From Octopus vulgaris (taxonomy: Eukaryota), in contig OX597833.1 in assembly GCA_951406725.2 (NCBI GenBank), positions 58,404,001-58,468,000 on the forward strand: 64,000 nt of DNA, written 5' to 3'. This document shows positions 1-64,000 of this stretch, piece after piece. The first letter of the stretch is position 1. Every line of letters begins with the position of its first letter. The notes beneath the pieces were generated by a model that did no database searches, was not told the origin of the DNA, and worked only from the letters and a program-made list of their open reading frames with translations. A program made the position numbers and the translations under genes.

Positions 1-192
1 AGACGAAATACCTATTTCTTTACTACCCACAAGGGGCTAAACACAGAGAGGACAAACAAGGACAGACAAACGGATTAAGTCGATTATATCGACCCCAGTG
101 CATAACTGGTACTTAATGAATCGACCCCGAAAGGATGAAAGGCAAAGTCGACCTCGGCGGAATTTGAACTCAGAACGTTGCGACAGACGGAA
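1..192 (-). mobile_element. SINE family 2 unit (concatemer continues off the window edge)
   Basis: Reverse complement of the 185-bp unit; the window begins inside the aaataggt|atttcgtct junction. Confidence 0.8.
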
Positions 193-1209
193 ATATCTTA
201 AAATAAGGAAAGACATTGGACTGGTCTAGTTCCAGGTATTTTCCAGTAACCTATTTTCGAGGAGCGGGCCTGCATGAGACATTGGTTCATCGTCAGGCGG
301 GCCGCACCACTAAACAGAAAATTCAAGGTAATATTTCGTTAGGTGTGCCAAGCAGAAAGAAGAAAGTCTTACGGGTGGTGGTTTGCCTGTGCCTGGTCCA
401 GTCCCCTTGTATGCTACAAGGAAAACGTGATGGCCACGACTAGAATAGTTTGATTAGAACTGGTTTCTGCTTCACAACAGCAACAACAATAACCACTGCT
501 AATATTACTGCTACTATTCCTACCTCTACTATCTTCACAATGTTAACACACTACCTATTTCTTTATTACCCACAAGGGGCTAAACACAGAGGGGACAAAC
601 AAGGACAGACATAGGTATTAAGTCGATTACAACGACCTCAGTGCGTAACTGGTACTTAATTTATCGACCCCGAAAGGATGAAAGGCAACACACTACCACT
701 GCTAACTAGTAGCACCCGTCTCTCTTTCAAAGACTGCACTAACACCCGCATCTTCGTTATCATTAACACCTGTAAACACAAAACACCACTTTCACTCGAG
801 CTAACGAAGGGGGCATCTGAGATGGTCACTCGGCTTGTTAGAAATGACAGCCAAACATCCATCAAATCAGTTTCTACCGTCTTCAAAAAAAGGGATAAAT
901 GCGTTCGATAATATAGTTTCGAATAAATAATGTCTTTTAAGAATATAACTGGGTGGTCATGACTGGAATGCTTTTGGTTATAGGTTGCTCTGTCGTAGCT
1001 TATGTGGTGCGAAACAGCAATAGAGACAACAACGATCGTATCACTGCCCTAGCCACCACCCTGCTAAGGAGGTCTCTACGTGGTCTTTGGATTTGCTAGA
1101 AATAGTAGTTTTAATCTTCCTCAAACCTCACCCTGTGTTACAGAAGCAAAAAAAAAAAGGGGGGGAGAAGCATTTATTGCAAGGTGTAGTCCCAGATGTG
1201 CAGAGGGGT

Positions 1210-3290
<2,081 letters not shown>

Positions 3291-4101
3291 ACGTCTGACT
3301 GATCAAGGTTAACCTAGAGTTAAACAACGAACCCTAACCCTCTAACCACCACAGTAGCAGTACCACCGGAAACCACCACTACTAAACCAACCTTTTAGTA
3401 GCACTACTACCATCACCTCATCACCAATAAACACGCCACAACCACCGCAACTACATCGCTAACAGCACCACCACCACTCCTACTAGAAACCACCACCACC
3501 ATCAACAACAACAACAACACTACCACCGCCTCAGCTCGAACAGCTATCATCACAACCAGTAGCCAACGAGTATCTTTCGAGGTACCCCCAAACCGTTCTG
3601 CCATCCACCCTCCTCCACCCGAAAACACTGACCTAAATATGGAAATATATTTTTCTTCTACAAGAGGAGGAGGAGGAAAATACTTTTGATGAACTTTTTC
3701 TCTCTCTCTCTCCCCTTCTTCCTCCTCCTCCTCCTCCCTTTTATTCCTTCTCGTATTATTCTCCCTTTCCTCCCTCACTCTTTCTCATATTCTTTTCCCC
3801 GTCTCTCTCTCTTTTTTCCCCTCTCCCTCCCTCCCTCTGTCTTTCGTCTATACTGTGACTATCACTTGCCTTCTTTTTTTTCTCTCTCTCTCTCCTTCAG
3901 TTTCTTTCTTTCTTTCTCTCTCTCTCCTTCAGTTTCTTTATTTCTTTCTATCTCTCTCTCCTTCAGTTTCTCTCTCTCTCTCTCCCCCTTCAGTTTCTTT
4001 CTTTATTTCTCTCTCTCTCTCCTTCAGTTTCTCTCTTTATTTCTCTTTCTCTCTCCTTCAGTTTCTCTCTCTCTCTCTCTCCCCCCTTCAGTTTCTTTCT
4101 T

Positions 4102-4138
<37 letters not shown>

Positions 4139-4672
4139 TATATATATATAATATATGTACGACTTGTTTTCCTCAATTCCCAATCTCTCCTCCCCTCTAT
4201 ACATTAATTCTTCTCTCTCCAGGTCACTTGATTCGGTACACAAACAAGCCTGCACACGATTCAAGTACACACACACTCACATATACACACACACACACAC
4301 GCGCGCGTATATACATTGCATTGGCACAGGTACATGCGAGCGCACAACATATATATGCATTATGCACGTGCATATAAGTATGTGCATGCATATGTGTGTA
4401 TATGCAGTTGTGTGCACATATGCATAAAGGTGCATATGCACAAACACACATTGTCACAGTTGCACGCGAACATAGAGCAGATAAGTATGCATACACACAC
4501 ACACTATTTGTGTACCTCTGCATGTATGTATGTATGCATTCATATTTATATATATATGAGCATATATATGTGTGTGTGTGTGTGTATGTGTGTGTATGTA
4601 TGTATGTATGTATGTATGCATTCATATTTATATACATATGAGCGTATGTATGTATGTATATATGTATGTATG

Positions 4673-4703
<31 letters not shown>

Positions 4704-4741
4704 ATATGTATGTATTCATATATATATGTATGTATATATAT

Positions 4742-4905
4742 GGAGGCGCAATGGCCTAGCGGTTAGGGCAGCGGACTTGCGGTCGGAGGATCGCGGTTTC
4801 GATTCCCAGACCGGGCGTTGTGTGTGTTTATTGAGCGAAACACCTAAAAGCTCCACGAGGCTCCGGCAGGAGGTGGTGATCCCTGCTGTACTCTTTCACC
4901 ACTCT
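4742..4905 (+). mobile_element. SINE family 3 (tRNA-like head ggaggcgcaatggcctagcggttaggg), 3' truncated and joined to a family-1 tail
   Basis: A and B boxes; matches 13253-13544. Confidence 0.75.
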
Positions 4906-4959
4906 AAAAGGCGGTGCTCCAGCATGGCCGCAGTCAAATGACTGAAACAAGTACAAAAA

Positions 4960-4993
<34 letters not shown>

Positions 4994-5211
4994 TGTGTAT
5001 ATATGTGTATATATATATGTGTATATATATATGTGTATATATATATGTGTATATATGTATGTGTATATATATGTATGTGTATATATATGTATGTATATAT
5101 ATGTATGTGTATATATGTATGTGTATATATGTATGTGTATATATGTATGTGTATATATGTATGTGTATATATGTATGTGTGTATATATGTATGTGTGTAT
5201 ATATGTATGTG

Positions 5212-5244
<33 letters not shown>

Positions 5245-5511
5245 GTATGTGTATGTGTATATATGTGTGTATATATGTATGTATGTGTATATATATGTAT
5301 ATATGTTATATGTATGTAAGCTTTCGTGTATATACGCTACGTATATATATACACACACATACCAACATACGCGGGCGCACACGCACACTCGTGCACCCGT
5401 CCACACGCGCGCACGTGCACACGGTTTGTAACTGAGGACCGGGGTGGGTGGAGATATTGAGTTATATAACTTTGAGGAGTTTTAGGCTTTAATATAAGAA
5501 ACTAAACAACA

Positions 5512-6088
5512 AGGCGCAGGAGTGGCTGTGTGGTAAGTAGCTTGTTTACCAACCACATGGTTCCGGGTTCAGTCCCACTGTGTGGTACCTTGGGCAGGTG
5601 TCTTCTACTATAGCCTCGGGCCGACCAAAGCCTTGTGAGTGGATTTGGTAGACGGAAACTGAAAGAAGCCCGTCGTATATATGTATATATATATATGCGC
5701 AGGAGTGGCTGTGTGGTAAGTAGCTTGTTTACCAACCACATGGTTCCGGGTTCAGTCCCACTGTGTGGCACCTTGGGCAGGTGTCTTCTACTATAGCCTC
5801 GGGCCGACCAATGCCTTGTGAGTGGATTTGTTAGACGGAAACTGAAAGAAGCCCGTCGTATATATGTATATATATATATGTGTGTGTCTGTGTTTGTCCC
5901 CCTAGCATTGCTTGACAACCGATGCTGGTGTGTTTATATCCCCGTCACTTAGCGGTTCGGCAAAAGAGACCGATAGAATAAGTACTGGGCTTACAAAGAA
6001 TAAGTCCCGGGGTCGAGTTGCTCTATTAAAGGCGGTGCTCCAGCATGGCCGCAGTCAAATGACTGAAACAAGTGAAAGAGAGAAAGAG
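5512..6088 (+). mobile_element. SINE family 1 (tRNA head, CORE-like ccttgggcaagt segment, internal TA/TG tract), head duplicated
   Basis: A-box TGGCTGTGTGG and B-box GGTTCAGTCCC; the head occurs at 5512 and again at ~5697. Confidence 0.85.
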
Positions 6089-6121
6089 AAACTCTATTTG
6101 GTTTCAGTAAGTTTTTATTAT

Positions 6122-6726
6122 TGGCAGAAACGTTAGCATGCCGGGCGAAATACTTAGCGGTACTTCGTCCGCCGCTACGTTCAGAGTTCAAATTCCACCG
6201 AGGTCGACTTTGGCTGTCATCCTTTCGAGGTCGATACATTAAGTACCAGTGAAACACTGTGGTGGATGTACTCCACTCATTCCCTCCTCCTAAAAACTGT
6301 TGCCCTTGTGGTTAATTTTGAAGCCATTAATATTAAGGCGGCGAGCTGGCAGAACTGTTAGCACACTGGGCGAAATGCTGAGCGGTATTTCGTCTGCCGT
6401 TACGTTGTGAGTTCAAATTCCGCCGAGGTCGACTTTGCCTCTCATCCTTTCGGGGTGGATAAATTAAGTACCAGTTACGCACTGCTGTCGATATAATCGA
6501 CTTAATCCGTTTGTCTCCTCTGTGTTTAGCCCCTTGTGGGTAGTAGAGAAATAGGTATTTCGTCTGTCGTTACGTTCTGAGTTCAAATTCCGCCGAGGTC
6601 GACTTTGGCCGTCATCCTTTCGAAGTTGATAAATTAAGTACCAGTGAAACACTGGGGACTATATAATCGACTAGTCCCCTTCCCCCAAGTGTCAGGCCTT
6701 GTGCCTTTAGTAGAAAGGATTATTAT
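6122..6726 (+). mobile_element. SINE family 2 copies (one variant copy plus a dimer from 6336)
   Basis: Head ggcggcgagctggcagaa, B-box GAGTTCAAATTCC, central gaggtcgactttgcctttcatcctttcggggtcgataa. Confidence 0.8.
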
Positions 6727-6861
6727 TAAATGTCCGGTTCGTGAAATACTGGGGTTTTTCCGAGTTATATGACTCAGTAAACTACAAACAAATATATATA
6801 TATATATGTATATATATAAAGACATTGCTTCTGAAGGGATACCGTCACCGAAGGAATGCCG

Positions 6862-7278
6862 ACGGCAGTTTTTTAAAAATAATTTCCACGTAACTAAACA
6901 CTTTTAAACTTTGTAAACTGGTAGAATGTGTTTATAAAACATCTTTTTCTCTTGGCTTTATTGAGAAAATTCCATAGTTTGTAAGATATTTGTTGTTGTT
7001 TTTCTTCAATTTCTGCAATTTCAACCAATCAATGACGTCTATTGAGGTGAAAAACATTCTGTGCCGCATGAATATGTCCCTCGTTTAAGAAACTAATTGG
7101 GTTTACTTACATTTCTGAAGAAAATAAGATACCCTAACCCAAACCCTAACTAACCCTAACTGTAACCCTAACCCGAAGACAGATTGAAATGCAATAGATC
7201 GATACTAGGGTCATAATTATGGGTGACAATTTCATATGACACCGCTAGAAAAAACTGCCGTTCAAACCGAAAAGATCC
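6862..7278 (-). mobile_element. GGATC-TIR MITE (one TIR truncated)
   Basis: Matches 7952-8365 in reverse; contains CCCTAA-like repeats at ~7132-7175. Confidence 0.8.
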
Positions 7279-7349
7279 GAGGGACCATATAGAAAACGGC
7301 ATATTTGCTACATTCATCCTTCTTTCCTTACATACATACATACATACAT

Positions 7350-7840
7350 CTTGATCGTGTAGTCGTCAAGGCATTCGTTGATGATGTCTAACCAGATTTC
7401 GTCACTTCCCCCGGTCTTCTGCTGTCCCGTGTGAGTCGGCGAAAATAAGTCCTGTCCGCTGTCTTATGTTAAGCTAGGCAACGGCTGATTTTTGTGTGGG
7501 TTCTGGACTGGCTGTCGTCGGGTACAGTTTGGCGGCACGCATTCCTCTCCAGGCTGTTAGCCAAGGCAGTATGCCGTCTCTACCTGAGATGCGACTTGGC
7601 CCCGATCACAAGACCTTTGAGCCGAGCAAGGTCTTCCGCCCTAGCCGGTGGCTGCTTGGGAAGCCTTACCTGAATCTTTCGCCTACTGGTGCAGTGTTAA
7701 CACCATCTCCTTACTTGGTTTAGCCCTCCAGCTGAAGTCGGGTACCGGTGTGTGACGCGAGGCGCCATCGAGTGATAGTCGAATAAGGACCGATGGTAAC
7801 TGTCCACCTAACCATCCTTGGCAAAGTGCTACCTCTGTTC
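7350..7840 (-). mobile_element. RTE-derived non-autonomous element (RTE 3' end plus GC-rich leader)
   Basis: Minus strand encodes NIRQRTGLIFADSHGTAEDRGK*RNLVR (RTE C-terminal pattern) then a (TGTA)n tail; upstream part is non-coding. Confidence 0.5.
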
Positions 7841-7951
7841 AGAGGTAGTTCCTTTGCTGTCTGACAGCTGCACTATATTTACTAATTAATCGTCATTTTA
7901 TCGAAATTTTATCGAAATTTATACCCAGATTAACTCAATTGAATAACCTGT

Positions 7952-8365
7952 GGATCTTTTCGGTTTGAACGGCAGTTTTTTCTAGCGGTGTCATATGAAA
8001 TTGTCACCCATAATTATGACCCTAGAATCGATCTATTGCATTTCAATCTCTTTAGGGTTAGGGGTGGGGAAAGGGTATCTTTTTTTTCTTCACAAATGTA
8101 AATAAACCCAATCTGTTTCTTAAACGAGGGACATGTTCATGCGGCACAGAATGTTTTTTTTTACCTCAATAGACGTCACTGATTGGGTGAAATTGCAGAA
8201 ATTGAAGGAAAAAAAACAACAAATATCTTACAAACTATAGAATGTTCTCAATAAAGCCAAGAGAAAAAGATGTTTTATAAACACATTCTACCAGTATAGG
8301 AAATTTAAAAGTGTTTAGTTACCTAGAAATTATGTTGAAAACTGCCGTTCAAACCGAAAAGATCC
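7952..8365 (+). mobile_element. GGATC-TIR MITE, complete
   Basis: TIR GGATCTTTTCGGTTTGAACGGCAGTTTT at both ends. Confidence 0.88.
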
Positions 8366-8693
8366 GTAGTTCCTTTGCTGTCTGGCAGCTGCATTCTATT
8401 TACTAATTAATCGTCATTTTATCGAAATTTTATACCCAGATTAACTGAATTGAATAACATTTTTCATGATATAGTTCATAGACATGAAACAGCACACCTC
8501 AGAATTTTATCATCGTTTTACATAAGTGACTCTTAGGATTAAAGTGAATTCATTATCGTTATATGGTCTATTGTGTAGACATAAGAGAAACCACTCCTTA
8601 GGATTCCGCGCATGAAATGTAAATAATAATTTATGAACCAGAGAGGGAGTCTTTAATTATTATGACGAATTAAACTTCATATTTTATAAACAA

Positions 8694-9084
8694 CTAGCAG
8701 TATCGCCCGGCGTTGCTCGGGTTTGTAAGGGAAATAACTATATAAGCATTTTTAGAGATGTAAAGTATAATAGCCATCTCAATATGGCTAACCACAAACG
8801 GGGGGGGGGTTACTGTAGCTTTTTACGTTCTGAGATTTAATAATACATTTTAAGAGAGTTACTTCCCTTATATAATAGCAAAAAATGCATTAAAAATGGG
8901 AAAAAATTATGGTAAATTTGTTTTTTAAATCGTACACTCATCGTAGACGCGCGCTAATACCCAGAAGTGCTCGATATTGAATCACGACTATAAGATACCC
9001 GGTTTTGGTTAAACTGTACCGCAAAATGTGGGAGTAGTTAGGAATCTAAATCGTAGGAGACAGACACACTTTTATATATAAAGA
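8694..9084 (-). mobile_element. Non-autonomous Helitron
   Basis: Minus strand A|TC...subterminal hairpin CCCGAGCAACGCCGGG...CTAG|T, no TSD. Confidence 0.8.
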
Positions 9085-9320
9085 TAAAACGTTACATTCG
9101 AGTTTTTGTAGACGTTCGGAGATTCCAGTAAATCGTTTCTTTATAGCCCCTTCCAACGTGTGTGTGTGTGGTTAAGAAGTTCACTTCGTAAAAGTTTGGC
9201 TGTAGGTTCGATCTCACCGCTCGGCACTTTGGGCAAATTCTTTCTGTCATGTTCTATCTGGACCACAGGCTTTTGAATGAAACTTGCTTGACAGAAATTG
9301 TAGAAGCTCGTCAGGTATGT

Positions 9321-9359
<39 letters not shown>

Positions 9360-9387
9360 ACGCGCTGCTACTACACTTTCGTCCTTG

Positions 9388-9845
9388 CCAGCAAAAGGCT
9401 TTTTCGTTCGTCCCCTTGTGTGGTTGATTTCCTGTATAGTATTCTTTTTATTTTCTCGTTTTGTAACTAATTGTACTTTTTGTACATGTATTTTTATTTT
9501 TGCAGTTTTATTGTTTGTCTATGCCAGAAAAAGGCTTTTTCGTTCGTCCTCGTGTGTGTTTGTTTTTGTACATGTATCTCGTTTTGTAACTAATTGTATT
9601 TTTTGTACATGTATTTTTATTTTTGCAGTTTTATTGTTCGTCTATGCCAGAAAAAAGGCTTTTTCGTTCGTCCTCGTGTGTGTTTGTTTTTGTACATGTA
9701 TCTCGTTTTGTAACTAATTGTATTTTTTGTACATGTATTTTTATTTTTGCAGTTTTATCGTTTGTCTATGCCAGAAAAAAGGCTTTTTCGTTCGTCCTCG
9801 TGTGTGTTTGTTTTTGTACATGTATTTTAATTTTGCAGTCTTATT
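9388..9845. repeat. ~125-bp tandem repeat, about 3.5 copies
   Basis: gccagaaaaaggctttttcgttcgtcctcgtgtg...ttttgcagttttattg recurring. Confidence 0.85.
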
Positions 9846-10191
9846 GTTACGTCTTGTTTGTGTTCGTACTCATTTTGCCCCGCTGCTTGGAATTTTATTT
9901 TAATTCTCTCGCAGGAAGGCCTATTGGATTAGTGTTCTGTTATGCCTTCGAAACATGCCTGACTCCTCTAGCGACAGCTGATGACGGGGGTTTTGTCCTT
10001 GTGTAGCTCGTCCTGTATTTGTTTTTCGTTTTCCGTTTTCTTGTTTTTTGGTTTTTTGGTTTTTTCCGTTTCTACGTCTTATTGTGATGTCCTGTACTCC
10101 CGTATAATTATTTATATATGCATGTATATATACATGTAGATGTAGGTACGTACATATATGTTTGTATGTATGCATATATTTTTATTTATCT

Positions 10192-10239
<48 letters not shown>

Positions 10240-10259
10240 TATATATACTTTTATATATC

Positions 10260-10489
10260 TATTTCTTTACTGCCCACAAGGGGCTAAACACAGAGAGGAC
10301 AAACAAGGACAGACAAACGAACTAAGTCGATTATATCGACCCCAGTGCGTAACTGGTACTTAATTTATCGACCCCGAAAGGATGAAAGGCAAAGTCGACC
10401 TCGGCGGAATTTGAACTCAGAACGTAGCGGCAGAAGAAATACGGCTACGCATTTCGCCCGGTGTGCTAACGTTTCTGCCAGCTCGCCGT
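10260..10489 (-). mobile_element. SINE family 2 monomer
   Basis: Full head and body, reverse complement. Confidence 0.85.
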
Positions 10490-11021
10490 CATCATTATCA
10501 TCATCATAGTCGTCACCGTCATCGTCACCTTCCTCGTCATCATCATCATCATCATCATCATCATCACCACCACCTTCCTCGTCATCTTCTACTGAAACGA
10601 CCATCATGTGTATTTACAGTGTTTGCCTCTTCGCTAATGGAAACGGGTGTAGCACCCATTTCCATCTCAAGGAGTTCACCATCCCAATCGCCCCCTCTCC
10701 TAACATGACACACACACAATAAAGGAGAAAAAGAAAAAGAAAGAAAATGAAGAGCAAAATAAAAGTCATCTTGTAATCCGGCACAATTGTCACAACAACC
10801 TTACCCCGATCAATATGAGGCTCTTCACCCGGGACCACCTCCCCCAAAATAAATAAAATAAAATAAAATAAACCAGCTTGGTGGATGTTAATAAGTATAT
10901 AGAAAACGAATATGAGGGGGAACAACTGGGCGCTGACGACCCTGGGGGTTGGGGACTTGCGGAAAATTCACAAGATCCGATTTTTCCGTCATAACTTCTG
11001 GTAAAATGGATATATATATAT

Positions 11022-11215
11022 ACTTTTTTACTTGTTTCAGTCATTTGATTGCGGCCATGCTGGAGCACCGCCTTTAGTCGAGCAAATCTACCCCGGGACT
11101 TATACTTCGTGAGCATAGTACTTATTCTATCGGTCTTCTTTGCCGAACCGCTAAGTTACGGGGACGTAAGCACACCACCATCGGTTGTCAAGCGATGTGG
11201 GGGAGGGCAAACACA

Positions 11216-11259
<44 letters not shown>

Positions 11260-11423
11260 CATATATACGACGGGCTTCTTTCAGTTTCCGTCTACCAAAT
11301 CCACTCACAAGGCTTTGGTCGGCCCGAGGCTATAGTAGAAGACACTTGCCCAAGGTGCCACGCAGTGGGAATGAACCCGGAACCACGTGGTTGGTAAGCA
11401 AGCTACTTACCACACAGCCACTC
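11022..11423 (-). mobile_element. SINE family 1
   Basis: Near full-length match to the other copies. Confidence 0.85.
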
Positions 11424-11600
11424 TTGTGGAATCACACGTTTTTGGTTATGGAGGACCCGATTCTGAAACCGTAACACGTAACTGCGAATTACGAAGTTTT
11501 TTCATTTTTCAAAAAAAACCCCCCGAAACTCGTTTCCTTTAGTTTGAGAATTCTAGCTCTACTTCATTCCAAACTGCCTCGCTTCACTAAGTTTCTAGAG

Positions 11601-11819
11601 CAGTGCTTTTCAACCTTTTTCCCGGAGCGGAACCCCAAGGAAACATTCCACTGGCTCGAGGAACCCCTGTGCAATAATTTAATAGTCTTATGCACACATA
11701 TCTGCACAGGAGACTTAAAAATTACTGCCGATTTTAGCAGTTTTGTAACTTCTTGCGGAATCCCTGGACTGTACTGGCGGAACCCTAAGGTTCCGCGGAA
11801 CCTTGGTTGAAAACCACTG
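11601..11819. mobile_element. hAT (Charlie-like) MITE
   Basis: TIRs CAGTGCTTTTCAACC / GGTTGAAAACCACTG; 8-bp TSD TTCTAGAG. Confidence 0.88.
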
Positions 11820-12411
11820 TTCTAGAGCGTCGGGCTGACGATCATGGGGTAGTGAGTTCCGTTCTCGGATCCGGGTGTGTGTTGTGTTCTTGAGCAAGAC
11901 ACTTTATTTCACGTTGCTCCAGTTCACTCAGCTGTAGAAATGAGTTGCAAAATTCCAGGTGCCAAGCTGTGTCGGCCTTTGCCTGTCCCTTGGATAACAT
12001 CGGTGGCGTTGAGAGGGAAGGTTGGTACGCATGGGTGACTGCTGGTCTTCCATAAACAACCTTGTTCGGACATGTGCCTCGGAGGGGAACTTTCTAGGTG
12101 CAATCCCATGGTCATTCATAACTCTTTTTACTCACCCACCCCCTTTTTTTTTTATAATACAACGATCTGCAATGTTCATAGGATGTTGACTGTCGCAGTA
12201 GTGGTCACAGCATAGTAATGGAAAATGGTTTGTAAGACAGACGGGTTTGCGGTGCTAAAGTACCTTAATCCCACTAACCAAATACAATCAGGAAACATAC
12301 CAGCCGTGACCATCACCACCCAGTCGTTTATTCACTCATAGTTTACCCAAGATTACACTCTCCAACTATTACTGGGATACCACCAATATAGTATGGAACT
12401 CACAAAGACAC

Positions 12412-12672
12412 GTGGAGGCGCGTGGCTTAGTGGTTAGGGTGTCAGCATCATGATCGTAAGATTGTGGTTTCGATTCCTGGACCAGGCGACACGTTGTGTT
12501 CTTGAGCAAAACACTTCATTTCACGTTGCTCCAGTCCACTCAGCTGGCAAAAATGAGTAACGCTGCGATGGACTGACATCCCGTCCAGCTGGGGAACACA
12601 TACGCCATTGAAACCTGGGAACCGGGCCCATGAACCTGGCTAGGCTTTAAAAGGGTGCATTTATTTTATTTT
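12412..12672 (+). mobile_element. SINE family 3 variant
   Basis: tRNA-like head, ttcttgagcaaaacact body, ctgcgatggactg segment, (TTA)-like tail; matches 56211-56469. Confidence 0.8.
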
Positions 12673-12804
12673 TCACAAAGACACATACATGCATGCATAC
12701 ATACATATACATACATACATATACATACACACATGCACATACATACATACATATACACACACATACATACACACATACATACATACACATACACACACAC
12801 ATAC

Positions 12805-12837
<33 letters not shown>

Positions 12838-13252
12838 TACATACATACATACATACATACATACATACATACACACATACACACACACACACATACACAC
12901 ACACATGCATACATATATACACACACACACACTTGCATACATACATACATACATACACACATACACACACATACATACATACATACACACATACATACAT
13001 ACATGTGCATGTGCGCGCGTGCTAGCTGGCAGATTCGTTAGCGAGTTGGATAATAAGATTCTTGGTATTTCTTCCGGCTCTTTAGATTCTTAGTTCAAAT
13101 TTCACCGAGGTCGATTTTTGCCTTTCATCCTTTCGGAGGCGATAAAGTAAAGTACTTAGTTAAGTATGAACCCCCACCACCTTCCCCATAAAATTACTGG
13201 CCTTGTGCCAGAACGTAAAACCATTGTATGTGTGTGTGTGTGTGTCTTTAGT

Positions 13253-13544
13253 GATCACGTGACCGACCAGACCATCAGATGTTGTTACACATCGCTGGTC
13301 ACAATGCGTTCGCATTGTTTTAGCCTTTGAATGACGCCACCCCGCTGGCTAAGTGAGCAGGCCAACAGAAGAAAGAGTGATGAAAGAGTACAGCAGGGAT
13401 CACCATCACCCCCTGCCGGAGCGTCGTGGAGCTTTTTAGGTGTTTTCGCTCAATAAACACTCACAACGCCCGGTCTGGGAATCGAAACCGCGATCCTACG
13501 ACCGCGAGTCCGCTGCCCTAACCACTGGGCCATTGCGCCTCCAC
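13253..13544 (-). mobile_element. SINE family 3 with 11-bp TSD
   Basis: GTGTCTTTAGT at 13242-13252 and 13545-13555. Confidence 0.85.
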
Positions 13545-13979
13545 GTGTCTTTAGTATCATTGTGAAATCAAAGAATTTGAGAACCTTTTTTTCAGCGGCT
13601 TGAGATGATGGTTTTAAGGGCGTGATTTTAAGTGAGATTTTAACAGCTCTTTCTAGCAGGTCTGGCGACTACTTCGAGGCTTCTTCTTTGGCCCGTATTG
13701 TCGTTGTGGTGGCGGCGGCGGCGGTGGTGTAATTATGCACCAAGAATTAATTATTATTGCTGAAATAACAAAATAGTTAGAAAGGTTTCACTGATGTTGG
13801 AATGGTGGCGTGGCGGTGGTGGTGGTGTTGTTTTGTTTATATTTATGCTTATTATTATTGGAATGGTGATGCTTTGATGATGGCGATTATGATGAATTAA
13901 CTCTCAAGAATTTGATGGTATCAATGTTAACGGTATTATGATGATGGTGATGATGATGATAGCTGTTTTTGATAATGTT

Positions 13980-14560
13980 GTTTTAGGTCGCTCCAAGGTC
14001 GCCCTTACAAACAGACCTATAATCACAAATGGCGTTCTATCCGTGACCATCCTTTCTTTTTTTTTTATATATATTTTCAGGGAGCTGAGAATTATATTAT
14101 CCAATGTATTATTTAAAAAATAAGTTGTGGTGGGACTGGGGATTATTTAAGAGAGATTTAGCTGCTATTTCTAGCTTTTGGAGTACATAGAGGCTCCCTT
14201 ATAAGGCAACCTATGATCATCAAAGGCATTCCAGCCGTAACCATCCCGTCTTTTTTCGTATATAAAGGGAACCGCGGTTACATTATCCGATGTAAAATAG
14301 AAACGATATGGTGGGACTGCGATGATTTAAGGGAGATTTGGCTGCTATTTCTAACTCGTAGAGTACATAGAGGCTCTCGTACAAACAGACCAATGATCAC
14401 CGAAGGCATTCCAGCCGTGACCATCCCGTCTTTTTTCGTATGTAAAAGGAACCGCGGTTACATTATCCGATGTGAAATAGAAACGGTTTGGTGGGACTGC
14501 GGTGATTTAAGGGAGATTTGGCTGCTATTTCTAGCTCGTGTAGTACACAGAGGCTCCTTG
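13980..14560 (+). repeat. Tandem ~180-bp copies of an old dispersed repeat
   Basis: cagacctatgatcaaaggcattccagccgtgaccatcc...gagatttggctgctatttctagc; many diverged relatives at ~0.8-1.1, 15.5-19.0, 31.4, 33.9-35.0, 49.2 and 55.6 kb. Confidence 0.7.
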
Positions 14561-15041
14561 GTTGACTCGTTATAAGCGGTGGTGACAACGGGGAACGGGA
14601 ATGGGTTAGTTATGTGGTGGTGGTGATGGCGACGGTGGTGTTGGTTAGTTATTCAGTGATGATGATGATGATGATGGTGTTTGTGGTTCTGGTTGTGGTG
14701 TAATCGTTAGTTACTCATTCATTGATGGTGGTGATGGTGACGATGGTGGTTAATTATCAGTGATGGTGGTGGTGATGGCGGTAAAAATGCTGGTTATTTG
14801 TTTTTCAGTGTCGGCTGTGGTGGTAACAACAGTGGTTTGATGGCGGCTGTGGCGGCAATTGTTATGTAACAAATATAGTCTGTAGTGTTTATGGATTTCT
14901 TTTTCGTTTTTTTTCTAATATTATATAATGGGAATGGCAACTTGATGATGATGATGTTGACACTAGTCATCAGGTTTTCTTTTAAAACTGTGGAGAGGTG
15001 GTCGTCGTGATCGTGGCAATGGCGTTATATAATAAAATATA

Positions 15042-15210
15042 AGGAGTGGCTGCTGTGTGGTAAGTAGCTTGCTTACCAACCACATGGTTCCGGGTTCATT
15101 CCCACTGCGTGGCACCTTGGGCAAGTGTCTTCTACTATAGCCTCGGGCCGACCAAAGCCTTGTGAGTGGATTTGGTAGACGGAAACTGAAAGAAGCCCAT
15201 CGTATATATG

Positions 15211-15243
<33 letters not shown>

Positions 15244-15455
15244 TTGTGTGTCTGTGTTTGTCCCCCTAGCATTGCTTGACAACCGATGCTGGTGTGTTTA
15301 TGTCCCCGTTACTTAGCGGTTCGGCAAAAGAGACCGATAGAATAAGTACTGGACTTACAAAAGAATCAGTCCCGGGGTCGAGTTGCTCGATCAAAGGCGG
15401 TGCTCCAGCATGGCCGCAGTCAAATGAGTGAAAGAAGTAAAAGAGTAAAAGAGAG
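15042..15455 (+). mobile_element. SINE family 1
   Basis: Near full-length match; (AGTAAAAG)-type tail. Confidence 0.85.
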
Positions 15456-17279
15456 TATGGTGCCCCTGAAACGAGTAAAAGAAGGTTGTCGCTGTTGTTA
15501 ACCCCACATTAACCCTGACTAAGCAGACCTTTATCCCTTGTGGTGTTCTAGTCTAAGACGGTAGATATCTGTCCTTGTTTGTCCTGTCTGTGTTTAGTCC
15601 CTTGTGGGGAGTAAAGAAATAGGTAGATATCTGTGAAAGATTTGGCTGCTATTTCTAACAAAGCAAGTGACCTCCTTACAGGCTCTCTTTCTGGCTTGAT
15701 GTTTGTTTACGTAAGTGTGTCGCTGGTGATGGTAGTAGCGACGTGTTGTTGTTGTTGTTGGCGGTGGTGGTGATGGTGGTGGTGATGACGAGCTCTGATA
15801 GTAGAGTAGATTATATATAAAACTTGGAATGGGGCGATGTTGACTACTAACGGTTCCGTCATTAGTTGACGCTGCTGTTCGTTTAGCCCTAGGCCACGTC
15901 TAATCGAGTGGCAGATTTCCTGTGATCAAAGACGCCCCAGCCGTGAGTGACCAAACTGCTTTTTTTTTTATGTCGTAGTCTTAATCTGTCGCTCTGCTTG
16001 ATAGCTTTCTCCGTTCCTACCGCCGTTATTGACCCGGAAAGGATGAAAGGTAAAGTTGACCACGACGGAATTTGAACTCAACGTGGTGGCATTTCGTCTG
16101 TATTTTTACGTTCTGAGTTAATAATATTAATTAATAAACCTCACCGGTACTATTTTATCGCAATTCTTTATTTAAGGTGTTCGGGGGGGGCGGGGTTGTT
16201 CAGAGGGAAGTTAGGGAGAAGTTTTGCTTGCTGCTATTTCTAGCATGCTAGAAACGACAGGCTTCCTCAACTGGTTCAAAGCTAATTCAGTTTAATCAAA
16301 AATGCTGATCAATAATACATTTTCCCCCCGATCATCACATAGAGGAAGAAAAGGGTCTCGAACATCGCATAGAGGAAGAAAAAGGGCCGAAGGAAAACAG
16401 TCTTATACTGGAGATCTTTGCTTCTAGCAGAATGGACTCAGCTGAAGGGTACCCTAGGACTTGATAATTGGTATTTAACTGGACGATGGTTTGGTCATCA
16501 CTGAAATATCTGTCTATCGCACACACACACACTCTATCATACCCCCCACAGAGCCTCATTATTGTATTCTGCATTATTATTATTATTCAGATTACGTTCA
16601 TTGGCGGCGTAAAGTTTGGATGGTTACCCTAATGGAAATATTATTAATGAAGCCTCCAACGACGTACCTGGGATGACAAGAATACCTATGAACGTAAACG
16701 AAGCTCTCAATTAGGTTTACGGATTGTATAGGGATGACGTTCTCCTAATCGCTTTCGAATGTTCCCAGGTCTTGGCCGGAAAGGGTCAGAAAACGGACAG
16801 GCGGGGTTGGGGGCTACAGTCTCTATATATCTTTCGGATAGGGTAGTATGAATGTTAACTTCTTGGATATTACCTTAAATCTAGATTCAGAACTATACCA
16901 CAGGTCCGTACCATAGACCTAATGAACAACTCATTTACGTACGTACGTGCGCGCAGGAGCACACAAACACACATACACAAGCGCTCATTTGTAACACGTT
17001 TGTTGTGGAAGTTATATAATCCTCGGCCGGCTCTACACGTGCAGTTTTATGGTTCGTTGGTAGTCGCGCCGAACGACTAGGCCCGCCTGATAGTGTAATG
17101 GTTGTGTAGACCCAAGTGAGTTCTAAAGGATCAGTACTCTATGATCTGATCAGTTAGATATTCCAGTTGACCATCCCGCCAATTATTTTTCCGACAACGT
17201 ATCTTCAACACTCTCCAATAAGTCCACTCCGCCCCTTTTTTTTTTAGGACGTGATTTGAGATTCCGCCGAGGTCGACTT

Positions 17280-17478
17280 TACCTTTCATCCTTTCGGGGT
17301 CGATAAATTAAGTACCAGTTACGCTCTGGGGTCGATAAATTAAGTACCAGTTACGCACTGGGGTCGATAAATTAAGTACCATTTACGCATTGGGGTCGAT
17401 GTAACCGACTTAATACCAATGTCTGTCTTTGTTTGTCCCCTCTATGTTTAGCCCCTTGTGGGTAATAAAGAAATAGGT
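17280..17478 (+). mobile_element. SINE family 2 fragment with an internal ~32-bp triplication
   Basis: ggggtcgataaattaagtaccagttacgcact repeated three times. Confidence 0.75.
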
Positions 17479-17796
17479 ACGATTTGAGTGAGAATTGACT
17501 GTTATTTCTAGCAAAACGAGCGATTACTTGATGTTAGTAGTGGCGCTAGTTTGGAAATGATAGTAGTGGTACTACAGGTACTATCATTTATTTGTACCAC
17601 TACTAGAGGTACTGATATGATGAGTAATGATAGAGGTACTGGAAATGATGGGACGTTTTGTGTTTTCGGGTCGATGAAGGAAGGACACTGGCGTTTGAAC
17701 GTTAAACATCCTTTGATTAAAATGTTTGTCAAGGGTGCGGTGACTGTACTCGAAGCCTAGGCAACCGTTAACATTTGACGGGTGACAGATGTGCTG

Positions 17797-17831
<35 letters not shown>

Positions 17832-19466
17832 GATAATGATGACACTGTAATAAACACCAGGTCGAGTCTCTTTTCTTTTCTTTTCTTTTTCTTCCTTTCT
17901 CTGTGGTCGTTCAAACCGGTTAGAAATAGCAGTCAAATCTTCGATTCGCATTATTTTGAAAAAGAAAAAAGAATTTTAAAAAAAACGACGTGTTGGGTGT
18001 TATTGAAACATTGTGTCAAGGAAATAATCCCATCTCATAAAAAAAAAAAACATAAAAAAAACGGGATGGTCACGGCTAGAATGTTTGATGAAAGCTGACC
18101 TTGGCCAAACGCCACCACCACCACCACCACCATCGTCTACAGCAACTGCAACAACTGCGAAGGCCTCTCTGTGGTCGTTCGATTTGCTTAGAAATAGCAG
18201 CCAATTTTTCTTATTGGTCCTTGATTGCACTATCTGAATAAAAGACGGGATGGGCACGACTGGAATGTCGGAATGTTTTGACCCTCTCCCCCCCCCCCTC
18301 TCTTTCTTTCTTTCTCTCTCTCGTCAGGCTTGGACTTTGGGTTTACTAAACAACATCAATCAGCTGGTGGTAGTAGTAATGGTGGTGGTGGTGGTGGTGG
18401 TGGTAATGATTGTTGTATCAGCTGAAGTCGTTCGAGGTCGTGGAGGCAAATAATAAATGTAATATCGCTATGTTAGTGGCGGCGACGGTGGTGGTAGTGG
18501 TAGCAGTAGTAGTGGTAGTGATGGTGGGAGTTGTAGTAGTGGTGGTGGTGGTGGTGGTGGTGAGTGTAGTAGTACCTGAAATCACAGGTATTGAGTGGTT
18601 GTCGGTGGTTAGATAGAGCTTTGAGCAGCAGATCCCGACGCTCATTCGTTGTTGTTCAGCTCCAAATCAGCTCTGATCGCGCAAGGAAAACTGATGAAAG
18701 ACACTCCAGACGTGGCCACCCTGTCTATATTTCTTAGATACAGTGTTTGAGTAACAGACATACATTCTCTGGTGTGTCCTTAGGTGGTTTATTTGCGATG
18801 GAAATTTGGTTGCTCTGTCTAGCAGGTCGAGTGAACACGTAAAATAAAAAATAAAACACTCGTTAGTACACTGTAGTTGTTATTGCTGTTGTTAAGCCCT
18901 AGGTCGGTCATTATCGAGAATATTTTGTGATGAAAAGCAATCCAAACGTAGCCACCCTGTGCTGTCTTTTTCTCTCTCTCCCGGATATATATCTAGGCCT
19001 TCTTTGTGCAATGCGTCCCTCGTTTTATTAGATAATAAGGTGTTATTTGAGAGTTAGGGTTAAGGAGACAGTTGAGGAGAGATATAGGGGCTATATATCA
19101 CTTCTGGAAGACAGGATCGAACAAGCTGACGTTCTGTTGTTGAATTAGGTGAAGATATCGAGCGATTTTCCCGTGGCATTTCGGTCAAACTTCTTGATGT
19201 TCCGAGCGAGATATATTCCTCAAAAGATTTCCAATATCTATTTTGTCTTTGAATCTCTCTCCCCTAATCTATGATTTCCTCGCATTCATTCTCTCTCTCT
19301 TTCTGTTCTTGTTTTAGTATGTCTCTCGCTCTCCCATTTGTGTCTCCCTAATGGAATCCTTTGAATTCTCTCTCTCTCCCTCTGTATGTATGTGTGTGAC
19401 CTCGTCTGTATCACTAGCGATTCTTTTTCCTCCGTCTTCCCTTCTCTGGATCTTTCCTTCTCCTAT

Positions 19467-19501
19467 GTTTCCGACGAAGAGCTTCGCTCGAAACGTCAAA
19501 C
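19467..19501 (+). ncRNA. Minimal Penelope-type hammerhead-like motif (U4>C variant)
   Basis: GTTT-CCGACGA-A-GAGC-TTC-GCTC-GAAA-CG-TC^AAAC: stem I GTTT/AAAC, stem II GAGC/GCTC, ACGT palindrome in place of stem III. Confidence 0.5.
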
Positions 19502-19575
19502 CCTCCTTCTTTCCTGAGCGTCCAATAATACTATATTTGTTCCACGTCCTTGCGTTGTTGTTTTTTTGTTTGGAT

Positions 19576-19623
<48 letters not shown>

Positions 19624-19720
19624 GTTAATCCAAACAAGAAAGCACAAAAAACACAACAAAGCGAGGACGTGGAACAAATAAAGTATTATTGGACGCTCAG
19701 GAAAGAAGGGAAGAAGGAGG

Positions 19721-19755
19721 GCTTGACGTTTCGAGCGGAGCTCTTCGTCGGAAAC
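19721..19755 (-). ncRNA. Inverted second copy of the minimal hammerhead-like motif
   Basis: Minus strand GTTT-CCGACGA-A-GAGC-TCC-GCTC-GAAA-CG-TC-AAGC; differences from copy 1 fall in the loop or create a G.U pair. Confidence 0.5.
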
Positions 19756-19882
19756 ATAGGAGAAGGAAAGATCCAGAGAAGGGAAGACAGAGGAAAAAAA
19801 ATCGCCAACGGTACACACGAGGTCCGTCTGTAAATCATAAATCCGAAAGAGAAGCACACTCTTTAAGTTATAGAGCGCTAGA

Positions 19883-20105
19883 ATATTTAGATAAAGGTAT
19901 AACCGGTCTATGGGATTACCCAGGGTTTCGCGTTCGTAAAGCAAAGCACTCTGATGAGACGCTGTAGAGCTAAGGTGCTTTACGGACCCGAAACCCTGGG
20001 TAACCCCATAGACCGGCCATAACTAACTACCTTTATCTAAATATACATGAGTGGCTGTGTACTAAGTAGCCACACAGCTACTCGTATATATTTAGACAAA
20101 GGTAG
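19883..20105. repeat. Overlapping fold-back hairpins
   Basis: Arms 19883-19943 / 19976-20044, and a second hairpin 20027-20105 whose centre is a folded SINE-head fragment (gagtggctgtgt / acacagctactc). Confidence 0.75.
19951..20007 (+). ncRNA. Hammerhead-like motif lacking the 5' strand of stem I
   Basis: CTGATGA-G..CTGTAGAGC-TAAGGT-GCTTTACGG..C-GAAA-CCCTGGG-TA^ACCCC; near-palindromic stem III ACCCTGGGT; sequence 5' of the core does not pair with ACCCC. Confidence 0.45.
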
Positions 20106-20110
20106 ATATC

Positions 20111-20145
<35 letters not shown>

Positions 20146-20686
20146 CTAACCCCGATGCTGGTGTGTTTACGTCCCCGTAACCTATCGGCTCGGCAAAAGA
20201 TACCGATAGGAATACGTACTAGGCTTACAAAGAATAAGTCCTGGGGCCAATTAATTCGACTAAAGGCGGTGCTCCAGCATGATCGTAGTCAAATGACTGA
20301 AACAAGTAAAAGAATATATATATATATATATACACACGCACATATATACTCCTTGTAACTCTCACTTATTGAGCTTCCTTTATTGAATCTTTTATTGAGA
20401 TTTTACTCCCCTCTCCTCTTCACAGGTTCCGGGAACAGGTAGTGCAGGAAGGGTGGGAATACGAGCGCACCCTCTAATTTTTGAGGGAAGAGTGAGTGGT
20501 GTGGGCAATGATGAAAGCGCTTTGAAAAACTTCATCGCCAAAACGAACGAGCGAGCGTAGAAACATTATTGAACTGATTTAAAACATCACTTTTCCATTA
20601 TTAGATTTTCTCTGATTTGATTGATGTGCAATTATTTTATTTTATTTTTGAATTATTGTATATTTTTATCGAAAACATTTAAATGT

Positions 20687-21090
20687 AGGCGCAGGAGTGG
20701 CTGTGTGGTAAGTAGCTTGTTTACCAACAAACATGGTTCCGGGTTCAGTCCCACTGCGTGGCACCTTGGGCAAGTGTCTTCTACTATATAGCCTCGGGCC
20801 GACCAAAGCCTTGTGAGTGGATTTGGTAGACGGAAACTGAAAGAAGCCTGTCGTATATATGTATATATAAATGTGTGTATGTGTGTGTTTGTGTTTCTGT
20901 GTTTGTCCCCCTAGCATCGCTTGACAACCGATGCTGGTGTGTTTACGTCCCCGTTACTTAACGGTTCGGCAAAAGAGACCGATAGAATAAGTACTGGGCT
21001 AACAAAGAATAAGTCCCGGGGTCGAGTTGCTCGATTAAAGGCGGTGCTCCAGCATGGCCGCAGTCAAATGACTGAAACAAGTAAAAGAGT
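20687..21090 (+). mobile_element. SINE family 1
   Basis: Full-length match. Confidence 0.85.
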
Positions 21091-23322
21091 ATGCCCTTCT
21101 TGTTTCCTTCCCATCACCCTTTTCCTACCCGGAATTCAAATGCCCCCACCCGGCTTTGTCACACTGTGATGCTGGTACGGCCTAAGAATTATGTTTGAGT
21201 TACGTTTCTTATGTCACAGAAACGTTAATCTCAGGATGTAGGATATTCAGATGGTTGAACGATTGTTGATCGTCGAAACAGACGGAGAACCTTCTGTGCG
21301 TGTGTGTGTGTGTGAGAGAGAGAGAGTTTGGGAATGTGAACGTGTGTATGTATGAATGTATAGATATGGGATTGTATATATGGACATGTGCAAGTTCATG
21401 TATGTATGTATGTATGTGTGTGTATGTATGTGTGTGTATGTATGTGGGTGTATGTGTGTGTGTGTGTGTATGTGTGTGTGTATGTATGTGTATATGTATG
21501 TATGTACGTATGTGTGTATGTATGTATGTATGTATGTGTATGTGTGTGGTGTGTATGTGTGTGTGTGTATGTATGTGTGTATGTATGTGTGTATGTATGT
21601 GTGTATGTATGCGTGTATGTATGTATGCGTGTATGTATGTATGCGTGTATGTATGTATGTACGTATGTGTGTGTGTGTATGTATGTACGTATGTATGTAT
21701 GTTTGTATGTATGTATGCGTGTATGTATGTATGCGTGTATGTATGTATGTACGTATGTGTGTGTGTGTATGTATGTACGTATGTATGTATGTTTGTATGT
21801 ATGTATGTGGGTATGTGCCTATGTGTAATCTCTAACGAAAAAGAGATCAAACCTATTTCCATGCGATGCTCGCTCACACAAACACATTTCTTCATAGCGT
21901 GTGTTGTGTGTGCTAAACGAATGACAGTGAGAGAGGGTGAGAGTGAGTAAACGAAAGACAGAGAGAGCGAAAGACAGAGTGACTCTATAGAAAGACAGAG
22001 TGACTCTATAGAAAGAGAGAGCGAGAGAGAGATAGAGGAAGGAAGGAGGCGAAGTGGGAGTGCATAAGGGTGAGAGATGACGCCTTAGCAACAGTACCAG
22101 TTTCGAGAGATGCAACTGTACGCTTCTGTTTTATAAATAGACTCTCGCTTTACGTTGTTTGTTTGTTTATATATTTATTTGATTTCTTTTATATATTTAT
22201 TTATTTACTTCGCTTCCTCCTCCTCCTCTTCCTCCTCCTCCTCTGCCCGAAGCTGCTATTGTTAGAGCATTCTCGTTTCTCTCTTTCTTTCTTTCTTTCT
22301 TTCTCTTTCTCTCTCCCTCTCTCTCATTATTTGCTGTTTTCCTTTCTCCTCTTTCTCTTCCTCTTCTTGGCCTCGACTGTTGTTGACTCTCTCTTTATCT
22401 TTCTCTCTCTGTTGCTTTCACTTTCTCGCACGCGCTCTCTCTTCCTCTCTCTTGCTTTCTCTTTCTCGCACGCTCTCTCTTGCTTTCTCTTTCTCGCACG
22501 CTCTCTCTTGCTTTCTCTTTCTCGCACGCGCTCTCTCTTACTCCCTCTCTCTTGCCCTTCCACTCTCTCTTGCTTTTACTTTCTCGCACGCGCTCCCTCT
22601 TCCTCTCTCTCTCCCCCTCCCTTGCTCTCTCTCTCTCTTGCTTTCTCATTCTCGCACGCGTTCTCTCTTTCTCTCTCTCTCTCTCTTTTGTTCGCGCTCT
22701 GTTGCTCTCTCTATCGCCGTCCCTCCACCCTCATTCGGCCTCAGTTTCTGCTATTGCTTTTCTCTTCTCCCCATCTCCTCCGACTCTTCATCTCCTTCTG
22801 CCGCTTTTCCTCTTCCTCCTCATCCACTCTTACCCTCCCTCCCTCCGCCTCTCCCTTCCTCCGCCTCTCCCTTCCTCCGCCTCTCCCTTCCTCCGCCTCT
22901 CCCTCCCTCCGCCTTTCCCCCTCTCGTCATTTCTCATTCATCCTCCCCCCACACCCAACCACCTAAGTCATCGTGTTCCTCACATTTAAGTGTATTAGTA
23001 CTTATTTCAATATTTCGTATTACGTTCTGACTATTATATCAACCACCAACTGCCCTTCCAGCCGTGACTATCCCGTTTCTTTTCCTTGTTTCATGATGTT
23101 TTGCATTGCGATTTTTTTTTTTTTTCGATAAATCTAATTTTTTTTTTTTTTTTTTGAAGGAGAGAGAGAGATATTGACCTTTTCACTTGTTTTCGGACAT
23201 TGGACTGGCCATGCTGGTGCACTGAATTGAAGGGTTTAACCACCCCAAAACCCATTTTTAAAGTTTAGTTCTTATTCCATCAATCTCTCTTGTCGAACCC
23301 GATAATTTACAATGACGTAAAC

Positions 23323-23379
23323 AAAGCCTTGTGAGTGGATTTGGTAGACGGAAACTGAAAGAAGCCTGTCGTATAAATG

Positions 23380-23414
<35 letters not shown>

Positions 23415-23608
23415 TTGTCCCCCCCCAACATTGCTTGAGAACCAATGCTGGTGTGTTTGTCCCCGTTACTTAGCGGTTCGGCAAAAAGAGACCGATAGAA
23501 TAAGTACTGGGCTTACAAAAAAGAATAAGTCCCGGGGTCGAGTTGCTCGATTAAAGGCGGTGCTCCAGCATGGCCGCAGTCAAAATGACTGAAACAAGTA
23601 AAAGAGTT
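23323..23608 (+). mobile_element. SINE family 1, 5' truncated
   Basis: Match from caaagccttgtgagtgg to the tail. Confidence 0.8.
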
Positions 23609-24021
23609 AACCAGGATCTTTTCGGTTTGAACCGCAGCTTTTTCTAGCGGTGTCATATGAAATTGTCACCCATAATTATGACCCTAAAATCGATCTATTG
23701 CATTTCAATCTATTTTAGGGTTAGGGGTGGGGGGAAGGGTATCTTTTTTTTCTTCACAAAAGTAAATAAATCCAATTCGTTTCTTAAACGAGGGACAGAT
23801 GTAATCGACTCAATCCGTTTGTCTGTCCTTGTTTGTCCCCTCTGTGTTTAGCCCCTTGTGGGTAGTAAAGAAATAGGTATGAGTGAGGACGGCAGATTGA
23901 AGGGCTGTCCTGGGCGACACTCTCTCTAGCTACGCCCCTTCCACCCTTCTCACATCCTCGCTTGATCCTCGCCCAAAACCATCAGCTCCTTGGAATCCGC
24001 CCCCTGCTCATGTCTTTCCTG

Positions 24022-24415
24022 GGAGTGGCTGTGTGGTAAGTAGCCTGCTTACAAACCACACGGTTCCGGGTTCAGTCCCACTGCGTGGCACCTTGGGAAA
24101 GTGTCTTCTACTATAGCCTCGGGCCGACCAGAGCCTTGTGAGTGGATTTGGTAGACGGAAACTGAAAGAAGCCTGTCGTATATATGTATATATATATGTG
24201 TGTGTCTGTGTTTGTCCCCCCCCCTAGCATTGCTTGACAACCGATGCTGGTATGTTTACGTCCCCATTACTTAGCGGTTCGGCCAAAGAGACCGATAGAA
24301 TAAGTACTAGGCTTACAAAGAATAAGACCTGGGGTCGAGTTGCTTGACTAAAAAAGACGGTGCACCAGCATGGCCGCAGTCAAATGACTGAAACAAGTAA
24401 AAGAGAGTAAAAGAG
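24022..24415 (+). mobile_element. SINE family 1
   Basis: Near full-length match. Confidence 0.85.
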
Positions 24416-24564
24416 CATCAGTCTCCCCTATCTCAGGGTCTACAAAGGTCATGGGTCCTACCCTATTCCTTCAACAAACTTCCAAGGCTCCATCCACTTA
24501 CCCTTCCCGCACATACACTCACAAGGATAAATTTTAAGCTGCAAGAGCAAGTTCTAGCGATTAA

Positions 24565-24790
24565 CCCATCAGCATTCAGGTTACTCTGTCAAATGTAATA
24601 CTTACTTATTCACGTCATTTTAAATTAATCATGCATTATGTCATAGCTTTGATATTCCGATGATGTGATTGTTTATTTTTAAAACGACACTGTAGGGAAG
24701 GTATGAAAGGCCAGATCCGACCAATTTGAAGATAAAACAGTTGGAATAGGAATACTTTGGCTGGATTTAACTGGTTTTAATGCTAAAAGG
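24565..24790. mobile_element. piggyBac-type MITE
   Basis: TTAA|CCCATCAGCATT...AATGCTAAAAGG|TTAA. Confidence 0.7.
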
Positions 24791-25118
24791 TTAAGGAACA
24801 ACTAAGAAGAGCAGCTTTAATTCAATAGATAGATAGATCATCCTAGCTATTTTACTAAGGTGCTTTTAGAATGCTTAGCAGAAAATCACCAGCATTTATC
24901 TGTGTTAACCCTTTCCTTGCTATATTTCTTTTTAAATACACTTCATTTCATCATCATCATCATAATCATCATCATCATCATGCCTCTCCTTTCCATGCTG
25001 GCATGGATTAGACCAGCGTTTCTCAACAAGGGTTCCCCGGAACCCTAGGTTTTCTGCAAAAGATTTCTAGGGGCTCCGCAAGAAAGAGTGAGATAAGCTA
25101 ATGCTAATTTCATGATTG

Positions 25119-25163
<45 letters not shown>

Positions 25164-25326
25164 TGAGAATAATCGGGTTCTTGACTGAAGAAAGAAAACT
25201 TTGAATGACCTGTCCTTGCTTTCTTTATATCGTCTATCTGGATGTTTTGTTGTCCCATTTTTGTATCACCTCACTGTCCTGATGTTTTGCGTTCTTGTCC
25301 CATTTTGTATCTTCATTTATATATAT

Positions 25327-25751
25327 AGGCGCAGGAGTGGCTGTGTGGTAGGTAGTTTGTTTACCAACCACATGGTCCCGGGTTCAGTCCCACTGCGTGG
25401 CACCTTGGGCAAGTGTCTTCTACTATAGCCTCGGGCCGACCAAAGCCTTGTGAGTGGATTTGGTAGACGGAAACTGAAAGAAGCCCTTCGTATATATGTA
25501 TATATATATATATATATATATTATATGCGTGTGTGTGTTTGTGTGTCTGTGTTTGTCCCCGCCTAGCATTGCTTGACAACCGATGCTGGTGTGTTTATGT
25601 CTCCGTTACTTAGTGGTTCGGCAAAAGAGACCGATAGAATAAGTACTGGGCTTACAAAAGAATAAGTCCCGGGGTCGAGTTGCTCGATTAAAGGCGGTGC
25701 TCCAGCATGGCCGCAGTCAAATGACTGAAACAAGTAAAAGAGTAAAAGAGT
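25327..25751 (+). mobile_element. SINE family 1 nested in a hAT MITE
   Basis: Full-length match, flanked by TA runs. Confidence 0.85.
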
Positions 25752-25807
25752 ATATATATATATATGACATTTTCCATGTGAACTACAATGAAAAAACAAG
25801 AGAAAGA

Positions 25808-25990
25808 TCATCATCATCCAGTGTTTTAAATCCAGGTTTTGTCCCCTTTAACTGGGTCCAGATCTACCTCAGGTGCCATAACAACCACCCTCACACCATC
25901 TTGCCATCTTGCCCGGTTTTGTGTGTCCTCCTTTCTCAAGCCAACCCTCCCAACTTCTCCTCCACCTGTCCCCTCCACGTTTTCCTCGAT
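25808..25990 (-). mobile_element. RTE LINE 3' fragment
   Basis: Minus strand, frameshifted RKTWRGQVEE...KEDTQNRARWQDGV, ending in (TGA)n. Confidence 0.6.
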
Positions 25991-26149
25991 TTGGTATATA
26001 ATTTTTTTTTCTTGTGCAGAGTTTCCTTGAGATATGTAATTTATTTTAAGGGTTACGTAAGGGTAAAAAGGTTGGGAAACACTGGGTTAGACGGTTTAAC
26101 TGAAACTGGTGGGCTGCTGTCTATCTCTTTCTCTCTCTCTCTCTCTCTG

Positions 26150-26188
<39 letters not shown>

Positions 26189-26311
26189 GTCTCTCTATTT
26201 CTCTCTCTCTCTCTCTATCTATCTATCTGTCTATCTATATCTATCTATCTGTCTCTCTCTCTCTCTCTCTCTCTCTGTCTATCTATCTGTCTATCTATAT
26301 CTATCTATCTG

Positions 26312-26342
<31 letters not shown>

Positions 26343-26375
26343 ATCTATCTCTATCTATCTGTCTGTCTCTCTCTT

Positions 26376-26407
<32 letters not shown>

Positions 26408-27570
26408 CACTACCCTCTCACACATCTCTCTCTTTCTCTTCCTCTCTCTCTCCCTCCCTCTCTCCCTCCCTTTCTCTCTTTCTCTTCCTCTCTCTCTCCC
26501 TCCCTTTCTCTCTTTCTCTTCCTCTCTCTCTCTCCCTCCCTTTCTCTCTTTCTCTTCCTTTCTTTCTCTTCCTCTCTCTTTCTCTTCCTCTCTCTCTCCC
26601 TCTCTCTTTCTCTTCCTCTCTCTCTCCCTCTCTTTCTCTCTTTCTCTTCCTATCTCTCTCCTTCCTTTCTCTCTCCCTCTCTCTATTTGTCTCATTATAT
26701 GCTTACCCCTCTCTCTGTCCACCTTCAACTCTCCCTCTATCTTTCCCATTCTCTCTTCTATTATTCTCCTACTCTATCTCTATCTCTACCTCAAATACTC
26801 TCTCGGTCTCCATGCTCCTCTCTCTAGTTTTTAACTCTTGTCCTACCACTACATACATTTGACGATTATGTCCACTCCACTGCCCAGTCTTCTCCTCCCC
26901 CCTCTCTCTCTCTCCTCTCTCTCGGTACCGATGCACTAACGTTCTCATATCTACAATATCTATTGGTTGGGTCGTTAACTCTACCAGACTCCTATGTCTG
27001 AGATTTTCACATTAAGTTACTTCTTCGCATATCTACCTTCCATGGATTATATAACTGTCTACACACACACACACACACACACACACAGTCTACTACAGAC
27101 TATGGCCATACATACATACATAGACTCACACACATCATATAGCCACATATCATTCATCTACGATAGTAGTTGGATAATATTAAGGCTGCAACTTATTCAC
27201 ACGCAGCATCTTTCAGAGCTTGTTACTAATTCAGTTCTTAACCAAATTGAAAACCGTTAACATTTTTGAAGAGGACTGGTCCCTGGTTACATTTTGGCAT
27301 TAAAAAATTGAGATTTGGTCCAGTAGAAAAAAAAGTTTACATCAAAATCTTTAGCAACGTTATAGGAGAGTAAGTAGCTCTACCAATCAAGTTTAGATCT
27401 AAATAACTTTTTTATTTTAAAGGCAAAATATATTTATCTTAGCTTCAATGATAGAAGAAAGCATGAAGAATTTTATAGTTTTGGTCCCATGCAGCAAAAA
27501 TTTGTATAAAAAAAGTTGTGAGGTAAAAATATCATGAAAAAAATATAAGTAAAAAAAATATAAAAGATAG

Positions 27571-27975
27571 GGGGCAGGAGTGACTGTGTGGTAAGTAGCT
27601 TGCTAACCAACCACATGGTTCCGGGTTCAGTCCCACTGCGTGGCATCTTGGGCAAGTGTCTTCTGCTGTAGCCTCGGGCTGACCAATGCCTTGTGAGTGG
27701 ATTTGGTAGACGGAAACGGAAAAGAAGCCCGTCGTATATATATATATAAATATGTGCATGTGTGTGTTTGTCCCCCTAGCATTGCTTGACAACCGATGCT
27801 GGTGTGCTTACGTCCCCATCACTTAGCAGTTCGGCAAAAGAGACCGATAGAATAAGTACTGGGCTTACAAAAGAATAAATCCGGGGGTCGAGTTGCTCGA
27901 TTAAAAGCGGTACTCCAGCATGGCTGCAGTCAAATGACTGAAACAAGTAAAAGAGAGTAAAAGAAAAGAGAGTAA
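27571..27975 (+). mobile_element. SINE family 1
   Basis: Full-length match. Confidence 0.85.
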
Positions 27976-28299
27976 GGCAAAAAATTGGATTTAAGTAAAA
28001 TTAACTATTTTATTTTAAAAACAAACTATATCTTAATTAAGCTTAAATGATAGAGCTCAATTTGAGGAATTTAATGGTATCAGTCTCATACAATGAAGTT
28101 TTAAAAGAAAAAGGTTATGAGTGTTTGTTTTGCAAATTTGAGGGTGATAATATAGTTCTATACTTTTTTATGAATATAGTTCTATACGTATCTTTTAATA
28201 TATGTCACCAGCATCATTGAGGTAACGATAAAATTATCAAGGACACTGCTAATTGACAGATTTGACACATTATTAATTAGCAAAATAGAATATATATAC

Positions 28300-28719
28300 A
28301 GGCGCAGGAGTGGCTGTGTGGTAAGTAGCTTGTTTACCAACCACATGGTTCCGGGTTCAGTCCCACTGCGTGGCATCTTGGGCAAGTGTCTTCTACTATA
28401 GCTCCGGGCCGACCAATGCCTTGTGAGTGGATTTGGTAGACGGAAACTGAAAGAAGCTCATCGTATATATGTGTATGTATGTATGTATGTGTGTGTGTAT
28501 ATATTTGTGTGTCTGTGTTTGTCCCCCTAGCATTGCTTGACAACCGATGCTGGTGTGTTTACGTCCCCGTCACTTAGCGGTTCGGCAAAAGAGACCGATT
28601 GAATACGTACTGGGCTTACAGAGGATAAATCCGGGGGTGAATTTGCTCGACTAAAGGCGGTGCTCCAGCATGGCCACAGTCAAATGACTGAAACAAGTAA
28701 AGAGTAAAGAGAGTAAAGA
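28300..28719 (+). mobile_element. SINE family 1
   Basis: Full-length match. Confidence 0.85.
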
Positions 28720-29325
28720 TAGAACCTCTTATTGGAGTGTTGTGTCAGAAGTATAATACCTATTAGAGGGAGACAAAAAGATACATTGTCCCAGGAGCAG
28801 ATAGTGAGAACACTAAATGCATTTCACCGTCCTTGAAGCTTTTCAATTACATGTATTCACAGCCATATACTTAGATGAAATCTCTGTGGTTGTGAATGGA
28901 ATGTCTTGTTGGTCATAGACCTACTGGCTCCGAGCTGACCTTGGTTTAAATGGCAACACCACCAACACCACCACCGATATATCACTTTTCTGAGTGGTTA
29001 CTTAAAGATGGGGGGACAAGGTAACAGGTTCAATGTGTAAATCTATTTATAGGTAAACTGGTGGTATTTAATAGGTTTGGGTGACCCCTCCTCCCTCGAC
29101 ACACACCACCTCCACCAGCAGCTCCATATGAATATAATTACTATTTACCATTTATTTTAATTGTTTTTTTCACAAATTGCATTGCCAATGGCAAGATCAA
29201 AATCTTGGCTTTGCTCATGTGTGTGTATATTTATTTATATACTGTATGTAAGCATGCATACATGCATTTCTCTCTAACAATCCGTCTATCATGTGTGTGT
29301 GTATGCATGTGTGTCTATATATGAG

Positions 29326-30280
29326 AGGTGGTGAGCTGGCACAAACGTTAGCACGCCGGGCGAAGTGCGTAGCCGTATTTCGTCTGCCGTTACGTTCTGG
29401 GTTCAAATTCCGCCGAGGTCGACTTTGCCTTTCATCCTTTCGGGGGTTGATAAATTAAGTACCAGTTACGCACTGGGGTCAATGTAATCGACTTAATCTG
29501 TTTGTCTGTCCTTGTTTGTCCCCTCTGTGTGTAGCCCCTTGTGGGCAGTATAGAAATAGGTATTTCATCTGCCGTTACATTCTGGGTTCAAATTCTGCCG
29601 AGGTCAACTTTGCCTTTCATCCTTTTGGGGGTCGATAAATTAAGTACCAGTTACGCACTGGGATCGATATAATCGACTTAATCCGTTTGTCTGTCCTTGT
29701 TTGTCCCCTCTGTGTGTAGCCCCTTGTGGGCAGTAAAGAAATAGGTATTTCGTCTGCCGTTACGTTCTGAGTTCAAATTCCGCCGAGGGCGACTTTGCCT
29801 TTCATCCTTTCGGGGGTCGATAAATTAAGTACTAGTTACGCACTGGGGTCAATGTAATTGACTTAATCCGTTTGTCTGTCCTTGTTTGTACCCTCTGTGT
29901 GTAGCCCCTTGTGGATAGTAAAGAAATAAGTATTTCATCTGCCGCTACGTTCCGAGTTAAAATTCGGCTGAGGTCAACTTTGCCTTTTATTATTTCGGAG
30001 TCGATAAATTTAACTACCAGTTACGCACTGGGGTCCATATAATCGACGTTTGTCTGTCCTTGTTTGCACCCTCTGTGTTTAGCCCCTTGTGGGTAGTAAA
30101 GAAATATGTATTTCATCTATTATGAGTTCAAATTCCGCTGTGGTCGACTTTGCCTTTCATCCTTTCGGGGGTCGATAAATTAAGTACCAGTTACGCACTG
30201 GGGTCGATGTAATCGACTTAATCCGTTTGTCCTTGTTTGTACCCTCTGTGTTTAGCCCCTTGTGGGTAGTAAAGAAAATA
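29326..30280 (+). mobile_element. SINE family 2 pentameric concatemer
   Basis: One head plus units starting at 29562, 29747, 29932 and 30110 (period ~185 bp). Confidence 0.88.
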
Positions 30281-30299
30281 TATATATATATATATATAT

Positions 30300-30330
<31 letters not shown>

Positions 30331-30634
30331 CTGCAGGTGTGTAAGAAAAACAATAATAATAATAAAAGAAAATTGAGGAAAAATAATAATAATAATAATA
30401 ATAACAATAACAACAAGAACAGCTGAAGCCAGTGTAAGAATACAAACTCCAATTAAAGCTTTACAAAAATATAAGCCAAAATCCAACAGAAAGAGAGGAA
30501 AAAAAATAGTGTTTAAAATAGGAATTTTATACCAACAAATACAGCTTCCTTACTTCCCTCCTTTCTCTCTTCCTTTCTTTCTACCCCCCCACCCCCATCC
30601 ACCTCTTTTTCTCTGTTTTTGTTTGTCATCTCAG

Positions 30635-30685
30635 ATAACAAAATAAGTTTTAGCTGCTGCCCTGGAAGGGTGAGAGGAATTGTAG
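30635..30685 (+). other. Candidate non-coding 5'UTR exon of the MCT gene
   Basis: About 90 nt pyrimidine-rich tract ending tttgtcatctcAG, 51 nt, then AG|gtgagt donor, in non-repeat sequence. Coding exon 1 starts with an acceptor, so an upstream exon must exist somewhere. Confidence 0.25.
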
Positions 30686-30921
30686 GTGAGTGTAGTGGCG
30701 GGTGGGGGGATATTTTTCTGTATTTTTTTTTTGTTTTTTTTTTATTATTATTTCAATTTACACATTTGATTTTTTGTTTTTTTTTCTAAGTAAACTAGTT
30801 TCTTTATTTAGGCAGAAGGCCAGTTGTTGTTGTTAAGTTAATTTCTTTCATAAAGAACTGTGTATGAGGTAGGAGATGGTGCAGGTAGGAGCAAAGTAAT
30901 TTGAATAAAAAAAAAAAACGC

Positions 30922-31347
30922 GAATCTTTCCTGTTTGAACGGCAGTTTTTTAAAATAATTTCCACGTAACTAAAAAATTTTAAACTTCCTATACTGGTAG
31001 AATGTGTTTATAAAACATCTTTTTTCTCTTGGCTTTCTTAAGAAAATTCTATAGTTTGTAAGACATTTGTTGTTGTTTTTTTCTTCAATTTCTGCAATTT
31101 CAACCAATCACTGACGTCTATTGAGGTAAAAAACATTCTGTGCCGTATGAATATGTCCCTCGTTTAAGAAACAGATTGGGTTTATTTACATTTGTGAAGA
31201 AAAAAAGATACCCTTCCCCCCACCCCTAACTAACCCTAACCCTAAAACAGATTGAAATGCAATAGATCGATTCTAGGGTCATAATTATGGGTGACAATTT
31301 CATATGACACCGCTAGAAAAAAACTGCCGGTCAAACCGAAAAGATCC
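30922..31347 (-). mobile_element. GGATC-TIR MITE
   Basis: Both TIRs present; flanks AAAAACGC / AAAAAAGC (8-bp TSD, one mismatch). Confidence 0.85.
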
Positions 31348-31608
31348 AAAAAAGCTCTCTTGATCCTCAAAGTACCACTGGTAGTATAGTTGTTGTTGCT
31401 GTTTAAACTCGGATCAGCTCTGATCGACCAGATCACACCTAGCCTATATCTATGATTCAAGGCATTCCAATTCTGACCTTCCTGTCTTAACTGGATAAAC
31501 TATGCTTGCAAAATATAAAAAGAAAGAAAATCCAACTGATGGAATGTCTTTTGACCTTAGACCTGATCATCTTTTATCAGGCATAATGGCATAATTTATG
31601 TGTATGTG

Positions 31609-31832
31609 TATGGGGGCGCTGAAAAGTTCCTGGTTTTAAGGGTATCATGAAAGGCCTAGTTGGAAGGGCCCAATCTTCTGAGTTCTTTAACAGGGCTTAG
31701 AAAAACTGAAGGGCCACTTCAATAAATGTGTGAACCTGAGAGGTGGGTAATATGGTGAATATAATCATAATTAACTGATCCTCCTGTATTTTCTTTTACC
31801 CAAAGCCAGGAACTTTTCAACACCCCTTTGTA
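31609..31832. mobile_element. Tc1/mariner-type MITE
   Basis: TIR ggggg.gctgaaaagttcctgg / ccaggaacttttcaacacccc with TA flanks; further copies at ~38987-39710 and ~54477-54695. Confidence 0.7.
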
Positions 31833-31861
31833 AGATTATGGTATTGAACATGTATTCAACA

Positions 31862-32280
31862 AGGTGGTGAGCTGGCAGAAACGTTAGCACACCGGGCGAA
31901 ATGCTTAGCAGTATTTCGTCTGCCGCTCCGTTCTGAGTTCAAATTCCGCCAGGGTCGACTTTGCTTTTCATCCTTATGGGTTCGATAAATTAAGTACCAG
32001 TTACGCACTGGGGTCGATATAATCGACTTAATCCATTTGTCTGTCCTTGTTTCTCCTCTCTGTGTTTAGCTCCTTGTGGGTAGTAAAGAAATAGGTATTT
32101 CGTCTGCCGCTACGTTCTGAGTTCAAATTCTGCCGAGGTCAACTTTGCCTTTCATCCTTTCAGGGTCGATAAACTAAGTACCAGTTACGCACTGGGGTCG
32201 ATATAATCGACTTTATCCGTTTTTCTGTCCTTGTTTGTCCTCTCTGTGTTTAGACCCTTGTGGGTAGTAAAGAAATAGGT
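31862..32280 (+). mobile_element. SINE family 2 dimer with TSD
   Basis: Junction at 32096/32097; GTATTCAACA at 31852-31861 and 32279-32288. Confidence 0.85.
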
Positions 32281-32454
32281 ATTCAACATGTCCTTCCTCT
32301 TTTTAAGATGCTAGAATTTAATCTGAGGGGTGCTTTGGCTGCTGTTTCTAGCATGTAGAGAACCTCAATACTGGATCGACATTATTTGTTCTACTCGCTT
32401 CGTTTATTGGACTGCAGCTATATTGGGGTCCTGCCTTGAAGGGTTTAATTAAAA

Positions 32455-32655
32455 CTTGCTTCCCCGGGCATGGGACACATTGAAGCTCCAACATCTGGCA
32501 ACTGACTTGGTCGACGCCCATAAGATTATCCACCATCTTTCCAACAACAACTTTGGGCACCATTTTGAATTCCATATGTTTAACACTGGTGGTAATGCCT
32601 ACAACATCAAAGCAATACCACCCATGACTTTTGGAAACATTCATGCTCAGGATTG
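32455..32655 (+). mobile_element. Decayed CR1-type LINE 3' end
   Basis: TLKLQHLATDLVDAHKII...FNTGGNAYNI resembles the CR1 pattern TL..RR...DL...KI...TRGH.YK. Confidence 0.45.
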
Positions 32656-33034
32656 CTGAAGCGTAAAATAAATTATCATACTTTTGCACTTCAGGGTGTT
32701 TTGTTACAAGAGACTTACCATCAGTCTTTCTTTTTTTTTTTTTTTCTCCATGACTTCTTCAGTATTCACTTCTTGTGCATATTCAGTCCACTGGTGACAG
32801 GAAGGGCATCCAACCATAAAAAACAAACAATCTGATCTGGCAGAGTTTCTACAGCTGGATGCACTTCCTAACGCCAACCACTCCAAAAGTGTAGTGGGTG
32901 CTTTAACAAATAAGATGAAGAGAAATACCCATCAAATGTAAATAATGTACATAATTCCTCATCTCTGAAATATAGAACATTATTAGAAATTGTTTCAAAA
33001 AAATTGTTAAAATATTTTGTGAATTATAGAAGTA

Positions 33035-33418
33035 CTAGCAGTATCGCCCGGCGTTGCTCAGGTTTGTAAGGGAAATAACTATAAAGCATTTTTAGAGAGT
33101 TATAGCCAAAAAATAGCAAAAAAATGGGAAAAAAATGATGGTAAATTTTTTTTGAGAGTTAAAAAAGGTGGAGTTGCGTCCCCTAGACGGTCTGTGGTTT
33201 GGGTTTCTGATTCTCGACCCCATATCGAATTTATCGATTTTTTTCAGAACTGGGGGAACTTTTCAAAATTTTCGCTGCGTTAGTTTGGAATTATGACATT
33301 GGGCTATGTGTGTGTCAAGTTTCATCAGAATCGGTTGAAAGCCGTGGTCAGAGTGAGGGTACGAGAAAACAGACACACAGAAAACGCACAGACAAACTGC
33401 CATTTATATAGAGAGAGA
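33035..33418 (-). mobile_element. Non-autonomous Helitron
   Basis: Same 3' hairpin and CTAG end as 8694; A|TC start; different interior. Confidence 0.8.
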
Positions 33419-33430
33419 TAACCGTTATAT

Positions 33431-33833
33431 TACTCTTTTACTCTTTTACTTGTTTCAGTCATTTGACTGCGGCCATGCTGGAGCACTGCCTTTAATCGAG
33501 CAACTCGACCCCGGGACTTATTCTTTTTGTAAGCCCAGTACTTATTCTATCGGTCTCTTTTGCCGAACCGCTAGGTAGCAGGGACATAAACACACCAGCA
33601 TCGGTTGTCAAGCAATGCTAGAGGGACAAACACAGACACACAAACACACACATGCATATATACATATATACGACGGGCTTCTTTTCAGTTTCCGTCTACC
33701 AAATCCACTCACAAGGCTTTGGTCGGCCCGAGGCTATAGTAGAAGACACTTGCCCAAGGTGCCACGCAGTGGGACTGAACCCGGAACCATGTGGTTGGTT
33801 AGCAAGCTACTTACCACACAGCCACTCCTACGC
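33431..33833 (-). mobile_element. SINE family 1
   Basis: Full-length reverse-complement match. Confidence 0.85.
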
Positions 33834-34277
33834 CTATATTGCGAATAAATTTTAACAACAAAATCTTATGTGGACCCTGGGTTGAGAACCATTGCTGTAT
33901 CTGAAAATGATAGGATGGTCACGGTTGGAACATCCTTGTTTAAGGTTGACCTGGTGCTAAATAACAACTTCATGCACACAACCCAGCAAAAGAGCTTCTA
34001 TGTGGTCACATGGCCTACTAGAAATAGCAGTGATATCTTCCTGAAGTCTTACACTACCATCTTAAGATTAAAAACGACACATTGAATAATATAGTCTTAG
34101 GTACATCACACCTGGAAAACAAAGATGGAATAGTCATAACTGGAATGTCTTTGATCATAGGTCTGCTTGAATTATATTATCCAGTATGTTTTTTGGTTTT
34201 TTTTAAGACTCTAGGATTTGATGAGGGAATTTTTGCTGCTATTTCTTGCAGATCAACTGACTCCCAAAGTAAAATCC

Positions 34278-34873
34278 TTTACTCTTTTATTTGTTTCAGT
34301 CATGTGACTGTGGCCTTTCTGGAGCACCGCTTTTAGTCGAGCAAATTGACCCTAGGACTTATTCTTTGTAAGCCTAGTACTTATTCTATTGGTCTCTTTT
34401 GCCGAACCGCTAAGTTACGGGGACGTAAACACACCAGCATCGATTGTCAAGTGATGATAGGGGGACAAACACAGACACACAAACACACACACACATACAT
34501 ATACATATATATATATATATACGACGGGCTTCTTTCAGTTTCCATCTACCAAATCCACTCACAAGGCTTTGGTTGGCCTGAAGCTATTAGTAGAAGACAC
34601 TTGCCCAAGGTATCACTCAGTGGGACTGAACCCAGAACCATGTGGTTGGTAAGCAAGCTACTTACCACACAGCCACTCCTGTAGACACTCATACATATAT
34701 ACATATATACGACGGGCTTCTTTCAGTTTCCATCTACCAAATCCACTCACAAGGCTTTGGTCAGCCTGAGGTTATAGTAGAAGACACTTGCCCAAGGTGC
34801 CACGCAGTGGGACTGAACCCGGAACCATATGGTTGGTAAGCAAGCTACTTACCACACAGCCACTCCTACGCCT
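34278..34873 (-). mobile_element. SINE family 1 with duplicated head
   Basis: Head segment present twice (~34520-34680 and ~34708-34873). Confidence 0.8.
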
Positions 34874-36200
34874 TTTAATAATTATTGTTTAGCCTTGGGT
34901 CAACTCTGATCAGGCAGATGACCCATAATCAAAGGCATTCACATTGTTCAATGTGTCCTTCTCTTTTTAAAGCAGTAGGGTGTGATTTGAGGGAGATTTG
35001 GCTGCCGTTTCTATTTCAAGATAAGAAAAACAAAAATTACGATGGTGACCCTGGTGTAATATGAACTTGCAGTCAGAATATATTTGTCCCGACTGAGGCA
35101 ATGTAGCATTTAATGTAGAAGCCTGCTGCCAAACCTACGAATGTTCTTCCCAACCCGACCCACTTCGAAATTGTTCTATGACACATTTTCTGGGTTTATG
35201 TAATTTGCATGCTCAATAAATGTGGGTGGGTTTGGGAGAGACTTAGCCCCCCACCAAGCAATAAGCTACAGAAGCTATTCAAGGTACTAGGATTTTGTTT
35301 TAATGTATGTATCAGATAAGGGCAATGACCCCAAAATTCTAGGCCTTTTCATCAGCCCTGCAACTTCTTAGCTAAGAAAAATTTGCGCGCGTGTGTTTGT
35401 GTATGTGTGTCTGTGTGTGTGTGTTTTTGTGTGTGTGTGTGTTTTGTGTGTGTGTGTGTGTGTATGTGTTTTTGTGTGTGTGTCTTTGTGTGTGTGTGTG
35501 TGTTTTCGTGTGTGTGTTTGTGTGTGTGTACAGTTAGAATAGATGTGTGGTGTGTGTGCTTTTGAGATTTAATATGTATTTACACACACTTGAATTGACA
35601 TTATTCTCAGTTTAGCTGTATATATATGCTTAGAGAACCCAAGAAAAAAACAAACAAAACAGTCCTCATGTTGTAAACAAACCCAAATTTTGTGTTTACA
35701 TACATACACACACACACACATGTACATATACATACATATATTTATACGCGCGCACATGTAAATTGTGTGTGTGTGTGTGTGTGTGTGTGTAGAAACCCAG
35801 TATAGGTCTATGCGGAAGTATGTTTATATGCATAGTGCAAATGTATAACCTTACATTGCTATACACTACGTGTATACACATGCCCACACTTTCTCTCTCA
35901 CACACACATATACACACATGCACACACTTTCTTTCTCTCTCTTTCTCTGTCTGTTTGTCTCTCTCTCACACACACACACATGCACACTCTTTCTCTCTCT
36001 CTCTCTCTCTCTCACACACATACACACACTTTCTCTCTCTCTCTCTCTCATACACACACACACACACACATACACACATGCACACACTTTCTCTCTCTCT
36101 CTCTTTCTGTGTCTGTCTGTCTGTCTCTCTCTCTTTCTCTGTCTGTCTGTCTGTCTATCTGTTTCTCTCTCCTCTCTTTCTCCGTCTCTCTCTCTCTCTC

Positions 36201-36234
<34 letters not shown>

Positions 36235-36391
36235 CCTGTGTTGAGATGTTGTTTACAAACAACTGATGGCTGAGCTCTGTTGCCTTGAAAGGTTCAAATT
36301 ACACAAGTGTCATGTGCGCTGTCGTCATCGTTGACTCCACTTCTCCATCGGGAAGTAAGAGAAATTACAGCTTACCAACAATTTAATGTCC

Positions 36392-36429
<38 letters not shown>

Positions 36430-36481
36430 TCTCTCTGCCTCTCACATTATGTATACCACTCCCTCTCTTTACATAGATAAT

Positions 36482-36513
<32 letters not shown>

Positions 36514-36574
36514 GCATACATGCTCGCACACACTTGTATTTGTAGGCACCAATATTTATGGGTGTGTATGAGTA

Positions 36575-36614
<40 letters not shown>

Positions 36615-36716
36615 CATGCACACACATGCATATGTGTGTACTTATATACATATAAGATGGTGAGTTGGCTGAATTGTTAGAACATCAAAAACTAGGAATG
36701 TATATATAATATAAAT

Positions 36717-36768
<52 letters not shown>

Positions 36769-37873
36769 TCATATGCATTCACTACACAGTTCTCTCTCTG
36801 ATAAACTGTTTCCTCTATCTATCTCTCCCTCTCCTTTTCTCTCTCTCTCTATTTCTCTCCCCTCCTTTCTTTTGTTCTTATTCCATTGTCATTCCTTCAT
36901 TTCTCTCTTTTTTTCTTCTCACTACTCCCCCTCTCTCTCTTTTATTCACCCCCCCTCTTGCTCTCTTATATCCATTATCCTCTATCTCTCTCTCTCTCCT
37001 GCCATCACTGTCTGTAGTGCACATGTACCACATTTGCCTCTCAGCTTTGATACTTTAAATCGTGCACATGCAGTACATATATCCACCTTTACATTCTCAT
37101 GCACATACTTGCACTCTCCCGCGGCTATCATAAAGTCATGCTCAGTTTGGCAAAAGCTTAGCAAATGGATTCAAGAGGGGCATTCAGCTCAGCAGTGGAT
37201 CACATTTTGCAGGTTATTTCTGCTTAGCAAATCATATCATCAATATCTCTTTATCTCTTGTCTTGCTTTTATAGGTGAGAGATGAGGGATTTGTATTCTT
37301 CATCTCTCACCTACAAAGAGAACAGTAGCTTATACTCCTTCTTGGAACCCACTCAGCTTTTCCTAACAGTTTCTGTTTTTTTTTTTCTTTAAATGCTCAC
37401 ATGACACTTAGAAGACAAACAGCCACAGCAAGTCACCACAGTTCAATAATCATGTGCATGCAAACCAGCTATTGACATAATTACTCACACAAGATACACT
37501 GTTCATTTCCTATCACTCCTACACCACCCATACACACTACTGCAATTCAGCATGCACACACATTCACAGTCAAATACATAAATTCATGTCAAATTCATGC
37601 ACACACATACATGGGAGAGAAACAGCAGCTATACACATGAAATCAGCATTCACCCACACAAAAACACACTCAATACCAGACACACATAAATACACACACA
37701 CACACAGCTGTCTACCTATATGCAAAAAATACATTCTCATGCACACCATCAATGTATTCAACAGCTGACACATAAACATGATCATTACTACTCTTTGTGA
37801 ACCCTTCTATGTTGGTCACCACTTTCTTTTTCCTCTCACTACCATCTCGCCCCCAAAATCTGTAAATGCAAGT

Positions 37874-38175
37874 TGTTTGTTCCTTCTCGAGCCATGCCTG
37901 ACTCATAAGGGCCGGCTTCCTGGTTTCTTGGCGTATAGGTTCCCCACCTGGACGGGACGCCGGTCCATCGCAGATGAGCTGCAAGATGCAGGAGGAAAGA
38001 GTGAGAGAAAGTTGTGGCGAAAGAGTCAGCAGAAGTTCGCCATTACCTTCTGCTGGAGCCGCATGGAGCTTAGGTGTTTCGCTCATAAACACACACATCG
38101 TCCGGTCTGAGATTCAAACCCATGATCCCTTGACCGCATGTCTGCTGATCTAACCACTAGGCCATGTGCCTCCAC
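37874..38175 (-). mobile_element. SINE family 3 variant with 10-bp TSD
   Basis: AAATGCAAGT at 37864-37873 and 38176-38185. Confidence 0.8.
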
Positions 38176-39125
38176 AAATGCAAGTGGATTAATTAGTGTC
38201 TTTTTCTTTTCTTTTTTTTATTTCTTTTCCTTCGTTCATTCAATATCAAATTTATGTAACATTTTATTGTGCTATTCCTTGTCTGTTATATATACAAATA
38301 AACATTGACACATCAAATGAGTTGACATTTTCTTAGAAATCAAGAAATTTTCAGTCACAGGAGAACAGCTGAGAAAAATACTCCTAGAGACGGAAAAAAG
38401 TGGCCAACAGCTGCTTCAGATAATCACACTCTGTAGTGGCTGCTGGCCATACTTTACCATCTATAGACGTATTTTTACCAAATTTTCCAAAGCTATTTTC
38501 ATAACTATTCTCATGTGTTCGAGATTTTCCTAATTTCTTAGAATATACATATACATCATATATCATCAACATCATTTAATGTCCGTTTTCGATGCTAGCA
38601 TGGGTTGGACGATTTGACTGAGGTCTGGCGAACCAGACTCCAATCTGATCTGGCAGATTTTCTACAGCTGTATGCCCTTCCTAATGCCAACCACTCCGAG
38701 AGTGTAGTGTGTGCTTTTACGTGCCAGTTTGGTGGTACTGGCAATAGCCAGGTCCAAATGGTGCTTTTTACAGCCACCTGCACAGGAGCCAGTCCAGCGG
38801 CACTGGCGACGTCCTCGCTCAAATGTTTCACGTGCCACCAGCACAAGTGCTTGTAAAGCGACGCAGTAACGATCACGCTGGAATGGTGTGCTTAATGTAC
38901 CAGCCATCTGGTTCGCCAGTCCTCAGTCAAATCGTCCAACCTATGCTAACATGGAAAGCAGACGTTAAATGATGATGATGATGATATACAAGGGAGTGCT
39001 GCAAAGTTCCTGGCTTTAAGAGTATCACGAAAGGTCTGGCTGGAGGCCCAGCCTTCTGAGTTCTTTCACTGGCCTAGAAAAACTGGATGACTGCTGCAAT
39101 AAGTATGTGATCTGAGAGGGGAATA

Positions 39126-39630
39126 TCTATATATATAAAACTCAACTTGTGTGTCTGTGTGTGTTTCTGTGTGTGTGTCTGTGTGTTTAACTTCCCGGCA
39201 CATCTCCTCCTAGCCAACAAATCATAGAACCACCAAAACTGGGTCACTTAAAGTTCAATGAAAATTGAACTGCGCTATTTCTGTTCCGAAATTCATCTCG
39301 CCAGTGTAAAAATCTATAATGTGTTTGTTTAGGCCTTATCCCATGCATTGAATAGTGAACTTTACTCAGTCAGCTGTTTGACGTGAACTGTGTTCACCAC
39401 GCGTGCAAGCATGCGTAAATTGCATGAAAAATAAAAAAATCAAGATATAAAAACGAATTGCCGTAAACATTGTAGAAATTCGGCAAAGAAATGAATTTTC
39501 GGGATGTAGCCTGGAGGGTTTTTTCGTATTAATCGTTTGGACTTTGTGAACACATACCAATTGTTTTCATAACATTTTTAACGCTTTGAATTAAATGTGA
39601 CCATTTTGCAAAGCCGGGCAATACTGCTAG
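39126..39630 (+). mobile_element. Non-autonomous Helitron nested in a mariner-type MITE
   Basis: A|TCTATATATATAAAA...gccgggcaatactgCTAG|T; removing it rejoins the MITE (gaggggaata|tgttgaataaaatc). Confidence 0.8.
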
Positions 39631-39924
39631 TGTTGAATAAAATCATAATTAATTGGTCCTCTTCTATTTTCATTTAACCCAAGGGCCAGGAACTTTTCAA
39701 CCCCCACCCCATTCATATATATATATGTGTGTGTGTGTGTGTGAGGGGTTATGTACCTATTCTCTTTTTTGCCTTTGCTCCTTTTTAAAAAATATGTTAA
39801 TCTTTATTTTTTTTTCTTATTTGTTACAGGTGTGACCTAGGTGTGTGGCAGCCCCGACCCCTCCCTCACTGGTCAATCTGGCTTCCGAGCTGGACCCTAT
39901 ACATCACGTTATCGGAGTCAGAAG

Positions 39925-40198
39925 ATGACCATGATGAAACCAAAGGACAAGGGAAAAGATCCTGCCACACCTATTAGGGTGTCTGGTCATGAACAGCCAA
40001 GGCCCCAAATCATTGAACCACCGGACGGCGGCTGGGGTTGGGTCGTGACCTTCGCTTCGTTCCTTTGCAATGTGATTGTGGACGGGATATGTCTTTCGTA
40101 TGGGTCGATAAAGCAAGTCTTTGAGGACCACTTTGGTGTCACGGCAACAGCATCGACCCTGATTGGCTCTCTGTTAACAGGCAGTTACCTCATGATTG
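39925..40198 (+). CDS. MCT coding exon 1 (MTMMKPK...PPDGGWGW...GSYLMI-G)
   Basis: Acceptor tttttcttatttgttacAG at 39829; in-frame TAG at 39838-40 precedes the first ATG at 39925; donor G|gtaagt at 40199. Confidence 0.9.
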
Positions 40199-40920
40199 GT
40201 AAGTCATATCTATGTGTCTGTCCATCCATCTATCTATCTATCTATCTATATATATATATATATATATATACAAAATTTAAAGGACTGACCACTAAAAGTG
40301 GACGGTCAATATGTTAGATATAGACGTCAAAATCGCTGTTCTCTTGAACACATTCTTCGTGGAAAAAAGCAATTTTGACGTCTATATCTAGCATATTGAC
40401 CGTCCACTTTTAGTGGTCAGTCCTTTAAATTTTGCATGTAAAAAATATTATAATCTTCGGATTTTTTTAATATGCTGGGCCACTGGTTTTAATTGATTAA
40501 TATCAATTTCTACCCTTATTCAATTTTATATATACTCTTACTCTTTACTCTTTTACTTGTTTCAGTCATTTGACTGCGGCCATGCTGGAGCAACGCCTTT
40601 AATCGAGCAACTCGACCCCGGGACTTATTCTTTTGTAAGCCCAGTACTTATTCTATCGGTCTCTTTTGCCGAACCGCTAAGTAACGGGGACGTATACACA
40701 CCAGCATCGGTTGTCAAGCAATGCTAGAGGGACAAACACACACACGCATATATATATATACATATATATGACGGGCTTCTTTCAGTTTCCGTCTACCAAA
40801 TCCACTTTGGTCGGCCCGAGGCTATAGTAGAGTATACTTGCCCAAGGTGCCACACAGTGGGACTGAACCCGGAACTATGTGGTTGGTAAACAAGTTACTT
40901 ACCACACAGCCACTCCTGCG

Positions 40921-40971
<51 letters not shown>

Positions 40972-43900
40972 CGCCCTTTAATTCAGGGAATTCCCGGTTA
41001 AGGTTATCGATTTCAAGTAGATACATCCCCACTAGGTCCATCACTTCCGCTGAATCCGGTGAGCCCATGGTGATGTCAAATAAATTGGGTGTGTCTTTTC
41101 TAGCCCATAGTTTGTTATCAAATTCTATTAATATATATATATATCAATATATATATATATATATATATTCATTCTTTTTCACTTGTTTCAGTCATTGAAC
41201 TACAGCCATGTTGCAGTAAAGGAATAAACACAAAGGCATACACACAGATGTTTGCACACACAAACACACACACACATCTGGTTCGCCAGACCTCAGTCAA
41301 AATCGTCCAACCCATGCTAGCATGGAAAGCGGACGTTAAACAATGATGATGATGATGATGATGATGATGAATATTCTTATTCCTGCTATTTTCCTTTCTA
41401 CAAGTATGTAAGGAATTGTGAGGCACTCATCCAGTGCCAACCTCATTTCCTACAGACGTATAGAAGATTCCATAAGTTATGTAGACCCCTTGAACACAGA
41501 CAGGATTCTTAACCAAATCTATGTCCTCGACAAAAATATTGTTACCCTTTCTTCCTGCCACAAGTTTCCTCACCATTTATTGCTGTTTTCTTTTGTTTGA
41601 TATTTTTCCAGGTCCTTTTGCAAGTACACTGGCCACGAAATATGGATGTCGTAAGGTTACCATTGCTGGCAGTATCTTTGCAGCGGCTGCATTTTTTATT
41701 AGTAGTTTTTCATCCAGCATCCAGATGTTGATAGTGACCTATGGAATTCTGGGAGGTAAGTGGTGATGGGGATGGGGATGGTGGTGGTGGTGGTGGTGGT
41801 TTATATGTGTGTTTATTGTTGTTCTGTGCGTGTGTGTCTGTGTGTTTTGAAGTGATTGTGTTGTGTTTGCCTTGATGTGATTGTGTGTGTGTTGATGTGA
41901 GTGTGTGTGTGTTTTGAAGTGATTGTGTTGTGTGTGTGTGTGTTAATGTGATTGTGTGTGTGTGTGTGTGTGTTTTGAAGTGATTGTGTTGTGTGTGTGT
42001 GTGTTTGATGTGATTGTGTGTGTGTGTGTAATGATGTGATTGTGTATGTCTGTGTTTTGAAGTGATAGTGTGTGCGTGTGTGTGTGTTTTGAAGTGATTG
42101 TGTGTGCGTGTGTGTGTGTTTTGAAGTGATTGTGTTGTGTGTGTGTTGATGTGATTGTGTGTGTGTGTGTTTTGAAGTGATTGTGTGTGTGTTGATGTGA
42201 TTGTATGTGTGTTGATGTGATTGTGTGTGTCTGTGTGATTTTGTGCTTGAGGAGACCTATTGAGTGAAGTACATCAACATAAAAATCAAAATCAAATGGA
42301 AATTGTAGTTGTGGTACCCATGCCGGTGGCATGTAAAAAGCACCATCCGAACGTGGCCGATGCCAGCGCCGCCTAACTGGTGTCTGTGTCGGTGACACGT
42401 AAAAAGCACCAACCGATCGTGGACGTTTGCCAGCCTCCTCTGTTCCCTGTGCCAGTGACACGTAAAAAGCACCCACTACACTCACAGAGTGGTTGGCGTC
42501 AGGAAGGGCATCCAGCCGTAGAAACTCTATCGGATCAAGATTGGAAACTGGTGCAGCCTCCTGGCTTCCCAGACCCCGGTCGAACCGTCCAACCCATGCT
42601 AGCATGGAAAATGGACGTTAAACGATGATGATGTGTTTTGTCTGTGTATTGATGTGGTTATGTATGTGTAGCGAAGTGATTGTTCAAGGACCCAACACAT
42701 ATCCCAGTCCAGGAATTGAACTTACAACCTCATAATGCTCGAACCACTGAGCTATGCACCTTCACATATGCACGCACGCACACGCACACACACACACACA
42801 CACACACTTGTGTGTGATGGGCTTCATTCAGTTCCAGTCTATCAAAATCACTCAAAAGACTTAAGAATCATCCCAGACTTATAGCCTGACGCTTACCAAT
42901 TTGCTGCATGATGGAAACTGAACCCAAGACCAATTAGATGGGAAGCAAGCTTCTCAGCCTCCAGCCATGCCCCTACCTGTGAAATATTTAACCCTTTAGC
43001 ATTCAGACTTCTTTGTCAAATGTATTGCTTATTCATTCGCATTTTTTTCTTTCTACCTTTAACCCTCCAACGCGGCGTATAGGCCTCTTATAATTGAATT
43101 CCACATGGTTTGGAGACAAGCTTCTTAACCACACAACCATGCCTGCACCAAATTATTATATGTAATTTTTTCATGAAAAAGAAATACGGTTTTTAATTAA
43201 AGCTTTCTTTTTTTTTTCTTTTTGCAGGCATCGGATTTGGATTTATCTACCTTCCTTCAATTGTGATAATCGGGTATTGGTTTGAGAAAAAACGAGCTTT
43301 TGCTACAGGGGTTGCAGTTTGTGGAATGGGTCTCGGTACTTTTATCTTCCCACCTCTTACTGAGTACTTGCTGCAGAAGTACAACTGGCAAGACTGTGTG
43401 ATAATCATATCAGGACTGATACTCAACTGTGCTGTGTGCGGAGCCCTTTTTCGTCCGGTCCGTCCACAGACGAAGCGGATGAAACGGGGCTTCGTCGCAC
43501 GGGGCTCGATCATGCGAGCCCTCATTGAGGAGAAAAAGCGACAGCGTACCATATCTAACGGATCTCTCGACAACTGTATCATCACCAACGACAACCGTCT
43601 CATCAAATTGGATTGTATCGGCTCCAACCGTAGCAGTATTGCATCCTACTTTCAGCGGTCGAGGAGCCCACACAGTTCAAAGTGCCCCAGCAGGAGCAGC
43701 CTGCTACCACAAAACATAGTTGTCGAGTCCTTTAGGGTGGATGGCACGACTACGAAACCCATGAGCTCAAACTTGCTGAAACCCCCTGCTGTCCCAGCTA
43801 TCCACTCGATGGACATTCCTGAAAGCAACAAGCTGATCACGAACAGTGTGTCCCTTATGCCCAAAGCGAAAAGTTGTGATTCCCTCACGCCTGAGGACCC

Positions 43901-46900
43901 TTGGGACAAACTCTCTGAGGAGGGCTCATTGAGCACTCGTAGCCTCAGTTATGTCGGCGTCAGTGACTCGCGTATTGAGATAAACACGCCCTCGGCTGAG
44001 GCATCGGCTGTGAACAGCACGTCGGCGAGCCCATGCGAAAGCAGGTGCGAAAGCCGACAGACTATTAACACATCAAACCAGGAAGACCCCCCCAAATGTT
44101 ATCTTTACAATTGTAACAGTGATTTACCACCTTGCCTTATGGGCTCCAGTATTGTTAGCATTGCTAAATTCCAGGCCAGTATTCGAAGTTTGGAAAGCAT
44201 TTACGAAAACAATGGACACTCAAGAAAACTTCTACAGATGTTCCAGGAAATAATTGATCTGTCACTATTCCGAAATTTGACGTTCTGTGTTTTGCTTCTC
44301 TCTACATTTCTTAGCATGTTAGGTAAGTTGGTTTTTTTTTTTTTTTTTTTTTTTTTTTTGTCATCATTTGCTGTCTCTTTTACTAAATGCTGACACTACC
44401 ACCACTGACAAATGGCTCAGATGCCATTCAACACCACTCATTACTATTGCTACAAGCACTACCAACAACACCACTCATTACTATTGCTACAAGCACTACC
44501 AACAACACCACTCATTACTATTGCTACAAGCACTACCAACAACACCACTCATTACTATTGCTACAAGCACTACCAACAGCACCACCACCACCACCACCAA
44601 CAACAAGACTACCGCTCACCACCAATACTGTCATAAGCTTTCTTACCATCATAACGACTACTGCTACCAGCATTCTCACTTCTGTTGTTACCACCACCAT
44701 CACCACTATCATCACCATTATCACCACCTTCTCTGCCGCCACCACCAAGACCACAAGTAGCACCACAACCAGCACCATCACCATCACCACCACCCACTTC
44801 TGCTGTTACCACCACCATCACCATCTTTATCATTACTACCACCACCACCATCACCACTATCTTCACCATCATCCTCACCTCTGTATCACCACCTTCTCTG
44901 CCACTACCACCAAGACCACAACTAGCACCACCACCCACTTCTGCTGTTACCACCACCACCACCACCACCACCATCTTTATCATTACTACTACCACCACCA
45001 TCACCATCTTTATCATTACTACCACCACCATCACCACTATCTTCACCATCATCCTCACCTCTGTATCACCACCTTCTCTGCCACTACCACCAAGACCACA
45101 ACTAGCACCACCACCCACTTCTGCTGTTACCACCACCACCACCATTTTTATCATTACTACTACCACCACCATCACCATCTTTATCATTACTACCACCACC
45201 ATCACCACTATCATCAACATCATCCTCACCTCTGTATCACCACCTTCTCTGCCACTACCACCAAGACCACAACTAGCACCACCACCCACTTCTGCTGTTA
45301 CCACCACCACCACCATCTTTATCATTACTACTACCACCACCATCACCATCTTTATCATTACTACCACCACCATCACCACTATCATCACCATCACCTCTGT
45401 ATCACCACCTTCTCTGCCACTACCACCAAGACCACAACTAGCACCACCACCCACTTCTGCTGTTACCACCACCACCACCATCACCATCTTTATCATTACT
45501 ACCACCACCACCATCACCATCTTTATCATTACTACCACCACCATCACCACTATCATCAACATCATCCTCACCTCTGTATCACCACCTTCTCTGCCACCAC
45601 CACCAAGACCACAACTAGCACCACCACCCACTTCTGCTGTTACCACCACCACCACCACCATCTTTATCATTACTACTACCACCACCATCACCATCTTTAT
45701 CATTACTACCACCACCATCACCACTATCATCAACATCATCCTCACCTCTGTATCACCACCTTCTCTGCCACCACCACCAAGACCACAACTAGCACCACCA
45801 CCCACTTCTGGTGTTACCACCACCATCACCACCACCATCTTTATCATTACTACTACCGTCATCCTCACCTCTATTATCACCACCTTCTCTGCCACCACCA
45901 CCACCCACCACCATCATCACCATCATCACCATCATCCTCACCTCTATTATCACCACCTTCTCTGCCGCCACCACCACCACCATCACCACCACCACCACCA
46001 CCACCATCACCTTTATCATTACTACTACCACCACCATCACCATCACCACTATCATCACCATCATCCTCACCTCTATTATCACCACCTTCTCTGCCACCAC
46101 CACCACCACCACCACCACCATCACCACCACCACCACCACCACCATCACCATCTTTATCATTACTACCACCACCATCACCATCACCACTATCATCACCATC
46201 ATCCTCACCTCTATTATCACCACCTTCTCTGCCACCACCACCACCACCACCACCACCACCACCACCACCATCACCATCTTTATCATTACTACCACCACCA
46301 TCACCATCACCACTATCATCACCATCATCCTCACCTCTATTATCACCACCTTCTCTGCTGCCACCACCACCACCATCACCACCACCACCACCATCACCAT
46401 CTTTATCATTACTACCACCACCATCACCACTATCATCACCATCATCCTCACCTTTGTTATCACCACCTTCTCTGCCACCACCACCACCACCACCAAGACC
46501 ACAACCAGCACTACCACCACCACCATCATCAACATCATTACTACCTCTAACTTCTATAGCTATATAAAAAAAAAAACAAAGATAGAAAACATAAATAAAA
46601 ACATATATATATTTCTTGTTCCCAGGTTTTTTCATCCCGGTTGTCTATTTGCCCGCATTGGCCCAGCAAATTGGCATGAACAGCCAGGAATCATCATACC
46701 TCGTGTCGGTCAGCGGTGTTACGAACATTGTTGGACGGCTACTCTCAGGTTTTCTGGCTGACCGTCCAGTCTTCGGTGCGCTACACATCAACAACACAGC
46801 ACTCATAATGGTAGGATTGTGCACCATCTTCTGCCCGTTTCTCAAGGACAAGACCACGCTCAATATCTACAGCGGCATCTATGGTCTTGGAGTGGGTAAG

Positions 46901-48705
46901 TAGGGGACGGAGGTCCATTTGCCCCTTCTCCTCATTTCGTCTTTTCTTTTTATTGTTTGTTTTATTATGCTTTTATTCTTTTACTTGTTTAAAGTCATAT
47001 GACTGTGGCCATGCTGGAGCACCGCCTTTAATCGAAACTAATCGGCCCCCAGGACTTATTCTTTGTAAACCTAGTACTTATTCTATCAGTGGGTCTGAGA
47101 TTATAAATATCTTGGGTCATACATATCATCATCTGGAAAAGACTTTCTAACTAAAAAGGGTATGGCTTGGTCAGCCTGTAATGACATGCATAAGATCTGG
47201 TCATCAAATCTAAGTAGAGACTTCAAACTTGAAATCTTCAAAGCCACAGTCGAACCAATTCTACTATATGGCTCAGAAACTTGGACATTATCAAAGAAGC
47301 TTGAGAGGCGGTTGGATGGAACCTACACTCGCCTCCTTATGAGAGCTCAAAATCTCTCGTGGAGGCGCCATCCAACCAAAATGCAAATATATGGGAAATT
47401 ACCACCTGTGTCATCTCTTGTGAAAGGTAGGAGAGTCCAGTTTGCTGGACATTGTTGTAAAGCTGAAAAAGAAGTAATTTCTACTCTTCTCCTTTGGAAG
47501 CCAGCTACTCGCAACACCAGAGGGCGCACACTCTCCTACCCTGATGTAATCTCCAGGGATACAGGCATCCAGCAACAGGACCTCCGTAATGCTATGATGG
47601 ACCGTGAATTCTGGCATAACATAGTAAATTCCATTGTCTCGACCATGGTCAAACAATGATGATGATGATGGGTCTGAGGTTCAAATACTTTCTTTTTTAA
47701 ATTTTTTTTGTTTTTCCCCTTTTTGCGATATTTAATTTAATTTTGCTTTTCTTTTCTTTTTTTTTTCTTTGCTTTTTTTTTGCAGCTGCCTTTGTCTCAC
47801 TGAGGTCCGTTTTACTTGTGGATCTACTCGGCTTGGGTCAACTGACCAAATCGTTTGGATTACTTACGCTTTTCCAAGGTATTGCCACAATGGCAGGACT
47901 ACCACTAGGAGGTGAGTGACCCTCTTCTCGTGATCTTTATTGGAAATAATTCTATGTTGTGTGTGTATGTATATATATGTATATATATATATATATATAT
48001 CACAAGAGCGGAATAGCCAGATGTTTGGATAGATAGACAGATAAAAAGGTGACCATTGAAATATATATATAAGTAGCAGAGAGAGGGCCAGAGGATAAAA
48101 TATATAGATAGAGGGTTAAGAGTTGTGTATAAGATATATAATAGATAAATATATATAACAGAGATATATATATATATATATATATATACAAATATACAAT
48201 AGATAAATATACATAACAGATATATATATAGATAAATATACATAACAGATATATATATATATACAAATATACAATAGATAAATATACATAACAGATATAT
48301 ATATATACAAATATACAATAGATAAATATACATAACAGATATATATATATACAAATATACAATAGATAAATATACATAACAGATATATATATATATACAA
48401 ATATACAATAGATAAATAAATATAACAGATATATATATATATATATACAAATATACAATAGATAAATATAATATAACAGATATATATATATACAAATATA
48501 CAATAGATAAATATACATAACAGATATATATATATACAAATATACAATAGATAAATAAATATAACAGATATATATATATACAAATATACAATATATAAAT
48601 ATCATCTATTCGCCAACATCATGATAAATATATATAAAAGATATATATATATACAAATATACAATAGATAAATATATATAACGGATATACAATAGATAAA
48701 TATGT

Positions 48706-48755
<50 letters not shown>

Positions 48756-48894
48756 AGATAAATATATATAACAGATATATATATATATATATATATATAC
48801 AATAGATAAATATATATAACAGATATATATATATATATATATATACAAATATACAATAGATAAATATATGTATCTATGTATATATATATATAAT

Positions 48895-48935
<41 letters not shown>

Positions 48936-49503
48936 AGGTAAAGACATTTGGATATATAATAGCAGATGGTTTAGATTGCCAGCGTGTTTCTCATTGGTTC
49001 ACAAGTTTTTGGCTTATTTGCTCTGATGCCTTTGATGTAGACATAACTCCTGACATTGTTCTGTTTCTCATTTACCCTTCCAGTGCTAATTACCATTTTC
49101 CTTCATGCATACCACATAACCCCCTTATATAATAGATGTACCCATTTCCTATGATCTTGCTCCATGTAGTCAACGAGGGAGCCTCTACATGGATACCCAA
49201 GCCTGCTAGAAATAGATGCCAAATCCCTTTCTAATTATATATAATCTTACTATCTTAAAAAAAAAAATATTGCGTGAATCTGGAAAATTTAAAAGAAAAA
49301 AAAATGGAAATTGACAAGATGGTCAAGATTGAAATATCTTTGATCATACATATACGTGTTCTACTCGAACAAGGTTGACCTGGGGCTAAACAGTAATGGT
49401 TGCTATAGCAACCCTACTTAATCCCTCGTTCCCTCATGCTTGTAATTGTTCGCCAACATCGCTAAGAATTTCGTCCGGCGCGCTAATGTTTCTGCCAGCG
49501 CGC

Positions 49504-49555
<52 letters not shown>

Positions 49556-52500
49556 TCGTTGCATGTAAGCGAGTATGACCTGGTAACCTGTACTCTTCTT
49601 TCACTATCTATCTTAGGTGCCTGTCTTATCATGAGCAGACACAGATACCCTCTCAGCCATCCCACCCTTGACCCAGCAGAACATTGAGGACATGACAGCT
49701 GGAAGTGACAAAGGGCCATGTCAGCTCTTGACTGGTTAGAATTTTCAGCTGAGCAGACTGGAGCAGTGTGAAAGGAAATGTGCATTGCTGAAGTTCACAA
49801 TGTGCTGCCCGGTCCAGGAATTGAACCTGTGGTCTTCTGATCATGAGCACAACATTGTAACCACTAAACTTCGTGCTTGTGAAGGCATGTAAACTGGTCA
49901 AAGCATAGTCAGTTCGCATTACCCCATAAGGAGTATAGGGTTAGTTTCACTGACGTATATACTCCCCCCTGGATGGGATGCTAGTCCATCACAGGATTAT
50001 TCTTTTTCACCAGCTGAGTGGACTGGAGCAACTGAAAATATAGTGCTTTGACTAACAACACATCGCCCAGTCCAGGAACTGAAACCACAATCTTACGATC
50101 ATGAGTCCAACACCCCAACAAATACACCATACACCCCCAATGGTCAAAGCATAAGTTACTAAAATGAATGGTGAAAATAGATGACCTCAAAGTAGTTCAA
50201 ATCCAGTCTGGGACTATGTGCATCAAAGACCAGCAACTTGTGATGTTTTTACATGTTTTCATATTTGCTCCATGGTCTACATGGTATATTAATTATATCA
50301 TACCTTACATATAAAAATATCTTTACATATCCATACCCCCACTTCAATCTCTGGTTGTATTTATATAAGCAAAAGTTAAACACAAAAGACAATCTAAAAG
50401 CCATCAACAATCCAGTGGCTCACAAATGTATTTGATTTGAAAAAGGTTTTCGAAAAAGTTTCCATGGCCCAAATGGACCTCAGGGATCCATTTAATGGGT
50501 CGTGACTAAGCTACTGCCAACCCACTTGTATATATATCCAGGATAAAAACACCTGGCAGTGATCAAAGATCAAACCAATTGAAATATATTTTGAAGATGT
50601 AAATTTTAAGAACTGTTCAATCACTAGAGATGAAGTTGATAATCTGAACAATTATAATCTTATTAACAAGACCTTGTGTCAGGCATTTAGATGCTTAATT
50701 CGAAGAAAAAAAATGGTTTTTGGTTAGACTTCATGATGGGACTATGTAGAAATCCAATAGTAGTGATGATGATGATGATAGATAAAATTCATTTTAAATA
50801 TAGTGTAACTACAGTAGAGAGGGAGAGGGCAATACTACTGTATGGAGGGGCTATAATAAGACCACTGTGGGGAGGATCAAAATGCTGCAGGAAAAGATTT
50901 TGGTATTGCCATTGTGGGGTGGGACCTTGAGAATAGCCCTTCATGGAGGGAGCTTGATAATGCCACTGTGAGGAAGGACTTTGAGAATACCACAATATCA
51001 CTTTGAGGAACTAAACTGAGGAGGGACTTTGAGAAATGCCACTGTGGGAGGGTCCTCTCTGTGGGGAGGGACCTTGAGAATACCACTTTAAGGAGTGACT
51101 TTGAGAATGCCACTGTGGGGAGGGTCCTTGAGAATGTCTCTGTGGGGAGGGTCCTTGAGAATGTCTCTGTTCTCTGTGGGGAGGGTCCTTGAGAATGCTG
51201 CTTTGAGGAGGGACCTTGGGAATGCCACTGTGGGGAGGGTCCTTGAGAACACCACTGTGGAGAGGGTCCTTAAGAATATCTCTGTGGGGAGGATCCTTGT
51301 AAATGCCACTCTGCGGGTGGATCTTAATAATATCTCAGTGGGGAGGGACCTTGATATTACCTCAGTGGGGAGGGCCCTAAGAACCTTAAGAATGCTTCTT
51401 ATGCTTCAATGTTTTTTTTTTTTTGTTTTGTTTTTCCCTCACTTCCTTTTCTATAATTTATTACTTTAGAGTTGAAATACCTAAGTGAGTAAAAATGCTG
51501 TCCCCTTATCATAAGATTGTGAAATCAAATGCCCTGCAGATATTTTATCATGTTTCTGAGCAAAGATCTTTTAGCATATACTGCTTTAGGTGCTTTGGTT
51601 GCTAGTGGAAAAGCAAGCAAGATCACCTCCTTTTAGTGTCACTAGCACCTGGGGCTAACGAGGTAAGGTGTCAATAATTCAAAGGATTCTCCTTCAGCAC
51701 AGACCAACTTAATTTATCGACCCCGAAAGGATGAAAGGCTAAGTCGACGTCGGTGGAATTTGAACTCAGAACGTTAAGACAGACGTGGGCAAGTTTGAAA
51801 GAACTTTAAAAGACGGCGAACTGGCAGAAACGTTAGCACACCGGGCGTAATACGTAGCGGTATTTTGTCTGTCTTAACGTTCTGAGTTCAAATTCCGCCG
51901 ACGTCGACTTAGCCTTTCATCCTTTCGGGGTCGATAAATTAAGTTGGTCTGCGACTTCAAGTAGCAGTTCTCCATTCTCTTGTCAATAGAGTGTAGATGG
52001 AGCATAGAGAAGAATAGGGAACTATTGGGTACAGTTTAAATAAAAAAAAAAACAGGAGATGGAAGAAAAAGAGTGGTTAACAGTATGCACTCAAACAACA
52101 GGCAAATACAGGTATATCAAATACTATACAACATAAAATTTTGGTTTATTAAAATGATATCTCCATTTAGAGGATATATCACTATTACCAAATGGTAATT
52201 AAGACCAGTTCTGTGTATGAGAAGAGACAACCCTAAGAACCAAGAACTCTCCAAAGCTAACATGCCATTAAGAAAAGGGACAGGCCCACTGTCTTGAGAC
52301 CAGAGGAGAGTTGTGGACAAGTGTCTCTGGCCCAACAGCTGCTATCAGCATAATTGTCCAACCTTATCTATAGCAGCCAAGGGAACTTAACCGATACAAA
52401 AAGAGCAGAACCCATGCACATAAAAAGCACCATCCGATCGTGGCCATTTGCCAGCCTCCCCTGGCACCTGTGCTGGTGGCACGTAAAAAGCACCAACTGA

Positions 52501-53999
52501 CCGTGGCCGCTGCCAGCCTCCCCTGGCACCTGTGCTGGTGGCACATAAAAAGCACCATCCGATCGTGGCCATTTGCCAGCCTCGTTTGGCACGTAAAAAG
52601 CACCCACTACACTCACGGAGTGGTTGGCGTTAGGAAGGGCATCCAGGCTGTAGAAACACTGCCAGATCAGACTGGAGCCTGGTGCAGCCTCCTGGCTTCC
52701 CAGATCCCCGGTCGAACCGTCCAACCCATGCTAGCATGGAAAACGGACTTTAATCGATGATGATGATGATGATGTGGGCAAGTTTGAAAGAACTGTTGGA
52801 CACAGACATTTTATTCTTTTGCCTGTGACAACGTCAATATAACCAAACTCCACTTTGAGAGTAAGATGAGAAGAAGGACCTTTGCTAGTCCAGTAAATTT
52901 TCTGAAAGGCGGGTGAGGGTAGTAAGGGAGTGGAGTAGGCCCAAAAAAATCGACCTGCTCTTTGCGTGTACTTACAGCTCAGAGAACACAAGTGGACTTG
53001 CCCTTGATAGCCAGAGTAACCTTGGTTCTGTACGGTTCCTTGGTTCATTGTAGGGGACCATTCTTTTAGTGGGATCTCCTCATTTCATGTCTGCTATTAT
53101 TTTCCATGGCCTCTTTCTCTTTTACACTATGGATTTTGTATTTCAAGATTTCAAATCTTGCCACAGTCCGCTTTAGCTTTCACCCTTCCAGGTCAATAAA
53201 ATAAAGCACCAGTGAAAACTGGAGTTGGTTTAATTGACTAAACCCCACCTCCTGTCAAATTTCTGGACTTACACTTACTATTAAAAATTGCCACAGACTT
53301 TATTATTTTTATCATTAAAATCGGTTGTTGTTCAGTCTGTTTTTTTTAAGAGTATAAGGGTAGAATTGGTAGAAACTCGCAAAATTTAGATATGTTCCCT
53401 TAATATTTTCTGAGATCAAACCCTGCTGATGTCAACTTAGAATGCTACCTTCCCCAGGTTAATAAAATACAGTACCAGTCCCACTCAAGTACTGACAGGG
53501 TCAATATAACCAAATGTCAAGCCCTTTTTTGACCCCCCCCCCCTCAAAATTAAGGACTTTGTGTTTATTTCAGAAACCTGTTATCATCCAAAACCCCATT
53601 TTTTTAACTTACTATTTTTTGTTTTATATTTTATTTTATTTTATTTTTTTTTTTTTTATTATTATTTATTTGTCTTTTGGCACCCGGGCGTTGGAATGCT
53701 GTGGCGCTACACTAAGTGTCGGATAATCTGGATTAGTTATCGTCTAAATTTGTTCCCTTGCAGGTTACCTCGAAGATATTACAGGAGATGTGAACGCCAC
53801 TTTTTATATGAGCGGCGTGATGCTGACATTGTCAGGTGTGATCTCGCTCCCGCTCAACCGACTGAAGAAGTGGCAAGAGCAACGCGACCAAGGCAGCCCC
53901 GAAGAGGAGCCGATCAATGACCAAGAGGCCAAAACTGCGAGCCCGTCAGACAGCGGTGTCAGCGAATTATTTAAGACCGAGGAGTTTGTACAGAATTAG
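39925..53999 (+). CDS. SLC16 / monocarboxylate transporter (MCT) family MFS protein, 6 coding exons, 714 aa; specific orthologue not assignable
   Basis: Spliced CDS join(39925..40198,41612..41755,43228..44322,46626..46895,47786..47911,53764..53999) = 2145 nt, open throughout, all introns GT-AG. SLC16 signature motifs PPDGGWGW (TM1), YWFEKKRAFATGVAVCG (TM4-5), TNIVGRLLSGFLAD (TM8), LLVDLLGLGQLTKSFG (TM10-11). Confidence 0.93.
40271..40434. repeat. 67-bp inverted repeat with 30-nt loop in MCT intron 1
   Basis: Arms 40271-40337 and 40368-40434, two differences; immediately follows (TA)n. Confidence 0.85.
40535..40923 (-). mobile_element. SINE family 1 in MCT intron 1
   Basis: Full-length reverse-complement match. 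Confidence 0.85.
41612..41755 (+). CDS. MCT coding exon 2 (GPFASTLATKYGCRKVTIAG...TYGILG-G)
   Basis: tttttccAG|GT acceptor, G|gtaagt donor, 144 nt, phase 1-1; MFS TM2-3 loop motif KYGCR. Confidence 0.93.
42250..42632 (+). mobile_element. Retroelement 3' region with (TGA)n tail (RTE-type tail)
   Basis: ggaagggcatccagc...aacccatgctagcatggaaa..ggacgttaaacgatgatg; related copies at 38562-38985, 41277-41368, 52400-52773 and 60380-60495. Confidence 0.7.
43228..44322 (+). CDS. MCT coding exon 3 (TM4-TM7 and the large cytoplasmic loop)
   Basis: Long pyrimidine tract then tttgcAG|GC; G|gtaagt donor; 1095 nt open; GIGFGFIYLPSIVIIGYWFEKKRAFATG...LNCAVCGALFRP...IDLSLFRNLTF. Confidence 0.95.
44426..46545. 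repeat. (CAC/CAT/TAC)-based hierarchical minisatellite filling MCT intron 3
   Basis: 37-bp unit x4, then ~175-bp units x~6, then ~120-bp units x~5. Confidence 0.9.
46626..46895 (+). CDS. MCT coding exon 4 (GFFIPVVYLP...IYGLGV)
   Basis: ttgttcccAG|GT acceptor, G|gtaagt donor, 270 nt, phase 1-1. Confidence 0.93.
47100..47668 (+). mobile_element. 5'-truncated RTE-clade LINE, young-looking, in MCT intron 4
   Basis: Uninterrupted frame YKYLGSY...ILLYGSETW...FAGHC...LLLWKP...DREFW to stop at 47659, (TGA)n tail, 10-bp TSD TGGGTCTGAG at 47090-47099 and 47669-47678. Confidence 0.88.
47786..47911 (+). CDS. MCT coding exon 5 (AAFVSLRSVLLVDLLGLGQLTKSFGLLTLFQGIATMAGLPLG-G); absent from the supplied ORF track
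   Basis: Long poly-T tract then tgcAG|CT; G|gtgagt donor; 126 nt; typical MCT TM10-TM11 sequence. Confidence 0.92.
48140..48880. repeat. Minisatellite acaaatatacaatagataaatatacataacag(AT)n
   Basis: More than 12 units with a variable TA spacer. Confidence 0.9.
50915..51390. repeat. G-rich ~28-bp minisatellite ctgtggggagggaccttgagaatgcca
   Basis: About 15 degenerate units. Confidence 0.85.
53764..53999 (+). CDS. MCT coding exon 6 (GYLEDITGDVNATFYMSG...EEFVQN*)
   Basis: ttcccttgcAG|GT acceptor; TM12 followed by an acidic tail; stop TAG at 53997-53999. Confidence 0.92.
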
Positions 54000-54370
54000 A
54001 GAGTACTCCTTGTTTCTTTTTTTTTTTTATCTATTTTGTTTTACGAATACCAGGTATTCTTTCATTCTTCAGCCTTAGCATTTTGGTAAATGGGTGGGGG
54101 GCTTAATAGTAATTGTATTGGTGGTGGTGGTCGTGGTGGTGATTCTAATAATGGTGATGGTGATGTTTTAAGATTACTAAGTTTTAAGATTCCTAGAATG
54201 CGAAAGCGACAGGTGTGTGTATGTGTAATTGCATATATGTATATATATATATATATAAGGGTAAAATTAATTAATTAATTAGTAATTAATTAATTACCCT
54301 TATTATTATTGACAATATAATTCTCTCCCTGATAATAAACTACAGATTCCTCTGTAGGAATTTGTTGCTA

Positions 54371-54413
<43 letters not shown>

Positions 54414-54442
54414 TTTGTTAGTGTGGATTTACTCATTAATAT

Positions 54443-54476
<34 letters not shown>

Positions 54477-54480
<4 letters not shown>

Positions 54481-54695
54481 TGGGGGTGCTGAAAAGTTCC
54501 TGGTTTTGGGGAAAAGAAAATACAGGAGGAACGGTTAATTATGATTTCATTCGACATATTTTCCTCTCAGATTCACACACTTATTACAGCAGTCCTTCAG
54601 TTTTTCTAAGCCCAGTGAAGAACTCGGAAGGTTGGGCCACCAACTGGGCCTTTCTTGATATCCTTAAAGCTAGGAACTTTTCAACACCCCTCGTA
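54477..54695. mobile_element. Tc1/mariner-type MITE
   Basis: Same TIRs; ends cccctcg|TA. Confidence 0.72.
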
Positions 54696-56210
54696 ATATG
54701 TATGTGCATATATATATATATATACACACACACAAATATATAGGGATAGATAGATAGATAGATATGTGTGTGTGTTTGCATATATATATACATGTGTGTG
54801 TGTGTGTAGTAAGTGAACAGTAGAGTTAGTAGAGTATCAGACACAATACTTTGTTGTATTTGCTTATCTCCCTTTTATGGCCTCTCAAATCTTTCCCAGA
54901 TCCAATCTGTTTCTTAAACGAGGGACATATTCATATGGCACAGAATGTTTTTTATCTCAATAGACGTCATTGATTGGTTGAAATTGTCTCTGTGGTAGGG
55001 CTCCAGGCCTGGGCCAAACAAAACCAAGACGGAGCACCTGGCATCTGGGGTATTGTTAGGGGCTTACAGACCCCTTACCAGTCAAGCAGGCAATATGACT
55101 AGTGCAACTTCCATGTTAGCATTCTGAAGACCAGTGGTGGGGAAGAATGACCAATGTCCTTGGAGAAACTCTGAGTGTCATTGCAAATCAATTAATTAAT
55201 TGGCTCGTCTATTCTGGAAGGATTTTCATGCCCAAGGATTCTTAACTTTCAGAACTTCCTCCTCTGGTTATGCTACCGAGGAGCATTGCTGGTTCAAGAT
55301 AAACTCTACAGGCACAGAAATACTGTGAGCAGAGAGCCTATCTGAGATGTACAAAGTGACAAAACCATTCTGCCTAACCTTTCATCAATGTTTGAAACAT
55401 TTCTGACTTGTGGGGTTTTGCTGAACTGCTGCCATCACATGTGGACAAAATTCAGTTACAAATAGACATTCACTTAGCATTCACTTAGCATTCACTTAGC
55501 ATTCACTTAGTATTCACTTAGCATTCACCTGCAAGTTTTAGAATGTCCGTTTTGAGCTCAGAACCTATTGCGATGCTTGTTGTTATTTAGTTCCAGTTCA
55601 GCTTTGATCAAACTGACCTATGATTAAAAGGCATTTCAGCCATGACTCTCCCATCTTTTTCTGTATGTGTAGGGAACCTAGGACTGCATTTTCCAATGTA
55701 TCTTTTTTTTTTCTAAGATGGGTGAGATTACAATTGAGGGAGATTTGACTGCTGTTTCTAGTAGGTTGTGTGACCACATAGACGTCCCCCGTTGCTTTGA
55801 GTTCAGTTTCTGTCATGTAGAATGGTGGTATTACCACCACCATTCCACAACACAGATACTGATCTCCGGTAATGCTTGTCTTGTTCTTACTACGCTCTTT
55901 GTACTTTTATTTTTTTTAGAGTCAGATTACACCGCTTGTATATGATGCCTTCATATTCTTTAGTGTAAATACAAGTAATACCTAAAACCCAGTTTTCAGC
56001 TACATGATGACAGTTGATAATAGAAAGCAAGAAGAAACCTTATAAATTTAAACCCTGTCATGGTTATTTGTCAATCAGGGGTCAGTATAAATAGGGACCA
56101 ATAAACAGAGGGGTCAGTTCAGTTGACTATAGTGAGCCCTTTTAAGATTTGAACTTATGGCTTGATTAGAAAAATAATAAATCACTATTTTCTTGCCAGT
56201 AAATCATTAA

Positions 56211-56469
56211 AATAATAATAAATGCGCCCTTTTAAAGCCTAGCCAGGCTCATGGCCCCGGTTTCCCGGTTTCAATGGCGTATGTGTTCCCCAGTTGGACG
56301 GGACGCCAGTCCATCGCAGCGTTACTCATTTTTGCCAGCTGAGTGGACTGGAGCAACGTGAAATGAAGTGTTTTGCTCAAGAACTCAACGCGTCGCCCGG
56401 TCAAGGAATCGAAACCACAACCTTACGATCATGATGCTGACACCCTAACCATTAATCCACGTGCCTCCA
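56211..56469 (-). mobile_element. SINE family 3 variant with 14-bp TSD
   Basis: CAGTAAATCATTAA at 56197-56210 and 56470-56483. Confidence 0.85.
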
Positions 56470-56647
56470 CAGTAAATCATTAAGTGTAGGGAAAAGTTTT
56501 AACATTTGAAATAACAACCACTTCAAAGTGTGTACTGGGTGGATTTCATTCTGGCCCTAGCACCAGAGATGTTGTCATACCCCCAGCATGACTTAGTCGT
56601 CTTCTTGACTCTATTGTTACCACTGTTCGATATGCCAACTACTTTAA

Positions 56648-56867
56648 CCCTTTTGTTACTGTATTTATTTTGAGATGCTCTGTGTTTCTTTCAATTACTT
56701 TAAATATAACAAATACTTTAGTAAAATAACTTAGCTATCATTCAGCTAGTGTTAGGAACATAAATTGTGACTAAGGTTTGGTGGAAGATTTTAACTCAAA
56801 ACTTATGAAAACAATATATTTGTACTCAGAGCCAGAGCCAGTTTCAGCCGGGTTGGTAACAAAAGGG
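56648..56867. mobile_element. piggyBac-type MITE
   Basis: TTAA|CCCTTTTGTTAC...GTAACAAAAGGG|TTAA. Confidence 0.85.
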
Positions 56868-57800
56868 TTAAAGTGTGTACTGGGTGCATTTTGTTGTGGC
56901 AGCAGCCCTAACCAGGTGCCTTGTACTTATGCAGGATTAAATCGCTCACCTTACTCTAATGGTGTGAGAGATGACATAAGCTGGGTGTAGGGTGGGATGG
57001 TGAGAGGCATGGAAGTGTGACAGGAGGAACAGTGCTGTTAGTGAAAGAAGGTGGAAGAGAAGAGAGAGAGAGAAAATCATAGAAGATACAGTGCTGAGGA
57101 GGGTAATGACAGAGAAATAGTGATGGGAACTACATGTTTGGTGGCATTAGGGTGTTTGGTTGATGGGAGGTTGTAGAAAGTAGCGATGGTAAGAGGGAAG
57201 CGATGTGTGCCGTTGATAAGTTAATTAAAGGGAGCGAGGGAGGGAAGGATGGTGAAGTGAAAATCTCCCCTCCCGTCCCTTTCTCAAATTATTTTGATAA
57301 GGATGAGAGTTTTGTGGATGGTGACAAGAGTGAGCAGAAAGAGATCCAGTTGCTATCCTATGTCATATACAGGTGACATGGCGCAGTGAATGTAAGGGCA
57401 AATGATAGTAAAAGAGAGGAGTGGGTTTCAAGGGGGCAGAGGGGCAGTTGCGAAAGGGTGGATGACAGATTAGCAAGAGGGTGTCGTAGAGACAGATTGG
57501 TGGTGGTGGTTGGGGGTGTGTAGAGGCAGGGTGGCTGTCGTTGAGAGCGACTCGGCCTTCATCACTACCTCTGTTTTCATGTTCCCATCACCATCCATGT
57601 TCAGGAAAGAACTGCATATTGTTAATTGTCACAGCCCCTTATCTCTTTCGTGAGTCTCAGCATCTCAAGATCAGTCTTCATCACTTTGTCTCATGGCCTC
57701 CTTGGTCTCACTCTTCCCTAGTTTCCATCTACTTTGAGCACTCAGCACTTTATATATATGTATCAAATGAAATAGATGAAAAACAGGACACAAAGGATGT

Positions 57801-57895
57801 TGCGGTACATATGTTTCGGGCTTTATAGAACAATTTATTCTTACATCAATGCATAATCGATATAACAGATAGATCAAAAGACCTCATCAGCCGCA
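57801..57895 (-). ncRNA. Type I hammerhead ribozyme motif (core complete)
   Basis: Minus strand reads TGCGG-CTGATGA-GGTCTTT...AAAGCCC-GAAA-CATATG-TA^CCGCA: 5-bp stem I, CUGAUGA core, stem II with long loop, GAAA, palindromic stem III ACATATGT, GUA cleavage triplet. Confidence 0.75.
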
Positions 57896-57963
57896 TGCAA
57901 TTGCTACAATCAGTATGCATGGACAATGGTGTAGGAACAGGCTGAGACACTGTAGCAATTGCA

Positions 57964-58058
57964 TGCGGCTGAAGAGGTCTTTTGAACTATCTGTTATATC
58001 GATTATGCATTGATGTAAGAATAAGTTGTTCTATAAAGCCCGAAACATATATACCACA
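57964..58058 (+). ncRNA. Degenerate inverted copy of the same hammerhead
   Basis: TGCGG-CTGAAGA-GGTCTTT...AAAGCCC-GAAA-CATATA-TA-CCACA; two G>A changes weaken stems III and I. Confidence 0.55.
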
Positions 58059-58169
58059 ACATCGTTTGTGTCCCGTTTTTCATTTTATTTCATTTGATAC
58101 ATATATCCTATCACCTATGCTACTAGCTGGCATATACAGGTGCTTACATTTATCAAGTATTCACCCTGA

Positions 58170-58213
<44 letters not shown>

Positions 58214-58806
58214 ATGCATATATAATACTGTTGTCATTCTTACACATTATAAGCCCATACCAATGTAGTTTTTTTTTTCTCTCTTGCACATGACTTCATA
58301 TTCCTCTAGTATCTAGTTTTTGTCTCAGCCCGTTCCTACACCATTGTCCATGCATACTGATTGTACACTTCTACACTTCCTGTAGTGCAAGTCTGTCTCG
58401 TTTCTTCCCCATCTTCACAAACCCTCAGTATTCAAAGGCCACGATTTCACTCCGTGCGGCATTGCACCTCGTACATAAGCATCATAAACCCTTCCCTTCA
58501 CTCTGTCAAAGAAACCCTTTGTTATCAGCAGATGCAAAAAGCTCTTTGAAAATTTCTTCTCTCTGTCCCATTCTTACTATAGTTACTATAGTCACCTGGG
58601 TGACACAATCCATCTATCAATTCCAAAGAGATACCTGTGCACTTGAGAAAACCTTTTACACCTGTGCTCTTAATACTTACTAGACTTATTGCAGATGCTA
58701 CATATGAATTCTGTTTACACTATTAGCAGCCTGGTTGTGATCCCTTTGTATATACTGTCTACTGTGTGTGTGTATACATACATATTTACATATGAATATG
58801 TTTGTT

Positions 58807-58904
<98 letters not shown>

Positions 58905-58912
58905 TACATACA

Positions 58913-58952
<40 letters not shown>

Positions 58953-59449
58953 GCTGACCCTCGTTATCGAGTATGGCCATTGCATGAAGCTTAACTGTTA
59001 TTGGTGCTGTGATCGAATGTGACTTTTTAGCCCAGCTAAAGATCTACAATGTCTTGTACAAAATTGGCAACTAAAACCTTTACTGGTAATAGCCGGCTGT
59101 AGTTGTGACTACAGCTACATACATACATACATACACATATTCATATATGTATGTATGTATTTGAAGTGTACATGATTGTGTGTGTGATTCCATTAATGTC
59201 TAGTTAGCATTTCTCTCTCTCTGTCACTTCCCTCTCCCTCTCTCTCTCTCATGCTTCTTTAATCCTACAGAAATACTCAAGCCATTCTACTTTCAGTCAC
59301 AGATCTTCCACATTGAATGCCCAACCTCTGTGCCATTCCTGTGAAGTACCAACTTAACATGTCCTTTTGTACACGAGAAATATCACACACACACACACAT
59401 ACACACATATGGTATAATAGAATGGAAGTGAGTCTCTGTGGTTAAAAAA

Positions 59450-60360
59450 ATTTTTACTTGACAATAATACTTGGGATTCCCTTGCACACTGGGGATGGAG
59501 ATCTGCTAAGTGGAGGGATGTGCTGAGGGGAAATGGCATGTCACAGGGGACCCCTTGCTAAGGGAACTGATGTCCAACAAGGGTTTGGTGAAGCAATCAG
59601 ACGGGCATCATGCAGTCTGTCTGATATAAATGGGAATTTCTGAGGGTGTATTTTACAAAGTGAATGTGGTTCAGTAAAGGTGCAGTGGAAGGGTCAGTTA
59701 TATATAAAGTGGGGGTGGTTAGGGTTGAATGAGGTGGGTGGTGTTGGAGAGGATTTGACAGGTGTGCTGGAAAGTAGAGAGGTTTAGCAGCTGGGTTGAT
59801 TGCAAAGGAGGGTGGTGTTGGAAAAGGGGACAGGTATGGCAGTTGGGTCAAGAGCAAAGAAGGGATCCTGCTTGCCGGGCAAAGGATGGGGGTATGGAAG
59901 AGCCTGTAGAAGGTGCAGTGGAAGGGTCAGTTATATATAAAGAGGGGTGGTTAGGGTTGAATGAGGTGGGTGGTGTTGGAGAGGATCCGACAGGTGTGTT
60001 GGAAAGTAGAGAGATTTAGCAGCTGGGTTGATTGCAAAGGAGGGTGGTGTTGGAAAAGGGGACAGGTATGGCAGTTGGGTCAAGAGCAAAGAAGGGATCC
60101 TGGTTGAGGGGCAAATGATTGGGGGTATGGAAGAGCCTGTAGATGAGTAGGTTATGTTGATTACAGGTGTGTGAAGGAGGGGGAAGGGTGGTAGGGAAGA
60201 GGGAAAGGAAAGAAGTTATAGGTGGGGCAGGTGCTGGAGGGGAGGATAGAGTTGTGGTTGACATTGTGGGCAAAGATGGGGACAGATTGGACAAGGATAG
60301 CCAGGAATTATCCACAACACGGGAAATGTTGGACTATGTGTTAAGGTTGTCGCAAGGCAA
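59450..60360 (-). mobile_element. Decayed Penelope-like element, GIY-YIG endonuclease region, with an internal 233-bp tandem duplication
   Basis: Minus-strand frameshifted translation gives GSLLCS*PNCHTCP ... PFHCT ... YIRQTA*CPSDCFTKPLLDI...SPVTCHF, which fits the PLE pattern C-x2-C...F.CT...YIGQT...RF.EH...PV..HF. Duplicated units 59678-59910 and 59911-60143. Confidence 0.6.
59678..60143. repeat. 233-bp tandem duplication
   Basis: 59678-59910 approximately equals 59911-60143. Confidence 0.9.
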
Positions 60361-60830
60361 TGGTTGAAGCCATAGGAAACATTACCTTGCCTGGAAACAA
60401 TTGAGGGTTATTGACAGGAAGGGCATCCAGCTGTAGAGAACCTGCCTCAATGAATTCTATCTGACCCTTGCAAGCATGGAAAAGTGGATGTTAAACACAA
60501 AAGTAGGCAGCCACATGGATTTGTGCTTGTGGCTCATTAATTAGTAGAAACACCATTATTTTTGGTCATAAACCCAAAATTATGTGACCGTCTACTTTTG
60601 TGTTTCCCAGGGGTATAGTCAAATAAAATCATGCCTGCTAAAACCTATTTGTGGGTCCAAAAAGTTAACCCTTTTGTTCGCATATTTCTGTTGAAATATG
60701 CTGCTTATTTTGTTTGAATTAATTTTGAAAGTAATTTAGTAAAATTAACTTAGTAATTATTAAGCTGACTTTGCAACATGAATTAACATGATATTTTGCT
60801 GAAAATTTTTTTTAATTAATACCGCTTTAA

Positions 60831-61443
60831 TCCTTTAACATTTAAACTGAACATGTCCAGCCAAAATGTTCTGTCTGTTTTATATATTTCAAACAGCCAG
60901 ATCAGGCCTGTCACACCTACCCTACAATATCATTCTAAAAACATACTATCTCTCTCTCTTTTACTCTTTTACTTGTTTCAGTCATTTTGACTGCAGCCAT
61001 GCTGGAGCACCACCTTTTAGTCAAGCAAATCGACACCAGGACTTATTCTTTGTAAGCCTAGTACTTATTCTATCGGTCTCTTTTGCCGAATCACTAAGTT
61101 ACGGGGACGTAAACACACCAGCATCGGTTGTCAAGCGATGTTGGGGGGACAAATACAGACACACAAACACGCACACACATATATATATATACATATATAC
61201 GACGGGCTTCTTTTAGTTTCCGTCTACCAAATCCACTCACAAGGCTTTGGTTGGCCCGAGGCTATAGTAGAAGACACTTACCCAAGGTGCCATGCAGTGG
61301 GAATGAACCCGGAACCATGTGGTTGGTAAGCAAGCTACTTACCACACAGCCACTCCTACGCAAAGCTATGAGATAATACATGATCAATTCAAAACAAATT
61401 AAATAAATATTACCTTTGACAGAGTAATCGGAGTGCTAAAGGG
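60831..61443. mobile_element. piggyBac-type MITE (same family as 24565) with nested SINE
   Basis: TTAA flanks; ends gtgctaaaggg|ttaa; interior is the reverse complement of 24565-24790. Confidence 0.7.
60955..61360 (-). mobile_element. SINE family 1 nested in a piggyBac-type MITE
   Basis: Full-length reverse-complement match splitting the MITE. Confidence 0.85.
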
Positions 61444-61784
61444 TTAATACATTAGTTCTGTACCATAGAGCCAGGGATGATCTCAGGTAGTATGGTATCA
61501 ACAGGATTAACAAGACCTCTATTCTTTGCATATTATTTCATCACATCTCTTAATCCCCTTTTTACCACCCATTTTCTTTCAAATATATATTTATCATACT
61601 AGTAAGTGTGTATGTCAATTTGCTTATTGGGATAATCCTTATAAAGCCAAATGTCGTAGTGTATTGTCACCCAAGTGCCTTGCTCAAACACATTGTGTGC
61701 TGCTCAAGTCGGGATTTGAACCCATGACTTTATGATTGCGAGCCCAACACCCTAATCAATAAGCCACATACCCTCATATATATT

Positions 61785-61842
<58 letters not shown>

Positions 61843-62086
61843 TACACATGTAATTATACATTATTTTGGCCAAGTCTACATTGAGTTTCACCTGTGGGTG
61901 CAGAGGATCTTTAGGTGAGTTATAGCAGAACTTGGCTTATGGCCCTGTGCACCCATAGGCAAAAACTCAGTCACAAGGGACTGACTCAGCCAAAATAAAG
62001 CATATACTTAATCTCTGCTATGGTATCGAGTACTCTCTATTTTCTTTCTGACAGCCAACACTAAACAGGTATATACATATATATAC

Positions 62087-62151
<65 letters not shown>

Positions 62152-62169
62152 AGCAAATATATATGTGAA

Positions 62170-62203
<34 letters not shown>

Positions 62204-62208
62204 CATAC

Positions 62209-62243
<35 letters not shown>

Positions 62244-62290
62244 CATACATACATACATATATATATATATACATACATATATATATATAC

Positions 62291-62322
<32 letters not shown>

Positions 62323-62356
62323 GTGTATGTATATATGTACATACATATATATATAT

Positions 62357-62402
<46 letters not shown>

Positions 62403-62461
62403 GTATGTATATATATATTTATATATATATACACATACGTGTATGTATGTATGTATGTGCA

Positions 62462-62503
<42 letters not shown>

Positions 62504-63515
62504 TAAATGAATAAATGATATGTATATGTTGTTGGTGTTTCCTGTTTGCATAGTTTACCATGCTTTTTGTCAAACTGTTTAATCTGAAAACAAACCCTCG
62601 TGTCTTGCCTTACCAGTATTTTAGCTGTGAAGCACCGATCGGAACTGAAATCTCTTTATCTACCTTTCAGATTTCGTCGTTGTTCTTTGTAATCTCTCTT
62701 GTTTCCTAGTTTTGTTTGCTTTTTCAGTATTAACTCTTTTAATGTTGTCCATTTCCAGCATTACCCATAACCCCCCACCCTGCACTATGTTATTATTATT
62801 TTTTTTTTTTTTCGTATTATCTTAACCTTGCACTATGAAATGTTCATGTTTATAACCCCGAGGTGAAACTGATTTTGATGTCTTTTTTTTCTTTTGCCCT
62901 GTGACATATTAATGCTCTGCCGCGTCATCAGTGCAGTAGTCTGAAGCTGGCCCAATGGAAAAAGCAGCATCCAAATTCTTCATTTGTGGCATCACTATGC
63001 AGTAGTGAAACACTAAGCCATACCAATATCATAACATTATTGCAATAATTCTTCACTATAACATAGTGATGTCACAAAGCTTTAATTGCTACATAGTTAC
63101 ATCATAATGCTTATTTATGACATAGCTGCATCATAACACTTCTATATGATGCATCCGTGTCATAATGCTTCACTATGACACAGCGGTTTTATAATGCTTC
63201 ACTTGGACATAGCCGCATTCAAAAATGCTTCCCCTGTGACACTGGATCTTTATTTTTCTATATTGCCTTATTTTCAATGTGTGGTTTTGTGATACAGTGG
63301 AATCTTGGTTTACGAAAACATTTTTTGAACACAAAACATCTTGGGTGACAGACGGTGTCTTGAGTAACAAACACACAAGCTAGCGCCAACGGATGGCTAC
63401 AAGTTTGGAGTATCAGCAGGAGACCATCAGCTGGTGTCAAATTTTATTTAGCTCAGTGCATATCCATGCTTGAATTTACCTTACCTTTTCTTGAATTTCC
63501 TATGGGAAAAATAGT

Positions 63516-63920
63516 GGATCTTTTCGGTTTGAACGGCAGTTTTTTCTAGTGGTGTCATATGAAATTGTCACCCATAATTATGACCCTAGTATCGATCTAT
63601 TGCATTTCAATCTCTTTTAGGGTTAGGGGTGGGGGGAAGGGTATCTTTTTTCTTCACAAATGTAAATAAACCCAATCTGTTTCTTAAACGAGGGACATAT
63701 TCATACGGCACAGAATGTTTTTTACCTCAATTAAACGTCATTGATTGGTTGAAATTGAAGAAAAAAAAACAACAAATATCTTACAAACTATAGAATTTTC
63801 TCAATAAAGCCAAGAGAAAAAGATATTTTTATAAACACATTCTACCAGTATACGAAGTTTAAAATTGTTTAGTTATGTGGAAATTATTTTAAAAAACTGC
63901 CATTCAAACGGAAAAGATCC
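63516..63920 (+). mobile_element. GGATC-TIR MITE with perfect 8-bp TSD
   Basis: AAAATAGT at 63508-63515 and 63921-63928; partial copies at ~23614-23797 and ~54902-54985. Confidence 0.9.
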
Positions 63921-64000
63921 AAAATAGTTTCAATTTACAAATGCTTCAGGTGATGGACAGCATTCAGGATTGAATTAAATTCATAAACTGAGGTTCCACT

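What the first reader, a model, noticed from the sequence alone, without database searches (positions are those of the whole stretch)
9900..58106. Recurrent system: several unrelated (TA)n-associated fold-back elements, each with a hammerhead-like core
Seen: three sequence-unrelated short elements (19398-19824, 19883-20044, 57754-58106) share one design: a C(T/C)GANGA...GAAA core, a palindromic stem III (ACGT, ACCCTGGGT, ACATATGT), a 3' tail ending in TA-rich sequence, and an inverted partner copy. 9900-10117 has a permuted core and the tail but no partner; 40271-40535 has the fold-back and TA flanks but no core. A decayed PLE GIY-YIG remnant lies at ~59450-60360. Inference: this genome hosts a diverse set of TA-targeting, ribozyme-tipped PLE mini-elements whose insertion routinely leaves inverted duplications. 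That would seed both self-cleavage sites and long dsRNA hairpins in a lineage known for heavy ADAR editing.
Basis: partly seen in the sequence, partly recalled or inferred. Interest (0 to 1): 0.8.

Follow-up and report, generated by a model that had tools for sequence, protein, structure and literature searches.

The report
Octopus Penelope-type hammerhead fold-back stubs
These short hairpin-shaped pieces of octopus DNA carry real but mostly degraded self-cutting-RNA motifs and are likely leftovers of Penelope-like jumping genes, a pattern already described in other animals; the hairpins are predicted to bury the motifs rather than let them cut.

Summary
The sequences are there and exceed chance (strict type I hammerhead scan: 3 hits at 2 loci vs mean 0.10 in 100 shuffles). 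The host is an Octopus. They do not share one design: B (19825-20044) and C (57754-58106) are head-to-head with one-sided tails, A (19398-19824) is tail-to-tail around (TA)19, E has no core. Public contigs show A is a very high-copy family with a preferred 5' end and a mostly non-canonical core (CCGA, about 3/4), and that other B copies are fold-backs with different junctions. D matches the layout of published octopus Naiad 3' ends. Minimal hammerheads, opposite-strand pairs, inverted truncated partners, tails, host-DNA capture and (TA)n targeting are all published Penelope-like (PLE) features; this scan noted the same kind on other genomes. No autonomous partner was linked; the 'GIY-YIG remnant' was not confirmed by any database. 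Folding predicts that fold-backs abolish the ribozyme fold, so 'seeding self-cleavage sites' is unsupported; dsRNA and editing are plausible but untested. New members of a known kind; the open lead is whether family A routinely forms hairpins.

The parts
19398..19581 (+). Element A, left arm: near full-length copy of a very high-copy ~190-bp family; minimal hammerhead core CCGACGA 19471-19477, 4-bp stem II, GAAA 19490, palindromic ACGT, predicted cleavage nucleotide 19497; T-rich tail ending at (TA)n
19580..19617 (.). (TA)19 between the two 3' ends of A (tail-to-tail centre)
19623..19824 (-). Element A, right arm: core 19745-19751, predicted cleavage nucleotide 19725; 5' end abuts the 3' end of B's left arm
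19825..19950 (-). Element B, inverted 5'-truncated arm without the CUGA half-core, carrying a one-sided ~58-nt tail (19825-19883) that other copies end at microsatellite
   Evidence: (loose ends before 19825 in 7 X7 contigs)
19945..20043 (+). Element B, forward arm: CTGATGA 19951-19957, long decayed stem II, GAAA 19990, stem III ACCCTGGGT, no stem I in this copy
20062..20108 (-). Third, short inverted piece of B's tail region (local hairpin 20024-20108)
57754..57909 (-). Element C, left arm: complete type I layout, CTGATGA 57884-57890, 5-bp stem I, ACATATGT stem III, predicted cleavage after 57806
57905..57949 (+). Spacer of C: inverted copy of flanking DNA 58321-58365 (44/45), likely captured during insertion
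57950..58106 (+). Element C, right arm: CTGAAGA 57969-57975; substitutions break one stem III and one stem I pair
58107..58170 (+). One-sided ~64-nt extension of C running to a (TA)n run; candidate PLE tail
   Evidence: role inferred
9915..10117 (+). Element D: 6-bp hairpin with 23-nt loop (9915-9949), GAAA 9950, CTGATGA 9978-9984, T-rich tail; same layout as published octopus Naiad 3' ends
   Evidence: comparison with the supplement made by eye
40271..40535 (.). Element E: 98% fold-back (40271-40437) with a ~95-nt one-sided extension to TA; no hammerhead core; unassigned; lies in an intron just after an exon of the MFS gene
59430..60400 (-). Decayed coding-like stretch with a 234-bp tandem duplication; CX4CxxC and YIRQT words suggest a PLE endonuclease, unconfirmed; no DNA shared with A-E
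43230..44330 (+). Exon of the host monocarboxylate-transporter-like MFS gene; 97% identical to an Octopus bimaculoides protein (places the host)

Best explanation
A, B and C are short multicopy repeats carrying minimal type I hammerhead motifs and TA-ended tails, and they are likely 3'-end (pseudo-LTR) pieces of Penelope-like retroelements that PLE enzymes would have copied into (TA)n. Inferred steps: the PLE endonuclease nicks AT-rich DNA on both strands and the RT extends both ends, starting at two nearby internal sites of the RNA (shown in vitro for a lizard PLE, PMC11167929). When the two cDNAs face inward and join after 5' truncation, the result is a head-to-head fold-back with the tail on one arm only (B, C), sometimes with nearby host DNA caught at the joint (C). 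When both 3' ends stay on the same (TA)n tract, by one event or by two insertions, the result is tail-to-tail (A). The hammerhead is inherited cargo. In these copies it likely does not cut: the cores are variant or damaged, there is no same-strand second copy for a dimer, and the fold-back pairs the core with its antisense. D is likely a Naiad-type PLE 3' end; E is unassigned.
For: Shown: motif excess over shuffles. A has the published min-HHR traits: 4-bp stem I, extra base between 9 and 10.1, G10.1-C11.1, palindromic 15.2-16.2 (vs PMC4209133). A and B are multicopy: summed contig depth peaks at 19,000-111,000 times the flank for A's right arm and 12-123 times for B in three runs (inflated by contig overlap, not a copy number). 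7 of the 15 joints shown (of 21) lead from B's reversed tail to its forward hammerhead region with skips of 73-138 nt; two joints whose in-between letters are given show the switch directly, one with GGT (stem I) before an intact CTGACGA (tables 5, 5c). Loose ends at the 3' ends of A and B carry TA runs (table 7). Published: opposite-strand min-HHR pairs 100-700 bp apart; inverted 5'-truncated copy, one-sided tail, (TA)n bias; host capture; octopus Naiads listed with (TA)n preference; PLEs are 6.83% of O. vulgaris, 190 families; hammerhead mutants do not impair insertion and no RNA-seq reads ended at the site in the lizard PLE.
Against: No element was tied by sequence to an RT-endonuclease ORF: no whole genome is held, four 11-12-nt motifs from A-D have 0 hits in the Naiad/Chlamys/Hydra consensus supplement (line breaks can hide hits), and the local remnant is unconfirmed and unrelated. 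The one-sided extensions (~58 and ~64 nt) are longer than the 30-40 nt published. A's geometry is the rarer one for PLEs, and its preferred 5' end is not what random truncation gives. Fold-backs also occur without hammerheads (E; SINE piece 51700-51951). The only raw-read run, X22, gave 7 reads and no depth on the flanks, so the copy-number signal rests on contigs. C and D were not examined in other copies.
Confidence: 0.75

Rival explanations
1. A (and E) are MITE-like or habitual fold-back elements whose unit is the whole hairpin, with (TA)n as a variable centre, rather than single arms paired at this locus.
For: Both arms of A end within a few bases of a preferred family end (loose ends behind 19824 in 59, 56 and 15 contigs of X2, X7, X4, followed by heterogeneous AT-rich flanks, agreement 0.45-0.49). 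Both arms share C at the cleavage position, where 92-99% of family depth has T. Contigs break at (TA)n, so a partner cannot be seen or excluded. E's arms are 98% identical and have no core.
Against: Each arm of A has retroelement polarity (hammerhead, T-rich tail, TA end). B's junctions vary between copies, which fixed TIRs would not. No TSD can be read at A. One shared rare base can also come from one subfamily or from conversion between arms.
Confidence: 0.12
2. One reading: these are active ribozyme-tipped mini-elements (retrozyme-like) whose RNAs self-cleave and circularise.
For: C's left arm has a complete type I layout; about 25-28% of A's depth has canonical CUGA; one X2 contig shows a CTGATGA variant of A in a same-strand repeat (table 5c); retrozymes are proposed PLE derivatives.
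Against: No head-to-tail tandem at these loci; whole fold-backs give stem I/II probability 0.000, and even single arms give at most 0.16 for stem I and 0.32 for stem II; U4C lowers activity in vitro (PMC3088659); 8 of 9 Xenopus retrozyme dimers showed no cleavage.
Confidence: 0.08
3. The inversions arose after insertion by DNA-level fold-back repair at fragile (TA)n tracts or by template switching, independent of PLE enzymes.
For: Hammerhead-free fold-backs occur in the same window (51700-51951, E); A's centre is a palindromic (TA)19; C's spacer is templated from nearby DNA.
Against: The arms stop at or near element boundaries and do not carry flanking DNA along; one-sided tails and variable head-to-head junctions in several B copies match the published PLE pattern.
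Confidence: 0.05

Closest known systems
Minimal hammerheads (min-HHR) of metazoan Penelope-like elements (Cervera and De la Pena 2014, PMC4209133; parts 1-2 of 4 read)
   Same: Type I core, short stem I, extra base before stem II, G10.1-C11.1, palindromic stem III, many unrelated families per genome, opposite-strand pairs 100-700 bp apart.
   Different: A's majority core is CCGACGA with a GUU site and a 4-bp stem II; B and C have long stem II inserts; no copy here sits in a pLTR next to an ORF.
EN+ PLE insertions with an inverted 5'-truncated copy, one-sided tail and captured host DNA (Arkhipova et al. 2013, PMC3846280, part 2 of 5 and passages; Craig et al. 2021, PMC8557442, passages; Frangieh et al. 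2024, PMC11167929, passages)
   Same: Head-to-head fold-backs B and C, tail on one arm, host-derived spacer, AT-rich or (TA)n target.
   Different: Tails of ~58-64 nt rather than 30-40; A is tail-to-tail, which PMC3846280 names as the less frequent arrangement expected from self-priming on a sense template.
Octopus Naiad 3' end, 'HHR_half_core' (Naiad_Obim, Naiad_Ovul; PMC8557442 supplement, table and passages seen)
   Same: 6-bp hairpin with a 23-nt loop closing just before GAAA, then 23 nt (24 in D), then CAG-CTGATGA, then a T/G-rich tail to TA; (TA)n preference.
   Different: D's sequence is diverged: 3 of the 6 hairpin pairs are changed on both sides; no Naiad ORF was found beside D.
Non-LTR retrozymes (Cervera and De la Pena 2020, PMC7229834, passages; Li et al. 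2026, 10.64898/2026.07.22.740005, parts 1-3 of 5)
   Same: Short non-coding hammerhead-bearing repeats related to pLTRs; dispersed monomers.
   Different: Retrozymes are defined by head-to-tail tandems with complete hammerheads; these loci are inverted pairs or singles.

Membership tests
PLE minimal hammerhead | CUGANGA and GAAA cores in type I order with stems I and II | tested here: met
   C left arm fully; A with U4C; B lacks stem I here but another copy shows it. Not met for D and E.
PLE minimal hammerhead | Palindromic positions 15.2-16.2 / loop 3 | tested here: met
   ACGT, ACCCTGGGT, ACATATGT
PLE minimal hammerhead | G10.1-C11.1 pair, usually with an extra base after position 9 | tested here: met
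   Pair present in A, B, C; extra base in A only
PLE minimal hammerhead | Multicopy families with a conserved core | tested here: met
   A and B multicopy; among the 40 of 61 variant rows shown, A's core varies at U4 (25-28% canonical) and at the cleavage base. C not examined.
PLE minimal hammerhead | Self-cleavage as a dimer | not testable with these tools
   Needs an assay; folding predicts burial in the fold-backs
EN+ Penelope-like element | Sequence continuity with an RT + GIY-YIG ORF | tested here: inconclusive
   No genome held; no match to the local remnant; 0 motif hits in published Naiad/Chlamys/Hydra consensuses
EN+ Penelope-like element | Adjacent inverted 5'-truncated copy (head-to-head) | tested here: met
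   B and C here, and other B copies with different junctions. A is tail-to-tail instead.
EN+ Penelope-like element | One-sided 30-40-bp tail | tested here: inconclusive
   One-sided extensions exist but are ~58 nt (B) and ~64 nt (C)
EN+ Penelope-like element | AT-rich / (TA)n target | tested here: met
   3' ends of A and C at TA runs; TA-like loose ends in other copies of A and B; base rate 9-18%
EN+ Penelope-like element | Target-site duplication | tested here: inconclusive
   TTTATATATAT flanks C on both sides but cannot be told from the microsatellite; no empty site seen
Naiad 3' half-core (element D) | Hairpin-GAAA, ~23 nt, CTGATGA near the 3' end, TA terminus | tested here: met
   by-eye comparison of two published sequences with D
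Naiad 3' half-core (element D) | N-terminal EN + RT ORF upstream | tested here: inconclusive
   Upstream lies a ~123-bp tandem repeat and no such ORF by eye; not searched against databases
Non-LTR retrozyme | Head-to-tail tandem of units each with a complete hammerhead | tested here: not met
   No direct repeat of A, B or C among the self-BLAST rows seen (output partly cut) or in the sequence around them
Non-LTR retrozyme | Circular RNA | not testable with these tools
   No RNA holder listed
MITE / DNA fold-back transposon | Fixed terminal inverted repeats with a fixed TSD | tested here: inconclusive
   Not met for B (variable junctions); open for A and E

The most novel reading that the evidence does not exclude
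Family A, present in thousands to tens of thousands of copies, is a SINE-like PLE passenger with a fixed 5' end that has relaxed its ribozyme (U4C majority) and routinely lands tail-to-tail in (TA)n, making ~400-bp near-perfect hairpins. It would then be a main source of the exceptionally abundant dsRNA and hyper-editing reported for octopus, the counterpart of the frog's palindromic edited repeat. Alongside it, Naiad 3' ends keep a covarying hairpin with the two hammerhead half-cores in reversed order, possibly an undescribed RNA fold.
Probability: 0.2. Interest if true: 0.65.

Novelty: new member of a known kind. Interest (0 to 1): 0.33.

Why it matters
As it stands, it adds octopus families to a known catalogue and warns annotators that such hairpins are easily filed as SINEs, MITEs or miRNA-like loci (A matches plant miRNA models below their thresholds). 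It would matter more if family A is habitually a hairpin. Porath et al. 2017 (PMC5625713, passages) report that octopus has an exceptionally high share of loci able to form long dsRNA and one of the two strongest hyper-editing signals, and they left octopus out of the repeat assignment. A named, countable source repeat would make that question testable. A very successful family with a weakened core would also fit the in vitro result that hammerhead cleavage is not needed for PLE insertion (PMC11167929).

Tried and rejected
Whole-genome scan: no genome held. Exact-pattern scans for family A in metagenome and viral contigs: 0 and 0. Sequencing runs: no RNA holder listed; X4, guessed RNA, shows flat flank depth like DNA and is not taken as expression. 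X22 (raw reads, same species label) gave 7 reads and no flank depth, and was set aside as uninformative; it is the only raw-read run, so nothing independent checks the contig depths. Reads could be laid once, on A and B; C, D and E were not examined in other copies. PLE remnant: no Pfam family at E<=1 except one chance hit in 12 frames, no homologue, one unrelated hit among 1.84 billion representatives, none in PDB; it stays unconfirmed. D as a type II or GCS hammerhead: a descriptor tailored to D finds only D and 0 in 200 shuffles (post hoc), but type II needs a missing base in stem III, a GCS-type site appears in 1649 of 5000 shuffles of its tail, and by eye the pairing is not kept in Naiad_Ovul; rejected as evidence of catalysis. 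ADAR footprints between arms: mismatches are mixed, no A/G excess. The six 'opposite strands' joints in B were not counted as fold-backs because a single copy matching the better arm gives the same row. An identical 5' breakpoint of A's two arms was considered and dropped: the left arm follows the family 3 nt further. Lunse et al. 2017 is not held (known only through PMC6765202). Literature searches for octopus hammerhead PLE mini-elements: 0 papers with all four terms; searches listed none that describes these families. Repbase, Dfam and the Zenodo library of PMC13282606 could not be seen and may already hold them.


Full report
Setting. No whole genome is held. An exon at 43230-44330 encodes an MFS domain 97% identical to an Octopus bimaculoides protein, so the host is an Octopus. 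The window is dense in SINEs and microsatellites; 9.4% of it lies within 15 nt of a (TA)4+ run. I call the elements A (19398-19824), B (19825-20044), C (57754-58106), D (9915-10117) and E (40271-40535).

Observation. A strict type I hammerhead descriptor gives 3 hits, both arms of A and the left arm of C, against a mean of 0.10 (max 1) in 100 local dinucleotide shuffles; without the stem I requirement the excess fades (6 vs 2.9, 9 of 100 shuffles reach it). A later descriptor, written after seeing the elements, adds B (4 hits vs 0.125 in 200 shuffles). Arm identities are 93.4, 94.8, 94.2 and 98.4% for A, B, C and E, and the elements share nothing beyond 10-mers. The geometry differs: A's 3' ends face each other across (TA)19, while B and C join head-to-head with tails outward. 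C's spacer is a 44/45 inverted copy of DNA 215 bp beyond its right arm, and a ~64-nt extension follows the right arm only. A has CCGACGA on both arms; B has one core and no stem I; C's right arm has lost two pairs. E has no core. Rfam showed no hammerhead family among the 150 of 287 rows listed.

Other copies. Four runs were laid on 18900-20110. X22, the only raw-read run, gave 7 reads and no flank depth and says nothing. In three contig sets the flank depth is 17.7, 5.6 and 5.7, while the peak bin on A's right arm is about 56,000, 111,000 and 19,000 times that and a B bin 94, 123 and 12 times. These sums are inflated by overlap of short contigs and are not copy numbers; my inference is thousands to tens of thousands of copies for A and tens for B. 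A has a preferred 5' end: 59, 56 and 15 contigs run loose behind 19824 into heterogeneous AT-rich sequence (20 loose-end rows shown, 549 not shown). Position U4 is canonical in only 25-28% of depth, and the cleavage base is T in 92-99% where both window arms have C. B's family begins at 19825, where 7 X7 contigs carry a microsatellite flank, so B's left arm has a ~58-nt one-sided tail and A's right arm sits at its end. Of 15 joints shown (21 in all), 7 lead from B's reversed tail to its forward hammerhead region with skips of 73-138 nt, 6 are arm switches that I did not count, and 2 lie in A. Two joints with their letters given show the fold-back directly, one with a stem I strand before an intact CTGACGA. 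So B routinely forms fold-backs with variable junctions. For A the question is open, because contigs break at (TA)n. A's left junction is bridged or reached in X2, X4 and X7, i.e. under two organism labels; no empty site was seen.

Element D. The supplement of Craig et al. 2021 lists octopus Naiads with (TA)n preference and marks Naiad_Ovul 'HHR_half_core'. The 3' ends of Naiad_Obim and Naiad_Ovul read: a 6-bp hairpin with a 23-nt loop, GAAA, 23 nt, CAG-CTGATGA, tail. D has a 6-bp hairpin with a 23-nt loop, GAAA, 24 nt, CAG-CTGATGA, tail; by eye 3 of the 6 pairs are changed on both sides. D is therefore likely a Naiad-type 3' end. I found no support for catalysis.

The remnant at 59430-60400 shows CX4CxxC, which fits the CX2-5CxxC motif described, and YIRQT, which recalls the endonuclease YIGQT word (recalled), in one frame. 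Six searches gave no PLE hit and it shares no DNA with A-E. It is plausible, unconfirmed, and not shown to be the driver.

Mechanism. Shown: the anatomy, the multicopy state of A and B, and variable fold-back junctions in B. Published: minimal hammerheads in pLTRs, in many families per genome, with opposite-strand pairs 100-700 bp apart, inactive as monomers; an adjacent inverted 5'-truncated copy, a one-sided tail and (TA)n bias; host DNA captured between pLTRs; a PLE protein that nicks and extends both strands, starts at two internal RNA sites, does not need hammerhead cleavage, and leaves no RNA-seq ends at the site. Inferred: PLE enzymes acting in trans made these insertions; inward-facing cDNAs gave B and C, outward priming from one (TA)n tract or two insertions gave A. 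Predicted: the ribozymes are silent here, since stem I and II probabilities are 0.000 in every whole fold-back and at most 0.32 in single arms, and U4C lowers activity. Long dsRNA would form if the loci are transcribed; E lies in an intron, while transcription of A-D is unknown. Fold-backs are not exclusive to hammerhead elements (51700-51951, 84/85).

Comparison and verdict. It works like, and very likely is, PLE pseudo-LTR debris. Formal membership lacks the link to an RT-endonuclease ORF. It is not a retrozyme array. I found no paper on these octopus families, but repeat libraries that I could not see may hold them, and PLEs already account for 6.83% of O. vulgaris in 190 families. Earlier notes of this scan reached the same kind of verdict on other genomes; they are not independent support. 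New members of a known kind; interest 0.33. The lead worth following is family A's size, variant core and possible habit of forming hairpins in a genome with unusually abundant dsRNA.

Noticed in passing
window 51700-51951: Tail-to-tail fold-back of a SINE-family piece, arms 84/85 identical, both starting at the same point, no hammerhead; a control showing other routes to fold-backs.
   Followed up: partly
window 9378-9900: About four tandem ~123-bp T-rich units directly upstream of D, with PLE-tail-like composition but no CUGANGA core on either strand.
   Followed up: partly
window 59677-60143: 234-bp tandem duplication (95%) inside the decayed coding-like stretch.
   Followed up: no
window 58950-59075 (- strand): Short frame CTRHCRSLAGLKSHIRS followed by (TAA)n; resembles an RTE-type LINE 3' end (recalled).
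   Followed up: no
window 47099-47659 (- strand): 186-aa open frame resembling the C-terminal part of an RTE-type LINE reverse transcriptase (recalled), inside the MFS gene region.
   Followed up: no
window 6862-7278, 7950-8365, 30921-31348, 63514-63920: Four copies of a ~420-bp element with 28-31-bp terminal inverted repeats and internal CCCTAA-like units; MITE-like.
   Followed up: no
window 19702-19746 (table 5c): One X2 contig (depth 33) carries a canonical CTGATGA version of family A in a same-strand repeat with a different upstream sequence; a possible tandem, dimer-competent subfamily.
   Followed up: no
window 37268-37317 and 55799-55866: Two further short imperfect hairpins without a hammerhead core.
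   Followed up: no
window 29326-30302 and 31861-32283: Head-to-tail arrays of ~185-bp units of the commonest SINE-like repeat.
   Followed up: no

Follow-up and report, generated by a model that had tools for sequence, protein, structure and literature searches.

A Hydra-type Penelope-like element end with a long-stem-II hammerhead motif, inserted twice head-to-head in an octopus TA repeat, probably by twin priming

Two hammerhead-like sequences that face each other between TA repeats, within the 64 kb of Octopus vulgaris DNA analysed here (the whole stretch is called the window below), raise the question whether they form an element of their own or are the remnant of a larger one, and how such an inverted pair comes about. 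We can state with good confidence that the locus represents the 3′ end of a Hydra-type Penelope-like element (PLE) inserted twice head-to-head in a TA repeat, likely by twin priming, and that it carries a hammerhead which is predicted to cut tandem transcripts of the parent element and is likely silent at this site.

Direct reading of the minus strand reveals a stem I formed by TGCGG (57895–57891) and CCGCA (57805–57801), CTGATGA at 57890–57884, GAAA at 57817–57814 and the stem III palindrome ACATATGT at 57814–57807, with the predicted cut falling between 57806 and 57805. The core elements CUGANGA, GAAA and UH thus stand in canonical order, and every part of the hammerhead that an earlier sequence-only reading of this DNA had described on the minus strand is in place. 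That reading had also noticed the head-to-head copy on the plus strand with two G>A changes, which we could locate: the change at 58051 breaks stem III together with its palindrome and the one at 58056 breaks one stem I pair. The stem II region of the minus copy comprises 66 nt (57883–57818) and contains a private G>T mismatch at 57881, which recurs in the plus copy at 57978. A type I descriptor matched only the minus copy within the window, and the window, resampled 60 times block-wise under a first-order Markov model, yielded no match. The Rfam models, proposed earlier as a check, did not bear the assignment out, for no hammerhead match was obtained at the locus at E values up to 1 and up to 10, likely because stem II is so long; miRNA-like Rfam matches lay on microsatellites and hairpins under their gathering scores and were rejected.

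We examined stem II on an alignment of 24 sequences that were hand-picked from 79 motif-scan rows; the choice itself makes their core invariant, and this was not counted as evidence. What had been taken for a long AT-rich loop emerges from the family copies and their folding as an extension of stem II, which has 7 bp at its base, then a short second helix, and at the apex a hairpin of 10 bp. Pairing in this hairpin extends to 98% of the cells, and the variation at four pairs is confined to exchanges between G.U and Watson-Crick. The covariation check suggested earlier gave a divided answer: the stems are mostly paired (89.5% of cells, one stem II pair showing a GC/GU/AU series), and the covariation score did not significantly exceed that of shuffled alignments (0.094 versus 0.086; 20 of 500 shuffles). 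Position 10.1–11.1 holds an A.C or A.A mismatch in about half of the family (13 of 24 rows unpaired), and RNAalifold returned another structure for the same alignment, without recovering the hammerhead. The active fold lay no more than 0.5 kcal/mol above the minimum in all four family copies that were folded, as well as in a copy of a sister subfamily (L190), while four other related copies folded without the full active form. The spacer between CUGANGA and GAAA measures 66 nt in the window's family and 51 nt in the sister subfamily. On these models, the ribozyme is classed as a type I hammerhead for which cleavage is predicted.

The window copy itself has departed from this picture. Most family copies read CUGAAGA followed by GGGC or AGGC, and most copies of the window's subtype possess a 7-bp stem GGGCUUU/AAAGCCC; the GGUC of the window is private to its two arms among the family copies compared. 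The active fold of the minus arm, which uses another stem II register, was predicted 3.8 kcal/mol above the minimum, and that of the plus arm, which has lost stem III, 6.3 kcal/mol above it. Since the two hammerheads lie on opposite strands, they could not form a mutual dimer within one transcript; for an RNA of the whole locus, folding instead predicts a hairpin of about 150 bp (−263 kcal/mol) in which 6 of the 7 CUGAUGA bases are paired. The mismatch in stem II, the damaged plus arm and this predicted read-through hairpin together suggest that the window copy is probably silent.

Table 1. Coordinates of the insertion in the window and of hammerhead motifs from other families at genomic loci
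Feature	Position	Strand	Remarks
Left arm	57752..57908	minus	Untailed, 5′-truncated PLE 3′ end; finishes in TA repeat
Type I hammerhead motif	57801..57895	minus	Core intact; descriptor scan and direct reading
Junction filler	57909..57950		41-nt inverted copy of flank 58321–58361, 97.6%
Right arm	57951..58106	+	94% identical to left arm; same 5′ truncation point
Second hammerhead copy	57964..58058	+	Damaged; sequence comparison with minus copy and folding
PLE tail	58107..58172	+	66 nt, right arm only; matches family tail
(TA)n target repeat, right end	58172..58204		
Host flank, template of junction filler	58321..58365	+	
Other-family hammerhead motifs	L009:2816+, L021:2473+, L027:203+, L028:2659+ and 2560-, L048:271+ and 808+, L067:2523-, L070:1958-, L127:4033+, L131:7324+, L134:1545-, L138:440+		

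The architecture of the insertion is summarized in Table 1. Relative to the predicted cut, the left arm spans about −102 to +48, and a TA run at 57750–57759 marks the left side. The plus arm does not stop at 58106, as had been assumed, but runs on through the family tail to about 58172 and from there into (TA)n. The two arms are separated by a 42-nt spacer that consists of the inverted flank copy plus one base, with a 4-nt microhomology at 57905–57908 and the single extra base at 57950. We tried to resolve 38 head-to-head junctions and succeeded for 36, among which the window is alone in having a filler that can be traced to the local flank; the remaining junctions mostly abut with short overlaps.

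We then searched the genome (2.80 Gb, 227 contigs; L followed by a number labels loci taken from it) for relatives. Scoring 40 of 1231 initial candidates gave full-arm matches 92–96% identical to the window arm, and a 23-nt piece of the motif has 309 exact matches, so that the family comprises at least 309 copies; the reversed 23-nt control has none. Family copies possess variable 5′ truncation points and TA-type repeats at their ends. Four matches were considered as copies starting at the cut, of which two are truncations and one starts there, which amounts to no pile-up among few cases; as a single case, one inverted arm of L140 (the same locus as L005) begins exactly at the predicted cut with a 1-nt microhomology. 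Assembled contigs of presumed-RNA runs cover the family sequence, though strand, ends and level are not readable from contigs.

The 3′ ends of the arms carry the information on how the pairs arose. Across 95 ends, their positions are bimodal, falling at about +46 to +49 and at +116 to +126 from the cut, and the head-to-head pairs combine one arm of each kind. All 20 pairs of the first loci consist of a tailed and an untailed arm, and the rule held for 17 of 19 pairs in 40 loci retrieved later (P = 2e-4; two of these 19, L147 and L158, belong to the sister subfamily), giving 37 of 39 overall, with the exceptions of L148, in which both arms are tailed, and L149, in which both are untailed. At subfamily-diagnostic sites, the two arms of a pair match in 136 of 149 cases, compared with 49% for random arms, and pairs that are chimeric across subfamilies were not clearly seen among those compared (26 rows, one of them a second, weak match of L057). 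Four pairs (L003, L013, L159 and L161) have arms without any overlap, which join at about +50 to +70. Solo arms are likewise untailed, ending at +48, in 16 of 21 cases. A third, rarer end was observed in the minus arm of L143, which extends about 80 nt beyond the usual tail end and matches the 5′ UTR of L135 almost to the ATG.

That a tail is often present at one end only has been stated before (PMC3846280, PMC8557442). For the anole PLE PAc, PMC11167929 describes two RT start sites in vitro, cutting of both target strands and the use of uncleaved RNA. That one arm is tailed and the other untailed, with both from the same subfamily, is in keeping with twin priming at two fixed RT start sites, and pairs whose arms join without overlap are what twin priming on one RNA predicts. 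Twin priming with one start site per target strand is hence likely the simplest reading of the pairs. In this scheme, the endonuclease would cut both strands of the (TA)n target, and each 3′-OH would start reverse transcription from a fixed site of its own, one about +48 and the other about +123 past the cut, with uncleaved RNA serving as template for both. Both cDNAs would stop after 150–225 nt and, in the window, would be joined by end-joining that copies 41 nt of the nearby flank.

Alternatively, the second arm could stem from fold-back self-priming on the first cDNA, or from a second RNA bound via the palindromic stem III. In favour of this alternative, both arms in the window start from one and the same base and have a private substitution in common. 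Self-priming has been proposed for PLE inverted junctions (PMC3846280), and the TA-rich +48 end could anneal to the target, but fold-back cannot yield arms that do not overlap or pairs in which the untailed arm is the longer of the two (L003, L013, L140, L159), and solo copies, too, end at +48. As for a second RNA, the stem III self-duplex is predicted at −7.0 kcal/mol, yet no clear cross-subfamily pairs are found, although two RNAs from one source locus would look alike. We therefore regard this alternative as rather unlikely. The two start sites have a close counterpart in PAc, a Poseidon element of Anolis, to which we liken the octopus family: the accessible part of PMC11167929 reports two adjacent internal RT start sites that define the tail, cutting and extension of both strands, an AT-rich target and an uncleaved RNA template. 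PAc belongs to a different clade, its ORF starts inside the ribozyme and not about 200 nt past the cut as in octopus, and in that part of the study tail status in inverted pairs was not counted.

We next considered which element the arms derive from. Upstream of the arm, the sequence was followed across an AT-rich 3′ UTR of more than 2 kb as far as the C-terminus of a GIY-YIG endonuclease (EN) and an RT in L063 and L091. In L126, L127, L132 and L135, the order is collinear from RT and GIY-YIG through the 3′ UTR to the hammerhead arm. The longer copies attached to an RT/GIY-YIG ORF, which the sequence-only reading had advised to look for, are thus present. At the sequence level, the window copy is a doubly 5′-truncated insertion of a PLE several kb long. 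A sister subfamily contains copies of the form pLTR-ORF-pLTR, each of whose repeats holds a hammerhead (L203 and L205; repeats 99.6% identical, units of 4759 and 4684 nt), and partial tandems or pseudo-LTRs with the hammerhead inside are seen in L203, L205 and L207. These findings agree with the earlier assignment, in which the type I hammerhead is PLE-derived, its stem III is palindromic and of the dimer type, and the layout is that of inverted pseudo-LTRs. The predicted cut lies 192–197 nt before the ATG in the sister subfamily and about 203 nt before it in the window's family; the tail of the insertion accordingly corresponds to the first part of the 5′ UTR in the tandem unit that follows, and in L135 it precedes the ORF. 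In the parent RNA, the ribozyme would adopt a type I fold in which stem II is extended, two copies may assist each other by pairing through their palindromic stem III, and the predicted cut about 200 nt upstream of the ORF start would free unit-length RNAs from tandem transcripts.

It has to be weighed against this that the young subfamily of the window might be non-autonomous, ORF-less or ORF-dead in the manner of a retrozyme, and mobilised in trans by a related Hydra-type element. Loci with an ORF have arms only 79–85% identical to the window (83–85% in L126, L127, L132 and L135), their ORFs contain stops or frameshifts, all ORFs seen in the subfamilies nearer the window are broken, and among the loci examined none combines an ORF with an arm above 85% identity to the window. 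The sole intact ORF seen belongs to the sister subfamily, and bioRxiv 10.64898/2026.07.22.740005 proposes animal retrozymes as non-autonomous PLE derivatives. However, L094, whose arm is 92.7% identical to the window, carries at least 2.4 kb of the 3′ UTR found in RT+EN copies (it overlaps the UTR of the RT+EN-bearing L091 at 81–89%), and L091 itself possesses, beside RT sequence, a tail 98% identical to that of the window. Moreover, the first 100 listed motif matches include no short tandem arrays, with 9 head-to-head and 2 direct pairs. We hold this possibility to be unlikely. Metazoan non-LTR retrozymes, as described in PMC7229834 and in the same preprint, share the type I hammerhead, the dimer-type stem III and the AT-richness, but are head-to-tail repeats of 170–400 nt without an ORF, whereas the octopus element is an inverted, truncated end of a coding element. 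A placement in that class was rejected, as the arms link to RT/EN and the pairs are mostly head-to-head.

The coding region permits a motif-based clade call for the parent. L206 (1578–4103) contains an intact sister-subfamily ORF of 842 codons stop-to-stop with RT and GIY-YIG, which is 68% identical to the RT piece and 77% identical to the EN piece of L091. By reading of the translation, the sister ORF contains RRIRW, DKT, YRDD, CxCX5C, CxxC and CxH and is devoid of CCHH. The DKT motif is present in L205 and L206 and replaced by DKI in the broken L129, L135 and L136, and RW is followed by A (RRIRWA) rather than K; among 47 full-length database relatives, DKT occurs in 41, RWK in 29 and the linker in 42. 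Pfam returned no match for four ORF fragments of the family and found GIY-YIG on the relative P0056, and a PDB sequence search with L206 gave nothing useful. A relative from Argonauta that is labelled as a GATA zinc finger protein is probably misannotated.

Section 11 of PMC8557442 defines the Hydra clade by DKT in place of DKG, RWK, a CxCX5C linker, CxxC plus CxH, the lack of CCHH, (TA)n targets and a length generally below 3 kb. With Hydra-1_Obim and the other EN+ PLEs of this clade, as presented in that paper, the octopus family shares the single ORF with RT and C-terminal GIY-YIG, the DKT, CxCX5C, CxxC and CxH motifs, the absence of CCHH, the insertion into (TA)n, the sense type I hammerhead near the 3′ end and inverted 5′-truncated copies with an optional tail at one end. 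It differs in RW being followed by A instead of K, in a tail of about 75 nt compared to 30–40 nt, in its long 3′ UTR and Asn-rich linker, and in its length, which exceeds the typical <3 kb with 4.7–4.8 kb measured for the sister units and about 5.5 kb estimated for the window's family. With these deviations, the parent fits a Hydra-clade PLE on its motifs. The Asn-rich linker comprises about 200 residues between RT thumb and endonuclease (L091:5630–6325, L135, L129, L093) and resembles the N-rich inserts reported in rotifer Penelopes (PMC3846280). Other PLEs lie nearby: a thumb plus GIY-YIG fragment on the minus strand of L055 (395–1300), head-to-head with a family copy, was rejected as parent because it is antisense and looks like another PLE, and a further Hydra-type family with an RT about 35% identical is nested in or beside family copies (L095:4318–6226, L133, L136), where no hammerhead core was found within 800 nt 3′ of its stop.

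We further asked whether the hammerhead core has been maintained. Checked on a BLAST collection made without a motif filter, the core of the family is intact in 72 of 77 arms. In 76 arms, 3 core substitutions were observed where 21.5 were expected after exclusion of CpG and subfamily-diagnostic columns. Shared core alleles are depleted (1 versus 6.5 expected, P = 0.011), and for singleton changes depletion is unclear (3 versus 6.4, P = 0.12). As shared alleles are depleted and singletons not clearly so, the counts suggest that source lineages, and not inserted copies, are under selection. Within pairs, 3 core differences face 9.5 expected (P = 0.015), a depletion that is no longer significant once CpG columns are excluded (3 versus 6.8, P = 0.095), so that selection on inserted copies did not reach significance.

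This last comparison and the 156-bp inverted arms flanked by TA could be held to favour a fold-back or MITE-like mini-element of fixed structure, with terminal inverted repeats, a TA target duplication and a role as host ribozyme device, but such an element is very improbable, given that arm lengths, 5′ ends and junctions vary freely between loci, the ends are asymmetric, a fixed interior is lacking, the within-pair depletion is lost without CpG columns and the locus is predicted to fold into an inhibitory hairpin. The defined non-coding mini-element of the sequence-only reading is accordingly not supported, also because the sequence continues upstream into GIY-YIG and RT.

Long stem II regions are not confined to this family. 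The 674 kb of locus sequence contain 18 further hammerhead matches from other families, some of them near-duplicates, 12 of which possess a palindromic stem III of eight different sequences; eight resamplings of the 674 kb gave 0–2 matches and no palindrome. The recurrence of palindromes in other families supports the dimer-type stem III described in PMC3088659 and PMC4209133. Their stem II regions of 25–60 nt fold as hairpins. Separately, a hammerhead of the L028/L138 type with a degenerate core lies directly 3′ of another Hydra-type ORF in L093.

The PLE hammerheads presented in PMC4209133 share with the octopus family the type I fold, a helix I of 4–5 bp, a palindromic helix III suited to dimer folding, a helix II of about 7 bp whose foot often holds an unpaired base, and the arrangement as opposite-strand pairs 100–700 bp apart. 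They differ from it in stem II, which in octopus is about 50 nt longer and ends in the apical 10-bp hairpin. Counted by eye, spacers do not exceed about 26 nt in the Hydra part of File S2 in PMC8557442 (26 rows; 23 nt and a different sequence in Hydra-1_oBim), compared to 51–66 nt here; the only precedent in the tables compared is PLE-X1 of spike moss, whose loop II of about 54 nt is flagged as deviating in the same file. It is tempting, if somewhat doubtful, to extend these observations to the Hydra-type PLEs of the genome as a whole: several unrelated families may carry overlooked long-stem-II hammerheads (25–66 nt, eight palindromes) that Rfam models and short-spacer descriptors miss, with cores under selection in lineages that transpose and with cleavage or stem III dimerisation required in vivo, even though dispensable in vitro for PAc, and in a reaction peculiar to PLEs a dimeric RT might prime each strand from its own fixed site.

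Judged from its sequence, the window locus is a Hydra-type PLE end of a new family in the textbook inverted layout, and as such a decayed fragment. The family widens the size range of natural PLE hammerheads and exposes a blind spot of current models, and the long stem II and the tail asymmetry are the parts worth following. The asymmetry counts, the core conservation and the sister subfamily with its intact ORF bear on how PLEs build inverted structures, and family and sister also bear on whether PLE mobility needs the ribozyme. The one-end tail was known before; the tail count and the priming mechanism are inferences of the present analysis. We found no paper on long-stem-II hammerheads in cephalopod PLEs, although Repbase/Dfam or supplements may name the family, and none among papers outside subscription that proposes twin priming for PLE inverted ends; the searched text parts and supplement of an octopus repeat annotation (PMC13282606) mention neither hammerhead nor Hydra. 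Elsewhere in the window, a 233-nt direct repeat (95–100% identity) and a short array of an 11-nt unit lie at 59677–60143 and 55456–55539, and a short Hydra-type RT fragment lies between TA repeats on the minus strand at 40967–41122.
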